DNA of 64,000 nucleotides. Origin: Nitrospirota bacterium. GTDB taxonomy: Bacteria > Nitrospirota > Thermodesulfovibrionia > Thermodesulfovibrionales > SM23-35. Location: contig JBFMDO010000043.1 of assembly GCA_040753615.1 (NCBI GenBank), positions 12,607-76,606 of the forward strand, read 5' to 3'. Below, in pieces: positions 1 through 64,000 of this stretch. The notes under the pieces are model-generated. The model was not told the DNA's origin and made no database searches. It was given only the letters and a program-made list of their open reading frames with translations. The position numbers and the translations under genes are program-made. How positions within the stretch are numbered: the first letter of the stretch is position 1; each line of letters starts with the position of its first letter.

Positions 1-413
1 ATATTTCCGTCTCTACTAAACTTATCCATCCCCGAGGGTATAGAAGCGTTCAGAATATAAGCAAAGGAAGGTCCATATTTACCCTCATTAAAGAACCTGT
101 GTTTAACCCCGAGTGCAATATCCTCAAATCCATCATGGTAATCATCCTCAATCACATATGGGACAGTGATATTAATTTCAATATTGTTTGTAATACCATA
201 TGCCCCCTTTAAGAAAAGCCTGGAGTAATCTGGGTCTACTATCCTCTCGATACCTGTAGAAACTCCCCCTCTGCCTTTTGAATAACTCTCAGTACTAAAG
301 GTAGAAAAAATTCCATACGGGTCAACAGGCTGAAGACCAGATATTTCAAATCCGTACAAATCTCCACATAAAAAAAGGAAAGATAAGATAGCAGAAAAAA
401 GATATTTTTTCAT
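1..413 (-). CDS. Secreted/outer-membrane beta-barrel 'transporter'-like protein, N-terminal part (runs off the window)
   Basis: Manual translation from ATG at 413: MKKYLFSAILSFLFLCGDLYGFEISGLQPVDPYGIFSTF...GFEDIALGVKHRFF; signal peptide, open frame to the window edge; not in the ORF track. Confidence 0.6.
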   Translation of the reverse strand, partial: MKKYLFSAILSFLFLCGDLYGFEISGLQPVDPYGIFSTFSTESYSKGRGGVSTGIERIVDPDYSRLFLKGAYGITNNIEINITVPYVIEDDYHDGFEDIALGVKHRFFNEGKYGPSFAYILNASIPSGMDKFSRDGN

Positions 414-559
414 TCATCAAAAATAACAAAAAAAATCAAGACTGTCAATTGAAAGTGATGTTACCATTTTGAAATGTCGCACTTATTTCATGCATATGCT
501 TAATAATATACATCTATTTAAGAGTATATTATACGCTGTCCAAAATAACAAAAACAGAA

Positions 560-729
560 AAGAGGCTGGGTGCTGAAGAAACACAATGACGACACCTTAT
601 AAAGAAAACATAATGCTTCCTAAATAACATTATATGAGAGTTATCCATATAAGGATTATATACAAAAATGAGGTTTGACAGATAAATAATCATGTCGATT
701 CAGTGTGTTTATGAGGCATTTAGCCTCTT
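560..729 (+). ncRNA. Structured ~170-nt RNA, 6S-RNA-like rod, copy 1
   Basis: Ends pair (AAGAGGCUGGGUGCU/GGCAUUUAGCCUCUU, 4 G-U pairs, so + strand specific), then AAACACA/UGUGUUU and CGACA/UGUCG, a central A-rich bubble and apical UUAUAUG/CAUAUAA; near-identical copy at 45251-45419. Confidence 0.5.
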
Positions 730-772
730 ATATAAACTTTTTTGAGCAAGTTTGATTATACTTAAATCATTA

Positions 773-1798
773 ATGAAGGTTGCAAAATTATATAGTTTTA
801 ACGACATTCGTGTAGAGAATATACCTATGCCGAAGATAGGTCATGGAGATGCCCTTTTAAAAACAAAAGCCTCTGGAATATGTTCTGGGGATGTGATGCC
901 ATGGTACATAGAGAAAAAAGCCCCTCTTGTAATTGGGCATGAGCCATCAGGCGAAATAGTAGAAGTTGGGAAGAATGTAACATCCTGCAAAATAGGTGAT
1001 AAGGTATTTGTCCACCACCATGCACCTTGTTTCGCCTGTAGATACTGTAAAAAGGGGGATTATGTGCAATGTCAGACATGGAGGAATACAAAAATTATCC
1101 CCGGAGGAATTTCAGAATACATATTGATACCTGAAATAAACCTTAAAAATGATACGTTAATTTTACCTGATAATTTAAATTATGAAGATGGTGTGCTTAT
1201 AGAACCAACAGCCTGTGTTGTAAAGGCATTAAAAAGATCCCAAATACGCAAGGGGGACACAATACTGATTATAGGACTCGGCGTTATGGGACAGTTGAAT
1301 ATTTTACTTGCGAGAAAATACGGGGCTGATAAAATAATCGGAGCTGATATGGTTACATATAGACTTAAAAAAGCAATAGAATTTGGCGTTGATGCTGTTA
1401 TTGATGTATCAAAGGAAAATCTTCTCGATTCACTTAAAGAATTGACTGATGGAGCATTAGCAGATATTGTTATAGTCGGACCTAATAGTGTTGAGGCAAT
1501 GAAACAGGGAATATCATCAGCAGGCGCAGGCGGGAAGATTATATTTTTTACACCTGCCAAACCAGGTGAACAATTGACAATCTCACCGAATGATTTATAT
1601 TTCAAGGATATAAACATTATTACAAGCTATTCCTGTGGCCCTACAGACACAAGAGAAGCACTTGAACTGATAAAAGAAGGGATTGTAAAATCTGAAAGAC
1701 TTATTACTCATAGGTTTCCAATAGAAAAAGCAGCAGAGGCATTCAGGTTAACAGCAGAGGCAAGAGATTCATTAAAGAGTACTATTGTGTTTGATTAA
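773..1798 (+). CDS. Zinc-dependent alcohol/polyol dehydrogenase (MDR family)
   Basis: GICSGD, GHE, CxxCxxCx7C structural Zn site, GxGxxG; likely start ATG 773 (MKVAKL). Confidence 0.92.
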   Translation: MKVAKLYSFNDIRVENIPMPKIGHGDALLKTKASGICSGDVMPWYIEKKAPLVIGHEPSGEIVEVGKNVTSCKIGDKVFVHHHAPCFACRYCKKGDYVQCQTWRNTKIIPGGISEYILIPEINLKNDTLILPDNLNYEDGVLIEPTACVVKALKRSQIRKGDTILIIGLGVMGQLNILLARKYGADKIIGADMVTYRLKKAIEFGVDAVIDVSKENLLDSLKELTDGALADIVIVGPNSVEAMKQGISSAGAGGKIIFFTPAKPGEQLTISPNDLYFKDINIITSYSCGPTDTREALELIKEGIVKSERLITHRFPIEKAAEAFRLTAEARDSLKSTIVFD

Positions 1799-1815
1799 AT
1801 AAATCATTATTAGAA

Positions 1816-1952
1816 AGGCAGGATATAGTATTTTCGCTCATTCTCGCCCCTCGATAAACTCGGGACTGCGAGGCTTTTGCCTCTTTATTTTTATAATATT
1901 TTGACTATTTGACTATCGGCAAAAAAATCCGCTTAAATACTATATCCTGCCT
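1816..1952. mobile_element. MITE with 18-bp perfect terminal inverted repeats
   Basis: AGGCAGGATATAGTATTT (1816-1833) / AAATACTATATCCTGCCT (1935-1952); non-coding interior. Confidence 0.75.
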
Positions 1953-1971
1953 ATTTTAGAGAGGTCATTCA

Positions 1972-2457
1972 ATGTCTAAGGGGAAAAAAACTATAATCTG
2001 TGATTGGAAAACAGGGCTTCCAAACCAAAAGGGTAAAAAATCGCTTGCAGATAATAAAAGCAGACTCTGGAAATACAAAGGCAGCTTTGCGTGGCACGGA
2101 ATAAAAACCGAAAAATACAAACCAACAGGGAAAGATTGGTCTAATATTTTAAGGCAGACGCTGATCGGCAAACATGGAGAAACAACAAAGTTTCATCTTA
2201 GATATTTTGAGATTGTGACTGGTGGATACAGTAGCTTTGAGGTACACAAGCATGAACACGTTGTAATATGCATTAGGGGCAAAGGAATATGCATCGCGGG
2301 AAAAAAGAATTATAAAATTGGCTTTCTCGATATTATTTATATAGAGCCAAAAGCACCTCATCAGTTGAAAAACCCTTTTAAAGAACCTTTTGGTTTCTTT
2401 TGCATAGTAAATGCAAAAAGGGATAAGCCCAAGATAATCGACATAACAGTTCATTAA
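1972..2457 (+). CDS. Cupin domain protein
   Basis: HKHEH...G.G...PHQ cupin metal motifs; RBS GAGG. Confidence 0.88.
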   Translation: MSKGKKTIICDWKTGLPNQKGKKSLADNKSRLWKYKGSFAWHGIKTEKYKPTGKDWSNILRQTLIGKHGETTKFHLRYFEIVTGGYSSFEVHKHEHVVICIRGKGICIAGKKNYKIGFLDIIYIEPKAPHQLKNPFKEPFGFFCIVNAKRDKPKIIDITVH

Positions 2458-2525
2458 TACTTTTATGCTTTATTTTTGGATAAGTATGTTAAAATGTAAA
2501 ATTAAACCTTTGGGAAATTTGTTCT

Positions 2526-3971
2526 ATGGAAGAAAATAAGAAAAAGACATTTGCTGACAAAATCTGGGATTTTTTTGCCTCTATAAGGCTTGCGATCATC
2601 CTCTTTGCATTAATCGCCCTTACATCAATTATAGGAACAATCCTCGAGCAACGTCATGATCCTGCCAAAAATATCCAGATATTAAGCAAATTCTTTGGCG
2701 AATCTCTTGCCCCGAGCATATATAACATATCAGAAAAACTTGGATTCATGGACATGTATCATTCATGGTGGTTTGTGGGTCTGCTAATCCTGTTTTCGAT
2801 TAATATTGTTATCTGTTCTCTTGAGAGACTACCGAAAATATGGAAGACAATAAAAGAACCTGTTAAATCATTGTCAGAAGAACAGCTTAAAAAATTTATT
2901 TTGAACAGAGAGATTATACTAAAAGGGAAACCTGATAAGGTTAAAGATACTGTAACAAATGCAATAAAAAGGACAGGTTTTAGTTATATAGAAGTAAAAG
3001 AAGATAATGGCTATCAGTTTATTTCTCAAAAAGGCAATTACAGCAGGCTCGGCGTATACCTTGCCCATTTCAGTATTCTTATAATACTCATCGGAGCTAT
3101 CATCGGAATATTCTGGGGATTCAATGGCCACTTAAATCTTCCAGAAGGTTCTGTATCAGATGCAGCTTTTTCAGATAAAGGCGAGATAATACCTCTGGGT
3201 TTTAACATAAGGTGCGACAATTTCGATGTTGAATTTTATGGCAGGTCAGACATGCCTAAGGAATATAAAAGCTGGCTTTCTATCATTAAAAATGGCAATG
3301 TGGTCCTGCAAAAGGCTATCACTGTTAATAGCCCTCTTAAATATGAAGGCATCACATTCTATCAAGCGAATTATGGTTTAATCTCTGAGAGACTTGAAAA
3401 AGGCATCTTTTTATTCAGGATAATCTCACCTGATGGGGAAGCACAGAGCATCGAGTTGAGGTTAGGAGATGCTTTCAAGATAGCAGGGACTAATATGTCT
3501 GGAAGGATAGTTGACTTCAGCCCGGCATTGAAGATAGATCATAAAGGACAGGCATTTACATATGCAGATTTGATGAATAATCCTGCTGTACTTATTGAAT
3601 TTTCAGAGTCTGGAAAACATAAATACTCAGGATGGATTTTAAAAAGATATCCCGAAACATGGCAGCTGTCCGAAGGTCCAAGAGTAGAGTTCACTGACTA
3701 CTGGGGAGTTGAATTTACAGGATTGCAGGTAAGAAAAGATCCAGGTGTATGGGTCGTATATCTCGGATGTATCACAATCTCTATTGGACTCTTTATAGCA
3801 TTCTTTATGAGCCATAGAAAGTTATGGGTCAATATCGTTGCAGATAAGAATAATAATACAAGGGTGATTATCGGAGCAACGTCTAATAAGAACAGGGCTG
3901 CATTCGAGAAAAAGATAGACAGATTGGCATCACTTATCAAAAAAGAGCAAGGGGGAAAAATAGATGGATAG
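2526..3971 (+). CDS. resB: Cytochrome c biogenesis protein ResB (system II)
   Basis: N-terminal TMs, YHSWWF, conserved His in LAHFS, VNSPL..Y.G..FYQ, C-terminal DPG..VYLG. Confidence 0.92.
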   Translation: MEENKKKTFADKIWDFFASIRLAIILFALIALTSIIGTILEQRHDPAKNIQILSKFFGESLAPSIYNISEKLGFMDMYHSWWFVGLLILFSINIVICSLERLPKIWKTIKEPVKSLSEEQLKKFILNREIILKGKPDKVKDTVTNAIKRTGFSYIEVKEDNGYQFISQKGNYSRLGVYLAHFSILIILIGAIIGIFWGFNGHLNLPEGSVSDAAFSDKGEIIPLGFNIRCDNFDVEFYGRSDMPKEYKSWLSIIKNGNVVLQKAITVNSPLKYEGITFYQANYGLISERLEKGIFLFRIISPDGEAQSIELRLGDAFKIAGTNMSGRIVDFSPALKIDHKGQAFTYADLMNNPAVLIEFSESGKHKYSGWILKRYPETWQLSEGPRVEFTDYWGVEFTGLQVRKDPGVWVVYLGCITISIGLFIAFFMSHRKLWVNIVADKNNNTRVIIGATSNKNRAAFEKKIDRLASLIKKEQGGKIDG

Positions 3972-5049
3972 CTCCTTTTTCTTTGGATTGTCAACAATGG
4001 CTTATATTCTTGCCATGATAGTATATATTACCTATCTTGCATTCAAAAAATCGCAGATTGGAATTACTGCGACAATTGTAACAATAGCAGGATTTATCTC
4101 TCAAACATTGGCAATCGTACTAAGATGGAAGGAATTCTCAGATTTAAGCGGTATGGGCTTTTTAAGGTCAGCGCCACTCACAAATCTTTACGAATCACTT
4201 GTATTTTTTGTATGGTGCCTGATATTGGGATATCTGATAATCGAGTTTAAATTTAAGAACCGCTCATTTGGAGCATTTATTACACCTGTTGCTGGTTTAG
4301 CCTTAGCATTTATAGATTTATCCGGCATGTCAAAGGAAATCCAGCCGCTTGTACCCGCGCTACAGAGCAACTGGCTGCTTGCTCATGTCATAATGAGCTT
4401 TATCGCTTATGCTGCATTTGCATTATCATTCAGCACAGGAATTATGTACCTTATCCTGACAACCGAAAAAAGAACCGAGATACCATATATATTCTGGGCA
4501 ACAACATTCGGTATTTTTATAGTCATCTTAGCAGCAATGGCAGTTGATTTCCTTACATTTAAGGTTATGGTTAAACCTGAAGAATTTATAAAAAGCTACA
4601 TGTTCAAGGCATCGTTCCTGAATCCGTCTGCTATTGCCAAAATATTAAGCTGGCTCTCGATGGTAGCCATAATATTTATTACATGGAGATATGGATCCGT
4701 ACTTAAAGCAATTATAGAAAAATTTAATATTACCCCTGATATGCTGGATGAAATAACATATAAGAGCATAGCCATTGGCTTTCCGATATTTACCTTAGGC
4801 GGGCTCATATTCGGTGCTATATGGGCTGACCAGGCATGGGGCGTTTACTGGAGCTGGGATCCAAAAGAGACGTGGTCATTAATAACATGGTTTATATATG
4901 CCTTTTATTTACACGGCAGGATGATGAGGGGTTGGAGGGGTAAAAAAGTAGCGATAGTGTCTGTAATAGGTTTCACGGCTGTAATATTCACTTATCTTGG
5001 GGTAAACCTGCTTCTTTCAGGTCTCCATGCCTATGGAGAACTTGACTAA
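3964..5049 (+). CDS. ccsA: Cytochrome c synthase CcsA/ResC (WWD domain)
   Basis: WADQAWGVYWSWDPKETW WWD motif, PALQS.WL..H, C-terminal GLHAY. Confidence 0.95.
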   Translation: MDSSFFFGLSTMAYILAMIVYITYLAFKKSQIGITATIVTIAGFISQTLAIVLRWKEFSDLSGMGFLRSAPLTNLYESLVFFVWCLILGYLIIEFKFKNRSFGAFITPVAGLALAFIDLSGMSKEIQPLVPALQSNWLLAHVIMSFIAYAAFALSFSTGIMYLILTTEKRTEIPYIFWATTFGIFIVILAAMAVDFLTFKVMVKPEEFIKSYMFKASFLNPSAIAKILSWLSMVAIIFITWRYGSVLKAIIEKFNITPDMLDEITYKSIAIGFPIFTLGGLIFGAIWADQAWGVYWSWDPKETWSLITWFIYAFYLHGRMMRGWRGKKVAIVSVIGFTAVIFTYLGVNLLLSGLHAYGELD

Positions 5050-5116
5050 TACTTGAAACCAATCTGAAATTTAAGATATCATAAAGTTAAAACATATCCT
5101 AACGGAGGACAATCGT

Positions 5117-5959
5117 ATGAATAATATAAAAACAATGTTTTTGCTCGTAACATTAACCCTTATTCTTATCTGGGCAGGGGGCGCCCTCGGTGGTAAACAG
5201 GGCATGACTATAGCGCTTATATTTGCGCTGGGGATGAATTTCTTTGCATATTGGTTCAGTGACAAGATTGTACTTAAAATGTATAAAGCAAAGGAAGTTT
5301 CAGAGGCAGAATCGCCTGAGCTTTATGGGATGGTAAGAAGGCTTGTGCAGAAGGCAGGCATGCCCATGCCGAGAGTCTATATAATCAATCAAGACCAGCC
5401 CAACGCATTTGCAACAGGAAGAAATCCAAAACATGCTGCAGTAGCTGTCACAACAGGCATTATGCGTATCCTCACCCGTGAAGAACTTGAAGGCGTCATA
5501 GGTCATGAATTGGCGCATATCAAGCACAGAGATATTCTCATAAGTACCATTGCTGCAACAATTGCAGGCGCTATAAGTTTCCTCGCACAGATGGCACAGT
5601 GGGCGATGATCTTTGGCGGACACAGGGGAGATGATGAAGAAGGCGGAAGTCCTATAGCTGCTTTTGTAATGATGATCGTGGGTCCGATTGCTGCGATTAT
5701 TGTGCAGATGGCAATATCAAGGTCAAGAGAGTATGCAGCAGATGAAGGCGGAGCAAGGATCGCTGGAAATCCACGTTATCTGTCAGGTGCTTTAAGAAAA
5801 CTCCATATGGCATCTCAAAAGATCCCTATGGATGCTAACCCTGCAACATCTCATATGTTTATAGTCAATCCCTTATCAGGTGGAGGATTGCTAAAACTCT
5901 TTAGTACACATCCTCCTATTGAAGAACGTATAGCAAGACTTGAATCGCTGAGTGTATAA
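5117..5959 (+). CDS. htpX: Zinc metalloprotease HtpX
   Basis: [29 protein letters not shown]. Confidence 0.96.
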
Positions 5960-5995
5960 TCTGCACTTGACTCTGAATATTCTTATTGCTGCGAT

Positions 5996-6958
5996 ATGAA
6001 GGCTCTGGTAACAGGAGCTACAGGCTTTATAGGAAGCCATCTATGTGAGGATCTCGTTAAAAAAGGTTTTGAGGTCTCCTGTCTGACACGAAAGACATCT
6101 AACCTAAAATGGCTCGAGAACCTTGACATCAAACCTGTTACAGGAGACTGTACTGAAATTGAATCTCTTCGTGCCGTAGTTAAAGACTTTGATTATATCT
6201 TTCATCTTGCGGGCATTACAAAGTCTTGTTCAAAAGATGCCTTCTTCCATATCAATGCAAAAGGCACAGAAAATTTGATAAAGATTGTTTACGAAAAAAA
6301 TCCAGCACTCAAAAGATTCGTATATTTAAGCAGTCTTGCTGCAGTCGGCCCGAGTAAAAATGGAGCACCTGTAACAGAGGATTCAAATCCCTCACCTGTA
6401 TCAGATTATGGGAGAAGCAAACTCGAGGGTGAAAAAGCAGTTTTAAAATATAAAGACCTACTTCCTATTACAATAATAAGGCCGCCTGCTGTATATGGGC
6501 CGAGGGACAAAGATATGCTAATGATTTTCAAAATGATTAAAAAAGGTTTTTTCTTTGATCTGGGAAAGTGCTGTTATTCATTGCTTTACGTTGATGACCT
6601 TATTCAGGGTATAATATTATGCGCTGAAAATAAAAAGGCAGAAGGAGAAACATATTTTTTATCAGATAACAACTCATATACAGGCGATGAAGTAGCAATG
6701 GAAATATCCTCTATTTTCAATGTAAAGGCAAAACCCTTAAAGGTTCCGAAGTTCGTTATGCCTTTTTTTGCATTTATATGTGAAAAATTTAATAAACATG
6801 GTATCATCAATAGGGATAGGATTAATGATTTCAGACATTCAATCTGGTTATGTGATTCAAAAAAGGCAAAAGAAGAAATAGGTTTTATAACAAAAGTCAT
6901 GCTAAAGGAAGGAATAAAATGGACAGCAGATTGGTACAGAATTCACAAATGGCTGTAA
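5996..6958 (+). CDS. NAD-dependent epimerase/dehydratase (extended SDR), putative ceramide/ketosphinganine reductase
   Basis: [13 protein letters not shown]; overlaps spt. Reductase role inferred from context. Confidence 0.8.
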
Positions 6959-8145
6959 AAAAATCATCAGATCTATTTGACAAATGTTTTAGATTTGATA
7001 AAGCCAAATCCCTTATGTCTCAAGGAGTATATCCTTTCTTCAGGGTTATTGAAAGTGCGCAAGACCCCGAGATTATAATGAATGGCAGAAAGATGATCAT
7101 GATCGGCTCGAACAATTACCTCGGGCTGACAAATCATCCAAAAGTCAAAGAGGCTGCAATAGAAGCCATCAGAAAATATGGAACGGGATGTGCTGGTTCA
7201 AGATTTCTAAACGGCACCCTCGATATACATGTAAAACTCGAAGAAAAACTTGCCCGTTTTTCAAGAAAAGAGGCTGCCCTCATCTTCTCAACAGGTTTTC
7301 AAGTCAATTTAGGGGTAATATCAGCACTTGTGAGCAAGGATGACATTGTAATAATAGATAAGATGGACCACGCAAGCATTATAGATGGCTGCAGACTCTC
7401 ATTCGGGGAGATAAAAAAGTTCAGGCATAATGATATGGCAGATATTGAAAGACTACTTAAAGAATATGAAGATAAAGGAAAACTGATAGTTATTGATGGG
7501 GTATTCAGTATGGAGGGAGATATTGCAAATCTTCCAGATATTGTTCCACTCGCAAAAAAATATAATGCAAGATTAATGGTTGACGATGCCCATGGCATAG
7601 GTGTTCTCGGAAAAACAGGACGGGGCACAGCAGAGCATTTTGGTCTCGAAGACGAAGTTGATCTTATAATGGGAACTTACAGTAAGTCACTCGCTTCTAT
7701 TGGCGGATTTGTTGCAGGTTCTTCTGATGTCATACATTATATAAAACATATTGCAAGGTCCTTAATCTTCAGCGCAAGTCCACCGCCTGCATCAGTTGCC
7801 TCTGTCAGCGCTGCAGTGGATATAATAGAGAATGAACCTGAGAGAAGGGAAAGGCTGTGGAAGAATACAAATAAGATGCTCGATGGCTTCAAGAATCTTG
7901 GTTTCAGAGTAGGACCAAGCCAGACACCTATCATACCTGTGGTAGTTGGTGAAGATGAAAAGGCATTTATTATGGCGATGATGCTTCAGGAAGAAGGGGT
8001 ATTTGCAAATGTAGCTGTAACCCCAGCAGTGCCTAATGGCATGGCGCTTATAAGAACAAGCTATATGGCAACACATACTGATGAACATCTGGATATTGTA
8101 CTTTCCGCTTTTAAAAAAGTAGGTAAGTCGCTGGGGATAATATAA
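6949..8145 (+). CDS. spt: Serine palmitoyltransferase-like alpha-oxoamine synthase
   Basis: [34 protein letters not shown] (PLP Lys); N-terminal YPFFRVIES resembles Bacteroidota-type SPT; likely start ATG 6949. Confidence 0.75.
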
Positions 8146-8147
8146 AT

Positions 8148-8178
8148 GTCATTAGTCACTGGTCAATGACTAATGACT
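8148..8178. repeat. Heptamer inverted array (GTCATTA/TGACTAA type)
   Basis: gtcatta gtcactg gtcaa tgactaa tgact; contains the start codon of the next gene. Confidence 0.7.
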
Positions 8179-9281
8179 TAAAAATCATTGAGGTTAGGTC
8201 AAAAAAAGACCTTTATGACTTCATAAAATTCCCCTTTACACTCTATTCGCAAGATTCATGTTATGTCCCTCCACTCATTAAGGAAGTCCGCGACCAGTTT
8301 TCTCACAAAAATCCTTTTTTTCTGCATGCAGATGTAAGATTCTTTCTTGCAAAAAAAAATGGAAAAACCGCTGGAAGAATAGTCTCGATTATCAACCACA
8401 GACATATTGAATTTCATAATGAAAAAGCTGGCTTTTTTGGATTTTTTGAATCCTTAAATGATTATGAGATTTCATCAGTCCTCCTTAACAGGGCTTCAGA
8501 AGTCCTCAAAAAACAAGGAATGGAGATTATGCGCGGTCCAATGAACTTCTCAACAAACGAGGAATGCGGATTTCTTATAGAAGGCTTTAATGAACCTCCA
8601 ATGCTCATGACGCCCTATAACCCACCTTATTACAATGACCTTATGGAAAAGTATGGCATGATAAAGGCAAAAGACCTTTATGCTTATATAGTTGACATCC
8701 CTGAAGAGCTTCCTGAAAAGATTTATAAAGCCGCTGAAATAGCAATTAAAAATGCTACCAGTGTCAGACCTGTTAATAAAAAGCGATTTGACCATGAGAT
8801 GAATATATTTAAAGAGGTATATAATTCCGCATGGGAAAAGAACTGGGGATTTATACCTCTTACAGATGAAGAACTAACCCATCTTGGAAAAAGGCTTAAA
8901 ACAATTATAGTGCCTGAACTAACATTAATTGCTGAAAAAGATAATAAACCTGTTGGCTTTTTTGGAGCAGTGCCTGATTTTAATTTTGTCCTTCAAAAGA
9001 TGAGAGGCAGACTTAATCCAATAACCATTGCAAAGGCATTTTATTATTCAAAGAAGATAAAGGACATGAGGCTGCTTCTCCTCGGCATTAAGGCGGAATA
9101 CAGACGCAGGGGAGTTGATGCTGTCCTCTTTAAAGAAGGATTCAAAGAGGCTAAAAAACGCGGATATAAAAGGGCAGAACTTTCATGGATACTTGAAGAT
9201 AATCTTCCCGTGCAAATGCTTGTTAAAATGATAGGAGGAAACCTGTATAAAAAATACAGGATTTATGAAAAGAGATTATGA
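8166..9281 (+). CDS. Tandem-GNAT N-acyltransferase, bacterial ceramide synthase (bCerS)-like
   Basis: GFFGFFE, RGPMNFSTNEECG.LIEGF..PP..M.PYNP.YY, WEKNWGFIP, ELSWILEDN; directly after spt. Confidence 0.75.
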   Translation: MTNDLKIIEVRSKKDLYDFIKFPFTLYSQDSCYVPPLIKEVRDQFSHKNPFFLHADVRFFLAKKNGKTAGRIVSIINHRHIEFHNEKAGFFGFFESLNDYEISSVLLNRASEVLKKQGMEIMRGPMNFSTNEECGFLIEGFNEPPMLMTPYNPPYYNDLMEKYGMIKAKDLYAYIVDIPEELPEKIYKAAEIAIKNATSVRPVNKKRFDHEMNIFKEVYNSAWEKNWGFIPLTDEELTHLGKRLKTIIVPELTLIAEKDNKPVGFFGAVPDFNFVLQKMRGRLNPITIAKAFYYSKKIKDMRLLLLGIKAEYRRRGVDAVLFKEGFKEAKKRGYKRAELSWILEDNLPVQMLVKMIGGNLYKKYRIYEKRL

Positions 9282-10652
9282 TTATAAAGAGTTTTCTACA
9301 AGATAGACCCGGTTTCTGCCTTTATCTTTTGCCATATAAAGGGCATTATCAGCCCGTTTTATTAAACCCTCGATGTCTTCTCTCGCTGGATTAAATTCCG
9401 CTACACCAATGCTTAAAGTAGTCTTTACAATGTCTTCCTCTACTGGCATCTCGAATTTTTCTACAGATAAACGGACCCGTTCTGCAATCTCTTTAGCTCC
9501 ATCCAGAGAAGTTTGAGGCAATATCAATATAAATTCATCTCCTCCATATCTTCCAATAATATCAATATTTCTCATTGATTCTTTAATAAGATGTGAAACA
9601 CCTTTTAAGACTTCATCTCCAATATCATGTCCATAAGTATCATTTATCCCCTTGAAATAATCAATATCACAGATTATCATAGCCAGTTTAGAATTATATC
9701 TCTCAGCCCTGTGGACTTCTTTTTCCATCTCCTCAATCAGCGCCCTTCTATTCAATAACCCTGTGAGGTCATCTATACTATATAGATGCTGTAATTTATC
9801 AATTAAGGCATCTCTCTCCCCCTCTGCCTTTTTACGCTGGGTAATATCCCTCGTATATTCTATAACATTAAATACCTGTCCTATTTCATCAAAGATTGGA
9901 TAAGAATATATCTCGAGCCAGATTTCGTGTGAACTATCATTGAATTTTACTAATTTTTCCTTTGTCTGGGGTTTTCCTGTTTCAAATGTTTCTTTAACCA
10001 GGCATCCTTCGCAAATACTCTTACGGTTGTATAATACTTCATAACACCGCCTGCCGATTAATTGTTCAGGGTTCTTTCCCCTCATCTGTGCATACGAGTT
10101 ATTAGCCTTTATTATCCGATACTCACAATCAATAATATTAAATGGGTCATTAATGCTGTCAAATATCATGTTTAAAAACTTCTCAGACCTACGGAATGCT
10201 ATCTCGGTCTTTTTACGGTCAGTTATGTCAACAGCAACCTGCATTCTGACAAGACGTCCATCAGGCCATTTGATAGCCCTGTCAATATATTGATACCACA
10301 GTCCTGTTTTTTTATTATGATAGTCCCAGATAAGCGGCATCCCTGCCTTGCCATCCACAAGCAAGCGGTCATTTGTACAGAAACCACATGGTTTATCCTC
10401 ATCATGTAAAGCCTGATAGCATTTCTTGCCTGTCAGGTCTTTCCCAAAATGTTTTTCTATATAATTATTAACATACAAGATTTCATACGTCTGCATATCC
10501 GCGACATAAACTGCTACTTCAAGTCCGTCTATTATCGCAAATACTTCGTCAACAATCTCTTTAGCAGCTTCTATTTCAAGAGATTTTAGATGCTTGTAGA
10601 GTTCTTTATCCTCCAAGTACCCTCCCCATTTATCCCCTTTATAGCCTACCAT
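9282..10652 (-). CDS. PAS-PAS-GGDEF diguanylate cyclase
   Basis: Two PAS domains with CY..C..C patterns, DDLTGLLNRR, RxxD I-site (RNID), GGDEF; true start may be TTG 10616 after GGAGG. Confidence 0.93.
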   Translation of the reverse strand: MVGYKGDKWGGYLEDKELYKHLKSLEIEAAKEIVDEVFAIIDGLEVAVYVADMQTYEILYVNNYIEKHFGKDLTGKKCYQALHDEDKPCGFCTNDRLLVDGKAGMPLIWDYHNKKTGLWYQYIDRAIKWPDGRLVRMQVAVDITDRKKTEIAFRRSEKFLNMIFDSINDPFNIIDCEYRIIKANNSYAQMRGKNPEQLIGRRCYEVLYNRKSICEGCLVKETFETGKPQTKEKLVKFNDSSHEIWLEIYSYPIFDEIGQVFNVIEYTRDITQRKKAEGERDALIDKLQHLYSIDDLTGLLNRRALIEEMEKEVHRAERYNSKLAMIICDIDYFKGINDTYGHDIGDEVLKGVSHLIKESMRNIDIIGRYGGDEFILILPQTSLDGAKEIAERVRLSVEKFEMPVEEDIVKTTLSIGVAEFNPAREDIEGLIKRADNALYMAKDKGRNRVYLVENSL

Positions 10653-10688
10653 AATTCATATCCTTAATTCATTCCTTAATCGAATATA

Positions 10689-10704
10689 TGCAATTTATAT
10701 GCCA
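10689..10704 (-). promoter_or_regulatory. Sigma54 (-24/-12) promoter of the diguanylate cyclase
   Basis: Minus strand TGGCAT-ATAAA-TTGCA. Confidence 0.75.
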
Positions 10705-10879
10705 GATTAATGGTTTTTATCATCTTTATCAAGAAGAGCGAGAAAAGCCGATGTGTCAATAAAAATTACATTTATGATTACATGATAACAAAAGGGGCGA
10801 GCTATATCACTTTTGCTACTTTAGTGATAATGTGTATAATTCGAGAGAAAAGAACCATTGTATTTTATTCAGTTTGCTT

Positions 10880-11359
10880 TCAAAGATTGTTCTTAAGAGA
10901 GTCAATAAACTTCAAGAATTTCCCTATCTCTGCTTTAAACATACCCAAAACTTCCTTGAGCATTATCCCGAGCGTCTTACACCTCTCCCACTTAAGCTCA
11001 AATCCATAGATATTTCTAAATAGGTGTCGGAACCTTAAGTACTCGGCAAGGCGGTCTTTTAGCCCCTCACTTATAACATTTGGTCTAATGTCATCCAAAG
11101 GAATAGACATCCTTATCAAAAGTTCTGTGTGCCAATCTTCGCCTGATGGTACATCTCTATCAACCCTGAATGCAATACGCCTGAATATCTTCTCTATCCC
11201 TGAATAAAGATCATGGAGGATGCTGCCTGCTGCCCTTGTTTCAAGAAAAGATGGATCGGTACAATGTAATACCTCAGCCATTTCATGTTCCAGCCTTTCA
11301 AGGTCTCTCAATTCTTTCTCTATTTCCTTTTTAAGAACGAGCAGGCTGTTTTTTGTCAT
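10880..11359 (-). CDS. HEPN domain toxin (HepT-like)
   Basis: LHDLYSGIE, L.EY.RFRHLFRNIY HEPN-type motif; paired with MNT. Confidence 0.85.
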   Translation of the reverse strand: MTKNSLLVLKKEIEKELRDLERLEHEMAEVLHCTDPSFLETRAAGSILHDLYSGIEKIFRRIAFRVDRDVPSGEDWHTELLIRMSIPLDDIRPNVISEGLKDRLAEYLRFRHLFRNIYGFELKWERCKTLGIMLKEVLGMFKAEIGKFLKFIDSLKNNL

Positions 11360-11705
11360 AGAGAATAATTCCTTCTGTAAAAATTTTCGACCTTAAATGT
11401 TCATCTGCATCTTCCATTGGGATAAGATCAACCTCTACCCCTTTTGGAAAAAGTTCCCAGATAAGACTTAATGCCCTAAAGTATTTTTCTGATTTCAAGC
11501 CTGATACAGCAATGTCAACATCAGAATATTCAGTAAAATCATCTTCGCTTATAAGCGAACCAATAAGATAAACCTGCTCTGCCCCGAATTCTTCAACAAG
11601 GACATTTGCTGCCTTTTCAGCAGCCTCTCTTGCCGTTTGAAAAAGCTTGAGCCTCTTCTCCTTATCCGCAGCTAAGCGAGCCTTCCATGCATTTACATAA
11701 TCCAT
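11331..11705 (-). CDS. Minimal nucleotidyltransferase antitoxin (MntA-like)
   Basis: YLIGSL...SDVDIAV, VDLI. Confidence 0.88.
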   Translation of the reverse strand: MDYVNAWKARLAADKEKRLKLFQTAREAAEKAANVLVEEFGAEQVYLIGSLISEDDFTEYSDVDIAVSGLKSEKYFRALSLIWELFPKGVEVDLIPMEDADEHLRSKIFTEGIILYDKKQPARS

Positions 11706-11913
11706 ATGCTTAGTATATAGGGGTGAATAAAGGCAGTCAATACTTTTAGCAATTTTTACGCCACGATTAGCCCCTTAACCCAAAAAATAGCAGGATGATT
11801 ATGCAGAAGTTATTTGAGTTACAATAGAAATAAAGAACCGTCAGGTCGTACCCTATTTTCTCTTCCATTTCATACAACAGTTGTCATCTATAAGAGCGGT
11901 AATCTAATGAGTT

Positions 11914-12177
11914 TCAGGCAATCTTTCTCGACTCTTTTACAAGATGATCTTTAATCCACATTCTAAGAAGCGATGTATAACTAAGGCCTTTTTGATCAGC
12001 TATTTGCACGACTGATTTAATATCTTCGGGGTCAAGCCTGATTGTTATGGATTTCTTAGGTTTTTTCACAAACCGTATCTTAGCTGTTTCTGTATCCTCA
12101 TGATAATCCTCAAAACTGTGTTTAGCCCAGAACTCTGCAGCTTCTTTATCCGTCTTGAATACCGGTATCTTTTTCAT
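11914..12177 (-). CDS. CopG/BrnA-like antitoxin (orphan)
   Basis: IP.FKTDKEAAEFW..H, ITIRL, GLSYTSLLRMWI RHH domain. Confidence 0.8.
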   Translation of the reverse strand: MKKIPVFKTDKEAAEFWAKHSFEDYHEDTETAKIRFVKKPKKSITIRLDPEDIKSVVQIADQKGLSYTSLLRMWIKDHLVKESRKIA

Positions 12178-12271
12178 ATTATTTTCTTAAACATCTGCCT
12201 TTTTCAATCTAATGAAGTTATAAAACTCTCTTTGGTGTTGGTAACATTCAACAGGCTGTCAAATTTCCCCC

Positions 12272-13702
12272 TCAAAATGTACTTCTGGTTGTAGGCGCAT
12301 TATCAATGCCGCTATTTACGACTGAGCCATGATAATGGCAACAATTGCAATCAATGGTGGCCGCATCCCTGTTGCTACAGGAAGCACTACCACCACCTGA
12401 CGTAGAAGCGTGGCACCCGCCGCACATACCTAAGTCATATGGGTTATCAGGACTTTCATGGTGTATATAGCACCATTCATTTGCGCTTCCAACTCCTGCA
12501 TCAGCATCATCCTTATGACATCTGTTACAGAGATATCCCAGATATTTATTACCTGCTGCATAAGTTGGCGTACAATCTACAGGCGTTAGTGTAGAAATAG
12601 TAGAAAGTGTTCCACCATTTACTTCTTCTCTTATCAGCATCAGATTCGGTGCGCCATGTGGCTCATGGCAGTCTGTACATGCAAGAACATATTGACCAAG
12701 ATATGTATTTGAATACGGATTATCTACGCTTATAGCACCATCAGCACCTATCTTTCCATGCTTATCACCGATAGCCCAGTCAATTGGGGTATTATCGAGA
12801 CCATAATCATAAGGGACATTACCCATATCTGTTACATGACAGTCCTGACAGAATGTAACATAATCAGTTAGATTTGACCCATCCTGATACGTTGAGCCAT
12901 CAGGTTCGTATGTTGCACCCCCAACACGGTATGGAGCTTGATATTTCAGAGCGCCTACATAATTACTCATCCTTTCAGTAGAAGCGCCATAAGGAGAGTC
13001 ATCTGAAATGTTATCCCCCCATAAACCCCACTCATTATTATCCTTGCTATGCTGGCTTGGACGTGAAACAGGCCAGCCTCTTGTAGTTGAACTCTTTGGA
13101 CTACTTCCATAAACAGAAGATTCTGCTGGATCTCCTTGTGTCCTATGGGGATTGTGGCAGCCGCAACAGGGGTTATTCGCATCAGTAATATATCCCCACT
13201 TGCCATTAAGGAACGTTTCAATAGTATCAAGGTTATGAGACGAGCCTGGTGAAACAAATGAAAATGACTCCAGAATGTCATTCTCGCTGCAGGTAGCAGC
13301 AGGACATGCGCCTGCCCGAAAACTATAATTACGGTTGATGATTCCAGAAGTTTGATAAGAAGACGTGTCAGTATGGCATTTGTAACAGAAGTTGTCTGTT
13401 TGGCTTACATGATTGGTATAAAATAAGGCATATATTGAAGGAGCGCCGCCGGCAGGCGCTGGTTCAGAGCCTCCGATCATTGCATGCTGCTCATGGCAGT
13501 GGGCGCAGTTGCCTATTGAATAGCCAAAGGAAGAAAGGCTTGAACGGTTAACGCCGTAATCACTTCTTCCATGCGCAGAAATGCTATACATAGGCACAGC
13601 AGGTGGATCAGGCAGAAGAGTATACACATTTTTTATTCCAACTGTAAAAGAAAACAATACTATAAAAAAAATCAGAAACTTATACCATCTTTTAAAAGAC
13701 AT
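12272..13702 (-). CDS. Secreted octaheme c-type cytochrome
   Basis: Signal peptide; 8 CxxCH (CAHCH, CYKCH, CCGCH, CQDCH, CTDCH, CNRCH, CGGCH, CNCCH); Ser/Gly/Asp-rich. Confidence 0.9.
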   Translation of the reverse strand: MSFKRWYKFLIFFIVLFSFTVGIKNVYTLLPDPPAVPMYSISAHGRSDYGVNRSSLSSFGYSIGNCAHCHEQHAMIGGSEPAPAGGAPSIYALFYTNHVSQTDNFCYKCHTDTSSYQTSGIINRNYSFRAGACPAATCSENDILESFSFVSPGSSHNLDTIETFLNGKWGYITDANNPCCGCHNPHRTQGDPAESSVYGSSPKSSTTRGWPVSRPSQHSKDNNEWGLWGDNISDDSPYGASTERMSNYVGALKYQAPYRVGGATYEPDGSTYQDGSNLTDYVTFCQDCHVTDMGNVPYDYGLDNTPIDWAIGDKHGKIGADGAISVDNPYSNTYLGQYVLACTDCHEPHGAPNLMLIREEVNGGTLSTISTLTPVDCTPTYAAGNKYLGYLCNRCHKDDADAGVGSANEWCYIHHESPDNPYDLGMCGGCHASTSGGGSASCSNRDAATIDCNCCHYHGSVVNSGIDNAPTTRSTF

Positions 13703-14730
13703 TATTTACCCCTTTTAACAGTGACTTCTATCTCATTGGAATATCTGCTCTCTCCGCCTGACTCATTTACAGCAGTGACTACATAATAATATGTTTTACC
13801 TTTATTTGTTTGTTCATCTGCAAATTTATGCTCAGAGATTAGAAAATCATTTATCCGCTGATAGGCTCCGCCAGGCACAGCGCTTCGATAAACATTATAT
13901 CCTGCAAGGTCAAGTTCATGATTCTTCTTCCAGTGCAGCAATACTGAATTTCTTTTGATAACTTCTGCTTTTAAATCTTGTGGAGGCGATGGTCTTTCAA
14001 TGCTCTGCGAAATCTTTACCATAAACTTTCTTGGATAATTATTATTAAGAAAAATAAATGATGAGGTGGTATGCATATCAATTTCTCCTCCACCTCCATC
14101 TACATCGCCTAACACTGCTTCTTTGTCAGGTATGATATTTCTCAGATCAGACCATTGAATAGTCAGATAGCCGGATATATTAGACGCAACCTCAAATGTC
14201 CATTCCTTTGGTAAATCAGGCGATTTTATATCCTGCCTGAATCTATCGAATACATGATTCCACTCGGGATGCGGAAAATAAGTATTAATATAAGCAGTAT
14301 TAAGACTGGCTGGTGGAGATGGGATATCCCATAAATTATCAAACCCATCAGTGGCGTCAGCCTTTACTCCTGCTATACAATAATCATAAATTCCACCACC
14401 TGATACCTTCAGGGTTATATTCCAGTCAGAACCTGCATAGGCAGGAGCCAGGGAAATTATTGAGATTAACATAATTACTAATAAGTTCATAAGTAAAACG
14501 ACACCTCCGTGGCGATTTCTGTCATTGCGGCTTGTCCGCAATCCTTCTTCACACACCCCTATCCCCTCTCGAGAGGGGAATAAGGGGTGTGTTGACTCTC
14601 GAGATGGGAATAAGGGGTGTGTGTCCCTCTCAAGATGGGACAGGATTCCCGACAAGCGGGAATGACAACAGACGAGTGACATTACTTTTAAACTTATAAT
14701 TAAGAGAAGTCGATATATCCTTATAAGCAT
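13702..14730 (-). CDS. Secreted fibronectin type III protein with a 75-codon MITE in its signal peptide
   Basis: AAGGAG RBS before ATG 14730; FN3 (L.W...DLAGYNVYR...YYYVVTAVN.SG.ES..S). Confidence 0.85.
   Translation of the reverse strand: MLIRIYRLLLIISLKVMSLVCCHSRLSGILSHLERDTHPLFPSRESTHPLFPSREGIGVCEEGLRTSRNDRNRHGGVVLLMNLLVIMLISIISLAPAYAGSDWNITLKVSGGGIYDYCIAGVKADATDGFDNLWDIPSPPASLNTAYINTYFPHPEWNHVFDRFRQDIKSPDLPKEWTFEVASNISGYLTIQWSDLRNIIPDKEAVLGDVDGGGGEIDMHTTSSFIFLNNNYPRKFMVKISQSIERPSPPQDLKAEVIKRNSVLLHWKKNHELDLAGYNVYRSAVPGGAYQRINDFLISEHKFADEQTNKGKTYYYVVTAVNESGGESRYSNEIEVTVKRGK
14478..14702. mobile_element. 225-bp MITE with nested REP-like palindromes, in-frame insertion
   Basis: ATAATTA direct repeat at 14471-14477 and 14696-14702; imperfect TIRs ATAAGTTcAtAAGTAA / TTACTTttAAACTTAT; internal GTCATT..GGAATGAC and CCCCTCTCGAGAGGGG hairpins. 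Confidence 0.85.
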
Positions 14731-14748
14731 ATCTGCTCTCCTTTTTAA

Positions 14749-16827
14749 TTAAGGTTTATAAAGTATCAGATAGAGGTCATAGTAAGCAAATATCCAGTAA
14801 CCCTTCCATGGCTCTAACTGAGCAACATCCCATTGAATAGAGTCATAGGTACTGCCATTCCATATATAAAGCGCATTTCCTATCCACTCTGAGACTACAG
14901 CATTCGCATATGTCTCTGGAGAGGTATATGTCACAGAACAGGAACTAAGGTTTACTGCTGTTCCATAAGGATTCCCGATCAAGTTCCAACCTGCCTTTAA
15001 AGAGAGGGTATATGATGAATCTGTGATTTCTGTGCCTGATGCATCAGAGGGATTATTTGTCCTCAGAGAATAAAGATAAAGACCAAATGCTGGACTAATA
15101 GTTGTGGCTTTTACATAATAACCTGCAGAACCAGGGTCGCCTGTTCCGGTCCATGTAGAATACCAGTAATGCATCCAGTTTAACCCTGCATCGTCTCCAA
15201 ATACAGCGCTGGCAGTATTAGGGCTTGGCTGTAATGGACATGAAACCATATTCCAGCCTGAGAGGAGACCTGTCTTTCCATTTGGGCTGGTCGTGGAAAG
15301 TTCAGATGTATTTAAGGCTTCATCTGATGACTTTATAGAAAAATAATATGTGGTGTTTGACTCCAGACCTGTTACAGTAAAATATTCTGTAGTTCCTGCA
15401 GTAGCAGGAGCAGGCTCTCCTGTTGCTTGCGTGGCTGAAGAAAATTGACCATCTGTTGTGATTGGTGATTTAGAATATCTTACATCATAACTTGACGCCT
15501 GTCCTATACCTCCATCATCGCCAGTCGCTGTCCATGTTAATTGTACAGAATTAGATCCCACTACTCCTGTTGTCGAGAGATTGGTTATAGCAGAAGGAGG
15601 GGTAGAATCACTCGATACAATAATATCAGGACCAGCAGTGTAATTATCATATGCGTATCTCTTGATTCTTTGATTATTATAATCAGCAACATATAAATAT
15701 TGCTGTCCGCTAAAAGGAGCAACAAAGATACCAAGGCTTACACTATTGGAATTAAACTGATAGTTGCCTGTGCCTGAACTTGTTCCACCAACAGTCATCA
15801 CCCAATTATTATTGGAATCAAACTGCTGAATGCGGTGATTCCCGCGGTCACTCACACAATAATATCCATTATTGTCAATAGACACTTGATAAGGACCATT
15901 AAATTGTCCATCTCCTGTGCCTCCTGAGCTAAGGATAGTAGTAAAACTTGAGCCTCCGTCAATAGATTTATACACCTTATTAGCTCCCCTATCAGCTACT
16001 AAGACAATATTGCTATTATAGGGATCAACTGCAACACCTGTAAGCGAAGTTGCGCCTGTAGGCTGAACACCGCTACTCCAATTGGCTCCTAAAGCTGTAG
16101 ACTTATAAACCTTGTTATAGCCTGTATCTACTGCATAAAGAATAGTTCCATCACTACTACAAGCTATATCCCGAGCATTAGGGTCTACCATCATTCCTGA
16201 CCACAATGAGTTATAACCCCAATTGCTTCCACCATCTGTTGAGTAGTAGAGCCTGTCATTGCTGTTGTCCAGAACGTATATTTTCTGTCCATCATTGCTT
16301 ATTGCTATCCCATATGCAACTCCGCCAGTATATGCTGTGACATCTGACCAGTTGTCTCCTCCATCAATGGACTTGTAAAGATTACCATTCGAGGCAGTCA
16401 TCCATAAAATATTGCTGTCAGATGGGTTAACAGCAATGTCATAAGGGTAATAAGCTATTGAGGAAGAGATTATCCATGCTATATCATCAATACGAAATGG
16501 GTAGGTAGCTTCTGGCACCATCGTGTTTGAATCATCCCTGCCGTTCCATATTTCGGAATTACTACCACTTGTTCTGTTTGCAGTATAGTAATTAGTTGGA
16601 AGCACCAATTTACGCTTTAAATTATCAGATAAATCATATATCCTTAGCCAGAGAATAGAAGAGTTCGCCAGATCATATGATATTGTGGTGGTTTCAGTAT
16701 CAGGATTAAAAGGATTAGGACTCACGGATACCCCGGAAACATTACCTGCCTCTCCTCTCACAAACATGGAGAGGATGAAACAAATACAGAAGAAAGCAAT
16801 TATTGGAAACTTATAAAACCTTTTCAT
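14749..16827 (-). CDS. Secreted FlgD-Ig / BNR-NHL beta-propeller / FN3 surface protein
   Basis: SPNPFNP..WNGRD FlgD-like domain; SxDGGxxW Asp-boxes; NHL repeats; FN3; C-terminal GWNMVS/GWNLIGNPY. Confidence 0.85.
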   Translation of the reverse strand: MKRFYKFPIIAFFCICFILSMFVRGEAGNVSGVSVSPNPFNPDTETTTISYDLANSSILWLRIYDLSDNLKRKLVLPTNYYTANRTSGSNSEIWNGRDDSNTMVPEATYPFRIDDIAWIISSSIAYYPYDIAVNPSDSNILWMTASNGNLYKSIDGGDNWSDVTAYTGGVAYGIAISNDGQKIYVLDNSNDRLYYSTDGGSNWGYNSLWSGMMVDPNARDIACSSDGTILYAVDTGYNKVYKSTALGANWSSGVQPTGATSLTGVAVDPYNSNIVLVADRGANKVYKSIDGGSSFTTILSSGGTGDGQFNGPYQVSIDNNGYYCVSDRGNHRIQQFDSNNNWVMTVGGTSSGTGNYQFNSNSVSLGIFVAPFSGQQYLYVADYNNQRIKRYAYDNYTAGPDIIVSSDSTPPSAITNLSTTGVVGSNSVQLTWTATGDDGGIGQASSYDVRYSKSPITTDGQFSSATQATGEPAPATAGTTEYFTVTGLESNTTYYFSIKSSDEALNTSELSTTSPNGKTGLLSGWNMVSCPLQPSPNTASAVFGDDAGLNWMHYWYSTWTGTGDPGSAGYYVKATTISPAFGLYLYSLRTNNPSDASGTEITDSSYTLSLKAGWNLIGNPYGTAVNLSSCSVTYTSPETYANAVVSEWIGNALYIWNGSTYDSIQWDVAQLEPWKGYWIFAYYDLYLILYKP

Positions 16828-16851
16828 AGTCCCCCCTCTCTTTACTATTTG

Positions 16852-18042
16852 CTATTGCTTTGACGTATGACACATAGCGCAATAATTATCACCTGTTCCT
16901 GGCCAGCCCTTATAGTCCCACCTCATCATCTTAAAATATGGTGATGCATGCGCCTTGTGGCATGAAAGACACATCACCATATCTGTGTTTAAATTAACTG
17001 CATTACTTGACCCTGTCCATCCAGTAAGATTTGGTCTTGCAACTGGAACCAAAGAATCATATGTTCCCACACCGCCGACTGCATTAAATGCTTTAGCATA
17101 TTCTCCAGAGTTTGGTATAACCAAATCTGAAGGATGTCTAATCCAAGGGCTTCCAGATGTTGCATCATCTTCTATATGGAAATTCCTGTGGCAACCAGTA
17201 CAGTATGCTGTCATAGTATTTCCTAAAGCTGAAAAACCTCCACCAGATGTCTTTGTACCGCTATAACCAAGATATTCATTATGATCTATACTGCTCTCTT
17301 GTTCCCAGTCATCATCCTCGATTCCGGTTACACCAAGCCCAGCACCACTCTGGTGGCCGTCCAGAAAACGATACCATCCTTCAGAAGCGCTATCTATTAG
17401 AGGTCCTGTATCATCTTTGTGATGATAACCCTTTGGTGTGCCTGGGTCTACTCCAACCATATGGCATTTAGTGCAGCCCTGCCGGGAGGAGACAAAGCCA
17501 AAATAGGGAGGACCTGTAGCTCCGTGTATATTCTCATGACAGGAATTAACACCACCGCAACTCCCTACTGTATCTCCAGGGGCTACAGTTAAAGTGCTCT
17601 CAGGGTTTGATAAGGCAAAAATATTATGTCCTTTAGTGTCTTCTGTCTGTACCCAATAGAAATTGCCTGCAGCCAGTCCTTGGTAAGTAGTTCCCCCATC
17701 TGAAGATGCTCCGTATTGAGGTGGAGATGTATTGAACACTATAGGCGCTTTTGTAACATTATCCTGCCATGTTATCCCATCTGTCTTTGAATGACAGCCT
17801 AAACAGGATGACTTGAGTAGATTATCTTTCGGTGATGTGTCTGTTTCACCTGGACCAAGGATTATCACAGGCTGACCGCCCTGGCTGTTGTGCATTGTAT
17901 GACAGTTGCTGCACGAACCTGTAACCTTTGCCTCCAGAGGCAGAGCAAAGAGCAAAGAGCAAAAAGTAAAGAGCAAAAAGTAAAAAACATATAGTAAAAA
18001 GTTTACACGGAGACTTGAGTTTATTAAGTTTTTTGGGTTCAT
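16852..18042 (-). CDS. OmcS-family multiheme cytochrome (6 CxxCH + 1 CX5CH)
   Basis: CSNCHTMHNSQGG, SSCLGCH, GNFYWV, KGHNI, RHPSD, CLSCHKAHAS, terminal CAMCH are OmcS-like motifs; plus CGGVNSCH and an extra CTKCH. Confidence 0.85.
   Translation of the reverse strand: MNPKNLINSSLRVNFLLYVFYFLLFTFCSLLFALPLEAKVTGSCSNCHTMHNSQGGQPVIILGPGETDTSPKDNLLKSSCLGCHSKTDGITWQDNVTKAPIVFNTSPPQYGASSDGGTTYQGLAAGNFYWVQTEDTKGHNIFALSNPESTLTVAPGDTVGSCGGVNSCHENIHGATGPPYFGFVSSRQGCTKCHMVGVDPGTPKGYHHKDDTGPLIDSASEGWYRFLDGHQSGAGLGVTGIEDDDWEQESSIDHNEYLGYSGTKTSGGGFSALGNTMTAYCTGCHRNFHIEDDATSGSPWIRHPSDLVIPNSGEYAKAFNAVGGVGTYDSLVPVARPNLTGWTGSSNAVNLNTDMVMCLSCHKAHASPYFKMMRWDYKGWPGTGDNYCAMCHTSKQ
17944..17985. repeat. Heptamer tandem repeat inside signal-peptide codons
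   Basis: agcaaag agcaaag agcaaaa agtaaag agcaaaa agtaaaa. Confidence 0.8.
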
Positions 18043-18055
18043 TCAGTTTTCAACC

Positions 18056-18197
18056 ATTTGTCATTAATTTAGTCATTTGTCATTTGTCATTAAAAAATGA
18101 CTATTGACTGATGACAATTGACTTTTTCTATTAAATTTTATGCAATAGCCATGCCATATTAGTCATTAGTCATTTTATTGACCAGTGACTCTTGACT
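18056..18197. repeat. Heptamer inverted arrays (GTCATTT/TGACTAT) flanking a sigma54 promoter
   Basis: gtcattt x3 ... tgactat tgactga tgacaat tgact; second array at 18157-18197. Confidence 0.75.
18141..18156 (-). promoter_or_regulatory. Sigma54 promoter for the 18042-12272 sub-operon
   Basis: Minus strand TGGCAT-GGCTA-TTGCA. Confidence 0.75.
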
Positions 18198-18599
18198 TAT
18201 ATCTACTAACCCCATTGTCTTAAAGTCTTCATCAAAGGCAAAATAATCCCTTATCTTCAGCTCTTTCATTAAAACGAAACTCGTGCAGTCTGTAAAAGAA
18301 AACTCCTTATCCGGGTGCTTTTTAAAAAAATTCCATGCCTTAAGCTTTAGCGATTCATCAAGCCAGAATATCTCAATTATTTTACTCGTTAATATAAATT
18401 CTCCTGCCACAACTGCAACATTATGGCTTACATTAGACATAATACCTGTAACGCATTCATCAAAAATATAGTCTGTTATTATCATCAGCGAATTTTCTTT
18501 TTTAATCTTCTCTAATATTATTTTTGCCTTCAAATGATTCTCATCTTTTTTGTAAAAAAGGGCTACAAAAGCACTTGTGTCAACAAAGATTTTTCTCAT
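18159..18599 (-). CDS. vapC: VapC/PIN domain toxin
   Basis: IFVDTSAF, DY..DE, SFTDC.SF, FAFDEDF. Confidence 0.9.
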   Translation of the reverse strand: MRKIFVDTSAFVALFYKKDENHLKAKIILEKIKKENSLMIITDYIFDECVTGIMSNVSHNVAVVAGEFILTSKIIEIFWLDESLKLKAWNFFKKHPDKEFSFTDCTSFVLMKELKIRDYFAFDEDFKTMGLVDISQESLVNKMTND

Positions 18600-18618
18600 T
18601 TTTTATCAGGCTTAAACT

Positions 18619-18802
18619 TGTCCAAAATAAGCACCTAAGTCCTTGATATTGTTGATTCTTTAAAACGAGATTCTTCGCTCCGCTCAGACCTGTCCTGAGC
18701 CAGGAGATTCTTCGGCTTCGCCTCAGAATGACATAAGGCGAAGGAATGACAAACACCCAGCCTGTCATGCTGAACGAAGTGAAGCATCTCTTATTTTGGA
18801 CA
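18619..18802. mobile_element. MITE between antitoxin and toxin
   Basis: 13-bp TIR TGTCCAAAATAAG / CTTATTTTGGACA; internal GAGATTCTTCG..CTCAGAATGAC REP-like units; near-duplicated flanks atcaggcttaaactt / atcagacttgaactt. Confidence 0.78.
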
Positions 18803-19066
18803 CTACTGATCAGACTTGAACTTCTTTCTCCCATAAATATAAGCATCATGATTTTCTGACATATCAGTAACATCACTCTCAATAAAACCCACGGCTTTAA
18901 AAAATGGATCATTCTCCCAGTCAATTTCCCTATCTTCAACATATTTATCTACAGCCTCTCTTATAACTGCTGCAGCAGACTTAGACTCAAGTCGAGCCTT
19001 TTTTATTATCTTCTGATATGTAGACTCGGGAAAATATACCTGAGTCCTTTTTTCTGATACCTTCAT
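18803..19066 (-). CDS. CopG/RHH antitoxin
   Basis: KRTQVYF, S.AAVIREAVD.Y, D.SENHD.YIYG; upstream of PIN toxin. Confidence 0.85.
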   Translation of the reverse strand: MKVSEKRTQVYFPESTYQKIIKKARLESKSAAAVIREAVDKYVEDREIDWENDPFFKAVGFIESDVTDMSENHDAYIYGRKKFKSDQ

Positions 19067-19084
19067 ATCTATACCCCCATATTT

Positions 19085-19107
19085 ATGCTGTATACATTAT
19101 ACAGCAT
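19085..19107. promoter_or_regulatory. Palindromic operator of the TA operon
   Basis: ATGCTGTATA-cat-TATACAGCAT just upstream of the antitoxin start. Confidence 0.65.
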
Positions 19108-19213
19108 GAGGCTTACTTTTTTCAATGCCATCTGGTCTTAGTTCAGTCAAGCCTTATAGCAGTCTTAAGGATTTCCACCGAGTCCATTTGGGTGCCTTGT
19201 AGGAATATAGCGT

Positions 19214-19271
19214 AATTAACTACAAAATCAGCGGGGCGGTTTACCGCATCCGCTGGATTGGTTTGATATCT
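19214..19271 (+). other. Degenerate attC-like (59-be) site
   Basis: AATTAAC-5nt-AATCAGCGG...CCGCTGGATT-5nt-GATATCT; 58 bp, extrahelical G in the L' arm, GTT core mutated to GAT. Confidence 0.45.
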
Positions 19272-19638
19272 GGCTATTTTCAGTAAGATTGAGCCACATT
19301 TCTTGAAAAACATCGTCCAGTTTTTTGTCGATCGTCCATATTGGAACTCCTGTTAGTAATGCAGCAGCAAGTAAGTGGACATCTATGTAGCCTAATCCCT
19401 TTCCCAGTAGTCGGTTATTTTCTATAAATTTCATAACTTCATCATGTTCTGCTTGGATCGACATTGGAAGTGCTTGAAGTAAAGAAAGTATTTCATCTCT
19501 ATTATTAAGGTTCCCACAAGCCAATTCCCCAACGATAAATGGATGACAAACAACATCTCCATCATTCAATAGTTTCTCCAACGCGGTATTGCCTTCTCGC
19601 AAATGGGATACCCATACTGAAGTGTCAACAAGAACCAT
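19228..19638 (-). CDS. vapC: VapC/PIN domain toxin
   Basis: MVLVDTSVWV, HPFIVGELACG, GLGYIDVHLLA, WTIDKKL. Confidence 0.92.
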   Translation of the reverse strand: MVLVDTSVWVSHLREGNTALEKLLNDGDVVCHPFIVGELACGNLNNRDEILSLLQALPMSIQAEHDEVMKFIENNRLLGKGLGYIDVHLLAAALLTGVPIWTIDKKLDDVFQEMWLNLTENSQISNQSSGCGKPPR

Positions 19639-19639
19639 T

Positions 19640-19837
19640 CTATTCGCTTCCTATTCTTCTACGTGGTATCATTCTCAACTTTTTTTCGGTACCTCCCAAT
19701 CTGGCAAGTCTCTTACTGCTTTCCCTTACAATCAAGGCTTCCAAACCAAGCTTTACCAAAGAAGTTTTCTCTTTGATGCCAGTCAATTTTGAAGCCTTAT
19801 TAAGCAATTTGTCTTCTAAATTTAAAGTCGTCCTCAT
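19640..19837 (-). CDS. vapB: VapB antitoxin
   Basis: MRTTLNLED.LL..A..LTGIKEKT.LV..GL.ALI. Confidence 0.9.
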   Translation of the reverse strand: MRTTLNLEDKLLNKASKLTGIKEKTSLVKLGLEALIVRESSKRLARLGGTEKKLRMIPRRRIGSE

Positions 19838-20035
19838 AACATTCTCCTTTGATTATATGCAATTTTATATGTATAAGTATGTATCTTTAATACATATTTG
19901 TCAAGAAATTTTTTTGAATTGATTTTTTTGACTGGTAAACATAGTTTATGAATAATATAGATTAGGAATGCCTAACAACTATGTAATCAGGTATATAAAA
20001 TAGGTAATTTAGTAAATACTTATATATAAGTCAGG

Positions 20036-20086
20036 AGTCACTTAAAATAGTCACTGGTCACTGGTCATTAAAATGACTAATGACTA
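20036..20086. repeat. Heptamer inverted array (possible terminator)
   Basis: gtcactg gtcactg gtcatta ... tgactaa tgacta immediately after the stop codon of the 16-heme gene. Confidence 0.7.
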
Positions 20087-20089
20087 TAT

Positions 20090-21442
20090 TTATTTCTTAT
20101 GACACTGGATGCAGAGCTGACGTTTTCTGTCAAAATGAAGCATAAATTCAGCCTTTGCTGAATGCATGCTATGGCAGGTATTGCATGTTATAGGCTTATC
20201 ATTTCTCGGGTCTTTAACATCCTGTCCGAGCGGGTGGGAGATTTTATGCTGTGTAGTATGGCATATTGCACATGTCTTTATTTCATCTGCCTTGAAATAA
20301 AGCGGATTATCAGAATGCAGGGGTATATGACACTCAAAGCATTTTCTGTCTTTAACAGGAATGCACCTGATAGACTTTAATGCCTTCTCCATAAGAAGGG
20401 CCTTTTTCTCTGTGCCTTCATGACATTTAATGCATACTGCTGTTTCTTTTGCTGTAAGGCTTTTCCTCTTTGATGCATGATAGCTATGGCACATCCCACA
20501 GCCGCCTTTTTCAGCAGTTCCGTGAACATCACCTTCTCTAAATTTTGTTTTATCCTTTTTATGACAGTTTAAGCATAAATCCCTGCCTGCTGTCTTTGTT
20601 GTAATCTTCTTATTCTGTATAATCGGATTGTGACATTGCTCACAATTTTTATCCAGAAATGCTGAATGTCCATAGGGTCCAAGTATCCCGCTAAAATTGG
20701 AAGCATGTCCGCCATGACATGCAGTGCAGTCAAGTTTCTCTGTAGCATAGGTTATAGAAACATTCTTTACCTTGCACCTGGGCAAATGACATTTTTTGCA
20801 TAATTTGTTTGGCGCATCAAGTATCTGATTTTCTTCTGAAGATGCGTGAGGCTCATGGCATGATGAACATTCTCCGGCAGTAAATGGGCGGTGCACATGA
20901 GATTTTTTCAATTGTTCTTTTAATGGTTCATGACAGTTCCAGCAAAGGTCTTTCTGGGATTTAACCAGTAGATATTTGTGTTCTCCGCTATGTGTATAAT
21001 GACAATCTGTACACATGCCTTTTTTGAGTGCATAATGTACAAATTCTTTTTTAAGCGACTTTTTAATTTCATTATGACATTTCAGGCAAAGCGAGTTAAT
21101 ATCCTCTTTGACCAGTCCTTTAATATTACTTGTATGCGGATTATGACAGGAAATGCATTCACCTTTTTTAAATGGAGAATGCACATAACTCCGCGATAGA
21201 CTCTCCTTAAGTTTTGCATGGCACTCATAACATAATGCAGGAACCTTTTTGGCAGGGTCATCCTTCTGTGCATATGCTAAGCCACTCCACGCAAAAACAA
21301 TAATCAGCATAGAGCATAGAACATGGAGCAATGCCCCTTTGTCCCACTTAGATAAGTAACCCCCCTCTTTTCCCCCCTTATCTAAGGGGGGACGAAGGGA
21401 GGTTATCTTTTGCTCTTTGCTCTTTGCTTGTTGTTTATTCAT
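20090..21442 (-). CDS. Periplasmic 16-heme cytochrome c (paired CXXCH repeat family)
   Basis: 16 CxxCH; HxP..G.CxxCHxPH repeats; start ATG 21442 overlaps the upstream stop. Confidence 0.92.
   Translation of the reverse strand: MNKQQAKSKEQKITSLRPPLDKGGKEGGYLSKWDKGALLHVLCSMLIIVFAWSGLAYAQKDDPAKKVPALCYECHAKLKESLSRSYVHSPFKKGECISCHNPHTSNIKGLVKEDINSLCLKCHNEIKKSLKKEFVHYALKKGMCTDCHYTHSGEHKYLLVKSQKDLCWNCHEPLKEQLKKSHVHRPFTAGECSSCHEPHASSEENQILDAPNKLCKKCHLPRCKVKNVSITYATEKLDCTACHGGHASNFSGILGPYGHSAFLDKNCEQCHNPIIQNKKITTKTAGRDLCLNCHKKDKTKFREGDVHGTAEKGGCGMCHSYHASKRKSLTAKETAVCIKCHEGTEKKALLMEKALKSIRCIPVKDRKCFECHIPLHSDNPLYFKADEIKTCAICHTTQHKISHPLGQDVKDPRNDKPITCNTCHSMHSAKAEFMLHFDRKRQLCIQCHKK
21350..21408. repeat. 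REP-like palindrome inserted in frame in the N-terminus
   Basis: taaccccc...CCCCCCTTA-tc-TAAGGGGGG...ggtta; translates as ITSLRPPLDKGGKEGGY. Confidence 0.7.
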
Positions 21443-23393
21443 GACAGACCTTGCAGTTTCCATTTGCAAACGGGTTATGTTTTATGTTTTTTAGTAACCC
21501 TGGCTTTTCTGTTACATGCGGCACATGACAGCCCAGGCATTGATTAATTTTAGACACAGGTTTTATGTGTACCTTTAACAATTTATCTGTATCCTTTGAA
21601 TGGCATTTAGTACATAACATCGGGTCTTTCAAATTCAATAAATATTTCAATTCTGCATAGTGGGACATATGACAACTGAGGCAATCTCCTGTCTCCATAT
21701 CTATATGTCCTTTCCTTACAGTAGTAATAACTATTTTCTCGTGGCATGATAGACATAGTTCTTTAGGCTTAGTTAAAAGTAGATGGCTGATCTTTGTCCC
21801 ATGAGGGCTATGACACCCTGTGCACTTTCCTTCCTCTGCAGGGAGATGTTTATTGTTACTGCGATTGAAATTATCCCTCAAGGTCTTATGACAATCATAG
21901 CATAATTCAAGCATTGATTTATGCGTGCTCGCTATATAATCACTTGCGTGCGGATTATGGCAGATCATGCATTCCCTCGCATTAAATGGTTTATGTAAAT
22001 CCTCTGCTTTAAGCTCAAGAAACATATTGCCGTGGCATTTCACACATAGTTGATTAGGTTGATTATTCAAAAGATCTTTATAGGCAGAAGCATGCGGCTT
22101 ATGACAGGAAACGCATTGTTTATTATTCACAGGAGTATGAATATATGTCTTAAAGAACTCTTTTTCTTCTTTTTTATGGCATGTATAGCATATCTCTGTA
22201 AGGGGTGTTTTCATCATATGGGGGTTATTGCTTCCATGAGATTCATGACATTTTTTACATTCAACATTTGAAAATGGAATATGCGTATGTGCTTCTTTCA
22301 ATTCTTTTTCAACATTAATATGACATGAAAAACATATCTTCTTTTCAGGAGCTTTCAGATAAAAAGTGTTTGGAGATGCATGTGGATTATGGCAGGCAGT
22401 GCAGCCTTTATCCTTTATTGGTGAATGTAAGTTGCCCACCTTTAAGACGGCTGCTTTATTTTTATGGCAGCTTATACAGAGATCATTCTTACCCAAAAGT
22501 GTAACCTTTGGATAATCTGTTGCATGCGGACTATGGCAGCTCTGGCATTTATCTTCATCAGTAGGCCGATGCCTGTAAGTCTCTTTAAATGCTTTTTCTT
22601 CCTTCTTATGGCAAGTATAGCAGAGTTTACCATCAGGTGCGATAGTAGCTATCGGGTTAGGATCATCAATTGATTTGTGGCATGAAGAGCACTGTCCTTT
22701 ATCAATTGGGGGATGTATTGATTCCCTCAGCAGTTTATCATTTGTTGAGCTGTGAGCAGTATGACATCCTGTACATTTTCCCTTCTGGACAGGATAACCT
22801 TTATGTGCCTTTTTAAACTTATTAGCCGTATAGTTATGGCATGTCTGGCATAGTTCCAATTCAGATTTTGTCAGATTATTTTCATGCAGCGACCCATGTG
22901 GTGCATGACAGGTAAGACATCCGTCTGAAAGAGGCTTGTGACGATTAGCGCGAATAAACGTATCCTGTTTATGACATATAAAGCATTGTTCATTTCCTAT
23001 CTTTTTCAGAAGAAATTTATTATCTGATGCATGTGGATTATGGCAGGGACGACACTTATTGTTTTTAAGGGCAGTATGTTCATATGTAATCTTGCCCATT
23101 TTTGCCGCCATATCTTTGTGGCAGATATAACAGAGCTTTTTATCTTCCCTTTCCTTAAGACTCAATATAGCAATCTTCCCGTGACGGAGATGGCATGCCT
23201 CACAGTCTCTGCTGACCATTGGGGAGTGAATATACTTTTTCTGATATTCGCTTAATTTTTCTTTGTGGCAGTCGAGACATGGTTTTGCTTCAAAACCCCT
23301 TTTTCGTATGTCAGGGGCACAGGTACAGAAGATGGTAAAGATAACTACAATAAAGATAACTTTAAAAACATTATTTATTATAGAGTTATTCAT
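21435..23393 (-). CDS. 26-heme cytochrome c, probable lipoprotein
   Basis: 26 CxxCH; N-terminal hydrophobic segment ending FCTCA; Lys-rich. Confidence 0.93.
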   Translation of the reverse strand: MNNSIINNVFKVIFIVVIFTIFCTCAPDIRKRGFEAKPCLDCHKEKLSEYQKKYIHSPMVSRDCEACHLRHGKIAILSLKEREDKKLCYICHKDMAAKMGKITYEHTALKNNKCRPCHNPHASDNKFLLKKIGNEQCFICHKQDTFIRANRHKPLSDGCLTCHAPHGSLHENNLTKSELELCQTCHNYTANKFKKAHKGYPVQKGKCTGCHTAHSSTNDKLLRESIHPPIDKGQCSSCHKSIDDPNPIATIAPDGKLCYTCHKKEEKAFKETYRHRPTDEDKCQSCHSPHATDYPKVTLLGKNDLCISCHKNKAAVLKVGNLHSPIKDKGCTACHNPHASPNTFYLKAPEKKICFSCHINVEKELKEAHTHIPFSNVECKKCHESHGSNNPHMMKTPLTEICYTCHKKEEKEFFKTYIHTPVNNKQCVSCHKPHASAYKDLLNNQPNQLCVKCHGNMFLELKAEDLHKPFNARECMICHNPHASDYIASTHKSMLELCYDCHKTLRDNFNRSNNKHLPAEEGKCTGCHSPHGTKISHLLLTKPKELCLSCHEKIVITTVRKGHIDMETGDCLSCHMSHYAELKYLLNLKDPMLCTKCHSKDTDKLLKVHIKPVSKINQCLGCHVPHVTEKPGLLKNIKHNPFANGNCKVCHE

Positions 23394-23455
23394 AATCTTT
23401 AGTAGTTATACTTTATAATTATCAGTTAAACTCATTCCTATGTCAAGAAAAAAAA

Positions 23456-25081
23456 TCACTTCTGTAAACTTTCTTGAAGAGACTGTATTTTGTCTTCGTA
23501 AATTTTTATATGTGCCTCGTTTTTCAGTTGAGCAGTATATTTTTCTAATATGGAATTGAACTGTTCATTAAAGCACGCCTTGTAAACCGCATCTCTGACT
23601 TTACTGAATTCTTCTACTTCTTCTTCGGACTTTTCCTGCAGTTTGATTATTAGATATTGGGAATTAACTTTAATTATAGGGCTGATCTCCCCATAGGGTA
23701 GAGTTTTTACAATATCCCTCGCAGGCTCAGGTAGTCCGTCAATCGTAACCCATCCAACATTACCGCCTTTTGGGGCTGAAGGATCAGCAGATTTTTTCTT
23801 AGCCACCCATGAAAAATCAGCGCCACCCTTTAGCTCATCTAATATTTCCTGTGCCTCTTCCTGAGTCTTTGCTGTAACCTGCTGGATTTTGAAACGAACA
23901 GGCTTCATAAAGTCTTTTTGATGGCTTAAATAATAATCTTCCAATGCTTTATCTGTAATAGATATCTGGGGCACAATTATCCTGTTAATAAATGCCCTCT
24001 TCAGGAGCTGATCCTCATATCTGCGTATCATCTTCTTTAAGTCAGGCTGTTTTTCATAATGCCTTCTTAATGCCTCATGGTCTATTACCTTGCGTTCAAT
24101 CCAGTTATTCAGAATATCTTCCTTTGATTTTCGGGTGCGCGGAAAAATCATATTTGCAAACTCTCCAGCAGTAAGAGACGAGCCATTTACCTCAGCCAGT
24201 ATTCTTTCGTCCTTTAACCACTTTTTTAATTCTTCGGCTGAATTATTTATTTCAATAGCAGTGAAAAGTTCTCTATCAATCTTAATGTTTGTTTTTTCTC
24301 GGAGAAGATTAAGATATTCATCACCCCGCTCTTTTTCTTTTTGTTCCCTTATAGTCTTCTCTATTCTTCTCCTGACATTATTGAACTCCTCATCAGTCGC
24401 CTCTTTCCTGTCAATCAATTTCACTATGTAATATTTATTCAATATCTTCACAATATCGCTGAATTCACCTGAATTCAATTTGGAAATAGCTTCCTGTATA
24501 TAAGTTGAGATTGCGTTCCTTGTAAGTGTAACTTCTCCTCCCTCTTTTTTAGAAGGGTGGATTGAATATTCTTTTGCAAGTTCCTTAAAATCATCACCCT
24601 TTTTCAGCTTCTCTAATACTTCGCCCGCGATCTCCTCTGACTCCATCTCTATAATGCCCAAAGTAAATCGTTCGTAGTTTTTCTTATAATAGTCCTTAAT
24701 TTCCTTTTCTGTAACTGAGACCTTCTGAACAATCTCCTCATCATGAAGCCTGATAACCGATTCCCTTAAAATATATGTCTGAATAGCCTGCTGAATTTCA
24801 GGATATTTATCCATGCCGGAACGCCTTGCATCCTCAATGATTAACCTGTCATCTACCATCTTCCCTACATGCTCTGATAAATTCATTGCGCCTGCTGAAG
24901 AAAGGTCTTCCCTGCGGTGAGTAATTGTTAATGAATATTTTAGGTCTTCCTCAGTGAGGGGTTCTCCATTCACAACCGCTAATACTTTTTCTTTCTGTAG
25001 AAGTGAAGCACAACCACAGAAAACAGTAAACAGTAAACAGTAAATAGTAAACAGTAGAATGCTTGTAATTTTTGAATTCAT
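23456..25081 (-). CDS. Double parvulin (PpiC) peptidyl-prolyl isomerase lipoprotein, SurA/PrsA-like chaperone
   Basis: Lipobox FCGC; two A.VNG..LT domains; DF.ELAK.YS, GADFS.VAK..S.D.SA..GG.VGW. Confidence 0.9.
   Translation of the reverse strand: MNSKITSILLFTIYCLLFTVFCGCASLLQKEKVLAVVNGEPLTEEDLKYSLTITHRREDLSSAGAMNLSEHVGKMVDDRLIIEDARRSGMDKYPEIQQAIQTYILRESVIRLHDEEIVQKVSVTEKEIKDYYKKNYERFTLGIIEMESEEIAGEVLEKLKKGDDFKELAKEYSIHPSKKEGGEVTLTRNAISTYIQEAISKLNSGEFSDIVKILNKYYIVKLIDRKEATDEEFNNVRRRIEKTIREQKEKERGDEYLNLLREKTNIKIDRELFTAIEINNSAEELKKWLKDERILAEVNGSSLTAGEFANMIFPRTRKSKEDILNNWIERKVIDHEALRRHYEKQPDLKKMIRRYEDQLLKRAFINRIIVPQISITDKALEDYYLSHQKDFMKPVRFKIQQVTAKTQEEAQEILDELKGGADFSWVAKKKSADPSAPKGGNVGWVTIDGLPEPARDIVKTLPYGEISPIIKVNSQYLIIKLQEKSEEEVEEFSKVRDAVYKACFNEQFNSILEKYTAQLKNEAHIKIYEDKIQSLQESLQK
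25021..25058. repeat. Heptamer tandem repeat in signal-peptide codons
   Basis: cagtaaa x3, tagtaaa, cagtaga. Confidence 0.85.
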
Positions 25082-25098
25082 TGTGCCTTTAATCCTTC

Positions 25099-25183
25099 CT
25101 CATTAGTCATTAGTCATTAGTCATTTTATTGACCAGTGACCATTGACCAGTGACTTTTTAAAATGACTTTTGACTTTTGACTG
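25099..25183. repeat. Heptamer inverted array
   Basis: cattagt x3 ... tgaccag tgaccat tgaccag tgacttt ... tgacttt x2. Confidence 0.8.
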
Positions 25184-25185
25184 TT

Positions 25186-26250
25186 TTATCGCCATTTTAT
25201 CTTACTCATTTCTTTTGTTAATTTTGATATTACTTTATAAACCACCTTTTCTGCTGACCTTATTCTTCCCCAGTCAAGCATAATTATACCATCATCCCCT
25301 TTATATTGATAGCCGTCATACCATAATATCCTGCCTGTCCTTGTATCAATAAGCCTTGCGCTGACAACGGCTTCAGGTGGAGCAGCACCCTCCCCTTCAT
25401 TATAAAGCTCTACTGTCCCAACCAGAATTCCGTCAACGCCAGCGTGTTCTGCTATAGTCTCTGTGTTTTCAAAGTCTAATTCTCCTTTGCTCCTTATCCT
25501 TAAATCCACTACTAAGCGTCTGACTTCGCCATACTCTAACGGAACAAATTTTTTGTTTTTAGATAACTCTGCTATAAACATATATGTGGCTATCATTCCT
25601 GCATTTCTGACCTTGCTTTTGTTCTCAAAAGGCATCACTGCAATAGTGTATGTTAATTCTTTTTCTTTGGGAGACGGCGAAACAGTGAAGGAATCGAATA
25701 ATTCATCTGCTACCTTTGAGATAAGTTTATCAATAGAGCTTATTTTCCCAAGCCCTAATATTGTCACAAAATCCTCTCCAGTGGCAGAGGCATGTTCTGC
25801 CCACAAAATACTGCCATCAGAAGAACTAACAAGCCTTGCTGAAAAACCTGCCTCTGGGATTTTTTGCTGGGAAAATGAATTTATAGATCCAACCAGAATA
25901 GCTTCAACATTTAATTCTTTCCCTATTTTCATAGCAATATCTTTTGAAATATATCCTGTACTTCTAATCTTCTCTTTGAGAAGAATTTTTTCCAGATTGT
26001 CATCATCCAGTATCCCGACCCCTCTTGCCTCTAATTTTCTCTTTAATGCAGGCATAACAAATGTCAATGCGTCTTTATCTTCGCTAAAATTTTCAAAAGG
26101 AAACAAGGCTATCTTTACTTTTTGGGATGGCTGGGAGGCATAAACTGAGCTAATAGCATAGAGCACGGAGCATAGAGTTAATAGCAAGACGCATAAAACA
26201 AAGAATATAGAGTTTTTAACACTTAGCTCTTTGCTCTTTGCTCTTAGCAC
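25186..26250 (-). CDS. Two-domain CsgG/TolB_N(DUF799)-like periplasmic protein
   Basis: Two repeats of IA.(F/M)PFEN.S...G..L.V..IL.G...SARL....G.ILW; signal peptide. Confidence 0.75.
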   Translation of the reverse strand: MLRAKSKELSVKNSIFFVLCVLLLTLCSVLYAISSVYASQPSQKVKIALFPFENFSEDKDALTFVMPALKRKLEARGVGILDDDNLEKILLKEKIRSTGYISKDIAMKIGKELNVEAILVGSINSFSQQKIPEAGFSARLVSSSDGSILWAEHASATGEDFVTILGLGKISSIDKLISKVADELFDSFTVSPSPKEKELTYTIAVMPFENKSKVRNAGMIATYMFIAELSKNKKFVPLEYGEVRRLVVDLRIRSKGELDFENTETIAEHAGVDGILVGTVELYNEGEGAAPPEAVVSARLIDTRTGRILWYDGYQYKGDDGIIMLDWGRIRSAEKVVYKVISKLTKEMSKIKWR

Positions 26251-26268
26251 TTTGTTAATAGTTCTTTG

Positions 26269-26853
26269 CTAATAATCATAAAGTGTATGGATTGCATCCC
26301 TTACCACTTTTAAGACAGTCTCGCTCAAGGTCTCCGCTCTTGCCCCGAAATGTTTTTCCCAGAAACTAGCGCCAGCGCTTGTCTTTGTAACTGACCATAT
26401 AATATTACCGGAGTTTGCATCAGCCATCATAAGGGTAATGGTTACCTCGTATGTCGAGATATTTCCCTCTCTAACCTCTCCAAATTTTTCAACCGCACCC
26501 ATAATAACCGCCTGCACATTCAAAACCTTGCCTAAAGCCTTTATCTGTTCTGCTCCCAGAGATTGCTCATTCTTAAGTTTCAGTTTTTCTATTGCAGCTA
26601 CTGCGTCACCAGGGCTGACACAATCAACAAGTCCTGAAGCCAGAAGCTCGCTGACCACTACGTGCCTTATAATTTCACCCGCAAACTTGTCATTGGTCAG
26701 ATTATTTAGAGGCAACACTGCTACCCTTTTTATAAAACTGAAATCTACATCAGTCGCAATATAAAAAGAAGGCGCCTTTTTTCCAGCACAGCCAGAAATA
26801 ATAATCAGTGTTAAGCATATATACGCTATTAAATGTTTTTTCAATAAATTCAT
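26269..26853 (-). CDS. CsgG/DUF799-like lipoprotein
   Basis: Lipobox ISGC; RVAVLPLNNLT; LGKVLNVQAVIMGAV; GASFW.KHFG. Confidence 0.8.
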   Translation of the reverse strand: MNLLKKHLIAYICLTLIIISGCAGKKAPSFYIATDVDFSFIKRVAVLPLNNLTNDKFAGEIIRHVVVSELLASGLVDCVSPGDAVAAIEKLKLKNEQSLGAEQIKALGKVLNVQAVIMGAVEKFGEVREGNISTYEVTITLMMADANSGNIIWSVTKTSAGASFWEKHFGARAETLSETVLKVVRDAIHTLYDY

Positions 26854-26888
26854 TTAGTTACCCTGCCCTTATTATGTATTAGCATCTA

Positions 26889-27485
26889 TCAGAATAATGT
26901 ATTAATAGCTTCTTTTACTGTTTTTCTTGCAGCATCACTCAGCGAAATCCCTTCTGAACCAAAATGTCTTGTCCAGAAACTCGCGCCGCCTGTTGTATGC
27001 CTTATTGACCCGATAATGCTGCCTGAAGTTGCATCTATCAACATAAAATTGATCGTAACCTCAGGATAAGTTACTGAGATACCCCTGCTTATTCCAAAGG
27101 CTTCTACTGAACCGCTCATCACTGCTTCCACACCGAGTGTCTTCCCCATTTCCTGCAGTTCTGTGGTCTTTATAGAACCGAGAGACCTGACCTGCAACTC
27201 CCTCAGAAGTCTTGTAACTTCTCCTGGTTCGACCACATCTATACCTTTTAGCAGGAGTTCAGTAATCGCTATCCTTCTAATCTTTTCGCCTGCATAGCTA
27301 TCGCCTGTAAAGTTTTCAAAAGGTAAGACAGCTATCTTTTTGATATTTGCTATATCACCTTCTGACTTTATAAAGTAGTCGGGACCACACCCGTGTATAA
27401 AAATCAGTAAAAAACCAAGAACCAGCACATAGCTCAAATTACAGAGCAATAGATTATTACGAGATAAATCTTGTTTGCCAGCCAT
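26889..27485 (-). CDS. CsgG/DUF799-like lipoprotein (paralog of neighbour)
   Basis: Lipobox IHGC; KIAVLPFENFT; GASFW.RHFG. Confidence 0.8.
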   Translation of the reverse strand: MAGKQDLSRNNLLLCNLSYVLVLGFLLIFIHGCGPDYFIKSEGDIANIKKIAVLPFENFTGDSYAGEKIRRIAITELLLKGIDVVEPGEVTRLLRELQVRSLGSIKTTELQEMGKTLGVEAVMSGSVEAFGISRGISVTYPEVTINFMLIDATSGSIIGSIRHTTGGASFWTRHFGSEGISLSDAARKTVKEAINTLF

Positions 27486-27558
27486 ATTATTTTGTTTAAT
27501 GAATCACTTGTTTTGTATTTTAAAGTATAACCCAAAAAACTCTGCAAACTCAATAAAC

Positions 27559-29871
27559 CTACCAGAACCTGCAGTTTAAACTCCCGCTATAACTATATGT
27601 TTCTTCTTCTGTTTCATCCGTGGAGCATGAATAATTATATGCAAGCTGTAAATCCAGAAACTTTGTTATATTCCATATAGTATACCCGCTGAATGAATCC
27701 GTGGTTGTTGGTTCCGGCTCTGTTCTGCTATGCTGATAACTTAAATTAAATTTGATGGTTGGAAGGAAACGCCAGTCCAATAAAACTCCTTCAGAGGTGC
27801 TTATATCGCCGTCTGTGTCTGATATCTTATAATTACCGGATACATTCATAAAACTTCCCACCCTGTATGTAACTACAGCAGTTCCATCAATTGAAGTAGA
27901 TGTCTCATCTCCCGATGTCTCACTAAAACCATATGAGAAATTTGTGGATAGCCTGCTTGTAAGGCGGGCATCGAGTCTGCCTCTGATATATTTGGTATAA
28001 GACTCAGATTCTGCATCTTCGGATTCTGTATCTTCGGATTCTGCATCTGTTGAAAATGTCTCTGCCTGTGTATATCCAAGATCAACAATCAAATTTACAT
28101 CTTTATAAAGTTTTGCGCCTGTTGTGAATAAATACAGATTGCTTTCTGATTCTTTCTCTCCAAAACTGTAACTTGAAGTTTTAACTAATGAAAGCCTTGT
28201 ATCGAGGGTGGGTAGAGGAGATGAGCTAAAATCAAGAGAGTATGTATTAGAGCTGTAATCTGTTTCGTTACTATTGTCAAATGACTCGTTTCTCTGAAAC
28301 CGCGCTGATGTAGTAAGCAGCCTGTGAGTAAGCCATGTAGAGCCAACTCCATATGTCCTCGTCACATTGCTCTGCATATCTTCTTTACCTGTTATTGAAT
28401 TGCTGAATATATTCGAAAAAGCACCAGTCATTGAGTCTAATGCCGATTCAGGATTTTGGTCTGACCTGTTTAAAAAATAATTCAGTGAAAAGGTGAGCGT
28501 GTTAGAAGGTCTTACGGTAGTAGAGAAATTAATTCCTTGCGTAAAAAATGTGGAAATATCTGTAGTTTTGCCTGTTTCTGATATTTCATCTGTGCCATAA
28601 GCTTCAATCTCTGTTACTAAGACATCGTTTATTGTTGCATTATCAAGATTTATCACTCTAAAAAATAAGGCGTATTGAGGCGCAGCAAATTCTATCTCGT
28701 AACGATATATATTGTTCGAGATATCATATGCAGAGACAGTTATATTCTGAATGGTTATATCTGTCCATGTGCCTGATTGATTAAAGTCGCTGTAAGAGAC
28801 ACTCCAGCTGCTTGGATTTGTCAGGGTTGTATCTGATGTAATATCTTTATTCACATAAATATATAGGGTATCAACAGGCTCTTGAGATGAAAATAACTGT
28901 ATGCCTATATTATGATATGCGCTGCCATTCTGACCAATATTGATTGTGCCAGCAGGAGTATTATAATCATCGTCAGTCAGTGTAAATACAGGCGATAAGA
29001 CATCCACATTTGGCGTGATTGATGTGCCAGGTCCGCCATACATGCCAGACGAGGCTGACCGTTCAAAAGACACGCTTCCTGTTTCAGTTGAAAATTGTTC
29101 AACCTCACTATAAGAATAATTTCCCTGATAGCCTGCTACGATATTAACCTTATTATTCCATAGAGATTTGTTATAGCCAAGGTTATACGAACCATTATAG
29201 CTGTTATTAATAGTCTTTGTGATGGTACTCAGCGGTGTTTCATCTTCACTTCTTGTAAAGGTCAAATTATATGCCAGTTTTATATCTTCATAGAGCAAGT
29301 TATATGAAGAGCTCGCTGAATATTTTGTGGTAGCAGTGTCTGTCTCACTGACTGAAAGATAGTCATAGATTTCCTGCCTGTCAAACTGAAGGAATAAAGA
29401 CGGAAAATCCCGGGGCATTAAGTCAAAACGGGAATAATAGAACTCAGTTGTATCCCTCGTCTCATCTCTTAAACTCGCGGATGTCCATTGTTCTGTACGG
29501 CGATAGCCTGTGGAGATGCCATATACCGGATTCCTGAGAAAAATATCAAAAGCAGGTTCTGCTGTCCTTGAATAGGTAGATGTGGTATCCCCATTGGTAT
29601 CAGTAGATGCTGTATCCGTAAGACTCGTTCTTAAATATAACTGATAAGAAATTACAGGGGTGAGGGATTTATTAAAACTAAAATAATAATTCTGATAAAG
29701 GCTGTCAGAAGACCCTGTCTTTTCTCCTTCCTCGAATGTTTCTGTATTTGTGTAATTTATATTCAGCCATGCATCAGAACCATCAGCAAACGCAGAAGAA
29801 CAAAATAAGAAAGTCGCTATTGTTATGACTATAGATCTCCATGCTATAGACTTCATTAGTCCATTAGTCAC
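27559..29871 (-). CDS. Large outer-membrane beta-barrel with an inserted beta-sandwich domain
   Basis: Signal peptide (SAFA); alternating aromatic/polar strands; Ser/Thr/Asp-rich; C-terminal RFW. Confidence 0.8.
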   Translation of the reverse strand: MTNGLMKSIAWRSIVITIATFLFCSSAFADGSDAWLNINYTNTETFEEGEKTGSSDSLYQNYYFSFNKSLTPVISYQLYLRTSLTDTASTDTNGDTTSTYSRTAEPAFDIFLRNPVYGISTGYRRTEQWTSASLRDETRDTTEFYYSRFDLMPRDFPSLFLQFDRQEIYDYLSVSETDTATTKYSASSSYNLLYEDIKLAYNLTFTRSEDETPLSTITKTINNSYNGSYNLGYNKSLWNNKVNIVAGYQGNYSYSEVEQFSTETGSVSFERSASSGMYGGPGTSITPNVDVLSPVFTLTDDDYNTPAGTINIGQNGSAYHNIGIQLFSSQEPVDTLYIYVNKDITSDTTLTNPSSWSVSYSDFNQSGTWTDITIQNITVSAYDISNNIYRYEIEFAAPQYALFFRVINLDNATINDVLVTEIEAYGTDEISETGKTTDISTFFTQGINFSTTVRPSNTLTFSLNYFLNRSDQNPESALDSMTGAFSNIFSNSITGKEDMQSNVTRTYGVGSTWLTHRLLTTSARFQRNESFDNSNETDYSSNTYSLDFSSSPLPTLDTRLSLVKTSSYSFGEKESESNLYLFTTGAKLYKDVNLIVDLGYTQAETFSTDAESEDTESEDAESESYTKYIRGRLDARLTSRLSTNFSYGFSETSGDETSTSIDGTAVVTYRVGSFMNVSGNYKISDTDGDISTSEGVLLDWRFLPTIKFNLSYQHSRTEPEPTTTDSFSGYTIWNITKFLDLQLAYNYSCSTDETEEETYSYSGSLNCRFW

Positions 29872-29927
29872 CAGTCATTAGTCATTAGTCATTAATTATA
29901 TTGACCAGTGACCAATGACAATTGACT
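29853..29927. repeat. Heptamer inverted array at a gene junction
   Basis: gtcacca gtcatta x3 ... tgaccag tgaccaa tgacaat tgact. Confidence 0.78.
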
Positions 29928-29935
29928 TTTCCTTT

Positions 29936-31702
29936 CTAAAATGGAAACATGGCTATGCCGTAAGGCTTCCTGCCTACAGGCATAATCCGTTCTTCCTTCC
30001 TTGTATTTTTATCTATTTCTGATACAGTATCTGAACCTCTGTTGACCACATATATCTTCCTGCCTTCTGGGTCCAGAATCAATGACCTCGGGGAGTCTCC
30101 TGCTGGTATGACGCCAATCAGAGGAGCCATTGTCATTGTTCCTGTCAAAGAACTAAAAGCCTCTGAGAAAGGCCTGATAATAATTATCTCATCAGCGCTG
30201 TCCTTCAGGAGATAAATCCTGTCCAGATCAGGGTCAGTGACAATTCCTGTGATAGAAGTTCCGACATTAGTGATAGAACTTACTGCACCGGTTTTATTGC
30301 CTTTAATAATCTGCAGGATATCTATAACAGAAAGATTGTCAAAATTATAATTTGCCACATAAACCTTTCCCCGCTGATAATCTACTGTAAGTGCGATAGG
30401 GTTCCATTCAACATTTACATTAATTATTGCATCAGGACTGCTTACTGATGAGGCATCCATTCTTAAGATAGAGACCTCTTTTGAATTTTTATTCACAACA
30501 TATACATTAAAGAATTTCTCGCGATAACTTCTCAAAATGCTAATATCTTCAATGCTGAGAAATCTTGATCCAAAAATGATATCTACTGGCGGATCGACTG
30601 CCACTGCAACAGGGCCATCTCCTACGCTTATCATTTGTATTTCCTGATAGGTCGAGGCATCAATAACAGATATTGTATCAGAGGCGTAATTTGCCACAAA
30701 AATGAATTCTTTCCCACGCGATGTGCTGACCACAGCAATAGCCTCAGGTTCTCTGCCAAATCTTATTGGTATCTCAACCTCAACCTTGTTAGTATGGGGA
30801 TCTATTACAGAGACACTGTTAGAGCCTGAATTTGCCACATAAATTCTCGGACGTTCTCTATTCCAGTTTGCAGCAATGCCCCTCGGTTTTTTCCCCACCA
30901 TTATAGTTGCCGCTACATCGCCTGTCTGCCGATTAAGCACAGACACATTATTTGATTCTTCATTCGTAACATAGATAAGCAAAGAGCTTAACTCGGGGAC
31001 CTCACCTTTAATATCGAATACAGGACTGAATAGATATCCGTCAACAATAGATGCGTCAGGTCTCCAGCTTAAAAACAGCGATGCGCTCTGATTTTTATTT
31101 ATTATTATATCTATATCTATTTCTATTCCTTCAGGCGGGAGCGCTAAATTTGATATCCTGTCTTCCCGCTTAATTAATGCCTCTTGTATTATTAGTTGCA
31201 GTTTTTTGTATCTTCCTTCAGGGAGAGACTTTTCGCCGAGAAGCATCTGTCTGCCTGCAACTGAAAAGGAGTTTATATTCATTTGGGCGCTCATTACCCC
31301 CCTGTATGTTCCATCTTCTGCCATAATATTAATAGCTAAAACATCAAATGTAATATTCAGGGAAGCCTTTTCATGTCCTTTAAGGAATATTGCAATCTGC
31401 CCCTTGTCTGATTCTGTCTCTTCATATTTCTGAATCGAGGCACAACCTGTTAAAAGAAAAAAGAAGCAGAGGGCAAAAACCCAGGAACTGAGGACTAATA
31501 ACTTAGAGCTATTGATACATATAAAATAATGTCTTATGTTTTTGTTATATCCTATTGTATCCTTGTCATTCCTGCGGAAGCAGGAATCCAGGGAAAAGAC
31601 TGGATTCCGCATCAAGTGCGGAATGACGATAGAGGACATTTTTATACAGGAGTCAATAATAACCACGAGAGGGTTTCGATAAATCTGTCTATTGTATAAC
31701 AT
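29936..31702 (-). CDS. YVTN/YncE beta-propeller lipoprotein with a MITE in its leader
   Basis: Lipobox LTGC; IYVTNEESNNVSV, IYVANSGSNSVSVID repeats; N-terminal DUF4382-like region (LPEGRY). Confidence 0.88.
   Translation of the reverse strand: MLYNRQIYRNPLVVIIDSCIKMSSIVIPHLMRNPVFSLDSCFRRNDKDTIGYNKNIRHYFICINSSKLLVLSSWVFALCFFFLLTGCASIQKYEETESDKGQIAIFLKGHEKASLNITFDVLAINIMAEDGTYRGVMSAQMNINSFSVAGRQMLLGEKSLPEGRYKKLQLIIQEALIKREDRISNLALPPEGIEIDIDIIINKNQSASLFLSWRPDASIVDGYLFSPVFDIKGEVPELSSLLIYVTNEESNNVSVLNRQTGDVAATIMVGKKPRGIAANWNRERPRIYVANSGSNSVSVIDPHTNKVEVEIPIRFGREPEAIAVVSTSRGKEFIFVANYASDTISVIDASTYQEIQMISVGDGPVAVAVDPPVDIIFGSRFLSIEDISILRSYREKFFNVYVVNKNSKEVSILRMDASSVSSPDAIINVNVEWNPIALTVDYQRGKVYVANYNFDNLSVIDILQIIKGNKTGAVSSITNVGTSITGIVTDPDLDRIYLLKDSADEIIIIRPFSEAFSSLTGTMTMAPLIGVIPAGDSPRSLILDPEGRKIYVVNRGSDTVSEIDKNTRKEERIMPVGRKPYGIAMFPF
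31510..31658. mobile_element. 147-bp (+TA) MITE, in-frame insertion
   Basis: Imperfect TIRs TATTGA..AAAAT(A)ATGTC; TA target duplication; internal GTCATTCCTGCG..GGAATCCA/TGGATTCC..GGAATGAC REP doublet. Confidence 0.8.
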
Positions 31703-31711
31703 GCTATCTCC

Positions 31712-33157
31712 TCACTTTTTTATAATAACAAAATGGACTCTTCTATTTTTCTGCATACATTCTTTTGTTCTTTCTCTGCATACAGATTTTTCTTCACCAT
31801 AGCTTATAGTCTCTATCCTTTTTGATGGCACGCCAAGCGAAATAAGATAATCCTTTGCCGCATTTGCCCTTTTCTCTCCAAGTGCGAGATTATATTCATT
31901 TGTATCCATTTCATCGCAATGCCCTTCGATCAAAAGTCCTGCTGATGTATTCTTACGCAGCCATGAGGCAATCTCCTTTAAAATAGGCCTTGCATCTGCT
32001 TTTATATCATATTTATCAGTATCAAAATATATATCCTTAAAAATAACTTTTTCTATATGTTCAGGTTCCTTTTCTTCTGCCTCTGTCTCTATCTTCGCAA
32101 CCTGTTCCTCTGTTATTTTTTCTTCTATTACAACTTCTTGAGCAACAATTTCTTCTTCCACTGGTTGAAACACCTGTATACGGTCATTAAATGTATCCGC
32201 TACAAAAATCCTGCCTTGTGAGTCCACAGCTATATCTCTCGGGTACTGGAACCATCCCTCTCCCCAGCCAAGACCACCGAATTCAAAAAGATATTCGCCA
32301 TTCTTATCATAAGCAGAAACCGTATGTCTCATGTAATCTACAACATATATTCTGCCGTTTCGGTTATCCACAGCGACTGCCTGTGGTCGGCTTAACTTAC
32401 TTTTACCTCCACCTTTCTGCCCAAACTTAAAGAGGAAGTTTCTATTTTCGTCATAAACATAGATATGGCTAACTTCCTCACTGACAAGATATATCCTTCC
32501 TGCTTTATCCAGTGTTACATAATTAACCTGAACCTTCCTGTCTTCTTCTTCAGGTGAAAGAATATCTATAAACTGTCCGTCATTATTCAGTATCACAATT
32601 CCCGGAAAAGAGTAACTGGCAACATAAATATCCCCTTTTTTATCCACAACTAACCTATATGGAATGAAAGACGCAGATCCCTCAAAGCCGTGAAAATAAA
32701 TGTCCCTCGTCCATTTAAGGCAGGCATTGTAAACCGAGAGCCTGTGTCTCGGATTTTCGTTCGTTCCAGCCTGAGCAATGTAAAAATTGCCACTCTTATC
32801 AATTGTTAAGCCCTGTGGCATATGAACTCCATCTGCTTTATCAAGGGTAAAAATCGGGAAAAAGTCTGAAGTATAAATAACAACCCTCGCATCGCTGTCA
32901 ATGATATAAATTTCTTTCATACCATCTTCAGTAAAAACAAAAGAAGGGAATAAAGTCTTCCCCCCTTCTTCATCCTCGGTTATGACATCAATATAGGTTA
33001 CCGGTACCCCCTCTATAAAGGCATTCAATTTATTTGGGAAAGACAGCATAGAGCATAGAGCTAACAGCAGAGAGCACAAGATTATCCATACCTCTCTCCA
33101 ACACTTTAAAAATTCAAATCTTTCGATCTTCTTTGTTTCAGATAGTTTACTTCTCAT
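31712..33157 (-). CDS. NHL beta-propeller fused to an OmpA/Pal peptidoglycan-binding domain
   Basis: NHL repeats (FQYPRDIAVDSQGRIFVADTFNDRIQVF); IYFDTDK, IEGHCD, YNLALGEKRA, SYGEE, NRRV. Confidence 0.9.
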   Translation of the reverse strand: MRSKLSETKKIERFEFLKCWREVWIILCSLLLALCSMLSFPNKLNAFIEGVPVTYIDVITEDEEGGKTLFPSFVFTEDGMKEIYIIDSDARVVIYTSDFFPIFTLDKADGVHMPQGLTIDKSGNFYIAQAGTNENPRHRLSVYNACLKWTRDIYFHGFEGSASFIPYRLVVDKKGDIYVASYSFPGIVILNNDGQFIDILSPEEEDRKVQVNYVTLDKAGRIYLVSEEVSHIYVYDENRNFLFKFGQKGGGKSKLSRPQAVAVDNRNGRIYVVDYMRHTVSAYDKNGEYLFEFGGLGWGEGWFQYPRDIAVDSQGRIFVADTFNDRIQVFQPVEEEIVAQEVVIEEKITEEQVAKIETEAEEKEPEHIEKVIFKDIYFDTDKYDIKADARPILKEIASWLRKNTSAGLLIEGHCDEMDTNEYNLALGEKRANAAKDYLISLGVPSKRIETISYGEEKSVCRERTKECMQKNRRVHFVIIKK

Positions 33158-33222
33158 GGTTTAATTTAATTTATACTGCAAAAGTGTGTCAATGCAATTT
33201 TCATCTAAAATACTCCTCTTCC

Positions 33223-33440
33223 GTCATTCCGTGCTTGACACGGAATCCATGGTTCGACAGGCTCACCATGACAATAAGTATGTCACTCTGAGCCTGCCGA
33301 AGAGTCACCTTGACAGGCACCCTGCAGTCACCCTGAGCTTGTCGAAGGGTTGTCGAAGGCTGGATCCCTGCCTCCTCTCGAGAGGGACACACACCCCTAT
33401 CCCCTCTCGAGAGGGGATAGGGGTGTGTGAAGAAAGATTG
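33223..33440. repeat. Cluster of nested REP-like palindromes
   Basis: GTCATTCCGTGCTTGACACGGAATC, TTCGACAGGCTCACCATGAC, GTCACCCTGAGCTTGTCGAAGGG, CACACACCCCTATCCCCTCTCGAGAGGGGA (same unit as ~14550). Confidence 0.8.
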
Positions 33441-33672
33441 CCACTCAATGATAAATCTTTTAGTAATCATGCGAGGATAGAGAATCCTTTTGGAATCTGG
33501 AAAACCGAAGGACAGAAATAGTTGAGAACGCCAGCACCTTTTATCAGAGAACTGAGAGAAATCAAAAGAAGATACCTTATTGGAAAAAATTAATGCAAAG
33601 GGCAATTAGCAAAGAGTTAATAGTATAATGTCTCCAACGGTTTTTAGGAAGATAGATAGTTATTGAAACAAT

Positions 33673-33705
33673 AAAAAAGGGGGAAGCTGATGCTTACCCC
33701 CTTTT
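33673..33705 (-). terminator. Rho-independent terminator of the major OmcS-like gene
   Basis: Minus strand GGGGG-t-AAGC-atca-GCTT-CCCCC-TTTTTT just after the stop. Confidence 0.85.
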
Positions 33706-33719
33706 AAATAATTAACTTA

Positions 33720-34709
33720 CTACCTCTGTCTATTGTGGCATCCAAGACAGCCATATGTTACACCTGAACCAGCCACTTGTGTAGCATTATAATCCCACCT
33801 TAAAATGTCGTTATATTGTGCACCATGAGACCTGTGGCATGACAAGCATGTAACTCTTGCATTTGCAGCAGTTTCTGTTTCAGCGTTAAATCCTAATGGA
33901 TGGTTTCTCATTGCATCGGCATCGGCTGTCCATTCAGTAGCAAAATTAACGTATATATCCCACGTAGTAGGTATTGCAACATCAGTGGGATGTCTTACAA
34001 ATGGGCTTGCCGCACCTGTGTCATCGCTTCCATGGAAATTACTGTGGCATTTACCGCATAGTTCGCTTATGCTTGGCCCGCCAACTGTTGCGCTGTAGAC
34101 ATTATGGGCAGTTCCTACACCAGAGATTAGTAATTCCTCATAATCAGCTGTCCCGGTACCGAGAACACCATTAGCGCCAACATAAAGGATACGATAGACC
34201 GAAGGGGCATGATGTCCTCCCTTGATAGCAGCCATGTCATCAAGATCTGTCTGATTACCGTGGCAACCATTTGTCCCGGCACAACCCAATCCATTGGTAG
34301 CTCCTGTATACCAAGCATTTTCTGCTGCATCAAACCCAGCGGGTGAAGCAGTAGCGCCTAAATCATGATCGGTATCACTGTTATTATCTGCGGTGTTAGC
34401 AGTTGGCTGGAAGAATCCGCCTGCAAGGCAGTTGTTATTAGTAAAACCACCTGCAACAGAAGTTCTCACATATGGATAACCACCAACAAGGGGGTCAGTA
34501 CCTGTAGTTGTATGACATCCAAGACAGTTGTTTACCAGCAACGCACTATATGGCCCGGCAGTACCCCAGGAACTTAAGGTCCCACCGCCCTGGCTATAAT
34601 GCATGGTATGGCAATTTGCACATGGGCCACTTACAGCTGCATCAGCAAATCCATAGACTAAAAAGAGCGAGAGAAAAGCTACAAGTCCTAAAATTAATAT
34701 CTTTTTCAT
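33720..34709 (-). CDS. OmcS-family hexaheme cytochrome, probable major filament subunit (5 CxxCH + CX5CH)
   Basis: CANCHTMH, CLGCH, CAGTNGCH, ISELCGKCH, RHPTD, CLSCHRSH, CLGCH; strong RBS AAGGAGGTGA; own promoter and terminator. Confidence 0.85.
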   Translation of the reverse strand: MKKILILGLVAFLSLFLVYGFADAAVSGPCANCHTMHYSQGGGTLSSWGTAGPYSALLVNNCLGCHTTTGTDPLVGGYPYVRTSVAGGFTNNNCLAGGFFQPTANTADNNSDTDHDLGATASPAGFDAAENAWYTGATNGLGCAGTNGCHGNQTDLDDMAAIKGGHHAPSVYRILYVGANGVLGTGTADYEELLISGVGTAHNVYSATVGGPSISELCGKCHSNFHGSDDTGAASPFVRHPTDVAIPTTWDIYVNFATEWTADADAMRNHPLGFNAETETAANARVTCLSCHRSHGAQYNDILRWDYNATQVAGSGVTYGCLGCHNRQR

Positions 34710-34823
34710 TCCTTTTCACCTCCTTCCCCTTTAGATTCTTAAATCCTTTTGGATAGCAAAGGATTTAAGGCATAAAGCTAAGGGCTATTTTCTGCCTTCC
34801 TTTACTATCCACAGATAAATTCT

Positions 34824-34839
34824 TGCAATCAATATGCCA
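34824..34839 (-). promoter_or_regulatory. Sigma54 promoter of the major OmcS-like gene
   Basis: Minus strand TTGGCAT-ATTGA-TTGCA. Confidence 0.78.
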
Positions 34840-35073
34840 ACTTTTTGTACAAAAAAAGCATAAAGCCATAAAAAAGAACTTTTTTTAATCGCCCTTCTCC
34901 CCTTAGCTCTATGCTTAAATGTATTTAAAAATATTAGTTAATTTTTGTCAAGCTATTTTTACTCTTTTATCGCTAAATACGAGTTGTATATACTTGATTA
35001 CATAAAGTATGTAACTATTTACACAATTATTTCCGAATGGATCATCTCGACCCCTTGACCCCTCGAACCCTTA

Positions 35074-36159
35074 TTATTGATCCCCTTTTCTTGTATGACA
35101 TGTGAGGCAGCCTACGCGTGTGCCATTACGGACATACATGTTGTCATAGTCCCATCTGAGTATATCAGGATAGGGGCTTGCATGCGCCCTGTGGCATGAA
35201 AGACACATTATTATGCTCTGTGCATTAACCTCTTTTTCACCCCCTGTTGGTTCATAATAAGCAACAGGAGCCTCAAGGCTGTACTTGACATAACTTTCAT
35301 ACTCAGAACCTGCAAAACCAATATGCACAGCATCAAATGCAAGGTCAGAAGGGTGCCTTAGCCAGACAGTAGTATACGCCTGACCAACTTCCTTACTCCC
35401 GCCAAGATTTGGATGGGGATGAAATTTTGCATGGCATTGACCACAGAGATAACTTATAGTATCCATACTGTCATGAGTCATATCGCCTTTATACCCATTA
35501 TGATTATCATCAGTAGCAAGGTATTCCCAATCTTTATGTTCCCTGCCTTTTATTCCATAAAGGAAGCGGTAACTTCTACCGACTGTTAAACCATCTATCA
35601 CGCTGTCATCTTCGTGATGTGCTCCATGAATAGCCTTATACGGGTCTTCTATAGCCCTGTTGCCATGACACCCCCATGTCCCGGCGCAGGCAAGCTGTTT
35701 GTAAGATGGCCAATCTTCTGTCCCTATGCCTCCATGAATTATGACACCACCGATAAATCCAGGCGGAATATTCATGGGGGGATTTTCCTGAATAGATACA
35801 TCAAGCACATTATGTCCTTTTGCATATTGAGGATTATAACCGTCTGCAACATAATAGAAATTACCTGCAGCAAGGTCTCCGTTTCCCATGTGGTGGAGAA
35901 CCTGAGGAATCCGTGCCTTTCCAATGGTCATTATATTCTGAGCGCCAGCAGGATCCTGACCATGACAGCCGAGACATCCACCCTGTGTCAGAATAGGAAA
36001 TGGTCCTGTGCGTTCTCCATAGGTCATTTCTTCACCTTCGTAACTGTCATGCATTGTATGGCAATCTTTACATTTCCCCTTAACGCGGGCATCAACCAAT
36101 CCACAATATAAGACGAGTATCAGTATCATGACAGAACTTGTTATAAATGCCTTTTTCAT
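35074..36159 (-). CDS. OmcS-family hexaheme cytochrome (5 CxxCH + CX5CH)
   Basis: CKDCHTMH, CLGCH, AAGNFYYV, KGHNV, CAGTWGCH, CGQCH, RHPSD, CLSCHRAHAS, CLTCH; likely start ATG 36159. Confidence 0.85.
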   Translation of the reverse strand: MKKAFITSSVMILILVLYCGLVDARVKGKCKDCHTMHDSYEGEEMTYGERTGPFPILTQGGCLGCHGQDPAGAQNIMTIGKARIPQVLHHMGNGDLAAGNFYYVADGYNPQYAKGHNVLDVSIQENPPMNIPPGFIGGVIIHGGIGTEDWPSYKQLACAGTWGCHGNRAIEDPYKAIHGAHHEDDSVIDGLTVGRSYRFLYGIKGREHKDWEYLATDDNHNGYKGDMTHDSMDTISYLCGQCHAKFHPHPNLGGSKEVGQAYTTVWLRHPSDLAFDAVHIGFAGSEYESYVKYSLEAPVAYYEPTGGEKEVNAQSIIMCLSCHRAHASPYPDILRWDYDNMYVRNGTRVGCLTCHTRKGDQ

Positions 36160-36174
36160 CTCTCTAATCCCTTT

Positions 36175-36239
36175 GTCATTAGTCAATTTAATGACCAGTG
36201 ACTTCTTTCACTGACCAGTGACTGTTGACTATTGACTAT
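36175..36239. repeat. Heptamer inverted array
   Basis: gtcatta gtcaatt ... tgaccag tgact ... tgaccag tgactgt tgactat tgactat. Confidence 0.75.
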
Positions 36240-36241
36240 TT

Positions 36242-37285
36242 TTATTTTCCTGTATGGCATATAAAACAACCGCCCTTTCCTTCCTCCCCGGTAATAACAG
36301 CATCATAATCCCATCTCAAAATTGAGTCATAATGACCTGAGTGTGCTACATGGCATGAAAGGCATGTTACAATGTCACTGCCTATTTTTACCTCATCCGT
36401 TGACGACAGAGGGATTTTTTCCCTTCCCACAGGCGCATCAGGGTTATAAATCCTCACATCAGGTCTATCAGGCGGAGGCGGAACTTCAGGGTTATACTCT
36501 GCATACTCGCCATTTTTTGGCAGGACAATGCCTGTTGGATGTCTGAACCATGGGCTTCCTTTGCCTGTATTTTCATTGCCATGAAAATCGCCATGGCAGC
36601 TTGCGCAGAGTATATCTATCGTTGGACAATACTCATTATGCTTTTCTTGGGTTTTATTCTGATTCCATTCATCATCCTCAAGTCCCGAAACACCTTTCAC
36701 TTTATTGGTATTCCCTAAGAACCTGTAACTTCTGGCTGTTGTGCTGCCATCTATTGGGTCATCCTCTGCATGGTGGGAGCCTAAGATTGCTTCAAATGGG
36801 TCTTCTATGTTTCTGTTGCCATGACAGCCATTGGCGCCTGCGCATGCCAATTGTTTCCTATGGTTATAACCTATCTCTGACGGGTCAACTGCCCTGCTAT
36901 ATCCCGGGGGACTGAATAAAAATTTCTCATCCATATACGTAACACCATCCACATTATGTCCCTTTCTGTCGCCAAAATCCCTCGCCACATAATAGAAGTT
37001 TCCGCCTGCCAATGGTTTTAGCGGCAAAACAGTATTCCTAACCACAGGAACTCTAACCCCTGCAAGCATTTTTATAGTATCCCTGTCATTATTTGAATGG
37101 CAGTTCACACAGATGGCATTTTCCAGCACATACTCAAGCGGTTCTCCTATTTCTGCTTCCTTCATCATCCCGGGATAAACAGTATGGCAGACATCACAGT
37201 CATCCGAAACTATTGCACCGCGGACTTCAGAAATTGATAAAAAGAGGATAGTCAATAAGATAATACTTATAGCTAAGTTCTTCAT
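36242..37285 (-). CDS. OmcS-family hexaheme cytochrome lacking the CHTMH His
   Basis: CDVCHTVY, CVNCH, AGGNFYYV, RKGHNV, CAGANGCH, CASCH, RHPTG, CLSCHVAH, CFICH. Confidence 0.82.
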   Translation of the reverse strand: MKNLAISIILLTILFLSISEVRGAIVSDDCDVCHTVYPGMMKEAEIGEPLEYVLENAICVNCHSNNDRDTIKMLAGVRVPVVRNTVLPLKPLAGGNFYYVARDFGDRKGHNVDGVTYMDEKFLFSPPGYSRAVDPSEIGYNHRKQLACAGANGCHGNRNIEDPFEAILGSHHAEDDPIDGSTTARSYRFLGNTNKVKGVSGLEDDEWNQNKTQEKHNEYCPTIDILCASCHGDFHGNENTGKGSPWFRHPTGIVLPKNGEYAEYNPEVPPPPDRPDVRIYNPDAPVGREKIPLSSTDEVKIGSDIVTCLSCHVAHSGHYDSILRWDYDAVITGEEGKGGCFICHTGK

Positions 37286-37328
37286 ATTCTTTAATTATAC
37301 TAAAAATTTAATATCTTGAAAGATAAAG

Positions 37329-37344
37329 AGCAAAAATGGTGCCA
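37329..37344 (-). promoter_or_regulatory. Sigma54 promoter
   Basis: Minus strand TGGCAC-CATTT-TTGCT, 44 bp upstream of ATG 37285. Confidence 0.75.
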
Positions 37345-37352
37345 GATATGAG

Positions 37353-38567
37353 CTACTTTTTACTTTTTGTTTTTGGCTTCTTGCCATAGTCATGGCAGGC
37401 AGCACACAGTTCCGAGCCTTTAGATGCCTTATATTTAAATAGAGTTATATAAGCAGAACTGTGAGGGTCATGACACGTAGTGCAGGAAAGCTCTCCATAT
37501 TTTGATCTCGTATCTTTCCTGTTTTTAAGCGGATGCCCGGCTTGTGTAAAGCCGCCTGTTGCATGGGGTTCCTTGCCAATTCTCGGATGGCAGAGCAGAC
37601 AGCCGTCAGTTATTGGATGATAAAGCAGGGCTACATCCTTTGAGGCATGAGGCTCATGACATACCATGCACATGCCAGCTTCTACAGGGGGGTGGGCATT
37701 TTTCTTATAAAATCCTGTCTTATCATGACACATGAAACAGAGTTCAGGAAAATCAGCAAGAAGAAGTTTTCTTGCATTGCCCTGATGAGGTTCATGACAG
37801 CTCATACATAACCCTGCTGCCACAGGAGAATGATTAAAATCATTTTTAAATTCCGCGCCATCGTGGCATAAATAACATACCTCTGGGGCAGCCTTTAACA
37901 GCAGCTTCTGAGCCTCTGAAGAATGAGGTTCGTGACAGTTCAAACACAATCCTGTTGCCACAGGGGAATGATGTTTTTTCTTTTCTTTTGAAATATATTT
38001 TTCTTTCTTGTGACATATAAAACATACTTCTGGTATATCATCGAGCAGAAGCTTTTTTGCCTTACTGCTGTGCGCATCATGGCATCCAGTGCATTTACCC
38101 TCGCCTACTGGCGGATGCTTGGATGTTCTCATAAAATCAGTTTTATCATGGCAGTAAAAACAAATATCCGGCATTGGCGCAAGAAGCAGGGACGGAGCAT
38201 CAGAGGTGTGGACATCATGGCATGATAAACATTCCATTTTTGCTACAGGGGGATGTCCAACCTTTTTTGAAAACATTGCTTTATTATGACAGCCCCAGCA
38301 GAGGTCAACCTTTTCAGCAAATAAATATTTGGGGAACTTTGCTCCCCTGATGTGCGCCTCTTTATGGCATGAAACACAGCTCGTAGGGTGATCATAATTT
38401 CCAGCTACTTTTATCTTGTGACATTTCATACAATCAGGAAATTGTTGGGAGAAAGAGATATCAGGCATTAAAAAAACAGCAACTGAAAAAATAATGGCAG
38501 AAAAAAGACACATTCTTAAATCTCTTAATTTTTCAATCATCCATTGCCACCAATTGTTTTGTATCAA
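37353..38567 (-). CDS. Periplasmic 15-heme cytochrome c (paired CXXCH repeats)
   Basis: 15 CxxCH; ~46-aa repeats HxPV..G.CxxCHxPH.S...LL....P.xCxxCH; start possibly 38540. Confidence 0.92.
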   Translation of the reverse strand: MIQNNWWQWMIEKLRDLRMCLFSAIIFSVAVFLMPDISFSQQFPDCMKCHKIKVAGNYDHPTSCVSCHKEAHIRGAKFPKYLFAEKVDLCWGCHNKAMFSKKVGHPPVAKMECLSCHDVHTSDAPSLLLAPMPDICFYCHDKTDFMRTSKHPPVGEGKCTGCHDAHSSKAKKLLLDDIPEVCFICHKKEKYISKEKKKHHSPVATGLCLNCHEPHSSEAQKLLLKAAPEVCYLCHDGAEFKNDFNHSPVAAGLCMSCHEPHQGNARKLLLADFPELCFMCHDKTGFYKKNAHPPVEAGMCMVCHEPHASKDVALLYHPITDGCLLCHPRIGKEPHATGGFTQAGHPLKNRKDTRSKYGELSCTTCHDPHSSAYITLFKYKASKGSELCAACHDYGKKPKTKSKK

Positions 38568-38726
38568 TTATTGGATTAACTGGAGCGTTGCTAATACCCA
38601 GTTAAATTATCAAAAAGGGATTGATTAAGTCAATCTTCGTTTTTCATTAGTAGTGCCAATCTTTTTCATTACCATTGTATCGCTGTATGACATGTTTATT
38701 TCCTATCTATGCAATAGAAATCATGA

Positions 38727-39149
38727 TCAAATGAAGGGATTCTTAATTCTAACGCCGTTGATGATTTGACCATCTGATAAATCCTCTGAAAGCAACAAAC
38801 TTGCATTACCTTTTAAAGCAGCCTGTATAATCATAGAATCCCAAAAGGAGTACTTATATCGAGAATGGATATCTATAGCCTCTAATATAGATTGTCCATC
38901 ATTTACAATAACATCCCATTTCAGAAGGTCGCTAACAATTTCCTCAGCTATTTTTACATCCAATGGTTTTAGTATTTTTTTTGTTATACTTACGAAGAAT
39001 TCTTGCAGCACTTGAGTGCTGAGAAGTCCAAGTCCGGAACCCCATAAATCTGTGATAATCTTTCGAGCGATTTCGCGCTTTTCCCCTGCGGAGATATCAT
39101 AGGCATAAATAATGATATTTGTGTCCAGAAATACTTTATCCCCGCTCAT
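38727..39149 (-). CDS. vapC: VapC/PIN domain toxin
   Basis: VFLDTNIIIYA, STQVLQE, SFWDS.I, LLSEDL; start ATG 39149. Confidence 0.9.
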   Translation of the reverse strand: MSGDKVFLDTNIIIYAYDISAGEKREIARKIITDLWGSGLGLLSTQVLQEFFVSITKKILKPLDVKIAEEIVSDLLKWDVIVNDGQSILEAIDIHSRYKYSFWDSMIIQAALKGNASLLLSEDLSDGQIINGVRIKNPFI

Positions 39150-39381
39150 GGAGATCTTCTCTCGATATCGTAATACGACCTTTTGTTCCGAGATCAAATC
39201 CTGTCTTGAGAAGCCTTAACTGCCTCTCCTTCGCCTTTTTATAGCCGGTTTCTTCTCTGATCTTCTCTTCAAGGGCATCTTTCAAAAGTTCGCTCAGAGA
39301 TTTTTCTTTACGTGATGCCATCACCTTAGCTTTTCTTAACAACGACCTGGGTAAAGATAAAGTAACATTCTGTCTTTCCAT
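39136..39381 (-). CDS. CopG/RHH antitoxin
   Basis: QNVTLSLP..LL.KAK..A.....SLS.L; C-terminal REDLHER. Confidence 0.85.
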   Translation of the reverse strand: MERQNVTLSLPRSLLRKAKVMASRKEKSLSELLKDALEEKIREETGYKKAKERQLRLLKTGFDLGTKGRITISREDLHERG

Positions 39382-39519
39382 CAGGACGCTCCTTTCATTA
39401 ACACTAAAAATGTCCCGATGAATTATATATATCACATATTTACGTGAATTGTCAAAATTTGACTGTTAGCCTGCTCCGTACTTGATACAGGGGAATCCAG
39501 ACCCCCTTGTTTTTTATCG

Positions 39520-42500
39520 TTACTTTATTCCAACCTGTCCAGTAATCATTGTGCCATCATCAAGAACAGCATAGATATTATAGAGACCTGGAAGCACATC
39601 GCTTGTATCCCAATTAAAGATATACTGGTTGTCCACTGGGTCATATCGGAAAAGCGAATCAGTTGTCGCTGCACTGGTAGAAATGCCTTCAACTATCTCA
39701 CCAACAAAAATATCACTAACGTATTGATACATAAAAACAGCTACCGCAGTAGATATATAGTTGCCATTCACATCAGTCAACTGAAACTTAGCCGGAATTG
39801 TACTGCCTGATTTAAAGACACTTAAAAGTGGCGATTGCTTAATCGGAGGCAGAAACCCAGTCTTGTTATAGACAACATTGTAACTCACGGTTTTGTTAGT
39901 AACGTTTCCGGCAATGTCCGTTGCAGCAACAGTGAAAGTCTTTATGCCCGGCGTGGCAGTATCCAGTGATGCTCCGTTGGGGACAGTACCTGTTACTTCA
40001 GCAAGTCCAGAAACACTGTCGCCTGCCAACCAGTCAACAGTAATAGTTTCATTCAAGATATATATTGCCCCATCAACCGGAGCATTGATGACTACTTCGG
40101 GCGCAGTCTTGTCAATGTTGATTATTGCTTGCCGTGCCATCTCCATGTTGCCTGCATTGTCTGTGGAGCGGTAGTAAACAGTCGTTACCCCTTCTGTGTT
40201 TATATCAATAGGAGACGTGTAGGTATTATAGGTCACGCCGTCAAAGCTGTATTCTATCAGAGCAACTCCTGAACCACCCTCGTTGTCTATTGATGTAAAG
40301 GTCACTGTTACATCTGACATATACCAGCCGTTATTACCAGAAGTCCCGCTGATCGCAATATTTGTCACGGGGGGCGTAATATCAGCAGGCTTAACCCATC
40401 CATCCTGTATTGCCCAAGGAAGATTATCCTGCCCGCCAGAGAAAACATACGGGTAGTCTACAAAACCATCGCTGTCGTTGTCCGGAGTGTTCCAGTCGCT
40501 CCAATAATTGCCGCCAGTGGGTTTATCCAGATTGAAGATGTTGCCGGTGCCGCTCATAACCCTTGCCTGCGTCGCGTTGTTTATAAAGTTATTGTTATAA
40601 ACCTGGTTGTAATCAGAGCCAATAATCAACCCATAGTATGAGTTTCCACTAATGGTGTTTTTAGTTAAGACATTATTGTTGCTATATGTACTGATTTGGA
40701 TCCCAGTGCCCCAAAAATAGCTATTGGACGCAGTATTTCCGGTAAGTGTGTTGTTGCTGGAGAGGGTTAGCAGAATCCCAGCGTACCGATTCGAGCTGGC
40801 GATATTCCCGGCAAGAGTGTTTCCGGTGGATTCGTAAAGGTAGATCCCATAAGTGCTGTTATTGGCAATATTGTCCGAAAGCGTATTGTTGTTAGAAGAA
40901 TATTCAAGACTAATGCCGCAGTAAGAATACGAGACTTTGTTGTTATTGGCAACCGTATTGTTGCTGGAACCCTTGAGAATGATCCCATAAGTGTTGCGGT
41001 CGGCGGTATTGCCCGTGATGGTGTTGCCGCTCGCGTTTCTAAGCCATATTCCGCCAAAGGCATTATCAGAGGCAATAACATTTTCTATTATTGAATTAGT
41101 GGTATTCCGCAGAACCACTCCTGTGCCGTTTTTAATCAGCGTAAGGTCTTTAATAATGACGCCGTCGCAGTTGATGCAAAAAATTGTACCTGCGTTCGAG
41201 GAGATGTCCAGTGTTTGGCCGAAAACGTTTGTTAAGTAATAGATTGGTTTGCCGTCAACCAGATTGCTTGTGTCAATATTGTGAATATAGGATGCGTCTG
41301 ACTCGTCGAAAACATTAAGAGCAAAATTGTAGCGGTTCCCGGACATTATGTTCCCGTTAAAGGTACCGCCTGTGGAACTGTTGAGATAAACCCCATTGTT
41401 GCTATTATTTAAAGCCTGATTACCGCTGACGGTAATATTGTTAAGGTAAGAAAGTGCAATGCCGCCCTCGTTGCCCGAAGCGATATTGCTATTGACGATG
41501 TTATTGCTGGAACTGCTGATAAGCATTCCCCAATAACGATTCAAATTGGCAGTATTGCCGGTGAGGTTGTTGCCATTGCAAACGTCTAACATAATTCCGT
41601 TCTGATTTGAATTGGCAATATTGTTGGTGAGGTTGCAGCCGCTACACCTAATAAGATTGATGCCGCCTGCGTTTGAATTAGCCGTATTGCCGGAAAGGGT
41701 ATTGCTGTTGGAAGAGTATAAGTACATACCGTAGTAGTTGTTTGAAGCAGTTGCGCCGCTTATAGTGTTGCCGTCGGAATACCATAACTCGATGCCGTTC
41801 CAGTTATTCGAAGCCGAAACGTTTTCTATCAGCGAATTGTCGGTATTCCAGAATAGTATTGCCTCCCCAGCGTTTGTGAAAGCTATGTCCCTAATGGTAA
41901 TAGAGTCGCAGTTTACACAGTAGATTGCGCCCACGTTTACTGAGCTGTCAAACACCTGACCCGTGACACCTTTTAAGTAGTAGATAGGCTTCCCATCTAC
42001 CAAATTGCTCGTATCTACATTCTGAAGATAGTGCGTTTCGTAATACCCGTCAACACCAAAATTAAACTTGTTTGCAGACATTGTATTACCGCTGAGGGTG
42101 TTGTTCTCGGAATAAATAATATACAATCCGTAAACCTTATTGGCGATTGCAGTGTTATTGCTAAGATTATTGTTGTAAGAATTGTAGCCAATGAAGATTC
42201 CATAATTATTATTAGCCTCGGCGGTATTGTTGATCAACATATTGCCATACGAATAATTGAGACAAATTCCACTACTGAAATTCTTCGCCGTCAGATTCTT
42301 AATAGTAACACCCGTTCTTCCATAAAGATATACGCCATAACCTGTTCCACTGCCAATTACTGAGTAGCCATTGCCATCAAGGGTGAGGTTGTTAGCGTTT
42401 ATCTGGATTGTCTCGTAAACATTAGTTGTGAGCGTCGCTATTCTGTTAACTGAATCCCATGTTCCGACACTCGGGTCGCTCCAGCCGGAGTCGCTCAAAA

Positions 42501-42966
42501 AGATTGTTGAAGGCCGCGGCTGGATGAAGACCAGATGCACAGATGAGATGTCCTGGGTGTAAGTGTATTTCCCGTTTTCATCGGTAGTGAATGCCTCAAC
42601 ATTGCTGTAGTCGTCCTGGTACTTATAATATGCCGTCTGCGGCAGAAAGCCGCCGAGAGTTAGCGTTGTAGTAGTTGCAACGGCGCTCGCCTCAATATGC
42701 AGCGTTACCATCTCTGGAATAGATTCAAGCTTCAGTGTGATCGTCTCCGTGCTGTCAACCGTCACGTTCAGGTACTCGCTTTGGGTTAGCGCAAAATGCG
42801 TCCCGGTCGCTTCGAGTATACCGTTGAATTCGAGGCTGGTGGTTGCCTCAACAGGTGCTGGGGCTGGCTCAGGCAACACCAAATCTTCTGCAAAAGTTAC
42901 TCCGACACTTAAAAGTAGTGCCGCAAGGATAATTACCCATCTTGTTAGAAATTTTAATTCTTTCAT
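39520..42966 (-). CDS. Secreted NosD/CASH parallel beta-helix protein with Ig-like and PxKF domains
   Basis: Many GI.L..S.NN.L.GN.A..N repeats; GGNYWSD; DITPP.T Ig domains; C-terminal FLPPI...KSGSTIPAKFQL. Confidence 0.88.
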   Translation of the reverse strand: MKELKFLTRWVIILAALLLSVGVTFAEDLVLPEPAPAPVEATTSLEFNGILEATGTHFALTQSEYLNVTVDSTETITLKLESIPEMVTLHIEASAVATTTTLTLGGFLPQTAYYKYQDDYSNVEAFTTDENGKYTYTQDISSVHLVFIQPRPSTIFLSDSGWSDPSVGTWDSVNRIATLTTNVYETIQINANNLTLDGNGYSVIGSGTGYGVYLYGRTGVTIKNLTAKNFSSGICLNYSYGNMLINNTAEANNNYGIFIGYNSYNNNLSNNTAIANKVYGLYIIYSENNTLSGNTMSANKFNFGVDGYYETHYLQNVDTSNLVDGKPIYYLKGVTGQVFDSSVNVGAIYCVNCDSITIRDIAFTNAGEAILFWNTDNSLIENVSASNNWNGIELWYSDGNTISGATASNNYYGMYLYSSNSNTLSGNTANSNAGGINLIRCSGCNLTNNIANSNQNGIMLDVCNGNNLTGNTANLNRYWGMLISSSSNNIVNSNIASGNEGGIALSYLNNITVSGNQALNNSNNGVYLNSSTGGTFNGNIMSGNRYNFALNVFDESDASYIHNIDTSNLVDGKPIYYLTNVFGQTLDISSNAGTIFCINCDGVIIKDLTLIKNGTGVVLRNTTNSIIENVIASDNAFGGIWLRNASGNTITGNTADRNTYGIILKGSSNNTVANNNKVSYSYCGISLEYSSNNNTLSDNIANNSTYGIYLYESTGNTLAGNIASSNRYAGILLTLSSNNTLTGNTASNSYFWGTGIQISTYSNNNVLTKNTISGNSYYGLIIGSDYNQVYNNNFINNATQARVMSGTGNIFNLDKPTGGNYWSDWNTPDNDSDGFVDYPYVFSGGQDNLPWAIQDGWVKPADITPPVTNIAISGTSGNNGWYMSDVTVTFTSIDNEGGSGVALIEYSFDGVTYNTYTSPIDINTEGVTTVYYRSTDNAGNMEMARQAIINIDKTAPEVVINAPVDGAIYILNETITVDWLAGDSVSGLAEVTGTVPNGASLDTATPGIKTFTVAATDIAGNVTNKTVSYNVVYNKTGFLPPIKQSPLLSVFKSGSTIPAKFQLTDVNGNYISTAVAVFMYQYVSDIFVGEIVEGISTSAATTDSLFRYDPVDNQYIFNWDTSDVLPGLYNIYAVLDDGTMITGQVGIK

Positions 42967-43545
42967 CTTCTATCTCCTTTCAAGAGTATCGAAATAATAT
43001 TAAAAGAATGCTAACCCGTACTGGTAAAAACTAAAGAAATAGTTTTAAGTCATTCATGCATTAATGCATGAATCATAGCTAAAATATTATCCCCTGTCAA
43101 GGAAAGGGGTCAGTTTTTACCTGCCCATTTACGTGGCTCATGATTTCCTGCCTTGACAGGATAAAACTTTAAAACCTATTATATCTAAAACATCTGGGCA
43201 AAAAGGATTTTCGATGAAAAAGACTAAAATTACAGACAAGAGGATAAACAATATTAAATCATATTTAGATAATTATAGAGATAACATTCCAGTTGCATTC
43301 CTCTAATAAAACTTGAAGCTTTAAATGGTGTTCCAATACTTATAACTAATGTTGATATTCTTAACAGATTCACTCTTTCTATTATCCACAAGGCTGAAGA
43401 ACTTAAAAAAATCCTCAATAGATTGAGAAAGGTTGCATGAGAAGATCCCATAAATATGAAATCATAGCCTTTCTAAAAGAAGAAATTTTATATTTCAAAA
43501 CAAAGTCCAAAGGGGTTACATTTGATAAATTTATTTAGCTCGTTG

Positions 43546-44154
43546 TTAAGCATTACCTTTAATGCCAAATATCCAGAGCCAGATTAATTTGGAATATTCA
43601 TTTAGTACCATTGCCCTGTCCCTTCTCCTCTTCCACCATTCATCAAAACTAAACCAGCTTTTATTGCAGGGTGCACTGATTACATTTATTTCGTCCCCCA
43701 TAACTTTTTTGAAAGTTTTAGCCGCCCTCCTGCTGTGATATGGAGAAGTAACAATGACACATGACTTGTATTTATATTTATCTAAAATCTTCTTTGTGAA
43801 AATAGCACCTTCTTCAGCATTTCTTGATTTATCCTCCAGAATAATAGCGTTTTTTGGCACGCCGAGTGAGACTGCATGTCCCTTCATAAGAGATGCCCAT
43901 GTATGTCTCCAGACAACTGGACCGCCTGCTAATATTATTCTGTCCTTCCTTGCCCACCCCTCCTTAAAAAGCTTAACACCATATATAACTCGTTCTGTTT
44001 CCTCACCTCCGAGTATAACTATAACATCTGCTGGTTTCATCTCATCCTTGTAATATAAGTGCCTCCCCGCCTTTTCCAGAATAAAACCATGGCTTATATA
44101 TAGAAGAAAAATAATGACTGCAACCGCAATTATTATCTTGAGAAATCTAAGCAT
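43546..44154 (-). CDS. YdcF/DUF218 family protein
   Basis: ADVIVILGG, ED.SRN..E.A, VTSPYHSRRA. Confidence 0.88.
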   Translation of the reverse strand: MLRFLKIIIAVAVIIFLLYISHGFILEKAGRHLYYKDEMKPADVIVILGGEETERVIYGVKLFKEGWARKDRIILAGGPVVWRHTWASLMKGHAVSLGVPKNAIILEDKSRNAEEGAIFTKKILDKYKYKSCVIVTSPYHSRRAAKTFKKVMGDEINVISAPCNKSWFSFDEWWKRRRDRAMVLNEYSKLIWLWIFGIKGNA

Positions 44155-44268
44155 TTCCTTTCCCTATATACCATTTCACCAATTTTAATCCTGCTTTTGG
44201 ATTTTTAATAATATATTCCCTGCTGTTATAATTGAGGATAATCACTGATCATGCAGACTCATAAACAA

Positions 44269-45006
44269 TCAGACTTGATCGGCAACTGCAGCCTGTTTTG
44301 AGGGATTAATCAACCATATATTTCCAAAATCTCTTTCCTGATATGCCTTAACAAGGCTGAGTCTGATGAGTTCAAGAAGTGCAATAAACGTGACTATTAA
44401 TTGGATTTTCGTAACACTTCCTTTAAAAAGTTCTTCAAATCTGATAGCATCATGGACTTCTATTATCTCCATTATTAAAGACATCTTATCCTTAATAGTC
44501 AGAGTCTCTTTAGTAATAGAAATAACTTCTGGCGGAGCAGTCTCAAGTATCTTTCTAAACGCACCGAGGAGGTCAAACAGATTCAGATCAAAAAGATAAA
44601 GTTCTTTCTCCTCTGCAATATCTGATTCCTGTTCTTTCCGAAATACCTTCATCCATTCATCTTCCCTGTCCCTTAAATGACCTGCTGCTTCTTTAAATTT
44701 CTGGTATTCGAGTAACCTCTGGACAAGTTCAAGCCTCGGGTCTTCCTGTTCTTCAGAAGGCGCTTCTTCATCAGGAGGGAGTAACATCCTTGATTTTATC
44801 TGGATAAGGCTTGCTGCCATCACAAGAAAATCCCCTGCTATCTCGAGATTAAGTTCTTTCATCATCTCGATATATTGGAGATACTGTCCTGTAATTAAAG
44901 CAATAGGTATATCATAAATATCAATCTTGTTTTCTCTGATGAGATGCAGAAGAAGATCAAAAGGACCTTCGAATGCAGGGGTTTTTATGTTGTAAATGCC
45001 CTCCAT
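44269..45006 (-). CDS. scpA: Segregation and condensation protein A
   Basis: FEGPFDLLLHLI, IYDIPI, LVMAA.L..IKSRMLLP, VTFIALLEL. Confidence 0.95.
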   Translation of the reverse strand: MEGIYNIKTPAFEGPFDLLLHLIRENKIDIYDIPIALITGQYLQYIEMMKELNLEIAGDFLVMAASLIQIKSRMLLPPDEEAPSEEQEDPRLELVQRLLEYQKFKEAAGHLRDREDEWMKVFRKEQESDIAEEKELYLFDLNLFDLLGAFRKILETAPPEVISITKETLTIKDKMSLIMEIIEVHDAIRFEELFKGSVTKIQLIVTFIALLELIRLSLVKAYQERDFGNIWLINPSKQAAVADQV

Positions 45007-45057
45007 AATATAAATATTCTACCAGATTATCTAAGTTTTATTTTTTCTTCCCATAAT

Positions 45058-45179
45058 CCGTAATCAGAAATCAAAAAAACCTTGATAATCCTCGTCATGC
45101 TGAATTTATTTCAGCATCTTATGAGAGCGATTATTTTGAGACCCTGAAACAAGTTCAGGGTGACAACTACGGATTACGG
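45058..45179. mobile_element. Short MITE/REP doublet
   Basis: TIR CCGTAATC / GATTACGG enclosing ATGCTGAA..TTCAGCAT and ACCCTGAA..TTCAGGGT hairpins. Confidence 0.65.
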
Positions 45180-45250
45180 TTCTTCTCGACACCGCTATAT
45201 CTCCTCTGTTAAAATTCCATGATAAAGCATAGCTGTCCAAGATAACAGAA

Positions 45251-45419
45251 AAGAGGCTGGGTGCTGAATAAACACAATGACAACACCTTAGAAAAAAACA
45301 TAATGCTTCCTGAATAACATTATATGAGAGTTATCCATATAATGAATTATATACAAAAAGAGGTTTGATAAATAAATTATCATGTCGATTCAGTGTGTTT
45401 ATGAGGCATTTAGCCTCTT
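45251..45419 (+). ncRNA. Structured ~170-nt RNA, 6S-RNA-like rod, copy 2
   Basis: Near-identical to 560-729; its substitutions strengthen UAAACACA/UGUGUUUA, CAUUAUAUG/CAUAUAAUG and UGAUAA/UUAUCA. Confidence 0.5.
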
Positions 45420-45443
45420 ATATAAAATTATCTTAAACAGATC

Positions 45444-46205
45444 ATGGATCCTTACATAAAAAAAATTATAACGAGAATACAGGGAACATCTTCTAATGAA
45501 ACAGCGGATTATATCGCTGTTGAAAAAAGACTTAGTATTTTTATTAATGGAAAGAAGACCATGATTTTATATTGCACCCCTCTTATGATAAAAGAACTGG
45601 CAACCGGCTTTTTACTCACAGAGGAAATACTGACAGATAGAGCATATATAGAAAATCTGGAAATAAAATATGAAGGAGAAGAAATTAAGATAGACATACT
45701 TACTGGGAAAAATATCATTCCAGAAACATTAGTCAACTTACAGCGCTATGGCAGGGTTCTTTTCAATAAAAAAATGGAATTCAACAAGATAAAAGATAAC
45801 TTTTCTATTACACTTACCGCATTAAAAAATATCTTTAATGAGTTCCAGCAGAAATCAGAACTCTTCAGATTAACCGGTTGTTTTCATAGCGCAGCACTTT
45901 CAGACGGCGGAAAAATTCTTGCCTTCTCAGAGGACATAAGCAGACACAATGCTGTTGATAAGATAATAGGAAGTGCTATTCTGAATGATATGTCATTTAC
46001 AGGGAAATGTTTACTTGTAAGCTGCCGTATTTCTTCTACGATTATATCGAAATGTTTAAAATGGGAGATCCCAATAATTGTCAGTCGAGCGGCACCAACT
46101 GACTTCGCAGTAGATATCGCTGAGAAATCAGGAATTACACTTCTGGGTTTTGTGAGAGGAGATTATCTGAACGTTTATACGAACCCACAAAGGATAATCT
46201 CATAA
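45444..46205 (+). CDS. fdhD: Formate dehydrogenase accessory sulfurtransferase FdhD (divergent)
   Basis: AVE..L, CTP, ELATGFLLTE, LF.LTG.FHSAAL, EDISRHNAVDK, SRAAPT, GFVR. Confidence 0.88.
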   Translation: MDPYIKKIITRIQGTSSNETADYIAVEKRLSIFINGKKTMILYCTPLMIKELATGFLLTEEILTDRAYIENLEIKYEGEEIKIDILTGKNIIPETLVNLQRYGRVLFNKKMEFNKIKDNFSITLTALKNIFNEFQQKSELFRLTGCFHSAALSDGGKILAFSEDISRHNAVDKIIGSAILNDMSFTGKCLLVSCRISSTIISKCLKWEIPIIVSRAAPTDFAVDIAEKSGITLLGFVRGDYLNVYTNPQRIIS

Positions 46206-46444
46206 AATTTTAAAAATATCCTTTAGTTATCAGATCGGATGGGGCGTTTTGCGGCGCTTTTCGTTAATAGTAGTTTTTATTATATTAGCTTGACATACAT
46301 CGGTGGACATAAAGGTTCTGAAAAAAAAATTGTTAACATATAAAGCCTGTAGAAAACACGGAAGAAACAGAAATAGTACACTAATGTCCGGTAAAAAATA
46401 GGAAAAGTCTCACATTTACAAGGATTGAAGCGGGTTTGATTAGG

Positions 46445-47122
46445 TTAAGAAAAAAAATGAAGGAGATGCCTCTTGAACCACTCAGATGAAAGGCGTGCCA
46501 CTTGCTCCAACTTGCCGGGTTCCTCAAAAAGATGTGATGCACCGCGAATAATTTGTAGCTCTTTTTCGGCCTTGATTAACTTATACGCCTGCTGATTAAG
46601 CTGGATGACACCATAATCATTGCCACCAACAATAAGAAGAGTCGGGGCATTGATATATTGAAGGGCTTGTTCTGCAAGATCAGGGCGACCGCCGCGTGAG
46701 ACAATTGCATTTACTTCTGAGCTGGGGGCGACAGCTGCAAGGAGGGCTGCCGCGGCTCCAGTACTTGCCCCAAAATAGCCGATATTGAGTTTTCTAGTTT
46801 TCGGCTGTTCTTTAATCCACAGGGTAGCTGCCAATAAACGTTCTGACAGCAAAGGAATGTCAAAGCGATTTTCATAGATAGCATCTTCCTCCTTGGTAAG
46901 CAAATCAAAAAGCAGCGTGCCCAGTCCAGCTTCGCGGATCACCTGTGCCACATACTTATTTCTCTTACTATGTCGGCTGCTACCGCTGCCGTGGGCAAAG
47001 ATTACCAGTGCTTGCGCCTCTCGTGGAAGATCCAGAATCCCTTCGAGAATGGCGGAATCTGTTGGGATATGGATTAATTCAGAGGAGTTATTATTAAACA
47101 TAGTGTATAAATATTTTAGCAA
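46445..47122 (-). CDS. Dienelactone hydrolase-family alpha/beta hydrolase
   Basis: FAHGSGSSR, GYFGASTGAAAAL, VSRGGRPDLA, GASHLFEE. Confidence 0.88.
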   Translation of the reverse strand: MLKYLYTMFNNNSSELIHIPTDSAILEGILDLPREAQALVIFAHGSGSSRHSKRNKYVAQVIREAGLGTLLFDLLTKEEDAIYENRFDIPLLSERLLAATLWIKEQPKTRKLNIGYFGASTGAAAALLAAVAPSSEVNAIVSRGGRPDLAEQALQYINAPTLLIVGGNDYGVIQLNQQAYKLIKAEKELQIIRGASHLFEEPGKLEQVARLSSEWFKRHLLHFFS

Positions 47123-47140
47123 ACTTCAGAAATTAAGACC

Positions 47141-48505
47141 TTACTTTATCCCATATTTTTGAAGTCTGTGTCGGAATGATCTAAAAGATAGATTTAAAAG
47201 TTTTGCTGCATCTGTCTTTACACCATTTGTTATTTCAAGTGCCTTAAGAAGATATCTTCTCTCAATATCTCCGATGACTTCATCAAGATCAACCCCTTTA
47301 GATGTAAGGTCTAAAGCGTATTTTTTATCACGTGCATATTCAAATATCTCTGCAGGCAGGTCTGCAGGAGTTACCTCGTCTTTATCCACAAGAAGTGCAA
47401 GCCGTTCAACGATATTTTCTAATTCCCTGACATTACCTTTCCAGAAATAGTCCATCAAAAATTTCATTGCATCGGGTGTAATCTTTTTGGGTTTTGCAGA
47501 TGTTTTCCTTAAAAAGTGCTCTATAAGTAATGGGATATCCTCTATTCTATCTCTTAGCGGAGGTATATTTATAGGAACTCCATTCAATCTATAAAATAAA
47601 TCTTCCCTGAATCTTCCTGCTGCAATCTCTTCCTTGACATCTTTATTTGTGGACGAAATAATCCTTACATTAACCTTTATGTCAGATGTCCCGCCAACAC
47701 GTCTGAAAGTTCCATTCTCTATAACCCTTAGTAGTTTTGCCTGAAGGTTAATCGGCATTTCTACGATTTCATCGAGCAAAACACTCCCTCCATCTGCTAT
47801 CTCAAACAGACCCTGTTTGTTATATACAGCACCAGTAAATGCGCCCTTCATATGCCCGAAAAGTTCTGATTCAAGAAGTCCTTCAGGGAATGCTGCACAG
47901 TTTATTGTTACAAAATTCTTATCTCTTCTATTGCTCAGGTTGTGCAATGCATTCGCAACTAATTCTTTCCCAGAACCACTTTCACCTATTATCAAAACAT
48001 TTGAATTGCTTTGAGCAATTTTAGGAATCATTGTGAATAATTCCTGCATCTTGGGGCTTTTTCCTATAATATTTTCAAGTGCATAAGCTGTTTTTACTTT
48101 CTCTCTTAATAATGAAAGTTCTTCCCTCAGCCTTTTCTTTTCGATCGCCTTTCTTACAATTAATCTGATTTCATCTATCTTGAAGGGTTTATTGATATAA
48201 TCATAGGCGCCTGATTTCATGGCCTCGATTGCTGTTTCAGTTGTTCCAAAGGCTGTTATTATTATTACAATAGTATCCGGGGCTACTTCTTTTGTTTTCT
48301 TCAGGAGTCCAAAACCGTCAACATGAGGCATTTTCAAGTCTGTTATAACAAGGTCAAAAATATCCTTATCTATATATGACAGTCCTTCAAGCCCATCAGA
48401 GGCTGTAGTTACCTCATAACCCTCTTCCTCTAAGAGGATCTTGATTACCTCGCGCATATTTTTTTCGTCTTCTACTACCAGTATCTTCCCTTTATTTTTT
48501 CCCAT
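47141..48505 (-). CDS. pilR: Sigma54-dependent response regulator (PilR/NtrC family)
   Basis: Receiver domain, GESGSGKE, ESELFGH.KGAFTGA, FREDLFYRL, HTH; downstream of pilS/pilC. Confidence 0.85.
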   Translation of the reverse strand: MGKNKGKILVVEDEKNMREVIKILLEEEGYEVTTASDGLEGLSYIDKDIFDLVITDLKMPHVDGFGLLKKTKEVAPDTIVIIITAFGTTETAIEAMKSGAYDYINKPFKIDEIRLIVRKAIEKKRLREELSLLREKVKTAYALENIIGKSPKMQELFTMIPKIAQSNSNVLIIGESGSGKELVANALHNLSNRRDKNFVTINCAAFPEGLLESELFGHMKGAFTGAVYNKQGLFEIADGGSVLLDEIVEMPINLQAKLLRVIENGTFRRVGGTSDIKVNVRIISSTNKDVKEEIAAGRFREDLFYRLNGVPINIPPLRDRIEDIPLLIEHFLRKTSAKPKKITPDAMKFLMDYFWKGNVRELENIVERLALLVDKDEVTPADLPAEIFEYARDKKYALDLTSKGVDLDEVIGDIERRYLLKALEITNGVKTDAAKLLNLSFRSFRHRLQKYGIK

Positions 48506-50093
48506 CTGTCCTCGGCAATATAATCTCAAAAGTTGTTCCTAAACCGGGACCGCTGTCCACATTCATCCTGCCTTTATGTTCTTCTATTATCTTATATGCT
48601 ATTGCAAGTCCAAGTCCTGTACCATAATCTTTTGTAGTATAAAACGGATAAAAAATTTTTTCTAAGTCATCCTCTTTTATTCCAATCCCTGAATCCCTGA
48701 AACTTATGCCTATTTTATCGCCCATGTTTCTTGTAGAAACAATAAGTTCTCCACCTTCAGGCATTGCCTCTATAGCATTCAAGGCGAGGTTCCAGAATAC
48801 CTGCCTCATCTTTTGCGGATCCGCATTAATTTCAAGTATCCCATTATAATTCTTCTTTACAGTAACATATCCTTTTTTCTGTTCACTGCTCTTGAAGAGT
48901 TCTAATGTATCATCAAGAAGCTCATGCAGATTAAATCTTTTGACCTCCAATTGTGAAGGTCGTGAATATATCAAAAAATCAGTTATAATCTTGTCGAGAC
49001 GATCCATCTCATTCAGGGCAATATCCATAAGTTTGTCCTTATATGGTCCTACTACTGTATCTTCTTTAAGTATCTCTATAGAACCCCTTAAAGATGCAAG
49101 GGGATTTTTGATCTCATGGGCAATATTTGATGAAAGTTCTCCTATCGTTGCCCATTTCTCTTTCTGCTTCATTTCTGCTTCAAGTCTTTTAAACTCTGTA
49201 AGATCCTGGAAAATTACTATAAATCCTCTATCATCAACTTCGTTTATACTTCGCAGCGCACAGATATTAAGTCCAATTATCCGCTGTGTATCATTAATCA
49301 ACATTTGCTCCTCTTTGCGTCCTTCTAAAAAAGGGAATTTAAAAAATGGTAAAACCGAATCTATCTTTTTGCCTACTATGGATATCCTATCTACGCCTGT
49401 TATCTTTTCAGCAGCACGATTAAAAATTAATACATTGCCATCTGTATCGGTTGTAAATAATCCACTCGGCAGATTCTCTATCACTTCCTTGTTAAAAAAC
49501 TCGAGGTCCCGCAGATTAATATCTTTCTCCTCAATTTTTTGTTCTGCTTTTTCAAGTCTCGACGAAAGATATCCGCTGAGATAAGCTGTAAGATAAAAAG
49601 AGATTATATGGACAAATACATTATAAAGATAATTTTTCTCTGCAGTCATACCTATATTAAAATGTATAACTCCATAATACTGAAAATTTATAAATGTCCC
49701 GTATAAAATGCTGCTAACAGTTGAGATCACATATCCGGCCCTTTTATTCAATACTATACTCGACGATATCACAGTAAGTATAAGGGTAAAAGAAAACCAG
49801 CTTTCAATCCCACCTGTAATATAAATAAGGAACATCCCAAAAAATACATCAATTATTAATTGTGCATATGCGAATATAACAAGGTTCTTTACTTTTTTAA
49901 TGAGGAGAGAATAGATAATAGTAACAATATACAGCGAAATTATTAGATAAGATAATAATTTAAGATTGATAAACTCTTCATATCCCTTAAAGAGAAAAGA
50001 TGCGCCGAGAAGGAGTGTAACAAAAATGACCCTGAAGACTATCAGGGCATTTATCTTTTTTCTTAAGGTGGTGACATGTTCTAACATCTCCAA
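48492..50093 (-). CDS. pilS: PilS-type membrane PAS histidine kinase
   Basis: N-terminal TMs with TGG..S.F, PAS, AHEIKNPL, N/G1/F/G2 boxes. Confidence 0.85.
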   Translation of the reverse strand: MEMLEHVTTLRKKINALIVFRVIFVTLLLGASFLFKGYEEFINLKLLSYLIISLYIVTIIYSLLIKKVKNLVIFAYAQLIIDVFFGMFLIYITGGIESWFSFTLILTVISSSIVLNKRAGYVISTVSSILYGTFINFQYYGVIHFNIGMTAEKNYLYNVFVHIISFYLTAYLSGYLSSRLEKAEQKIEEKDINLRDLEFFNKEVIENLPSGLFTTDTDGNVLIFNRAAEKITGVDRISIVGKKIDSVLPFFKFPFLEGRKEEQMLINDTQRIIGLNICALRSINEVDDRGFIVIFQDLTEFKRLEAEMKQKEKWATIGELSSNIAHEIKNPLASLRGSIEILKEDTVVGPYKDKLMDIALNEMDRLDKIITDFLIYSRPSQLEVKRFNLHELLDDTLELFKSSEQKKGYVTVKKNYNGILEINADPQKMRQVFWNLALNAIEAMPEGGELIVSTRNMGDKIGISFRDSGIGIKEDDLEKIFYPFYTTKDYGTGLGLAIAYKIIEEHKGRMNVDSGPGLGTTFEIILPRTDGKK

Positions 50094-50142
50094 TATTTTA
50101 AGCTTTTACACGTATAAAAATAATAAACTTTTTCCTCAATAT

Positions 50143-50227
50143 TGAAGCTCTCCTGGCAAGCTCGGAGAGCTTGACTTCATTACATGGATGCTGGCTTTCG
50201 TCTCCGACTTTTAGTCCGGGAGCTTCA
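50143..50227. repeat. Palindromic element resembling IS200/IS605 end hairpins
   Basis: TGAAGCTC...GAGCTTCA termini; internal CCGACT-TTT-AGTCCGG hairpin. Confidence 0.5.
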
Positions 50228-51442
50228 CTATCCTCCACCCGCTACTGTTGCTAACTTGAATATTGGGAGATACATTGCAACGACTATGAAACCAACAGCA
50301 CCGCCAAGAAATACCATAAGTATTGGCTCCATCATTGAAGTAAGTGCTGATACTGCTGAATCAACTTCGTCGTCATAAAAATCAGCAATCTTTCCAAGCA
50401 TTGCATCCAGTGCACCTGTTGATTCACCAACTGCTATCATGTGCGTTACCATTGGAGGAAATACCTTTGCCTTTGTAATAGGCTCTGCAAGTGTTTTCCC
50501 TCCTACAACCCCTTTTCTAACTTCCATAATAGCATCCTCTATCACCTTGTTACCTGAAGTCTTTGCTGTTATCTCAAGTCCATCAAGTATTGGCACACCA
50601 CTACTTACAAGCGTCCCGAGAGTTCGTGTAAATTTTGCTACAGCAACCTTATTAAGGATCATGCCAAATATAGGAAGCTTAAGAAATATTCTATCCGTTA
50701 CCCTTTTACCCTTTTCGCTTCTTCGAAACTGGATAATCAACATAATAGCAGCGACTATTATCCCAAGCGTTATTAAACCGCGTATACTTGCAATAAAATT
50801 ACTCATGTTAATAACGATCTTTGTTGGAAGGGGCATGGCTACTCCAGACTCAGCAAACATCTTTGCAAATTGCGGGACAACAGCTAACATTATAACAGTA
50901 ATTACAAGGACAGCAATCGTTACAACAACCGCAGGATAGACCATTGCACCCTTAACCTTTTTCTTCAGGTTCATTGCCTTTTCTATATATCCTGCCAACC
51001 TGTTAAGTATTGTATCCAGAATACCGCCTGCCTCACCTGCTGCAACCATATTTATATATAATTCACTAAATGTTTTTGGATGTTTCCTGAGCGAATCAGC
51101 ATATGTAGAGCCAGCTTCAACGTCTACTTTTACCTGCGCGAGAGTCTTCCCAAAAGATTTATTTTCAACCTGTGTGGAAAGTATCTCAAGTGCCTGTACA
51201 AGTGGGAGCCCTGCATCGATCATCGTAGCAAACTGTCTTGTAAAAACAACAATATCTTTATCCTTTACTCTCCCTCCAAGTTTCACCTTGCCAACTTTTT
51301 TGGGTTTTTCGATTATCAACGTAGGGACAATATTTTTCCTTCTCAGTTGTGCTGCTACATCTTCCTTTGAAGCCGCGGTTATCTCTCCTGATTCAACAAT
51401 GCCCCTCGGGGTTTTACCTGACCATTGGAATACAGTAGCCAT
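50228..51442 (-). CDS. pilC: Type IV pilus platform protein PilC
   Basis: FTRQFATMIDAGLP, AGE.GG.LD.IL.RLA, VGESTG.LD.ML. Confidence 0.95.
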   Translation of the reverse strand: MATVFQWSGKTPRGIVESGEITAASKEDVAAQLRRKNIVPTLIIEKPKKVGKVKLGGRVKDKDIVVFTRQFATMIDAGLPLVQALEILSTQVENKSFGKTLAQVKVDVEAGSTYADSLRKHPKTFSELYINMVAAGEAGGILDTILNRLAGYIEKAMNLKKKVKGAMVYPAVVVTIAVLVITVIMLAVVPQFAKMFAESGVAMPLPTKIVINMSNFIASIRGLITLGIIVAAIMLIIQFRRSEKGKRVTDRIFLKLPIFGMILNKVAVAKFTRTLGTLVSSGVPILDGLEITAKTSGNKVIEDAIMEVRKGVVGGKTLAEPITKAKVFPPMVTHMIAVGESTGALDAMLGKIADFYDDEVDSAVSALTSMMEPILMVFLGGAVGFIVVAMYLPIFKLATVAGGG

Positions 51443-51443
51443 T

Positions 51444-52538
51444 TTATGCCCTCCCTCGTATAGAACCTGCTGCTGCGGTCCTCTGAAGCATTGGAACTAT
51501 CTCTTCTATCACAGGTGACCTTGCAACAGCATCTTCATATGATATAAGTCCTTTTGAATAAAGCTCAACTAATGACTGGTTCATAGTCTGCATACCGAAT
51601 TTTGCCTGTCCTGTCTGCATCATTGAATAAACCTGATGTATTTTGTCTTCTCTTATAAGGTTCCTTATGGCAGGATTTGGAACAAGCAGTTCAATGGCAA
51701 GAACCCTGCCTTTTCCGGATTTTTTAGCAATAAGTTGTTGGGCAAGTATGGCTTCAAGTACAAAGGATAGCTGGACCCTTACCTGTTCCTGTTGATGGGG
51801 TGGAAAAACATCAATAATACGGTTTATCGTCTGTACAGCAGAATTTGTATGGAGTGTAGCAAATGTTAAGTGTCCTGTTTCAGAAACCGTAAGTGCCGCC
51901 TCTATTGTCTCAAGGTCGCGCATCTCACCTATAAGAACTACATCCGGATCCTGTCTAAGGATATATTTCAGCGCTGTTTTAAATGAAGTGGTATCTGCAT
52001 TCACTTCCCTCTGATTGATCAGGCATTTTTTATGTCCGTGAAGATATTCTATTGGATCTTCTACTGTTATAATGTGATCACTTCTTTCTTCATTTATTTT
52101 ATCAACCATAGCAGCAAGTGTAGTAGATTTACCAGATCCTGTAGGACCTGTAACAAGAATTAATCCCCTGGGCCTTTTTACGAGTTCATTCATGATCTCG
52201 GGTAAGCCAAGATCTCTAAAACTCTTGATCTCAAAAGGAATGGTTCTAAATGCCCCGGCTACCGCACCTCTTTGCATAAATATATTTGCCCTGAACCTGC
52301 TTAATCCTTTAACCCCAAAAGAGAGGTCAAGTTCACTATGCTCCTCAAATTTATGTTTTTGTGCATCGGTAAGCACGCTGTAGCAGAGCGTCTTTGTGTC
52401 CGCAGGTGTCAAGGGCGGCTGATCAGTCTCTACAAGCTTGCCATCTATCCTCAATCTCGGTGGACTGCCTGTTGTTATATGGAGGTCTGATGCGTTTCTT
52501 TCTATCATTATTTTCAACAGGTCATAAAGAGTTGCCAT
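51444..52538 (-). CDS. pilT: Type IV pilus retraction ATPase PilT
   Basis: ASDLH, GPTGSGKST, EDPIEY, LRQDPD, AIRNLIRE. Confidence 0.96.
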   Translation of the reverse strand: MATLYDLLKIMIERNASDLHITTGSPPRLRIDGKLVETDQPPLTPADTKTLCYSVLTDAQKHKFEEHSELDLSFGVKGLSRFRANIFMQRGAVAGAFRTIPFEIKSFRDLGLPEIMNELVKRPRGLILVTGPTGSGKSTTLAAMVDKINEERSDHIITVEDPIEYLHGHKKCLINQREVNADTTSFKTALKYILRQDPDVVLIGEMRDLETIEAALTVSETGHLTFATLHTNSAVQTINRIIDVFPPHQQEQVRVQLSFVLEAILAQQLIAKKSGKGRVLAIELLVPNPAIRNLIREDKIHQVYSMMQTGQAKFGMQTMNQSLVELYSKGLISYEDAVARSPVIEEIVPMLQRTAAAGSIRGRA

Positions 52539-52572
52539 TTATTTCACTTCCTCCTCAATATTATATATATTT

Positions 52573-54378
52573 TTAATCTCCAAATGTAACTCTCATAATT
52601 TCTTCTATCGACATAACGCCTTCTTTCACTTTGGTAAGACCGCTCATTCTTAACGTCTTCATTCCAAGCCTTATAGCAGTTTTCTTTATCTCATCTCCTG
52701 ACGCACCCTCGAGAACCATCTCCTTTATCTCAGAACCAACAGGCATGATCTCATATATGGCTAATCTACCTTTATAGCCTGAATTATTACATATAGGACA
52801 TCCTTTGCCTTTATAACACTTAACAGTGTTCGCCTCTTCTTCTGGGAAGCCCAGCTTTATAAGTGAAGATATGGGAACCTTTTCTTCTTCCCTGCACTCT
52901 TTGCATATCTTCCTGGCAAGCCTTTGTGCTGCTATAAGGATTACCGAAGCTGATACAAGAAATGGTTCAATGCCCATATTCAGCAGTCTGCTTATGCTGC
53001 TCGGGGCGTCATTTGTATGCAGGGTGCTCAAGACAAGATGTCCTGTCAAAGCTGCTTTAACCGCAATCTCTGCTGTCTCAAAATCACGTATCTCGCCAAC
53101 CAGTATAATATCAGGGCTTTGCCGCAAGAAAGCCCTTAGGGCTGTAGCAAAAGTAAGCCCTATCTCCTCTTTCATCTGTACCTGATTCATCCCTGTAAAA
53201 TTATATTCGACAGGGTCTTCAGCAGTCATTATATTAAGCCCGGGTTTATTAAGATAACTCAAAGCAGAATAGAGGGTGGTTGTCTTACCACTCCCTGTAG
53301 GACCTGTAACAAGTATCATACCGTATGGTTTATCTATCGCTTCCATAAACTTTTTTATCTGGTCTTCTTCAAATCCAAGCTTTGTAAGATCTATCTGGAG
53401 GTTAGACTTATCGAGAATCCTCATAACGGTCTTTTCGCCAAAAAGACACGGCAGAACAGATACACGAAAATCTATCTCTCTTTTTTTCCCGAGTCTCAAT
53501 TTAATTCTCCCATCCTGTGGAAGCCTTCTTTCGGCAATATCGAGTTTCGACATTATCTTGAGTCTTGAGGTTACAGAATTCTTTATTTTTACAGGAAGAT
53601 TCATTGCTGTAAAAAGCACTCCATCAACCCTGTATCTTACCCTCAAAACATTCTCAAATGGCTCTATATGTATATCACTCGCTCCGCCTTTTATAGCATT
53701 TATAAGGATACCATTAACAAGTTTTACTATTGGTTCATCAACTTCTCCTTCTGCTGCTTCTTCTTTCTCAATATATGCCTCCACACTATCAAGCGCATCT
53801 CCAACAACCTTGTCAAAATCATCAACATCAATCATGCTGCCTTCCTCAAATGAGGTTGTTGTACCTTCATCTTTAAGATCTTCATCCGAAAGCGTATAAT
53901 CCTTTGCCTGTACCATCTGTGACGTCTTCTTCGCAGCAACAAGTGCTTCACCTTTACTCCCATAATACTGGGATATAGATTGTAATATAGATGACTCGCT
54001 CGCAACTACTACATCTACATTATATCCTGTCATAAACTTTATATCGTCTATCGCAAATACATTGGACGGATCTGCCATCGCTACTGTCAATGTCGCCCCT
54101 ACCCTCGCAACAGGCATTATAAGATACTTCCTCGCTATCTCTATAGGTATGAGCTTTAAAACCAATGATTCAATCTTGTAATCAGATAGGTTTATCGCTG
54201 GAACTCCATATTGCCTGCTCAAAAATGTGATGAGCTTTTCTTCTGTTACATATCCCAGCCTTACAAGGTTCGTCCCTAATCTACCGCCTTCTCTCCTCTG
54301 ATGATTCAGTGCCTCCCTTAATTGGCTCTCAGTAATAATATTTGAGGCTACCAGAAGCTGTCCTAATTTAGCTGCCAT
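52573..54378 (-). CDS. pilB: Type IV pilus extension ATPase PilB (copy 1)
   Basis: MshEN-like N-terminus, ASDIHIEP, GPTGSGKT, Zn tetracysteine, GYKGR. Confidence 0.95.
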   Translation of the reverse strand: MAAKLGQLLVASNIITESQLREALNHQRREGGRLGTNLVRLGYVTEEKLITFLSRQYGVPAINLSDYKIESLVLKLIPIEIARKYLIMPVARVGATLTVAMADPSNVFAIDDIKFMTGYNVDVVVASESSILQSISQYYGSKGEALVAAKKTSQMVQAKDYTLSDEDLKDEGTTTSFEEGSMIDVDDFDKVVGDALDSVEAYIEKEEAAEGEVDEPIVKLVNGILINAIKGGASDIHIEPFENVLRVRYRVDGVLFTAMNLPVKIKNSVTSRLKIMSKLDIAERRLPQDGRIKLRLGKKREIDFRVSVLPCLFGEKTVMRILDKSNLQIDLTKLGFEEDQIKKFMEAIDKPYGMILVTGPTGSGKTTTLYSALSYLNKPGLNIMTAEDPVEYNFTGMNQVQMKEEIGLTFATALRAFLRQSPDIILVGEIRDFETAEIAVKAALTGHLVLSTLHTNDAPSSISRLLNMGIEPFLVSASVILIAAQRLARKICKECREEEKVPISSLIKLGFPEEEANTVKCYKGKGCPICNNSGYKGRLAIYEIMPVGSEIKEMVLEGASGDEIKKTAIRLGMKTLRMSGLTKVKEGVMSIEEIMRVTFGD

Positions 54379-54392
54379 AATCCACCATTTAT

Positions 54393-56198
54393 TTAATCAC
54401 CAAATGTCACCCTCAAAACTTCTTCTACAGCAGTGACTCCATCTTTTATTTTAGACAGACCGCTCATCCTTAAAGTCTTCATTCCAAGCCTTATAGCAGT
54501 CTTTTTTAATTCATCCGCTGATGCACCTTCAAGGATCATCTCTTTAATCTCTTCTTTAAGGGGCATAACTTCATAAAGTGCTATCCTTCCTTTATACCCA
54601 GAATTATTGCATACAGGACATCCTTTGCCTTTATAACATTTAACCGTCTTCGCTTCTTCTTCTGAAAAGCCGAGACTTACAAGTGCAGAGGTAGAAAGCT
54701 TCTCTTCTTCTTTACATTCTGTGCATATTTTTCTGACAAGTCTTTGCGAAGCAATAAGGATTACCGAAGCTGATACGAGAAATGGTTCAATACCCATATT
54801 CAATAATCTGCTTATAGTACCCGGTGCATCATTTGTATGCAGGGTGCTCAAGACAAGATGTCCTGTCAAAGCTGCTTTAACCGCAATCTCTGCTGTCTCA
54901 AAATCACGTATCTCGCCAACCATGATTATATCAGGGTCCTGTCTGAGAAATGACCTTAATGCTGAAGCGAATGTAAGTCCTATATCTTCTTTTACATGGA
55001 CCTGATTTATACCAAAAAAATTATACTCAACAGGATCCTCAGCAGTTGATATATTCACACCTATCTTATTGAGATAATTCAATGCAGAATAAAGGGTGGT
55101 TGTCTTGCCACATCCTGTAGGACCTGTAACAAGTATCATACCGTATGGTTTATCCAGTCCATTTTTGAAATCCTCGAGCGTATCCTCATCGAATCCAAGC
55201 TTTGTAAGGTCAACCTGCAGGTTAGATTTATCAAGAAGTCTTAAGACTACTCTTTCACCAAACAAACATGGAACAGTAGAGACACGAAAATCTATCTCTC
55301 TTTTTTTCCCGAATTTAAGTTTAATCCTACCGTCCTGTGGCAGTCTCCTTTCAGAAATATCAAGGTTTGACATTATCTTTACCCTTGAGGCTATCGCTGC
55401 CTTTATCTTTACAGGCAGGCTCATAACAGTATACATAACGCCGTCAACCCGCTGTCTTACCCTTAAGGTATTCTCATACGGTTCTATATGTATATCACTC
55501 GCTCTTTCCTTTATAGCATTCACAAGTATTCCATTAACAAGTTTTACTATCGGCTGTTCTACCTCTCTTACCGTATCTTCTTCACTCTCTTCTACTACCT
55601 CAACTTCATCGAGGGCTTTATCTACTACCTTGTCAAACTCATCAACATCAATCATGCTGCCTTCCTCAAATGAGGTTGTTATACCTTCATCTTTAAGATC
55701 TTCATCCGAAAGCGTATAATCCTTTGCCTGTACCATCTGTGACGTCTTCTTCGCAGCAACAAGTGCTTCACCTTTACTCCCATAATACTGGGATATAGAT
55801 TGTAATATAGATGACTCGCTCGCAACTACTACATCTACATTATATCCTGTCATAAACTTTATATCGTCTATCGCAAATACATTGGACGGATCTGCCATCG
55901 CTACTGTCAATGTCGCCCCTACCCTCGCAACAGGCATTATAAGATACTTCCTCGCTATCTCTATAGGTATGAGCTTTAAAACCAATGATTCAATCTTGTA
56001 ATCAGATAGGTTTATCGCTGGAACTCCATATTGCCTGCTCAAAAATGTGATGAGCTTTTCTTCTGTTACATATCCCAGCCTTACAAGGTTCGTCCCTAAT
56101 CTACCGCCTTCTCTCCTCTGATGATTCAGTGCCTCCCTTAATTGGCTCTCAGTAATAATATTTGAGGCTACCAGAAGCTGTCCTAATTTAGCCGCCAT
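54393..56198 (-). CDS. pilB: Type IV pilus extension ATPase PilB (copy 2)
   Basis: As copy 1; Walker A GPTGCGKT. Confidence 0.95.
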   Translation of the reverse strand: MAAKLGQLLVASNIITESQLREALNHQRREGGRLGTNLVRLGYVTEEKLITFLSRQYGVPAINLSDYKIESLVLKLIPIEIARKYLIMPVARVGATLTVAMADPSNVFAIDDIKFMTGYNVDVVVASESSILQSISQYYGSKGEALVAAKKTSQMVQAKDYTLSDEDLKDEGITTSFEEGSMIDVDEFDKVVDKALDEVEVVEESEEDTVREVEQPIVKLVNGILVNAIKERASDIHIEPYENTLRVRQRVDGVMYTVMSLPVKIKAAIASRVKIMSNLDISERRLPQDGRIKLKFGKKREIDFRVSTVPCLFGERVVLRLLDKSNLQVDLTKLGFDEDTLEDFKNGLDKPYGMILVTGPTGCGKTTTLYSALNYLNKIGVNISTAEDPVEYNFFGINQVHVKEDIGLTFASALRSFLRQDPDIIMVGEIRDFETAEIAVKAALTGHLVLSTLHTNDAPGTISRLLNMGIEPFLVSASVILIASQRLVRKICTECKEEEKLSTSALVSLGFSEEEAKTVKCYKGKGCPVCNNSGYKGRIALYEVMPLKEEIKEMILEGASADELKKTAIRLGMKTLRMSGLSKIKDGVTAVEEVLRVTFGD

Positions 56199-56321
56199 AA
56201 TTTAACATATATAAAAATCTTAGTATTGTCAACTCAAGAACTCAAACAGGTTAAGACATTACAAACATTGTCTGCCCTCATGGTATATTAACTAAAAACA
56301 AATGTTATGTTAGGATAAATT

Positions 56322-56756
56322 ATGTCGATTAATCGTCCAAATGGAATACCTTCTACAAATGACACTGAGAGAGCCGAACGGCTGAGATTAGTTATTGAAG
56401 CATTAAATGAAATAAATAAAAAAATTCCAGTTATTGTAGAAGGCAAAAAAGATGCGTCTGCCTTACGAAAATTGGGACTTGTCGGCGAGATTATTATACT
56501 TCACAGGGGTAAAAATATTTATGATTTTTGTTCTGAAATCGAAGAAATTTTTCCAGGAGTTATTATCCTCGTTGACTGGGATAAAAGCGGTGATAATCTT
56601 CACAAGACCTTATCCGAATATCTTAAAGGGCGCTGGGAAAAATTTTCTTGGTTCCGAGATCTTTTAAAGATGCTCTGCCAGAAAGATATAAGCGATATCG
56701 AGGGGATTCCAAAGCTTATCAGGAGACTTGAAGGTGACAAAAATCCTTGGCGATAA
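56322..56756 (+). CDS. Small TOPRIM domain protein
   Basis: VIVEGKKD..AL..LG, ILVDWDKSG. Confidence 0.85.
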   Translation: MSINRPNGIPSTNDTERAERLRLVIEALNEINKKIPVIVEGKKDASALRKLGLVGEIIILHRGKNIYDFCSEIEEIFPGVIILVDWDKSGDNLHKTLSEYLKGRWEKFSWFRDLLKMLCQKDISDIEGIPKLIRRLEGDKNPWR

Positions 56757-57087
56757 AGGCGAAGACTTTGCAGTAAAATTTCTGAAAGAAAAAGGATATA
56801 AAATAATCAGACGAAACTATAGGAGCACAATCGGTGAGATAGATATCATTGCAAAAGATGGCGATACTATAGTATTTATAGAAGTAAAAACAAGAACAAA
56901 TATCTCTTTTGGATATCCATTTGAGGCTATAAATACAAAAAAAAGGCAAAAGCTGAAAAACTTGGCTTTGCTCTATTTAAAACAACAAAAAGAAGAGTTT
57001 TCTGTCAGGTTTGATATAGTGAGCATCTTCTGCGCGGATAATGGGAAAAACAAGGTTGAACATATTAAGGATGCATTTGAGGTATAA
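56728..57087 (+). CDS. yraN: YraN family (UPF0102) nuclease-like protein
   Basis: G..GE..A..FL...GY.II.RN.R...GEIDIIA, VFIEVKTR, RFDIV. Confidence 0.92.
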   Translation: MKVTKILGDKGEDFAVKFLKEKGYKIIRRNYRSTIGEIDIIAKDGDTIVFIEVKTRTNISFGYPFEAINTKKRQKLKNLALLYLKQQKEEFSVRFDIVSIFCADNGKNKVEHIKDAFEV

Positions 57088-57100
57088 AAGCTTCTTAAAA

Positions 57101-57520
57101 CTACACAGATGGCTTTTCTGATGTCTTTTTCTCTGATTTTCCTTCTTTTGATTTCTTTAAATCTTCATAATCAACAAATTCAAGCACAGCCATAGGTGAG
57201 GAATCTTTAACCCTATTTCTCGTTTGTATAATCCTAAGATATCCGCCGTTTCTTCCTGACATCCTCGGTGCTATCTCACTAAAGAGTTTAGCTATAACAT
57301 ATCTGTTAGGTATATACGAGAGAGCAAGTCGTTTTGAATGTAAATCCCCTTTGATGCCGAGTGTTATTATTTTTTCCGCAATGCTCTTTGCTGCCTTCGC
57401 CTTTGCAACCGTCGTCTCGATCCTTTCCTGTTCAAGCAAAGAAAATACCAGCCCCCTCAATAAAGCCTTCCTCTGATTTGCAGTCCTTCCGAATAATCTG
57501 CCATCAACTCTATGTCGCAT
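57101..57520 (-). CDS. rplQ: 50S ribosomal protein L17
   Basis: MRHR..GR..GRT...RKALL, R.GGY.RI. Confidence 0.97.
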   Translation of the reverse strand: MRHRVDGRLFGRTANQRKALLRGLVFSLLEQERIETTVAKAKAAKSIAEKIITLGIKGDLHSKRLALSYIPNRYVIAKLFSEIAPRMSGRNGGYLRIIQTRNRVKDSSPMAVLEFVDYEDLKKSKEGKSEKKTSEKPSV

Positions 57521-58547
57521 CTTTATTAATACCTCCGCCTGCCTTATCTTCTTTATTCATGGCGTCACTATCAATCTTCATGCCAAGACGAAGTCCCATG
57601 CCATGTAGTATTTCCTTTATCTCATTCAGTGACTTCCTCCCGAAATTCTTTGTCCTTAACATCTCTTGTTCTGTTTTTTTCACAAGTTCTGCTATTGTCT
57701 TTATGTTCGCATTCTTTAAGCAATTTTGTGCCCTCACAGACAGCTCCAGATCCTCAACACTTCTAAATAAATTTTTATTAAATATAGAATCTTCATTGCT
57801 TGAGTGAACTAGCGTTGGTTCCTCTATTGAAACAGTATCTTCATCTTCTTTTTCTAATACGAACATGCTCATGTGTTCAATTATGATTGACGAAGCTTCA
57901 GAAGCTGCCTTTTCCGGAGTTATGCTGCCATCGGTCCATATCTCCATTATGAGTCTATCATAATCAGTCGCCCTTCCAACCCTTGCTTTCTCAACAGTAA
58001 AATTAACCTTCTTAATGGGTGTAAAAACAGAATCAACAGCAATCGTCCCTACAGGAAGGTCTTCCTCTTTATTCAATTCGGCTGGCACATATCCCTTCCC
58101 CTTTTTTATGTGCATTTCAACCTCAAATATAGCATCCTTATCCAATGTCGCAATTAACTGATCAGGATTAAGAAGATCAAAAGCTGCATCTTTCTGAATA
58201 TTATCGCCTGTTATTCTTTTAGCGCCGCTTGCCTTTAGCGTGGCAATTTTCTTTCCGCTGGTATGCAGCTTGAATCTGAGCTTTTTTATATTCAATATTA
58301 CATCTACAACGTCTTCTTTAACGCCTTTTATAGTAGAAAATTCATGCAAGACGCCCGGTATCTTAACTGCAGTTACTGCTGCACCTTCAATAGAAGAAAG
58401 CAGCACCCTTCTTAATGCATTTCCTATTGTGATACCAAAACCACGCTCTAACGGCTCAGCCACGAGCTTACCATACTTATCTGTTAAAGTCTCTTCCTCA
58501 AACCTGATAATTTCGGGTAGCCGAAAGCCTCTTTTGATTAAGTCCAT
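57510..58547 (-). CDS. rpoA: RNA polymerase alpha subunit
   Basis: EPLERGFG.TIGNALRRVLLSS, LSVRAQNCL, NFGRKSL.EI. Confidence 0.98.
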   Translation of the reverse strand: MDLIKRGFRLPEIIRFEEETLTDKYGKLVAEPLERGFGITIGNALRRVLLSSIEGAAVTAVKIPGVLHEFSTIKGVKEDVVDVILNIKKLRFKLHTSGKKIATLKASGAKRITGDNIQKDAAFDLLNPDQLIATLDKDAIFEVEMHIKKGKGYVPAELNKEEDLPVGTIAVDSVFTPIKKVNFTVEKARVGRATDYDRLIMEIWTDGSITPEKAASEASSIIIEHMSMFVLEKEDEDTVSIEEPTLVHSSNEDSIFNKNLFRSVEDLELSVRAQNCLKNANIKTIAELVKKTEQEMLRTKNFGRKSLNEIKEILHGMGLRLGMKIDSDAMNKEDKAGGGINKDAT

Positions 58548-58617
58548 AAGGCCTCCTATGCCTCTTAATTATTTTTGAATAACTGTAAATTTTAAAATTA
58601 AACTAAACCCCAAACCC

Positions 58618-59244
58618 TTATTTAGAATATAATTCTACTATTAACTGTTCCTGCACGGGAACGTGTATTTCGTCACGGGACGGGATATGCAAAACCTTGC
58701 CCGCAAGACTCGCTCTGTCAACTTCAACCCAAGAAGGAATTCCTCTATGTTCAATCTTTGAAATGCTATCTATTATCTCGGGTATATTTTTACTCGACTC
58801 TTTTATGCTAACTACATCTCCCTTTTTAACTATATACGATGGGATATCCACTTTCTTGCCATTTACAAGTATATGTCCGTGATTGACAAATTGTCTGGCA
58901 CTGCGTCTGTTAGGAGCAAATCCCATACAATGTACAACGTTATCGAGACGACTTTCTATAATCTGAAGAAGAACCTCTCCTGTAACTCCTTTCTTTTTTT
59001 CTGCCTTACTGAAATATTTTCTGAATTGTCTCTCCAAAATTCCATACATCCTTTTGACTTTCTGTTTTTCTCTAAGTTGGAGTCCGTAATCAGATAATTT
59101 TTTATAACTCTGACCATGCTGCCCGGGAGGATATTTTCTCCTTTCAATTATGCATTTATCCGTATAACATCTACCACCCTTAAGAAAGAGTTTTTCTCCT
59201 TCTCTGCGGCAAACCCTGCACAAAGCTTCTGTATATCTTGCCAT
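58618..59244 (-). CDS. rpsD: 30S ribosomal protein S4 (Zn-binding type)
   Basis: [15 protein letters not shown]...KC, PGQHG, ESRLDN. Confidence 0.98.
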
Positions 59245-59246
59245 TT

Positions 59247-59636
59247 TTACACCCTCCTCCTCTTTGGTGGTCTGCAGCCATTATGAGGAACGGGAGTGAC
59301 ATCTTTTATAAGATTAATCTCCAACCCCGCTGCCTGAAGCGCCCTGATAGCAGACTCCCTTCCTGCGCCAGGACCGTTTACAAATATATCAATTTGTTTC
59401 ATGCCAAAAAAATCTATTGCTTTTTTCGCTGCTGCAGCAGCCGCTATCTGCGCTGCGTAAGGAGTGCCTTTTCTCGACCCTTTAAACCCTAAATTTCCAG
59501 CGCTTGCCCATGTTATCACATTACCACTTGGGTCAGTTATAGTTACTATAGTATTGTTAAAAGTAGCCTGTATATGAGCCATCCCATGATTGATATTTTT
59601 CTTCTCTTTTTTTATTCCTTTCCTTCCTTGAGCCAT
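59247..59636 (-). CDS. rpsK: 30S ribosomal protein S11
   Basis: [31 protein letters not shown]. Confidence 0.98.
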
Positions 59637-59638
59637 TT

Positions 59639-60013
59639 TTAAGCCCCCTTCTTCTTGCTAATAGCAGCCTTTACAGGCCCTTTGCGAGTTCGCGCATTCG
59701 TTTTTGTCCTCTGTCCCCTTACCGGAAGTCCTAACCGATGCCTTTGTCCTCTGTAACAGCCAATATCTATAATCCTTTTTATATTCATAGAAACATCGCG
59801 TCTAAGGTCGCCCTCTACCCTGTAATCTCTATCTATAACAGCCCTTATCTTTAATATATCCTCATCTGTAAGATTTTTAACCCTCGTGTCAGGATTAATT
59901 CCCGTTTCGGACAATATCTTCCGTGAAAGCGATCTTCCTATACCGAAAATCCTCGTTAATCCAATCTCCACACGCTCATTTTTTGGCAAATCAACTCCTG
60001 CAATCCTCGCCAT
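59639..60013 (-). CDS. rpsM: 30S ribosomal protein S13
   Basis: [28 protein letters not shown]. Confidence 0.98.
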
Positions 60014-60064
60014 AAAAAACTCCTTAATTTTTAATTTTGAATCTTGAACTTTGAACTTTTATTA

Positions 60065-60178
60065 TCATCCCTGTCTCTGTTTATGCCGCGGATTCTCGCA
60101 TATAACCCTTATAATACCTTTTCTCTTTATTATTTTACATTTTGCACATATAGGCTTAACTGAAGAGCGAACTTTCAT
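60065..60178 (-). CDS. rpmJ: 50S ribosomal protein L36
   Basis: Manual translation [37 protein letters not shown] (below the ORF-track cutoff). Confidence 0.97.
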
Positions 60179-60191
60179 AATTAACTCCCTT

Positions 60192-60410
60192 TTACTTAAA
60201 TCTATAAGTTATCCTACCCTTGGTAAGATCATAAGGTGAAATTTCTACTGTAACCTTATCTCCCGGCAAAATCTTTATAAAATGCATCCTCATCTTTCCT
60301 GATACATACGCAAGAATAATCTGACCATTTTCGAGTTCCACTTTAAACATTGCATTGGGCAGGGTTTCTCTGACCGTACCTTCTACCTCTATATGGTCTT
60401 CTTTCGGCAT
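60192..60410 (-). CDS. infA: Translation initiation factor IF-1
   Basis: LPNAMF.VEL.NG, SGKMR...I.ILPGD.V, SPYDL. Confidence 0.98.
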
Positions 60411-60413
60411 AAG

Positions 60414-61181
60414 CTAAATATTATATTCTCTTTCATTGCTTTTAGTCAAGATTTTTGGTCCATCAGATGTAATTAGCACAGTATGCTCAAAGTGAGCTGA
60501 TAATTTACCATCCAGAGTTACAGCTGTCCATCCATCTTCAAGTACCGTGACTTCATAGCCACCATAGTTAACCATAGGCTCTATTGCCAATGTCATGCCT
60601 ATTTTTAGTCTCGGCCCCCGCCCCGGATTTCCAAAATTTGGGACCGGAGGATCTTCATGCAGACTCCTGCCGATGCCATGACCCACAAATGCCCTCACCA
60701 CAGAAAACCCATTTGACTCCACATGTCTCTGAATAGAATATGATATATCAGATACCCTGTTGTGATCTCTCGCATGTTCTATCCCTATATAAAGGGCATC
60801 CTCTGTTACCCTTAATAACCTTTCCGCATCGGGATGTATTTTGCCTACAGGTAATGTATAAGCAGCATCGCCGTAAAAACCATCTCTATATACACCTAGA
60901 TCTATACTCAGAATATCTCCTTCCTTTAGTATCCTGTTAGATGGTATACCATGGATAACTTCTTCATTTACCGATGCACATATACTCGCAGGATATCCCC
61001 TGTAACCTTTAAACGCAGGTGCTGCGTCTTTTGAGCGGATAAAGGCATCTGCAAATTTATTTATCTCTTCGGTTGTAATACCAGGTCTTACTATAGTCTT
61101 TATAGCATTAAGTGTCTCAGCAACAACCCTGCAAGCATAAGACATCTTTTCTATCTCTTCTGGGGATTTCAGGATAATCAT
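60414..61181 (-). CDS. map: Methionine aminopeptidase type I
   Basis: SVNEEVIHGIP, GHGIG..LHEDP, AIEPM, SAHFEHT. Confidence 0.97.
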   Translation of the reverse strand: MIILKSPEEIEKMSYACRVVAETLNAIKTIVRPGITTEEINKFADAFIRSKDAAPAFKGYRGYPASICASVNEEVIHGIPSNRILKEGDILSIDLGVYRDGFYGDAAYTLPVGKIHPDAERLLRVTEDALYIGIEHARDHNRVSDISYSIQRHVESNGFSVVRAFVGHGIGRSLHEDPPVPNFGNPGRGPRLKIGMTLAIEPMVNYGGYEVTVLEDGWTAVTLDGKLSAHFEHTVLITSDGPKILTKSNEREYNI

Positions 61182-61211
61182 AATTCACTATATATAAAAG
61201 CCTTAAAATAT

Positions 61212-62519
61212 TTATCCTCTCCGGCCTTTCAGTCTGCCTTTCTTCAGAAAACCTTCATATGACCGAGTAATCAAGTGTGATTCTATTTGAGAAACAGTAT
61301 CGAGGGCAACGCCAACCGCAATCAGAAGAGAAGTCCCTCCAAAATAAAACGGCACGTTGAATCTCTGTATCAGAATCTCAGGGATAATGCATACGGTTGC
61401 AAGGTATATAGCACCCACAAATGTTAATCTCGACAGCACCCTGTAGATGTATTCGGAAGTTTTTGTCCCAGGTCTTATGCCGGGGATATAACCACCATAT
61501 TTTTTGAGATTATCTGCAATGTCAATAGGATTAAAGATAATAGCGGTATAGAAATATGCAAAGAAAATGATCATCCCGATATAAAGTATGGTATACAGCA
61601 ACGTCCCGGGAGAAAGCTGCTGGGCAATAGCCTGCACCCATGGTATTGCGATAAAACCTGCTATTGTTGCAGGAAACATGATTATGGAAGAAGCAAAAAT
61701 AGGCGGTATAACTCCCGATGTATTCACTTTAAGAGGCAGATGTGTTGATTGGCCACCGTATACCTTTCGGCCCACAACCCTCTTTGCGTACTGTACAGGA
61801 ATTTTTCTCTGCCCCCTTTCCATGTATATTATAGCGCCTACAACAGCCACCATCATTACAACAAGAAAGATAAGGAAAAATATGGGTAATTCACCTGCCT
61901 GCAAAAGTCTGCCTGTACTGACTACTGCTTGAGGGAATCTTGCCACAATCCCCGCGAATATTATAAGCGATATGCCATTACCTATTCCTCTTTCAGTAAT
62001 CTGTTCTCCAAGCCACATAATAAAAGCTGTTCCTGATGTCAATGTAATCATTGTAAGCAATCTGAATGACCATCCAGGATTCTGCACAAATGCGCCACCC
62101 CCCATACCTTCAAGTCCTGTGGCAATGCCAAATGACTGTATCGCACTGATAATAACTGTACCGTATCTCGTGTAACGCACAATCTTTTTTCTGCCCATCT
62201 CACCCTCTTTGGCAAGCTTGCCGAGGGCAGGGATCACAACTGTAAGGAGCTGAAGAATAATTGATGCACTTATATAAGGCATTATACCAAGGGCAAAAAT
62301 AGTGACTCTCGATAAAGCTCCACCAGAGAACATATCGAAGAACCCCATGAGGGCTCCACCCTTTTCAATAAGAAATTTACTTAATTCTTCACCATTAATA
62401 CCCGGAGTGGGGATATGGGCGCCTATCCTGTATACAGCAAGGAGTGCTAATGTAAAAAGAACCCTGCTTCTAAGTTCTGCGATCTTAAATATATTCTGGA
62501 AGCTGGAGAGAACACCCAA
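61212..62519 (-). CDS. secY: Preprotein translocase subunit SecY
   Basis: ALGIMPYISASII, WLGEQIT..GIGNG.SL, IPGIRPG, FGGTSLLI. Confidence 0.98.
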   Translation of the reverse strand: MGVLSSFQNIFKIAELRSRVLFTLALLAVYRIGAHIPTPGINGEELSKFLIEKGGALMGFFDMFSGGALSRVTIFALGIMPYISASIILQLLTVVIPALGKLAKEGEMGRKKIVRYTRYGTVIISAIQSFGIATGLEGMGGGAFVQNPGWSFRLLTMITLTSGTAFIMWLGEQITERGIGNGISLIIFAGIVARFPQAVVSTGRLLQAGELPIFFLIFLVVMMVAVVGAIIYMERGQRKIPVQYAKRVVGRKVYGGQSTHLPLKVNTSGVIPPIFASSIIMFPATIAGFIAIPWVQAIAQQLSPGTLLYTILYIGMIIFFAYFYTAIIFNPIDIADNLKKYGGYIPGIRPGTKTSEYIYRVLSRLTFVGAIYLATVCIIPEILIQRFNVPFYFGGTSLLIAVGVALDTVSQIESHLITRSYEGFLKKGRLKGRRG

Positions 62520-62521
62520 AG

Positions 62522-62962
62522 CTATATTACCTCTGCCTTACCACCTGCTGCAGTTATTTTAGTTATTGCAGAATCACTAAAGGCATCTGCCTTTATAGTA
62601 ATAGGCCTATTGATCTCGCCCTTGCCGAGAACCTTGATCCCGTCTTTAAAATCCTTTATGATTTTTCTTTCAAAAAGGACCTCGGGCGTTATAACATCTA
62701 CCCCTGTTATCTTATTTATATCTCCAATGTTTATAACTGCATGTTTTATCATAAAACGATTCTTAAACCCCCTCTTTGGGAGTCTTCTCTGTAAAGGCAT
62801 CTGCCCACCCTCAAACCCAGGCCCTTTTGTACCGCCTGAACGAGCCTTCTGTCCTTTATGTCCTTTACACGAGGTCTTCCCGTGTCCTGATCCTACACCA
62901 CGGCCTACTCTTTTTTTATTTTTCCTACTTCCTTCAGCAGGCTTTAACCACTCTGTCTTCAC
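62522..62962 (-). CDS. rplO: 50S ribosomal protein L15
   Basis: [28 protein letters not shown]. Confidence 0.98.
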
Positions 62963-63468
62963 ATCGCCTCCTGTGTTTCCTCTTCGGGCTTCCCTTTTCT
63001 CATCTTCGTAACCGAAACAGGATCCTTAAGGCTTGCGAGCCCGTTAAGGGTTGCCTTTATTGAATTGAATGGATTGTGGCTACGAATAGATTTTGCAACA
63101 ATATTGTAAACTCCTGCAACTTCCAGAATAGCCCTTACAGCACCCCCTGCAATGATGCCGGTACCTTTAGCTGCAGGATTTATAACCACTGTACCAGAGC
63201 CGAATCTTCCTATAACCCTATGGGGTATTGTCCCATCTTTAATAGGGAATTTTATAAGAGATTTTTTTGCCTGCTCTATTGCCTTTCTTATAGCCTCAGG
63301 AACCTCTGAAGCCTTTCCTTTTCCTATACCAACAGCCCCTTCTCCATCTCCGACAGCAACAAGGGCAGTAAAAGAAAAACGCCTTCCACCCTTAACTACC
63401 TTTGCTACCCTGTTTATATATACTACTTTATCTTTTAGATTCAGCCCTTCTGGATCAATTTTCCCCAC
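62959..63468 (-). CDS. rpsE: 30S ribosomal protein S5
   Basis: [24 protein letters not shown]. Confidence 0.98.
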
Positions 63469-63476
63469 ATAACCTC

Positions 63477-63839
63477 CTAAAACTCTAACCCTGCTTTCCT
63501 TGCAGATTCTGCTAATGCCTTAACACAGCCATGGTAAATATAGCCGCCTCTGTCAAATACCACCTTTTTTACACCTTTTTCTAATGCCTTTTTTGCTACA
63601 AGCTCACCCACGAGTTTTGCTGTCTTAACATTTCCCTTATGAAAATTCTTGTCCTTAAATTCTTTCTCAAGACTGGATGCGGCCACAACAGTATGCCCTT
63701 TGGTATCATTTATAATCTGTACGTAAATATGGTTCAAGCTACGATAAACTGATAATCTTAGCCTCTCTTGTGTTCCGAATACCTTTTTTCTTATCCGTCT
63801 ATGTCGCTTGTATTTGCTATCATTTTTACTATCAGCCAA
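63477..63839 (-). CDS. rplR: 50S ribosomal protein L18
   Basis: [20 protein letters not shown]. Confidence 0.97.
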
Positions 63840-63852
63840 AATACAACCTCCT

Positions 63853-64000
63853 TTATTTTTTACCCGCCTTGCCAGCCTTTAATTTAAACTTTTCTCCAGC
63901 ATGTCTGATACCTTTGCCTTTATATGCATCAGGAAATCTAAGTGACTTTAAACTTGCCGCTACCTGACCGAGCAATTGTTTATCTATACCTGTAAGGGTA
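63853..64000 (-). CDS. rplF: 50S ribosomal protein L6, C-terminal part
   Basis: ...[12 protein letters not shown]...[10 protein letters not shown]...KAGKAGKK*. Confidence 0.95.

Follow-up and report, generated by a model that had tools for sequence, protein, structure and literature searches.

A putative OmcS/osc-type nanowire assembly and charging locus in a sulfate-reducing Nitrospirota bacterium

The closest described relatives of the locus reported here are the OmcS filament and the osc (omcS companion) operon of Geobacter. In the accessible part of its description, the osc operon encodes the OmcS-like OscC, OscD (morphology), OscE, OscF and OscG (secretion), OscH (folding), and OscI and OscJ, which correspond to GSU2495 and GSU2494 (PMC13194489). 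GSU2495 is given in excerpts of two papers as a protein of about 70 kDa with 26 hemes (PMC12977616; PMC2996986). OmcS alone is known to polymerise, according to the former excerpt, and its paralogues OmcT, OmcJ and GSU2501 are listed there as proteins of unknown function (PMC12977616). OmcS genes in metagenome-assembled genomes of Thermodesulfovibrionia are already in print (PMC8478452, in part), and homologues of OmcE are reported from five phyla including Nitrospirota (PMC13712944, in part).

The stretch of DNA analysed here, called the window, covers 64,000 nt of contig JBFMDO010000043.1 of assembly GCA_040753615.1 (positions 12,607 to 76,606, forward strand). For the comparison with Geobacter we take OscH to be a peptidyl-prolyl isomerase and one of OscE, OscF and OscG to be a barrel.

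Gene content of the locus and its host

Eight multi-heme cytochrome genes are located on the minus strand of the window between 12272 and 38567. Their 86 CXXCH and 4 CX5CH motifs add up to 90 heme sites, in agreement with the roughly 90 sites given in a preliminary description of this DNA. The 2.29-Mb genome contains 18 ORFs with at least three CXXCH (159 CXXCH in total), and 86 of these motifs sit in the eight ORFs of the cluster. Beside the cytochromes, the cluster encodes a protein that joins NHL and OmpA domains, a lipoprotein with a propeller, an outer-membrane protein of 770 aa, a double parvulin and three CsgG/LpoB-like paralogues. Heme-motif counts and Pfam matches confirmed that all genes listed earlier are present and co-oriented on the minus strand. 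The features are as follows.

37353..38567, minus: c15, secreted cytochrome of 404 aa with 15 CXXCH, MtrA/DmsE-like
36242..37285, minus: S1, OmcS-like cytochrome of 347 aa, 5 CXXCH + 1 CX5CH, without the donor His after heme motif 1
35074..36186, minus: S2, OmcS-like cytochrome of 370 aa, 5 CXXCH + 1 CX5CH, donor His present
33720..34709, minus: S3, OmcS-like cytochrome of 329 aa, 5 CXXCH + 1 CX5CH, donor His present
31712..33157, minus: NHL beta-propeller protein with C-terminal OmpA-type domain (OmpA 1.3e-22, NHL 1.1e-18)
29936..31702, minus: propeller lipoprotein (Pfam DUF4382 and Lactonase/YNCE-type propeller)
27559..29871, minus: 770-aa outer-membrane protein of no described family, putative large beta-barrel
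26889..27485, minus: Lp1, CsgG/LpoB-like lipoprotein of 198 aa (CsgG E=0.0056, below cut-off)
26269..26853, minus: Lp2, LpoB-like lipoprotein of 194 aa (LpoB 1.6e-6)
25186..26250, minus: Lp3, 354 aa, the same CsgG/LpoB-like domain twice (CsgG 1e-7, LpoB 2.3e-7)
23456..25081, minus: double-parvulin peptidyl-prolyl isomerase (Rotamase_2 5.3e-35 in two stretches)
21435..23393, minus: c26, lipoprotein of 652 aa with 26 CXXCH in MtrA-like modules
20090..21469, minus: c16, signal-peptide-bearing cytochrome, 16 CXXCH
19228-19638, minus: PIN-domain gene, between c16 and S4
18159-18599, minus: PIN-domain gene, between c16 and S4
16852..18042, minus: S4, OmcS-like cytochrome of 396 aa, 6 CXXCH + 1 CX5CH (seven sites), donor His present
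14749-16827, minus: secreted NHL/fn3/BNR protein (Pfam), between S4 and c8
13702-14730, minus: secreted fn3 protein (Pfam), between S4 and c8
12272..13702, minus: c8, cytochrome of 476 aa with 8 CXXCH, conserved last gene of the cluster

All nine RpoA matches that carry an organism name are from Nitrospirota, and 54 of the 58 related loci bear names beginning with Nitrospir or Thermodesulfovibrio, which supports the probable Nitrospirota host suggested earlier. The host genome encodes dsrA (588 bits) and aprA (878 bits), both above cut-off, a DsrB-like gene adjoining dsrA, and a c7 triheme cytochrome. We regard the host as a sulfate reducer of the Nitrospirota (Thermodesulfovibrionia), of groundwater origin.

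Some of the genes are insertions. The two PIN-domain genes (PIN matches at 9e-12 and 1.9e-7) are absent from the corresponding place in all three same-family relatives examined and lie outside the system. The NHL/BNR/fn3 and fn3 proteins, described earlier as surface proteins, are indeed encoded; they have no homologue in the 58 loci, are missing at this place in the same three relatives and represent a genome-specific insertion. With these two proteins strain-specific and a c15 homologue present in only 3 of the 58 loci, the term "complete" used for the locus before was an overstatement.

Subunit cytochromes related to OmcS

S4 matches OmcS (PDB 6EF8) with E=2.6e-7 across residues 42-376, nearly its full length, and S1 matches it with E=0.0037, while S3 alone did not reach OmcS in PDB at E<=1. 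A profile of 100 members of the S family, which comprises 921 cluster representatives at E<=1e-3, found 6EF8 with E=1.9e-29, the next match in PDB being at 4.6e-4. S2 matches S1, S3 and S4 with E values of 1e-33 to 1e-52, and both S2 (2.7e-13) and S3 (8.9e-11) match an OmcS-proximal protein of the metagenome locus L092. Homology to OmcS (6EF8/6NEF) extends over about 340 residues, each of the six heme motifs of OmcS, like the conserved distal His positions, has an equivalent in the S family, and the CLSCH..H motif is common to both. By these alignments the four secreted S cytochromes are recognised as true OmcS relatives, as claimed before; we infer that they adopt the OmcS fold, and S2, S3 and S4 may form filaments. 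In a midpoint-rooted tree the S proteins fall outside the OmcS-proximal clade, which bears out the earlier proposal of a distinct subunit family.

The S proteins of the window (329-396 aa) differ from OmcS in several respects. S1 to S3 had been called hexahemes; six sites are present in each, but only when one CX5CH, which binds heme 3 in place of the CXXCH of OmcS, is counted along with five CXXCH. S4 had been listed as a fourth OmcS-like gene, which holds, and it carries seven sites against six in OmcS; the extra site is located after heme 3, and a seventh site is also found in 35 of 106 cluster relatives.

The His three residues past the motif-1 His is common to S2, S3, S4 and OmcS, where it is His16 in chain numbering. 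Wang et al. 2019 reportedly assigned an inter-subunit role to OmcS His16. Such a role is also stated in the accessible part of a later source (PMC12307469). This donor His is retained in three of the four S proteins of the window, in 91 of the 106 S proteins from the clusters and in 95 of the 112 full-length proteins among the best 150 family matches, whereas it is absent from all 13 members of the S1 clade (12 loci plus the window). Since conserved non-motif His outnumber the hemes to be ligated in S proteins (there are eight in S3), the donor His may in principle act within a subunit. The CX5CH sites, the seven-site subunits and the subunit clade that lacks the donor His are variant features of this system.

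A terminator-like hairpin is present 3' of S3 at 33701-33682. Two more S paralogues are encoded away from the cluster on contig C16, and the genome has a single accessory set for its six S paralogues.

A conserved envelope set with 26- and 16-heme cytochromes

The gene order S-NHLOmpA-Prop-Barrel-Lp1-Lp2-Lp3-PPI-c26-c16-S-c8 is common to 58 species-genome loci. The NHL-OmpA protein is found in 50 of these, as is the double parvulin, which is probably a lipoprotein. The propeller lipoprotein occurs in 56, its lipobox is kept in orthologues, and its true start probably lies downstream of the ORF start. The 770-aa protein, present in 58/58 by construction, has 195 relatives and no match in Pfam, NCBIfam or PDB sequences. 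The earlier call of a beta-barrel draws here on a signal peptide, an aromatic residue pattern at the C-terminal end and the structural neighbours in the Atlas, the nearest being uncharacterised outer-membrane proteins of Thermodesulfobacteriota (TM 0.72-0.74).

Lp1 and Lp2 are paralogues (E=7e-45), Lp2 has a canonical lipobox, and the halves of Lp3 match each other and Lp1/Lp2 with E values of 1e-9 to 1e-16; the three are present in 57, 56 and 50 of the 58 loci, respectively. Their former label as CsgG-like proves weak, Lp1 being below cut-off, Lp2 an LpoB match and Lp3 a match to both CsgG and LpoB.

Among the large cytochromes, c26 scores above the cut-off of the DmsE family (305 bits), and its residues 253-456 match PDB 6r2q_A with E=3.4e-20, which we take to be the MtrA chain of MtrCAB from Shewanella baltica (the database label differs). 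All 26 motifs are present in 41 of 42 full-length orthologues, in which the lipobox is conserved, and are invariant among 30 cross-phylum homologues. c16, whose annotated start is probably too early, has its 16 motifs in 42 of 43 orthologues. Among the best 120 matches of c26, 67 are ~1,060 aa long and contain exactly 42 CXXCH, the sum of 26 and 16, and a c26-c16 fusion is encoded as a 41/42-heme protein in locus L012 and in many other phyla. c15 contains paired motifs (Paired_CXXCH_1, E=2.4e-75) and scores 191.1 bits with TIGR03508 of the DmsE family, the cut-off being 192.2. c8 has no sequence relative in PDB; it comes after the downstream S gene at 26 of the 58 loci and also in metagenome loci of other lineages.

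The core cluster recurs in 58 Nitrospirota/Thermodesulfovibrionia species genomes, consistently accompanied by 26-heme and 16-heme cytochromes. In a sample of 401 genomes of the phylum, a strong barrel match occurs in 26, every one of which has strong S matches as well. Strong S matches are found in 29 genomes, 26 of which have the barrel. Locus L092 encodes a 411-aa protein with six CXXCH that matches OmcS with E=1.3e-52 and adjoins homologues of c26 and c16 (2.9e-153 and 2.5e-142), along with homologues of Lp2 (1.9e-34), the NHL protein (6e-18), the PPIase (4e-10) and, by family HMM, the barrel (4e-6). Barrel, Lp, PPIase, c26/c42 and S occur together in 13 of 29 metagenome loci of at least 9 kb. 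S cytochromes, one conserved envelope set and the 26-/16-heme pair co-occur across lineages. The companions had been called osc-like, which is supported by their association with OmcS-type genes in other lineages and by the presence of a 26-heme cytochrome, a hallmark of Geobacter OscI/GSU2495 in the literature as far as accessible. Occurrence outside Geobacter is less surprising than had been implied, given the 921 family representatives and the published OmcS genes of Thermodesulfovibrionia.

Proposed electron export and comparison with known systems

We consider it probable that the locus is a Nitrospirota version of the OmcS/osc nanowire assembly and charging system, as its sequence suggests. 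S proteins would mature in the periplasm, where the double parvulin may act as foldase, and would be exported through a complex in which the 770-aa protein and the propeller lipoprotein join a ring or scaffold built from the four CsgG/LpoB-like domains; the NHL-OmpA protein could anchor this complex to peptidoglycan. Outside the cell, S2, S3 and S4 would polymerise head to tail in an OmcS-like manner, the His after heme motif 1 completing the coordination of the CLSCH-bound heme of the neighbouring subunit. Together, c26 (lipid-anchored) and c16 (soluble) would form a 42-heme wire, which in other phyla is a single fused protein; it may move electrons across the periplasm to the filament base, perhaps in cooperation with c15 and the triheme c7. 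The electrons could leave the cell for Fe(III)/Mn(IV) minerals or a partner, or they could enter it and drive sulfate reduction.

A reversed flow, in which electrons are taken up from a syntrophic partner (for example a methane- or alkane-oxidising archaeon), Fe(II) minerals or Fe(0) for dissimilatory sulfate reduction, is possible, if rather doubtful. DsrA, AprA and the DsrB-like gene beside dsrA are consistent with it, as are the small number of multi-heme cytochromes in the genome, 8 of 18 being at the locus, and the high expression of OmcS homologues in DIET co-cultures, described in part of PMC10954620. However, sequence does not fix the direction, dsr/apr genes serve sulfur oxidation or disproportionation too, and OmcS-bearing Thermodesulfovibrionia are read as iron reducers in the accessible text of PMC8478452; a search for a partner or for expression data found none.

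It seems unlikely that the locus encodes a porin-cytochrome conduit, in which the 770-aa protein would enclose the wire formed by c26/c16 (or c15), much as MtrB does with MtrA. The S proteins would then serve as surface reductases at the outer end, either as monomers or loosely attached, and the lipoproteins and parvulin would only assemble the conduit. The likeness of c26 to MtrA, which sits inside a porin, and its match to 6r2q_A argue for such an arrangement, as do the DmsE-family scores (c26 above the cut-off, c15 1 bit below), the MtrB-like size of the barrel and the MtrB_PioB clusters among its Atlas neighbours. These clusters, however, reach a TM of only 0.42-0.46, the MtrB_PioB Pfam has no match in any of 35 barrel homologues, and no MtrC/OmcA-type decaheme scored above its cut-off. 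A 26-heme lipoprotein would be far longer than the thickness of the outer membrane, and the near-invariant OmcS donor His would be left unexplained. OmcS secretion and anchoring are called "still speculative" in the part seen of PMC12307469, yet Geobacter genetics tie OscE/F/G to OmcS secretion (PMC13194489, in part). That the S proteins are periplasmic carriers or capacitors sharing only ancestry with OmcS, the envelope genes serving an unrelated surface structure, is highly improbable: the periplasmic listing of OscC (PMC13194489, in part) and the two off-cluster S paralogues on contig C16 would fit, but the strict gene order in 58 loci, the co-occurrence of S genes and barrel in the phylum sample and the recurrence of the association in unrelated lineages stand against it.

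The OmcS/osc-type assembly and charging system, our preferred reading, can be set beside several known systems. OmcE nanowire clusters, as partly described (PMC13712944), have the same two kinds of neighbour gene as the window, whose subunits belong to the OmcS and not to the tetraheme OmcE family. In Pfam, Lp1-Lp3 match CsgG, LpoB and FlgO-type lipoproteins weakly to moderately, with scores near or below cut-offs; their four domains make up a separate family, and curli genes are absent. Shewanella MtrCAB shares with the window the MtrA/DmsE-like paired-CXXCH modules that also make up c26, c16 and c15, and a large outer-membrane protein encoded near the cytochromes; the window differs in having no MtrB_PioB match, no MtrC/OmcA-type protein and a 26-heme lipoprotein in c26.

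Likeness to the omcS-osc operon of Geobacter sulfurreducens (GSU2504-GSU2493) is drawn from published, partly accessible descriptions of GSU2493-2501 and not from sequence alignment. There, an OmcS-like gene stands directly ahead of an envelope/folding block, which is followed by a ~70-kDa 26-heme cytochrome and a second multi-heme cytochrome; the window has a like order, S3 being followed by nine accessory genes, c26 (652 aa, 26 CXXCH) and c16. It differs in its three paralogous CsgG/LpoB-like genes with four domains, where the Geobacter block has GSU2497 annotated as a lipoprotein, in having c15, c8 and, within the cluster, four S genes that fall into three types, and in its sulfate-reducing Nitrospirota host. 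Because Shen et al. 2025 (Cell Chem Biol 32:239) reportedly already call the osc machinery "widespread and ancient", the locus would be a new member of known machinery, that is, a known kind of electron-export machinery found here in another phylum with variations.

Composition of the cluster and its host

All genes of the cluster, at positions 12272–38567 of the window, lie on the minus strand and together carry 86 CXXCH and four CX5CH motifs, in agreement with the roughly 90 heme sites counted in the preliminary description, whose gene set for the locus is likewise present, with corrections. Genome-wide (2.29 Mb), 18 ORFs contain at least three CXXCH motifs, with 159 motifs among them, and eight of these ORFs, with 86 motifs, belong to the cluster. 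Nine genes are stated for the interval between S3 and c26, and those listed encode NHL-OmpA, the propeller lipoprotein, the barrel, Lp1–Lp3 and the parvulin.

Genes of the cytochrome cluster (window coordinates, strand, product; S1–S4 are OmcS-like cytochromes, and c15, c26, c16 and c8 are named by their number of CXXCH motifs)
37353–38567, minus, c15: cytochrome of 404 aa, 15 CXXCH by motif count
36242–37285, minus, S1: 347 aa, five CXXCH and one CX5CH
35074–36186, minus, S2: 370 aa, five CXXCH and one CX5CH
33720–34709, minus, S3: 329 aa, five CXXCH and one CX5CH
S3–c26 interval, minus, NHL-OmpA: NHL propeller with a C-terminal OmpA-type domain
S3–c26 interval, minus, propeller lipoprotein: DUF4382 and a Lactonase/YNCE-type propeller, lipobox conserved in orthologues
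S3–c26 interval, minus, barrel: putative outer-membrane protein of 770 aa, secreted, no Pfam or NCBIfam match
S3–c26 interval, minus, Lp1, Lp2 and Lp3: four copies of one CsgG/LpoB-like domain in total
S3–c26 interval, minus, parvulin (PPIase): isomerase with two parvulin domains
21435–23393, minus, c26: 652 aa, 26 CXXCH
20090–21469, minus, c16: 16 CXXCH
16852–18042, minus, S4: 396 aa, six CXXCH and one CX5CH, seven sites
12272–13702, minus, c8: 476 aa, eight CXXCH

For the barrel family, neither Pfam searches with 35 homologues nor a search of its profile against the PDB gave a match, and c8 has no sequence relative in the PDB. Of 22 c8 proteins, 21 retain a histidine located just past the signal peptide (H44 in the c8 of the window), and M245 is invariant in this c8 and its 21 relatives. 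Pattern scans placed a terminator-like hairpin directly 3' of S3 and promoter-like sites, which are consensus matches only, upstream of c15, NHL-OmpA and c26. The hairpin and these sites hint that the subunit genes may be transcribed separately from the machinery genes. An Rfam scan of window positions 11000–44000 for RNA families, riboswitches included, returned no match at E ≤ 0.1.

The host was suspected to belong to Nitrospirota, and RpoA encoded on the same contig supports this: all nine organism-named matches among the 120 listed are Nitrospirae/Nitrospirota or Thermodesulfovibrio sp., at 72–77% identity. Marker genes put the completeness of the genome at 100%. It encodes AprA (878 bits), DsrA (588 bits) with an adjoining DsrB-like gene, and a triheme cytochrome of c7 type that is full-length. 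The sole sequencing run containing the stretch is a groundwater metagenome, which may be its own source.

OmcS-like subunits and their variants

When searched alone, S4 matches the nanowire cytochrome OmcS (PDB 6EF8) at E = 2.6e-7 (S4 residues 42–376 against OmcS 7–346) and S1 at E = 0.0037, and S3 gave no OmcS match in the PDB at E ≤ 1. The four S proteins are related to one another (E 1e-26 to 1e-52). A profile of 100 relatives, S1–S4 included, matches 6EF8 at E = 1.9e-29, with the next-best PDB entry at 4.6e-4, so that the likeness to OmcS proposed earlier holds in an HMM comparison. Profile positions 32–331 of 358 align with OmcS residues 8–348 of 407, and each of the six OmcS heme motifs is matched by an aligned counterpart. 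S2, S3 and S4 contain the putative donor His, three residues past the motif-1 His and at OmcS chain position 16, and S1 lacks it. The 150 best family matches include 112 full-length proteins, 95 of which keep it, as do 91 of 106 S proteins of related clusters. Because of the matches to 6EF8, the aligned heme motifs and the donor His, the S proteins are shown, at the level of sequence, to be homologous to OmcS, and they would be expected to share its fold and to polymerise. Wang et al. 2019 are said to have observed that the OmcS residue at the donor-His position ligates the heme of the neighbouring subunit. An inter-subunit His–heme bond in the OmcS filament is also stated in excerpts of PMC12307469. 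The fifth motif, CLSCH, with a His three residues on, occurs in all of S1–S4, and these columns are conserved in 105 of the 106 relatives. An exhaustive search with S4 gave 921 cluster representatives at E ≤ 1e-3, with 205 reaching E ≤ 1e-30, and the nearest relatives of S4, at no more than 57% identity, come from MAGs named Desulfovibrionales, Thermodesulfobacteriota and Desulfuromonadaceae.

S1, S2 and S3 each contain six heme sites, the third of which is a CX5CH aligned with the third OmcS CXXCH; judged by this motif, the CX5CH sites probably bind heme. An extra site in S4 sits after the CX5CH site, giving seven in all, and S4 is therefore an OmcS-related seven-site protein and not a hexaheme OmcS. 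Seven sites are found in 35 and six in 68 of the 106 related S proteins. The tree of these 106 proteins contains an S1 clade of 13 members (from 12 loci and the window), in all of which Phe or Tyr replaces the donor His and all heme motifs and the CLSCH..H motif are kept; the donor His is also missing in two members of the S2 clade. Nine metagenome proteins with six plain CXXCH, one of them close to OmcS, are separate from all window-type S proteins in a midpoint-rooted tree without support values.

S paralogues number six in the genome, of which contig C16 carries two, and each accessory gene is present once. The two OmcS-like genes on C16 (20650–21774 and 22193–23356, of the seven-site and six/seven-site types) have no accessory genes and adjoin cell-division and lpt/rpoN-type genes.

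Conservation in Nitrospirota and neighbouring genes

Of 8,000 candidates scored for the barrel, 195 are relatives at E ≤ 1e-3; among the 120 listed, every relative with a name belongs to Nitrospirota or Thermodesulfovibrionales. A scan with the barrel alignment, taking one genome per species, found 58 loci, of which 54 carry names beginning with Nitrospir or Thermodesulfovibrio, three have just 'Bacterium' as a name and the last is a contig of 4.7 kb from a Deferribacteres-labelled MAG; no locus named Geobacter or other Thermodesulfobacteriota is among the 58. The order of the loci is constant: one to three S genes, NHL-OmpA, propeller, barrel, Lp1, Lp2, Lp3, parvulin, c26, c16, S and c8. Within the limits set by contig ends, the 58 loci contain the barrel in 58, Lp1 in 57, the propeller and Lp2 in 56 each, NHL-OmpA, Lp3 and the parvulin in 50 each, c26 and S in 47 each, c16 in 44, c8 in 26 and c15 in three. 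The cluster is a stable 13-gene unit in these 58 species-level genomes.

Among sampled genomes of the host's order, it was found in 9 of 12 others from the host family and in none of 14 from a second family. Across 401 sampled genomes of the phylum, 37 match the barrel profile at E ≤ 1e-10, with strong matches in 26, all of the host's class, and 65 match the S profile, with strong matches in 29. All 26 genomes with a strong barrel match are also strong for S, and a strong S match without a strong barrel match occurs in G284, G202 and G082 (98, 100 and 70% complete), a co-occurrence to be read as description and not as statistics, as kin are not independent. The cluster places extracellular electron-transfer machinery of OmcS/osc type in uncultured sulfate-reducing Thermodesulfovibrionia of groundwater. 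The 58 species-level genomes and the counts within and outside the family suggest that part of this class may be able to wire itself to minerals or partner cells, and such wiring bears on subsurface iron, sulfur and methane cycling.

Other families of the phylum contain weaker S-like matches (E 1e-30 to 1e-37, 430–500 aa) within a few kb of weaker barrel-like matches (E 1e-11 to 1e-31), namely in G143:C4, G075:C22, G260:C4, G081:C65, G131:C1, G176:C341 and G320:C3. The closeness of these divergent pairs suggests that another, divergent version of the cluster may be present there.

The stretch from barrel to c8 is contiguous in three same-family relatives and contains neither PIN genes nor the two NHL/fn3 proteins; both sets are insertions of this genome. 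Of the three PIN-domain (VapC-like) genes, two lie within 18159–19638 between c16 and S4 and one at 38727–39197 just upstream of c15. Directly upstream of the cluster, at 39520–42966 on the minus strand, is a gene for a secreted NosD/right-handed beta-helix protein of 1,148 aa (E = 1.6e-70). About 8.6 kb separate the cytochrome cluster from a type IV pilus gene set upstream of it, at 47141–56198 on the minus strand.

Type IV pilus genes (window coordinates, strand, product)
54393–56198 and 52573–54378, minus: two PilB-like ATPases, 84% identical to each other
51444–52538, minus: PilT
50228–51442, minus: PilC
48492–50093, minus: PilS-like kinase
47141–48529, minus: sigma-54 PilR-like regulator

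Geobacter presumably has the same pilB-pilT-pilC-pilS-pilR order beside pilA, and its pilus is said to aid the secretion of cytochrome nanowires. No pilin gene follows pilR in the window. A very short type IV pilin is encoded elsewhere in the genome (C19, about 27770–27950, minus strand), with about 59 residues past the cleavage motif, and we take it to resemble the truncated PilA-N class of Geobacter. The secreted protein of 126 aa encoded directly downstream of it (C19:27359–27739) would, by analogy, be the parallel to PilA-C.

A proposed 42-heme wire, rival readings and the osc operon

The heme numbers of c26 and c16 are nearly fixed. Among full-length c26 orthologues, 41 of 42 have exactly 26 CXXCH, the exception being a c26-c16 fusion with 41 motifs, and 42 of 43 c16 orthologues have 16. 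A search with c26 gave 2,659 relatives; among the best 120, 30 have exactly 26 CXXCH, including one Acidobacteria protein, and 67 have exactly 42, which equals 26+16. Proteins of about 1,050–1,080 aa in the same listing are named Zixibacteria, Krumholzibacteria, Latescibacterota and Gemmatimonadaceae. In a cross-phylum alignment of 30 sequences, none of the 26 motifs varies. Fusions of c26 and c16 (41–42 hemes, about 1,000–1,200 aa) are found in many metagenome sequences, namely the c26 search matches P0303–P0370 and the loci L081, L092, L093, L096, L097, L101 and L104, and one Nitrospirota locus also carries such a fusion (L012:17164–20409).

We favour an OmcS/osc-type system, for which homology, co-occurrence and this heme arithmetic are established and each step of the working is inferred. 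The parvulin would help to fold the S subunits, which would be exported via the barrel, the propeller lipoprotein and the four Lp domains, with NHL-OmpA tethering the export complex to the wall. Outside the cell the subunits would polymerise through the donor His, and the c26 lipoprotein together with c16 would form a periplasmic wire of 42 hemes to the filament base. Electrons could also flow the other way: because of the dsr and apr genes of the genome, electron uptake feeding sulfate reduction is as plausible as export.

The main rival to the OmcS/osc-type system is a porin–cytochrome conduit, in which the barrel would sheathe c26 and c16. It draws on the MtrA likeness of c26, which contains MtrA-like modules and exceeds the DmsE cut-off yet has 26 hemes (c15 reaches 191.1 bits against a cut-off of 192.2), but the barrel gives no MtrB/PioB signal, with no PF11854 match in the window protein or 35 homologues, and the length and the lipid anchor of c26, whose orthologues carry a lipobox, also argue against a sheathed position. 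In the Atlas, the barrel compares with MtrB_PioB at TM 0.42–0.46. The PDB chain 6r2q_A (333 residues), which matches a multi-heme cytochrome at E = 3.4e-20, is labelled 'Cystathionine beta-synthase' in the file; this label seems wrong, as we take 6r2q to be the MtrCAB complex. The NrfH model matches the N-terminus of c26 (E = 5e-16), and a membrane-anchored NrfH-type quinol dehydrogenase is a weak possibility given that the orthologues have a lipobox and not a retained helix.

The S1 type keeps the acceptor motif and lacks the donor His. It is conceivable, though we consider it improbable, that the filament is polar and multi-subunit, not a homopolymer. S1, taking a histidine from its neighbour and giving none, would then be confined to one end as the cap, nucleator or membrane-proximal adaptor, S2, S3 and the seven-site S4 would be interchangeable body subunits, and the lipid-anchored c26+c16 wire feeding the filament would span the periplasm with no soluble carriers. 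Testable clues to the construction of such wires are the recurrent c26-c16 fusion and, as the points most worth following, the S1 clade without the donor His, the subunits with seven sites and the fixed arithmetic of 26+16 = 42 hemes.

The osc machinery is already published as widespread, and the title of Shen et al. 2025 reportedly says so of osc-type machinery. The surveys of Shen et al. 2025 and Baquero et al. 2023 may cover Nitrospirota clusters, seven-heme variants or 42-heme fusions. In a literature search to which Shen et al. 2025 and all supplements were external, we found no published description of the make-up of this cluster in Nitrospirota. Excerpts of two papers report OmcS genes in Thermodesulfovibrionia MAGs by FeGenie annotation (PMC8478452) and OmcS homologues in diverse bacteria (PMC10954620).

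A bridge to other lineages comes from c26, for which the matches listed include a 26-heme homologue from a Desulfuromonas sp. MAG (32% identity, 99% coverage) and none from Geobacter. A metagenome scan seeded with a six-sequence c26 alignment of the Desulfuromonas-type subgroup gave 80 loci. Barrel, Lp, parvulin, c26 or the 42-heme fusion, and S occur together in 13 of the 29 loci of at least 9 kb, two of the 13 being near-identical and genes being called by family HMMs built from Nitrospirota loci; the NHL protein, c8 and the propeller are usually downstream of the cytochromes. In locus L092 the match to OmcS reaches E = 1.3e-52 for an S protein of 411 aa with six CXXCH, and its neighbours match the window proteins c26 (E = 2.9e-153), c16 (E = 2.5e-142), Lp2 (E = 1.9e-34), NHL-OmpA (E = 6e-18) and parvulin (E = 4e-10), with a barrel found by the family HMM (E = 4e-6). 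Because of these loci, L092 included, the accessory set is tied, as far as gene content tells, to OmcS-type genes well beyond Nitrospirota.

In Geobacter sulfurreducens, the omcS companion (osc) operon includes omcS, omcT and the OmcS-like oscC (GSU2501), and OscI and OscJ are GSU2495 and GSU2494, according to excerpts of PMC13194489. Passages of PMC12977616 and PMC2996986 state that the eight genes GSU2500–GSU2493 come after GSU2501 in every Geobacter genome having it, and describe GSU2495 as a protein of about 70 kDa with 26 hemes; GSU2497 is called a lipoprotein in a passage of PMC3495685. In the window, the accessory block is immediately preceded by an OmcS-like gene, with the end of S3 at 33720 and the start of NHL-OmpA at 33157, as in the related loci and likewise in the osc operon as described in excerpts of PMC12977616. 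As far as those descriptions of GSU2495 go, c26 has the same heme number, size and place after the presumed folding factor. The next gene, c16, is a candidate counterpart of OscJ/GSU2494, the second multi-heme cytochrome of the osc operon.

Follow-up and report, generated by a model that had tools for sequence, protein, structure and literature searches.

The described systems closest to the cytochromes analysed here include OmcS of Geobacter sulfurreducens (PDB 6EF8/6NEF), whose haems are described as stacked in the order of their motifs (PMC6584659), and DA_402 of Desulfurivibrio alkaliphilus, an OmcS homologue assigned to a sister clade of OmcS (Nature 2025, PMC12545173). According to the Extended Data Fig. 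5 legend of the latter paper, six of the seven "CX2-5CH" motifs predicted for DA_402 can be aligned to OmcS; an AlphaFold2-predicted filament and a more than 100-fold upregulation on Fe(III) oxide are reported there as well. For syntrophic sulfate reducers (HotSeep-1, Seep-SRB), Murali 2023 (PMC10553843) describes OmcS-like cytochromes that are extracellular and highly expressed and that are proposed to assemble into filaments. As for haem motifs with longer spacers, Shi 2014 (PMC4245776, citing Stevens 2004) states that CX3-4CH takes up haem covalently, and the same article notes "atypical CX3-5CH" in Dester_0351 and Theam_0871 and atypical motifs in OmcZ.

The window, i.e. the whole 64,000-nt stretch analysed here (GCA_040753615.1, JBFMDO010000043.1:12607-76606), comes from a groundwater Nitrospirota bacterium and carries four neighbouring genes for such proteins, designated A to D. 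The reading that we regard as probable is that these are OmcS-type cytochromes with six or seven haems and a true CX5CH haem site, matured by a single System II lyase and exported by an osc-like route; haem occupancy, ligand roles, the export route and filament formation are what we infer within it.

Four paralogs with a widened haem motif

All four genes are located on the minus strand. Paralog A (16852..18042; 396 aa) is of a heptahaem type, hereafter type II, with six CxxCH motifs besides a CX5CH, CGGVNSCH (aa 162-169, nt 17536-17559), which is a haem-3 site with a variable spacer. Its extra CxxCH, CTKCH (aa 190-194, nt 17461..17475), provides the seventh haem motif by which type II is defined; it is missing from OmcS and from type I, the profile of the latter showing a gap there. 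The other three are of a hexahaem type (type I) and combine five CxxCH with one CX5CH: CAGTNGCH in B (33720..34709; 329 aa; motif at aa 143-150, nt 34260-34283), CAGTWGCH in C (35074..36186; 370 aa from a TTG start; motif at aa 167-174, nt 35665-35688) and CAGANGCH in D (36242..37285; 347 aa; motif at aa 148-155, nt 36821-36844). The database version of C begins at Met10, with 361 aa, and is 100% identical. A terminator-like hairpin (33701-33682) occurs just downstream of B, and a 404-aa multihaem cytochrome with paired CXXCH repeats (37353..38567, minus strand) lies directly upstream of D.

The four CX5CH motifs fall in one alignment column, in which both Cys and the His are invariant, as are the G.HH (A, 17419-17430; B, 34209-34220; C, as GAHH, 35614..35625; D, 36770-36781; all minus strand), YR.L and HN.Y elements. 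Because B, C and D each have five CxxCH, counting this motif makes them pentahaems, as an earlier note on this DNA had anticipated. A hydrophobic signal-like N-terminal segment can be read directly from all four translations, and A to D would be secreted multihaem c-type cytochromes. Profile searches of Pfam and NCBIfam returned no whole-protein model for the four paralogs; Paired_CXXCH_1 (PF09699, gathering cut-off 20.6 bits) matches A, B and C with 38.5, 36.7 and 46.8 bits, and D with 19.5 bits, just under the cut-off, these matches spanning the C-terminal two motifs only.

In total, six paralogs of the OmcS-type family occur in the genome. Among its 18 ORFs having at least two CxxCH, all five CX5CH belong to this family, and the background amounts to 18 CX5CH per 1.04 million six-frame residues: the motif is far above chance in the family.

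Relationship to OmcS and phylogeny

Paralog A alone matches OmcS (6EF8) with an E-value of 2.6e-7 over residues 42-376 (phmmer) and C alone with 1.9e-4; family profiles extend the match to ca. 300 positions, with E-values of 4e-24 for type II (A3) and 3.5e-25 for type I (A2). On this profile evidence, A to D are members of the OmcS superfamily. Motifs 1, 2, 4 and 5 align with OmcS as CxxCH and motif 3 as CX5CH, motif 6 being C-terminal. The CX5CH falls on the haem-3 CxxCH of OmcS (CSSCH), which bears out its proposed placement at the third haem.

In a FastTree phylogeny, rooted on 22 OmcS-proper sequences, the 82 sequences of the window's family are separated from these 22 by a branch with an SH-like support of 100. 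None of A to D groups with the OmcS-proper clade (Geobacter OmcS/OmcT type), and phylogenetically they are in a sister clade of the Geobacter-type OmcS; the suggestion of a distinct subfamily is thus upheld. This family further splits (support 87 and 92) into a hexahaem clade, with B, C and D, and a sister heptahaem clade that has one extra CxxCH and includes A. The earlier note had treated the CX5CH as one motif conserved across the four paralogs, and this does not hold as worded, because two spacer histories were lumped: the motif is fixed in the B/C/D clade and its spacer is variable in the clade of A.

Conservation and spacing of the third motif

All 120 of the homologues nearest to C carry CX5CH and so retain its two Cys and its His, and these three residues are likewise invariant in the 111-sequence alignment A2, the rows of which were chosen for having the motif. 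In type I, C-[A/S]-G-x-x-G-C-H-G is found in 191 of 191 unique sequences; Gly occupies spacer position 5 and the position after the His in all of them and spacer position 2 in 190, the selecting pattern for this set having demanded CX2-7CH and not the glycines. At the corresponding type II site, 28 sequences have CX2CH, 23 CX3CH, 35 CX4CH, 11 CX5CH and two CX6CH, with Cys, Cys and His kept, a conservation that the collecting pattern partly forces. For instance, the second-nearest relative of A carries CX4CH, and both Cys and the His occur in 27 of 27 sequences in the columns of the A site, with spacers of 2 to 5. On the tree, the spacer label must change at least 24 times. The type I motif aligns on this variable motif in a profile-profile comparison (hhalign; probability 100, E 4e-107).

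Since it is homologous to the haem-3 motif of OmcS and conserved, the CX5CH is taken as a haem site, and covalent haem attachment at this non-canonical motif is strongly suggested by these alignments. The Cys of type I point the same way: the 12 that are conserved make six pairs and no further one is conserved, which leaves the first Cys of the motif with its second Cys as sole partner. Both Cys would form thioethers and the His would act as proximal ligand, the three additional residues forming a glycine-rich bulge between the cysteines. The haem count would then be six in B, C and D and seven in A.

It was considered whether the two Cys instead form a disulfide or stay free, with no haem, B, C and D being true pentahaems with a gapped chain. 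Within those parts of the literature covered by our search, no haem was found experimentally on a CX5CH, and the two Cys could pair mutually. However, the His beside the second Cys is invariant along with both Cys, and in OmcS, as in related proteins of type II, these columns are occupied by a canonical CX2CH. Furthermore, because haem stacking in OmcS follows motif order, haem 3 is interior to the stack and its loss would interrupt conduction. Conservation is also strong in the assembly cluster and in the remaining five motifs. A haem-free site is therefore very unlikely in our opinion.

One alignment suggests that haem could be bound in another manner. Between the type I profile and OmcS the alignment is ungapped: the first Cys residues coincide, and C-H-G is matched to the P-H-G within CSSCHDPHG, which contains a conserved non-motif His; for this reason the type I motif His could descend from a distal rather than a proximal ligand. 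Haem might then be held by a single thioether from the second Cys (XXXCH-like), or with a His of HH, a new invariant element 16 residues downstream of the motif in type I, as proximal ligand instead of the motif His. In contrast, the type II profile and hhalign put Cys on Cys and CH on CH. Every type I sequence and 98 of the 99 of type II have the first Cys, suggesting that it is needed, and the graded type II spacers, from 2 to 6 with C..CH kept, fit a simple loop insertion in a two-thioether site. Such unusual binding is thus rather improbable, and a two-thioether CX5CH haem site is the reading retained below.

A modified set of conserved histidines

In OmcS-proper (56 ORFs), exactly 12 His are conserved at 98% or more, six of them in the motifs and six in the elements FH, TMH, GHN, DPH, (R/V)HP and RAH. 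TMH, GHN, RHP and AH are retained in types I and II, and FH and DPH are without counterpart. The absence of the N-terminal FH, noted earlier, is confirmed: the His of A-F-H-S-G-G is 100% conserved in the 56 OmcS-proper ORFs, and the window's family has no conserved His ahead of its first Cys. HH, HNxY and xFH provide new invariant His in types I and II, OmcS-proper having neither HH nor HNxY; both His of G.HH stand at 100% in the two types and are absent from OmcS, a figure partly forced by the collecting pattern, which included HH. As to the elements said to follow the motif, G.HH, YR.L and HN.Y are indeed present, but YR.L is not specific to the subfamily, being shared with OmcS (AYRIL).

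With two of the six non-motif OmcS His gone and HH, HNxY and xFH gained, comparative conservation supports the view, already put forward in the earlier note, that axial His ligation is rearranged relative to OmcS. The distal ligands would have been re-set, with FH and DPH lost and HH, HNxY and xFH gained, and these changes offer concrete structural targets for the study of haem-chain rewiring. Type I has eight conserved non-motif His for six haems, a number that exceeds the needs of six bis-His haems and that makes the His counts compatible with a five-haem protein too; this also speaks for the haem-free site weighed above.

A single System II haem lyase

The genome has a single System II cytochrome c haem lyase, encoded on the plus strand of the window by resB (2526-3971; Pfam ResB, 327 bits) and ccsA/ccsB (3964-5049; Cytochrom_C_asm, 165 bits; TIGR03144, 268 bits for a cut-off of 187.6). 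One ResB ORF was detected in the genome, the estimated completeness of which is 100%, and neither CcmE, CcmF nor any System I was found in it. Two matches to PF01578 occur, namely the CcsA of the window and a 278-aa ORF adjoining a 424-aa ORF that is presumably hemA-like. In Wolinella, unusual haem motifs require dedicated lyases; with one ResB and one true CcsA, the present genome has no dedicated second lyase, a point against haem attachment at the CX5CH. Haem would be attached in the periplasm by this single ResB/CcsA lyase, without a dedicated second one. Spacers from CX2 to CX6 at one haem position, combined with a sole System II lyase, offer a clean test of lyase spacing tolerance.

Companion genes and the question of filaments

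A companion cluster (20090..33157, minus strand) is located between A and B. It comprises two large multihaem cytochromes (20090-23393), a PPIase (23456-25081), three lipoproteins (25186-27485), a 770-aa protein without family match that ends in RFW and is a putative outer-membrane barrel (27559-29871), a beta-propeller protein (29936-31702) and an NHL/OmpA protein (31712-33157), family assignments being from Pfam and NCBIfam. One of the lipoproteins is weakly similar to the 5T10/5T11 chains, titled "Uncharacterized protein" (E 9e-5), and to PelC of 9H80 (E 0.025). Of 33 family loci with a length of 15 kb or more, 11 to 19 also contain companion genes, a conservation that extends across phyla; for OmcS-proper, homologues of these companions neighbour the cytochrome gene in 4 to 31 of 71 short loci. 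An osc (OmcS companion) cluster, OscD-H, has reportedly been defined by Shen 2025. Export and surface mounting of A to D would most likely proceed via this adjoining osc-like module (PPIase, three ring-type lipoproteins, putative barrel, beta-propeller and NHL proteins), and their role would be in extracellular electron transfer, possibly as filaments.

There is a substantial, if lesser, chance that the proteins have six or seven haems as proposed but act as monomeric or porin-docked surface cytochromes and not as self-polymerising nanowires. A filament role would be putative in this Nitrospirota bacterium, the N-terminal FH of OmcS is missing, and the presence of several paralogs per genome, six in this case, might reflect a variety of partners and not a single polymer. 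In addition, D has CHTVY in place of CHTMH and so lacks the TMH His that is present in A, B and C. In OmcS, this His ligates haem 5 of the neighbouring subunit. On the other hand, 97.9% of the type I sequences and 100% of those of type II retain it, in a collection whose pattern admitted no residue but H or Y there, and the companion module is homologous to genes found by true OmcS. A predicted filament has moreover been published for a relative (PMC12545173), and filaments have been proposed for OmcS-like proteins in syntrophic consortia (PMC10553843).

Distribution and significance of the family

The family comprises 1,462 cluster representatives at E-values up to 0.001, named, if at all, "cytochrome c3 family" or "hypothetical" in the databases. 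Its carriers include groundwater Nitrospirota, sulfur and iron cyclers such as Desulfurivibrio, and Desulfofervidaceae genomes. CxxCH-based annotation gives pentahaem for most of this large extracellular electron-transfer clade, a count that would be too low, the members so counted being most likely six-haem relatives of OmcS. Experiments are feasible because CX5CH genes occur in two cultured organisms, Desulfurivibrio sp. D14AmB and Pelovirga terrestris M08fum.

More speculatively, the Gly-rich loop might be a structurally distinct way of holding haem which, together with re-dealt axial His and a sole, unusually tolerant System II lyase, would define a second widespread class of nanowires; we regard this wider proposal as doubtful. 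If true, this class would span Nitrospirota, Thermodesulfobacteriota, Aquificota and others, the repeated lengthening and shortening between CX2 and CX6 in the sister clade would constitute a natural series of haem-motif stretch, and loop length would possibly tune the potential or exposure of a mid-chain haem.

Comparison with known systems

An OmcS sister family and "CX2-5CH" motifs have already been published, and the subfamily is less new than the earlier note implied. Desulfurivibrio genomes contain type I genes with CAGTNGCH, the motif of B, together with type II genes, and through these relatives we infer that the DA_402 clade is probably the window's family. The portions of PMC12545173 dealing with DA_402 do not address CX5CH invariance, spacer variability or the His changes. 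Both types of gene also occur in Desulfofervidaceae genomes, and the syntroph proteins, OmcS-like by name, may belong to these types; the relevant sections of PMC10553843 are silent on haem-motif spacing.

With OmcS itself, A to D share motifs 1, 2, 4, 5 and 6 in the same order and the CHTMH, GHN, YR.L, RHP and CLSCHRAH elements. They differ in length (329-396 aa vs ca. 430 aa) and at the third motif, which in OmcS-proper is CxSCHDPHG, a CX2CH, with CX3-7CH found in none of 71 OmcS-proper ORFs. Atypical CXnCH motifs described elsewhere (CX3CH, CX4CH, CX3-15CH) resemble the present one: the two Cys and the His are there, and the spacer is longer. Here, in contrast, a dedicated lyase is absent, n is fixed at 5 clade-wide in type I, at one defined haem position and with a Gly-rich spacer, and it takes values between 2 and 6 at that site in the sister clade.

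A stretched CxxCH-like motif in four OmcS-like cytochromes

The four OmcS-like cytochrome genes of the window each contain one C-X5-C-H, which reads CGGVNSCH in A (16852-18042, minus strand, 396 aa), CAGTNGCH in B (33720-34709, minus, 329 aa), CAGTWGCH in C (35074-36186, minus, 370 aa with a TTG start) and CAGANGCH in D (36242-37285, minus, 347 aa). It occurs alongside six CxxCH in A and five in each of the others. The database version of C is 361 aa long and starts at Met10, and the N-termini of all four ORFs are hydrophobic and signal-like. An earlier note had proposed that CX5CH stands in place of the third haem motif of these proteins, and the motif is real: in a four-way alignment both Cys and the His fall in common columns, with the G.HH, YR.L and HN.Y elements invariant. 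Pfam and NCBIfam matches cover only the C-terminal "paired CXXCH" stretch, database names, where given, are "cytochrome c3 family" or "hypothetical", and the closest ESM Atlas clusters are all Paired_CXXCH_1 cytochromes and come with no structure.

The genome (2.29 Mb in 78 contigs, estimated completeness 100%) has 18 ORFs with at least two CxxCH; these contain five CX5CH, all in the OmcS-like family, against a background of 18 per 1.04 million six-frame residues. The form C-[A/S]-G-x-[W/Y]-G-C-H was found in 120/120 of the nearest database homologues of C. By sequence, the CX5CH site very likely binds haem. A search of sequencing runs returned no RNA run among the matches listed, the sole DNA run being a groundwater metagenome from which the window may derive.

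Several variants were seen in the same genome. Residues 33-37 of D read CHTVY, as compared with CHTMH in 97.9% of type I (the clade of B, C and D, see below). In OmcS, the His of CHTMH is a ligand to the haem of the next subunit. D may thus be a variant that does not polymerise or that sits at the end of a chain. The sixth paralog, which is of type I (locus L008, 1486-2649, on contig C16), carries CAGENGCH and an additional CX6CH (CGGGEVSCH) after its HNEY element; its type I relatives in other genomes have a canonical CxxCH near that place, which is a different seventh motif. Two more multihaem ORFs on contig C69 have CX3CH (CLKACH and CAASCH), so that atypical spacing in this organism is not limited to the OmcS-like family.

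Two sister clades differ at the variable site

A profile search over 1.84 billion cluster representatives returned 1,462 matches with E no higher than 0.001, of which 524 had E no higher than 1e-30. At least one CX5CH is present in 122 of the best 150 representatives, the other 28 having six, seven or more CxxCH, or CX3-4CH. The interpretation offered in the earlier note was largely right, except that it overstated novelty and merged two clades, a hexahaem one with B, C and D (type I) and a heptahaem one with A (type II).

The type I pattern consists of five CxxCH and C-[A/S]-G-x-x-G-C-H-G, of which the Cys, the two Gly, the His and the Gly after the His are all invariant in the 111 rows of the family alignment, in which B, C and D are joined by the 108 of those 150 representatives that a motif-requiring pattern had chosen. 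In a set of 191 unique type I sequences, for which the glycines were not forced by the selecting pattern, the site reads L-T-C-[A165 S16 G8]-G190-x-[Y77 N49 ...]-G191-C-H-G191-x-[R113 H42]. Type II is represented in the genome by A and a paralog on contig C16, and has an extra CxxCH 20 to 30 residues beyond the variable site. At that site the first Cys, the second Cys and the His are invariant in 27/27 members with a spacer of 2, 3, 4 or 5; in a set of 99 unique type II sequences, 28 have a spacer of 2, 23 of 3, 35 of 4, 11 of 5 and 2 of 6. The pattern-collected sets required CxxCHT[MIVL][HY], CxxCH, GH[ND], CX2-7CH and HH, making conservation at these elements partly circular; B was missed by the pattern because it has DHD in place of GHN.

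Profile-profile alignment places the type I motif on the variable motif of type II (probability 100, E 4e-107) and the extra type II CxxCH opposite a gap. That a deletion joined the two motifs of type II and so gave rise to type I is unsupported by this alignment. A MAFFT run of 151 sequences split the type I motif over both type II motifs, and the hhalign and HMMER alignments were preferred. At the type I site, two representatives (P0200 and P0219) show what look like CX10CH and CX12CH, and a protein of 841 aa with 17 CxxCH and two CX4CH (P0122) looks like a two-copy fusion.

The site corresponds to haem 3 of OmcS

When searched against OmcS (PDB 6EF8/6NEF), A alone matched over residues 42-376 with E 2.6e-7 and C alone with E 1.9e-4, while the family profiles reached E 4e-24 (type II) and E 3.5e-25 (type I). 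The type II profile aligns on the OmcS CSSCH with Cys on Cys, CH on CH and additional residues within the loop. That of type I needs no gap and has its first Cys on the first Cys and its C-H-G on the P-H-G of CSSCHDPHG. Under either profile alignment, the CX5CH site is by sequence that of OmcS haem 3. According to the accessible parts of PMC6584659, OmcS haems stack in motif order and all 12 of the 12 axial ligands are His, one being contributed by the neighbouring subunit.

All trees were built with FastTree and carry SH-like support. In an unrooted tree of the 99 type II sequences and 27 of the 191 type I sequences (25 random ones plus C and D), type I forms one side of a branch with a support of 100. 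The spacer label changes at least 24 times on this tree and CX5CH has at least six forced origins within type II. The nearest relative of A (L089) has CX5CH and the next one (L091) CX4CH, as does the second type II gene of the genome itself (CGTNSCH).

An outgroup was obtained from 71 loci fetched by a degenerate DNA pattern for CEGCHTMHN, a motif taken from the PDB alignment. Its ORFs belong to Geobacter, Geobacteraceae, Anaeromyxobacter and a large number of Nitrospirae MAGs; most have six CxxCH, none in the 71 loci has CX3-7CH and, where the pattern caught the site, haem 3 is mostly CxSCHDPHG. When this Geobacter-type clade, hereafter OmcS-proper, was sought in five Desulfuromonadales genomes, only type I and II genes were found there. 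In a rooted tree of 22 of 58 OmcS-proper, 24 of 191 type I and 58 of 99 type II sequences, the family of the window is a clade (100) that divides into type I (87) and type II (92). With a CX2CH outgroup, canonical spacing is thus the outgroup state, and CX5CH looks derived, having apparently become fixed a single time on the stem of type I and arisen repeatedly in type II.

Conserved histidines and axial ligation

Exactly twelve His reach a conservation of at least 98% across 56 OmcS-proper ORFs. Six belong to the haem motifs and the other six to the N-terminal FH, TMH, GHN, DPH, (R/V)HP and RAH; from their count, we infer that these twelve are the twelve reported OmcS ligands. Types I and II retain TMH (97.9% and 100%), GHN, RHP and AH. 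They have no His ahead of the first Cys, which bears out the reported absence of the N-terminal FH, and none at the DPH position. Both have gained His in HH (100%, an element required by the collecting pattern), HNxY (96% and 99%) and xFH after motif 4 (98% and 94%). With FH and DPH missing and these three gained, two of the six distal His ligands appear to be replaced relative to OmcS-proper, in keeping with the rewired axial ligation that the earlier note had suggested. Type I has 6 + 8 conserved His and type II 7 + 8; six haems in type I are therefore not proved by the His count alone.

Haem attachment machinery

The genome encodes one ResB ORF and two PF01578 genes, with no CcmE and no CcmF-like match in a genome search. 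The PF01578 gene located beside resB in the window scores 268 bits against TIGR03144 (cut-off 187.6), and this ResB/CcsA pair (2526-5049, plus), 12 kb from A, is the only such haem lyase of the genome. The second PF01578 gene, an ORF of 278 aa on contig C31, looks HemX-like and adjoins an ORF of 424 aa which from its sequence we take to be a glutamyl-tRNA reductase. With a single System II lyase, it is this enzyme that must attach haem at the CX5CH sites if those carry haem. In both cultured carriers checked, ResB lies 6 to 8 kb from OmcS-like genes (G006, contig C34; G007, contig C2); Pelovirga carries two copies of ResB and Desulfurivibrio sp. D14AmB a single one. By tblastn a haem lyase was detected in only 2 of 33 long related loci.

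Gene neighbourhood

Between A and B are found two large multihaem cytochromes, a PPIase, three lipoproteins, a protein of 770 aa, a beta-propeller and an NHL/OmpA protein. One lipoprotein is weakly similar to the 5T10/5T11 chains ("Uncharacterized protein", E about 9e-5) and to 9H80 PelC (E 0.025). The 770-aa protein (27559-29871, minus) has no Pfam or NCBIfam match and gave nothing meaningful in a PDB search; it ends in RFW, is rich in Ser, Thr, Asn and Tyr and is likely an outer-membrane barrel. Of the 80 related loci fetched, 33 were 15 kb or longer, and these span Nitrospirota, Aquificota, Desulfobulbaceae and Desulfofervidaceae among others. In the 33, the three lipoproteins occur in 19, the barrel-like protein beside them in 17, the PPIase in 17, the large cytochromes in 16, the NHL/OmpA protein in 15 and the propeller in 11. 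In 71 loci of 8 kb with OmcS-proper genes, the counts are 27 for the propeller, 31 for NHL, 10 for the barrel-like protein and 4 to 9 for the lipoproteins. A companion cluster of OmcS, osc, was reportedly defined by Shen in 2025. The module of the window appears to fit the osc companion operon as summarised in the available portion of PMC13194489.

Other genes of the region include a 476-aa cytochrome with eight CxxCH and no full-length family match (12272-13702, minus); 28 of 80 related loci have homologues of it close to OmcS-like genes. PIN-domain (VapC-like) genes within and beside the cytochrome cluster and a HepT/nucleotidyltransferase pair upstream (together 18159-19638, 38727-39197 and 10880-11705, minus) are probably toxin-antitoxin modules. 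The cluster is adjoined by a 1148-aa parallel beta-helix (NosD-like) protein with OmpL47-type and PxKF domains (39520-42966, minus), and a PilS-like kinase, a sigma-54 response regulator, a T2SS-F/PilC-like protein, a PilT-like ATPase and two tandem 601-aa MshE-type ATPases are encoded downstream (47141-56198, minus).

Distribution and comparison with known cytochromes

The family was found in Nitrospirota, Thermodesulfobacteriota, Aquificota, Pseudomonadota, Campylobacterota, Spirochaetota and other MAGs. Cultured carriers are Desulfurivibrio sp. D14AmB, which combines five CxxCH with CAGTNGCH, six with CAGTNGCH and six with CAGSGGCH and also has type II genes with CX3 and CX4, and Pelovirga terrestris M08fum (six with CAGAAGCH). 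D. alkaliphilus was absent from the best 80 loci of each of three scans.

CX5CH, under any exact spelling tried, was not found in the literature searched, the only related spellings in a haem context being "CX2-5CH" (PMC12545173) and "CX3-5CH" (PMC4245776). The same literature yielded no account of the Gly-rich CX5CH invariance in the hexahaem clade, of how the spacer of this site shifts between CX2 and CX6 in the heptahaem clade, of the specific loss and gain of ligand His or of the single-lyase context. Motif spacing is not mentioned in the accessible parts of PMC10954620, PMC13712944 and PMC12977616, and no axial-ligand list was found in PMC9743091.

In the parts available of each source, Murali 2023 describes "OmcS-like" cytochromes as conserved and highly expressed in syntrophic sulfate reducers (PMC10553843), and Shi 2014 reports that two other cytochromes have an "atypical CX3-5CH" and that haem is bound covalently by CX3-4CH (PMC4245776). 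The "CX2-5CH" of PMC12545173 is used in its Extended Data Fig. 5 legend for D. alkaliphilus DA_402, an OmcS homologue; seven motifs are predicted in it, and six of these align with OmcS. As excerpted, the same paper places DA_402 in a "sister clade of OmcS", predicts its filament by AlphaFold2 and gives it as more than 100-fold upregulated in iron-oxide respiration. Given DA_402 and the papers on atypical motifs, neither the family nor the notion of a lengthened motif is therefore new.

Follow-up and report, generated by a model that had tools for sequence, protein, structure and literature searches.

A conserved OmcS-family paralogue without the inter-subunit histidine, a candidate end unit of cytochrome chains in Nitrospirota

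Introduction

The locus described here raises the question of what a cytochrome of the OmcS family does once it has lost the histidine that joins one subunit to the next. The gene studied here, named C, is a specific candidate for the piece that ends a cytochrome nanowire or forms its base, and so bears on how such wires may start, stop and join the cell. In OmcS filaments, the last histidine of the CHTMH motif ligates a haem of the adjacent subunit. That one axial ligand of haem 5 is supplied by the neighbouring subunit is stated in the available portions of two preprints (bioRxiv 10.1101/492645 and 10.1101/2022.07.17.500359). The accessible text of PMC12977616 gives OmcS itself as the only family member known to form a wire and its paralogues as proteins of unknown function, and that of PMC11936953 describes all solved cytochrome nanowires as homopolymers. 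The window, by which we mean the whole 64-kb stretch of DNA that was analysed, encodes C together with three paralogues, A, B and D. An earlier note on this stretch had pointed out that C carries CDVCHTVY where the other three carry CxxCHTMH. It had proposed that C, able to accept the link but not to donate it, caps one end of a filament, with C and B as minor subunits and A as the major one. This interpretation was partly supported by our analysis.

Results

C belongs to the OmcS family and lacks the inter-subunit histidine

The reading frame of C was open and included SDDCDVCHTVYPGMMKE, and its first haem motif region read CDVCHTVYPGMM. Six haem motifs were found in the order of OmcS (C30xxCH, C59xxCH, C148x5CH, C227xxCH, C308xxCH, and C340xxCH). 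The difference in the haem-1 motif was confirmed against the three paralogues of the window and against two more on another contig (C16), both CxNCHTMH, which came from a profile search of the whole 2.29-Mb genome. Five of the six paralogues in the genome therefore carry the histidine and one does not. In C, the stretch from the haem-1 His (H34) to the haem-2 motif (C59) contained no further His, and comparison with Pfam and NCBIfam returned generic haem-motif families only.

Searched alone, C had OmcS (6ef8_A) as its best PDB match, at an E value of 0.0037 and via the haem-5 region. A profile of 82 family proteins reached the same chain at E 4.7e-25, with profile positions 30-327 on OmcS 8-348, and its consensus CsnCHtmH fell on OmcS C9-E-G-C12-H13-T14-M15-H16. 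In the chain numbering of 6ef8, the residue missing from C is therefore the one at the OmcS His16 position. We take this to be the inter-subunit His that the literature labels His16, and its position agrees with the 6ef8 numbering. An AlphaFold model of C, built with a 119-row alignment (pLDDT 85.3, pTM 0.82), had 6ef8_A as its sole significant Foldseek match (E 6.6e-4, TMq 0.42). VIA-align placed residues 33-347 of the model on OmcS 8-407 over 263 residues (Z 14.7, rmsd 4.3 Å).

By sequence, fold, and six haem motifs, C is a member of the OmcS family, with a Tyr where OmcS has His16. It shares with OmcS of Geobacter sulfurreducens (6ef8/6nef) the number and order of the haems, the fold, the haem-1 motif at the mature N-terminus, the haem-5 motif CLSCHxAH, and the LRHP motif. 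It differs from OmcS in the haem-3 motif (Cx5CH instead of CSSCH, which is CxxCH), in length, being shorter by some 60 residues, in sequence, with only 24% of the structurally aligned residues identical, and in being one of six paralogues with a fixed partner, B, in a Nitrospirota-type genome. Since Tyr replaces His16, C has no inter-subunit ligand to give. The haem-5 acceptor motif was retained, as CLSCHvAH aligned to OmcS C328-H332-H335, and CLSCHxAH was invariant in the alignment of 119 family rows, C included (aligned to OmcS 324-347). Judged by its sequence, C would accept the link but could not donate it, just as had been proposed. The features of the window are collected in Table 1.

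Table 1. Coordinates of C, its paralogues, and neighbouring features in the window
Feature	Position	Strand	Remarks
C, OmcS-family hexahaem cytochrome	36242..37285	-	347 aa, Sec signal peptide, 5 CxxCH + 1 Cx5CH, without His16 equivalent
C, codons 30-41	37163..37198	-	CDVCH then T-V-Y-P-G-M-M; Tyr37 at the inter-subunit His position of paralogues and OmcS
C, codons 308-315	36341..36364	-	CLSCHVAH, haem-5 site, equivalent to OmcS C328..H332..H335; C308, C311, H312, H315 invariant
Paralogue B	35074..36159	-	361 aa from ATG at 36159 (ORF also 36186); CKDCHTMH; basic N-terminal arm
Paralogue A	33720..34709	-	329 aa; CANCHTMH; 2 Lys; strong GGAGGTG ribosome site
Paralogue D	16852..18042	-	396 aa; CSNCHTMH; one extra CxxCH
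Multihaem cytochrome	37353..38567	-	15 CxxCH, DmsE/GSU2203-like, pI about 8.7, 45 Lys; directly upstream of C
OmcS-companion-like block	20090..33157	-	between A and D
NHL-OmpA	31712-33157	-	companion block
YVTN propeller	29936-31702	-	companion block
770-aa barrel candidate	27559-29871	-	companion block
Lipoproteins	26889-27485 and 26269-26853	-	companion block
CsgG/LpoB-like	25186-26250	-	companion block
PpiC isomerase	23456-25081	-	companion block
Multihaem cytochromes	21435-23393 and 20090-21469	-	companion block
Sigma54-type promoter-like site TGGCACCATTTTTGC	37330..37344	-	45 nt before the ATG of C
Sigma54-like site TGGCATATTGATTGC, TGGCAT-N5-TTGC	34825..34839	-	upstream of A
Sigma54-like site	18142-18156		upstream of D
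Terminator-like hairpin and T run	33682..33701	-	just after A
Repeat element, TAGTCATT / TGACCAGTGAC units	36171..36233	.	C-B intergenic gap

The loss of the histidine is a single old event

The best 120 database relatives of C were 51-74% identical to it and, where named, came from Nitrospirota or Thermodesulfovibrionales. The haem-1 motif was visible in 119 of them, with His in none, Tyr or Phe in 117, and Pro in 2; the remaining one was an N-truncated fragment. In the 119-row alignment, His stood at this column in 0 of 67 clade rows versus 52 of 52 non-clade rows, and the clade rows carried Tyr (70%) or, for most of the remainder, Phe. The clade conserved P38 (91%), G39 (90%), and M40 (81%), where other paralogues have Asn-Ser-Gln. 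A maximum-likelihood tree was computed from 85 full-length family proteins of 24 genomes, with 9 fragments or proteins of odd length left out. On this tree the 17 His-less proteins formed one group (SH-aLRT 100, stem 0.76) and the trait changed once. The loss of the histidine is one old event, fixed in the whole clade; that it might be sporadic, the objection foreseen in the earlier note, was not borne out.

These data also bear on whether the histidine was lost by neutral decay of a redundant paralogue, an explanation that could draw on the six paralogues in the genome and on several His losses in the wider family. The clade is old, with 55% mean column identity (65 sequences) and none of the six haem motifs disrupted, conservation extends to the replacement motif, and the His-less frames were open in 17 of 17 genomes. 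Neutral decay is thereby close to refuted by conservation.

As to a substitute for the lost residue, the other objection foreseen in the earlier note, the answer comes from sequence: no clade-specific conserved His, Met or Cys was found in the 119-row alignment, which suggests that the clade has acquired no replacement ligand; on the other side, the family has seven conserved non-motif His versus five needed from the own chain in the OmcS pattern, and an internal haem-5 ligand may therefore exist. Met40 and Met41 are unlikely substitutes, as Met40 is swapped for Leu, Val or Ile; Tyr37 alternates with Phe.

Losses were also seen outside the clade. Among representative clusters (the best 150 of 1148), the histidine was kept in 131 of 138 that could be classified. 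In a second phylum, the family was present in 54 of 301 genomes, and the stretches inspected there were 30 automatic loci and 23 picked for odd or weak scores, of about 170 matches. They held one C-B pair (L066) and, as solitary genes, a His-less CDKCHASY type in four genomes, one other His-less gene (L100), and an OmcS-proper paralogue with Leu at His16 (L112). The histidine is thus strongly conserved in the family yet has been lost several times, and not in every case beside a partner gene. The solitary His16-less genes of other lineages fit a monomer as well as a cap. Together with the spare conserved His of the family, they would suit a reading of C as a stand-alone monomeric carrier, periplasmic or secreted, with haem 5 self-ligated or five-coordinate; the lack of any clade-specific replacement ligand in the alignment speaks against it.

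C is paired with B

The survey of the order covered 121 genomes, 24 of which had the family at E 1e-20 or better, and 94 family ORFs were classified, three of them being N-truncated fragments that were unclassifiable. Exactly one His-less copy was found in 17 of the 24 family-bearing genomes, none in 7, and two or more in 0. The expectation of exactly one His-less paralogue per locus thus held in 17 genomes and failed in the 7 that have none, while no genome had two. In each of these 17, the gene immediately 3' of the His-less one, and on its strand, was of the B clade; none of the 24 genomes had B without C. B forms a clade of its own (SH-aLRT 100, 14 rows) with the motif C[KR][DN]CHxMH, three B copies being cut by contig ends. 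A separate scan found the C-B pair in five further contig loci. The two genes were adjacent, often overlapping or a few bases apart. The treatment of C and B as a pair was therefore upheld in all 17 genomes with C, with the qualification that 7 of the 24 family-bearing genomes lack the pair, so that wires of other paralogues would not need C-B.

The histidine of B itself was not constant. Of 108 B-type database proteins in which the haem-1 motif could be seen, 9 lacked it, six of these being CKDCH[NY]VR-like and three having a shortened arm, and at one locus (L005) both C and B were His-less. A bond from B to C can therefore not be a general rule. We considered whether the B-type gene of L005 is an artefact of sequencing and rejected this in part, since its CKDCHYVR start is that of a genuine subgroup of His-less B proteins; the second haem motif is missing from this copy too, and the gene could be damaged.

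The strict pairing (17/17) would also be expected if C and B formed a closed short assembly, a 12-haem heterodimer that is the split form of the two-module fusions described below and has no place in a long filament. Such a pair would pass electrons from the upstream 15-haem cytochrome or an outer-membrane conduit to the outside, or back. Conservation was also higher in C and B (58.7% and 66.0%) than in the third paralogue (45.8%), as measured over 45 pairs that are non-independent, and this suits the closed pair as well as an end unit. However, B retains its own haem-5 acceptor motif, which would need a donor. We rank the closed pair as the main rival to an end unit and the monomeric carrier as the next, and consider the former rather unlikely.

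Genes that are adjacent and present in equal copy might also encode a heteropolymer in which C and B alternate, with one interface lacking the His-iron bond. OmcZ filaments, as far as the accessible literature describes them, are a cytochrome polymer without an inter-subunit ligand, and the arm of C is conserved and so contacts something. Such a polymer would leave haem 5 of B without a distal ligand at each C-to-B interface. Moreover, no clear ribosome site was found for C, whereas A has GGAGGTG, and the available part of PMC11936953 knows only homopolymeric cytochrome nanowires so far. An alternating polymer is thus quite improbable.

C lies in an OmcS-companion cluster

The order of genes in the window was 15-haem cytochrome, C, B, A, NHL-OmpA, YVTN propeller, 770-aa barrel candidate, two lipoproteins, CsgG/LpoB-like, PpiC isomerase, two large multihaem cytochromes, a toxin-antitoxin insert, and D. 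Two other genomes (L031 and L052) had the identical cluster order. Seven genes of the block matched, in the same order and at E 5e-11 to 4e-49, a block beside an OmcS orthologue in a genome of another phylum (L111), the orthologue itself matching 6ef8 at E 1.9e-109; the neighbourhood of C is thus collinear with that of an OmcS orthologue. Immediately upstream of C, 10 of 16 further genomes and 4 of 5 contig loci carried a relative of the 15-haem gene.

The omcS companion (osc) genes were reportedly defined by Shen et al. in 2025. The cluster of C is of this type, according to the second-hand descriptions of osc genes in the available parts of PMC13194489 and PMC12977616. The latter states, in the part accessible, that a GSU2501-like gene always precedes the companion block; by its position directly before the block it was A, and not C, that corresponded to GSU2501. 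OmcT, OscC/GSU2501, and OmcJ of Geobacter are likewise described in accessible parts of these two papers as OmcS-like hexahaem proteins encoded beside osc genes, and in this they resemble C. The location of C and B in an OmcS-collinear cluster with further His-bearing paralogues argues against a closed pair.

C and B had been assigned a shared sigma54 promoter. The site TGGCAC-N5-TTGC before C was the only exact match in the 64-kb window, and the sites before A and D each had one mismatch. The site before C is thus real in the window, but a similar one was present in only 5 of 22 related loci, and we rejected the idea that the C-B pair has a conserved sigma54 promoter. The features that had been read as marks of a major subunit in A, namely its own TGGCAT-N5-TTGC site, GGAGGTG, a terminator-like hairpin, and a low Lys content (2 Lys in about 305 mature residues), were all found. 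The TAGTCATT / TGACCAGTGAC repeat of the C-B gap recurred in four other intergenic gaps of the cluster.

In natural fusion proteins only the first module lacks the histidine

Several proteins join modules of the family in one polypeptide. In P0388 (1609 aa), four complete modules and a partial one abut (profile matches at 41-364, 367-709, 711-1054, 1055-1396, and 1400-1446). The haem-1 motif region is CNVCHTGG in module 1 and CNKCHTIH, CNKCHNMH, CFNCHTMH, and CNKCHTMH in modules 2-5. P0258 (841 aa) has CNRCHDGG in module 1 and CSDCHTMH in module 2. In P0364, a first module without the haem-1 arm is followed by a module with the His, and a fragment, P0263, has the His in its second module. The linkers from the haem-6 His to the next haem-1 Cys were 9-15 residues long, which is what a free C-tail (3-6) and a mature N-terminus (5-6) add up to. 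Linker lengths and module motifs together show that family units sit head to tail, and that only the first does without His. The search found 2 fusions among 8000 candidates scored, a small number and not a survey.

The module of P0388 and P0258 is that of C, with a His-less first unit and His in the later ones; in the fusions the chain is covalent, whereas C is a separate gene. Their first modules carry CxxCHxGG and not the CxxCHx[LVI][YF]PGMM of the C clade, so the loss was independent. The proposal that C caps one end of a chain gains from the fusions, which lose the His in the first module alone, and loses ground from the His-less B-types. For the closed pair, the order of modules in P0258, His-less then His-bearing, is the order of C then B; in contrast, P0388 is a family chain longer than two units.

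Composition, N-terminal arms, and complex prediction

Charged residues made up 20-24% of B and C versus 12-15% of A, D, and the two C16 paralogues, and Ser+Thr about 10% versus 17-20%. The charged, Ser/Thr-poor make-up of B and C could mean a periplasmic and not an extracellular place. That B and C share it, unlike the other paralogues, is a further point for a closed pair of the two. The charged composition of C would also fit the monomeric carrier, as would the table in the accessible part of PMC13194489 that gives the OmcS-like OscC/GSU2501 as periplasmic.

The net charge of the N-terminal arm, counted as the haem-1 motif and the six residues that precede its first Cys, was -2.0 in the C clade (n=65), +2.7 in B (n=70), and +0.2 in other paralogues (n=51). 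From these charges and the pI and Lys content of the 15-haem cytochrome, we infer that the arm of B would suit the acceptor end of C and the arm of C would suit the basic cytochrome. A monomeric carrier would leave the opposite arm charges of C and B unexplained, together with the conserved arm, the invariable pairing with B, and the first-module rule of the fusions, and is unlikely.

The heterodimer of C and B was predicted from B 25-361 and C 24-347, each with its own alignment. The ipSAE was 0.44 (runs 0.41, 0.50, and 0.44) versus 0.01 for the best control, with at least 90% of contacts agreeing between runs and a partner pLDDT of at least 80. Of 157 solved complexes 116 passed the mark for this score, as did 2 of 215 mismatches; passes at 0.60 or under came from only 18 of the 157 solved complexes and from both of these mismatches, and the value for C and B lies in this weak band. 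Since a like complex, the OmcS filament, has already been solved, the pass may also reflect the predictor's knowledge of that structure. The heterodimer check suggested in the earlier note was thus positive relative to the control but fell in the weak band, and the closed pair (0.44 vs 0.01) draws weak support from it as well.

Discussion

We tentatively favour a reading in which OmcS-like cytochromes join head to tail and C, a specialised member that works with B, sits at the end of the chain and donates no His. Haem 5 of C would still take a His from the next subunit, most likely from its constant neighbour B, while the N-terminal arm of C would ligate no haem of a further subunit. With no donor His on its arm, C would have no family member clipped on at its haem-1 end. 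The arm has turned acidic and hydrophobic (..SGDCxxCHx[LVI][YF]PGMM) and probably docks a different partner, our guess being the basic 15-haem cytochrome encoded just upstream. Docking there would make C the electron-entry, or base, piece. C and B would be low-copy pieces, with A and D as the repeating part, and the contrast between the ribosome sites of C and A suits this view.

Minor pilins and the tip or terminator subunits of chaperone-usher systems may serve as analogies, as each can be viewed as a shaft paralogue that keeps one of two polymerisation interfaces and is without the other. Genes for minor or terminal filament subunits may likewise lie in the same cluster and have weak translation signals. 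In those filaments the units are held by strand or helix packing, whereas the OmcS-like chain would be held by a His-iron bond. At the level of sequence, C would resemble a cap in having one interface kept, the other lost, and one copy per system, and it is the fusion proteins that suggest its place at a filament end. In the literature searched, most subscription papers lying outside it, we found no account of a class of paralogues without His16, of a cap, or of a cytochrome wire built from different subunits.

Several observations weigh against C as an end unit. No member of this Nitrospirota group is known to polymerise, and 9 of 108 B-types are His-less. The 7 of 24 genomes without the pair, the solitary His16-less genes, the spare conserved His, the composition of B and C, the 5 of 22 sigma54 sites, and the weak complex score count in the same direction.

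A bolder extension would be that Thermodesulfovibrionia-type bacteria build polar heteromeric nanowires, in which the acidic arm of C plugs onto the basic 15-haem conduit, the His of the basic arm of B locks into C, and the C-B pair nucleates a shaft of variable Ser/Thr-rich paralogues, with a first unit lacking His16 being general across the OmcS superfamily. We regard this extension as doubtful.

The candidacy of C for a wire end or base rests on a paralogue that receives but does not give the inter-subunit His and that is locked to B in an assembly cluster. Because the His loss has persisted throughout an old gene lineage, it may be that these bacteria assemble conductive protein chains that end in a specialised unit. 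With six paralogues in at least three roles, the OmcS system of this uncultured lineage from groundwater is more elaborate than that of the Geobacter model, and the first-module rule of the fusions provides a sequence signature for chain polarity. If that rule were general across the OmcS superfamily, as the bolder extension has it, a His16-less first unit would mark chain ends in split and fused forms alike, and filament polarity and minor subunits would become predictable from sequence.

Third haem motif and His16-less relatives

The third haem site of the target, an OmcS-family hexahaem cytochrome without the equivalent of His16 (the inter-subunit His of OmcS), was occupied by an unusual, long haem-binding motif, CAGxNGCH (Cx5CH), whereas OmcS carries CSSCH at this site. 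The Cx5CH motif was found in the same column in five of the six paralogues of the source genome, and was common to most of the target's OmcS-like family.

Independent family members without His16 were present in another phylum, at loci L092-L095 (four genomes), L100, and L112. Those of L092-L095 were of a solitary CDKCHASYKAVVT type adjoined by a GAPDH-like gene, and the protein of L100 read CANCHTVT. The L112 protein (676-1878, minus strand) was an OmcS-proper paralogue with Leu at His16 (E 3.8e-70 to the OmcS structure 6ef8). The B-type gene in a long-read assembled genome (L005, 11033-12052, plus strand) had neither the His nor the second haem motif, reflecting either a damaged gene or assembly errors.

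Surroundings of the cytochrome cluster

The features in and around the cluster were collected by position.

Features of the cytochrome cluster and neighboring genes
Feature	Position	Strand	Remark
NHL-fibronectin protein, fibronectin-domain protein, 476-aa cytochrome	12272-16827	-	downstream of paralogue D
G+C-rich palindromic element (CACACACCCCTATCCCCTCTCGAGAGGGG...), two copies	14538-14649, 33362-33441
TAGTCATTAGTCATT ... TTGACCAGTGAC element, five intergenic gaps within the cluster	18158-18196, 20053-20091, 25109-25147, 29881-29919, 36171-36233
PIN-domain toxin-antitoxin-like small genes	18159-19638		inserted between cluster genes, before D
PIN-domain toxin-antitoxin-like small genes	38727-39435	-	inserted between cluster genes (beta-helix protein and 15-haem gene)
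Third haem site of target, CAGxNGCH (Cx5CH)	36821-36844		codons 148-155
NosD/beta-helix protein, 1148 aa	39520-42966	-	upstream
PilS-like kinase, sigma54-dependent response regulator, two PilB-like ATPases, PilT-like ATPase, PilC	47141-56198	-	10 kb upstream

The response regulator encoded among the Pil-type genes could act on the sigma54-type sites that precede the target and its His-bearing paralogues A and D, making it a candidate activator. The repeated element, which is partly palindromic and has one of its copies in the gap between the target and paralogue B, may serve as an operator or RNA element. One copy of the G+C-rich palindrome was located just downstream of A, and the odd ORFs at 33186-33605 were due to this element. 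The beta-helix protein and the three proteins encoded downstream of D, of which the 476-aa cytochrome has several haem motifs, may be additional surface parts of the system.

Multi-module fusion proteins

Two to five OmcS-family modules were joined head to tail within single polypeptides in the database proteins P0388 (1609 aa), P0258 (841 aa), P0364 (1401 aa), and P0263 (a fragment), which are in effect covalent nanowire pieces.
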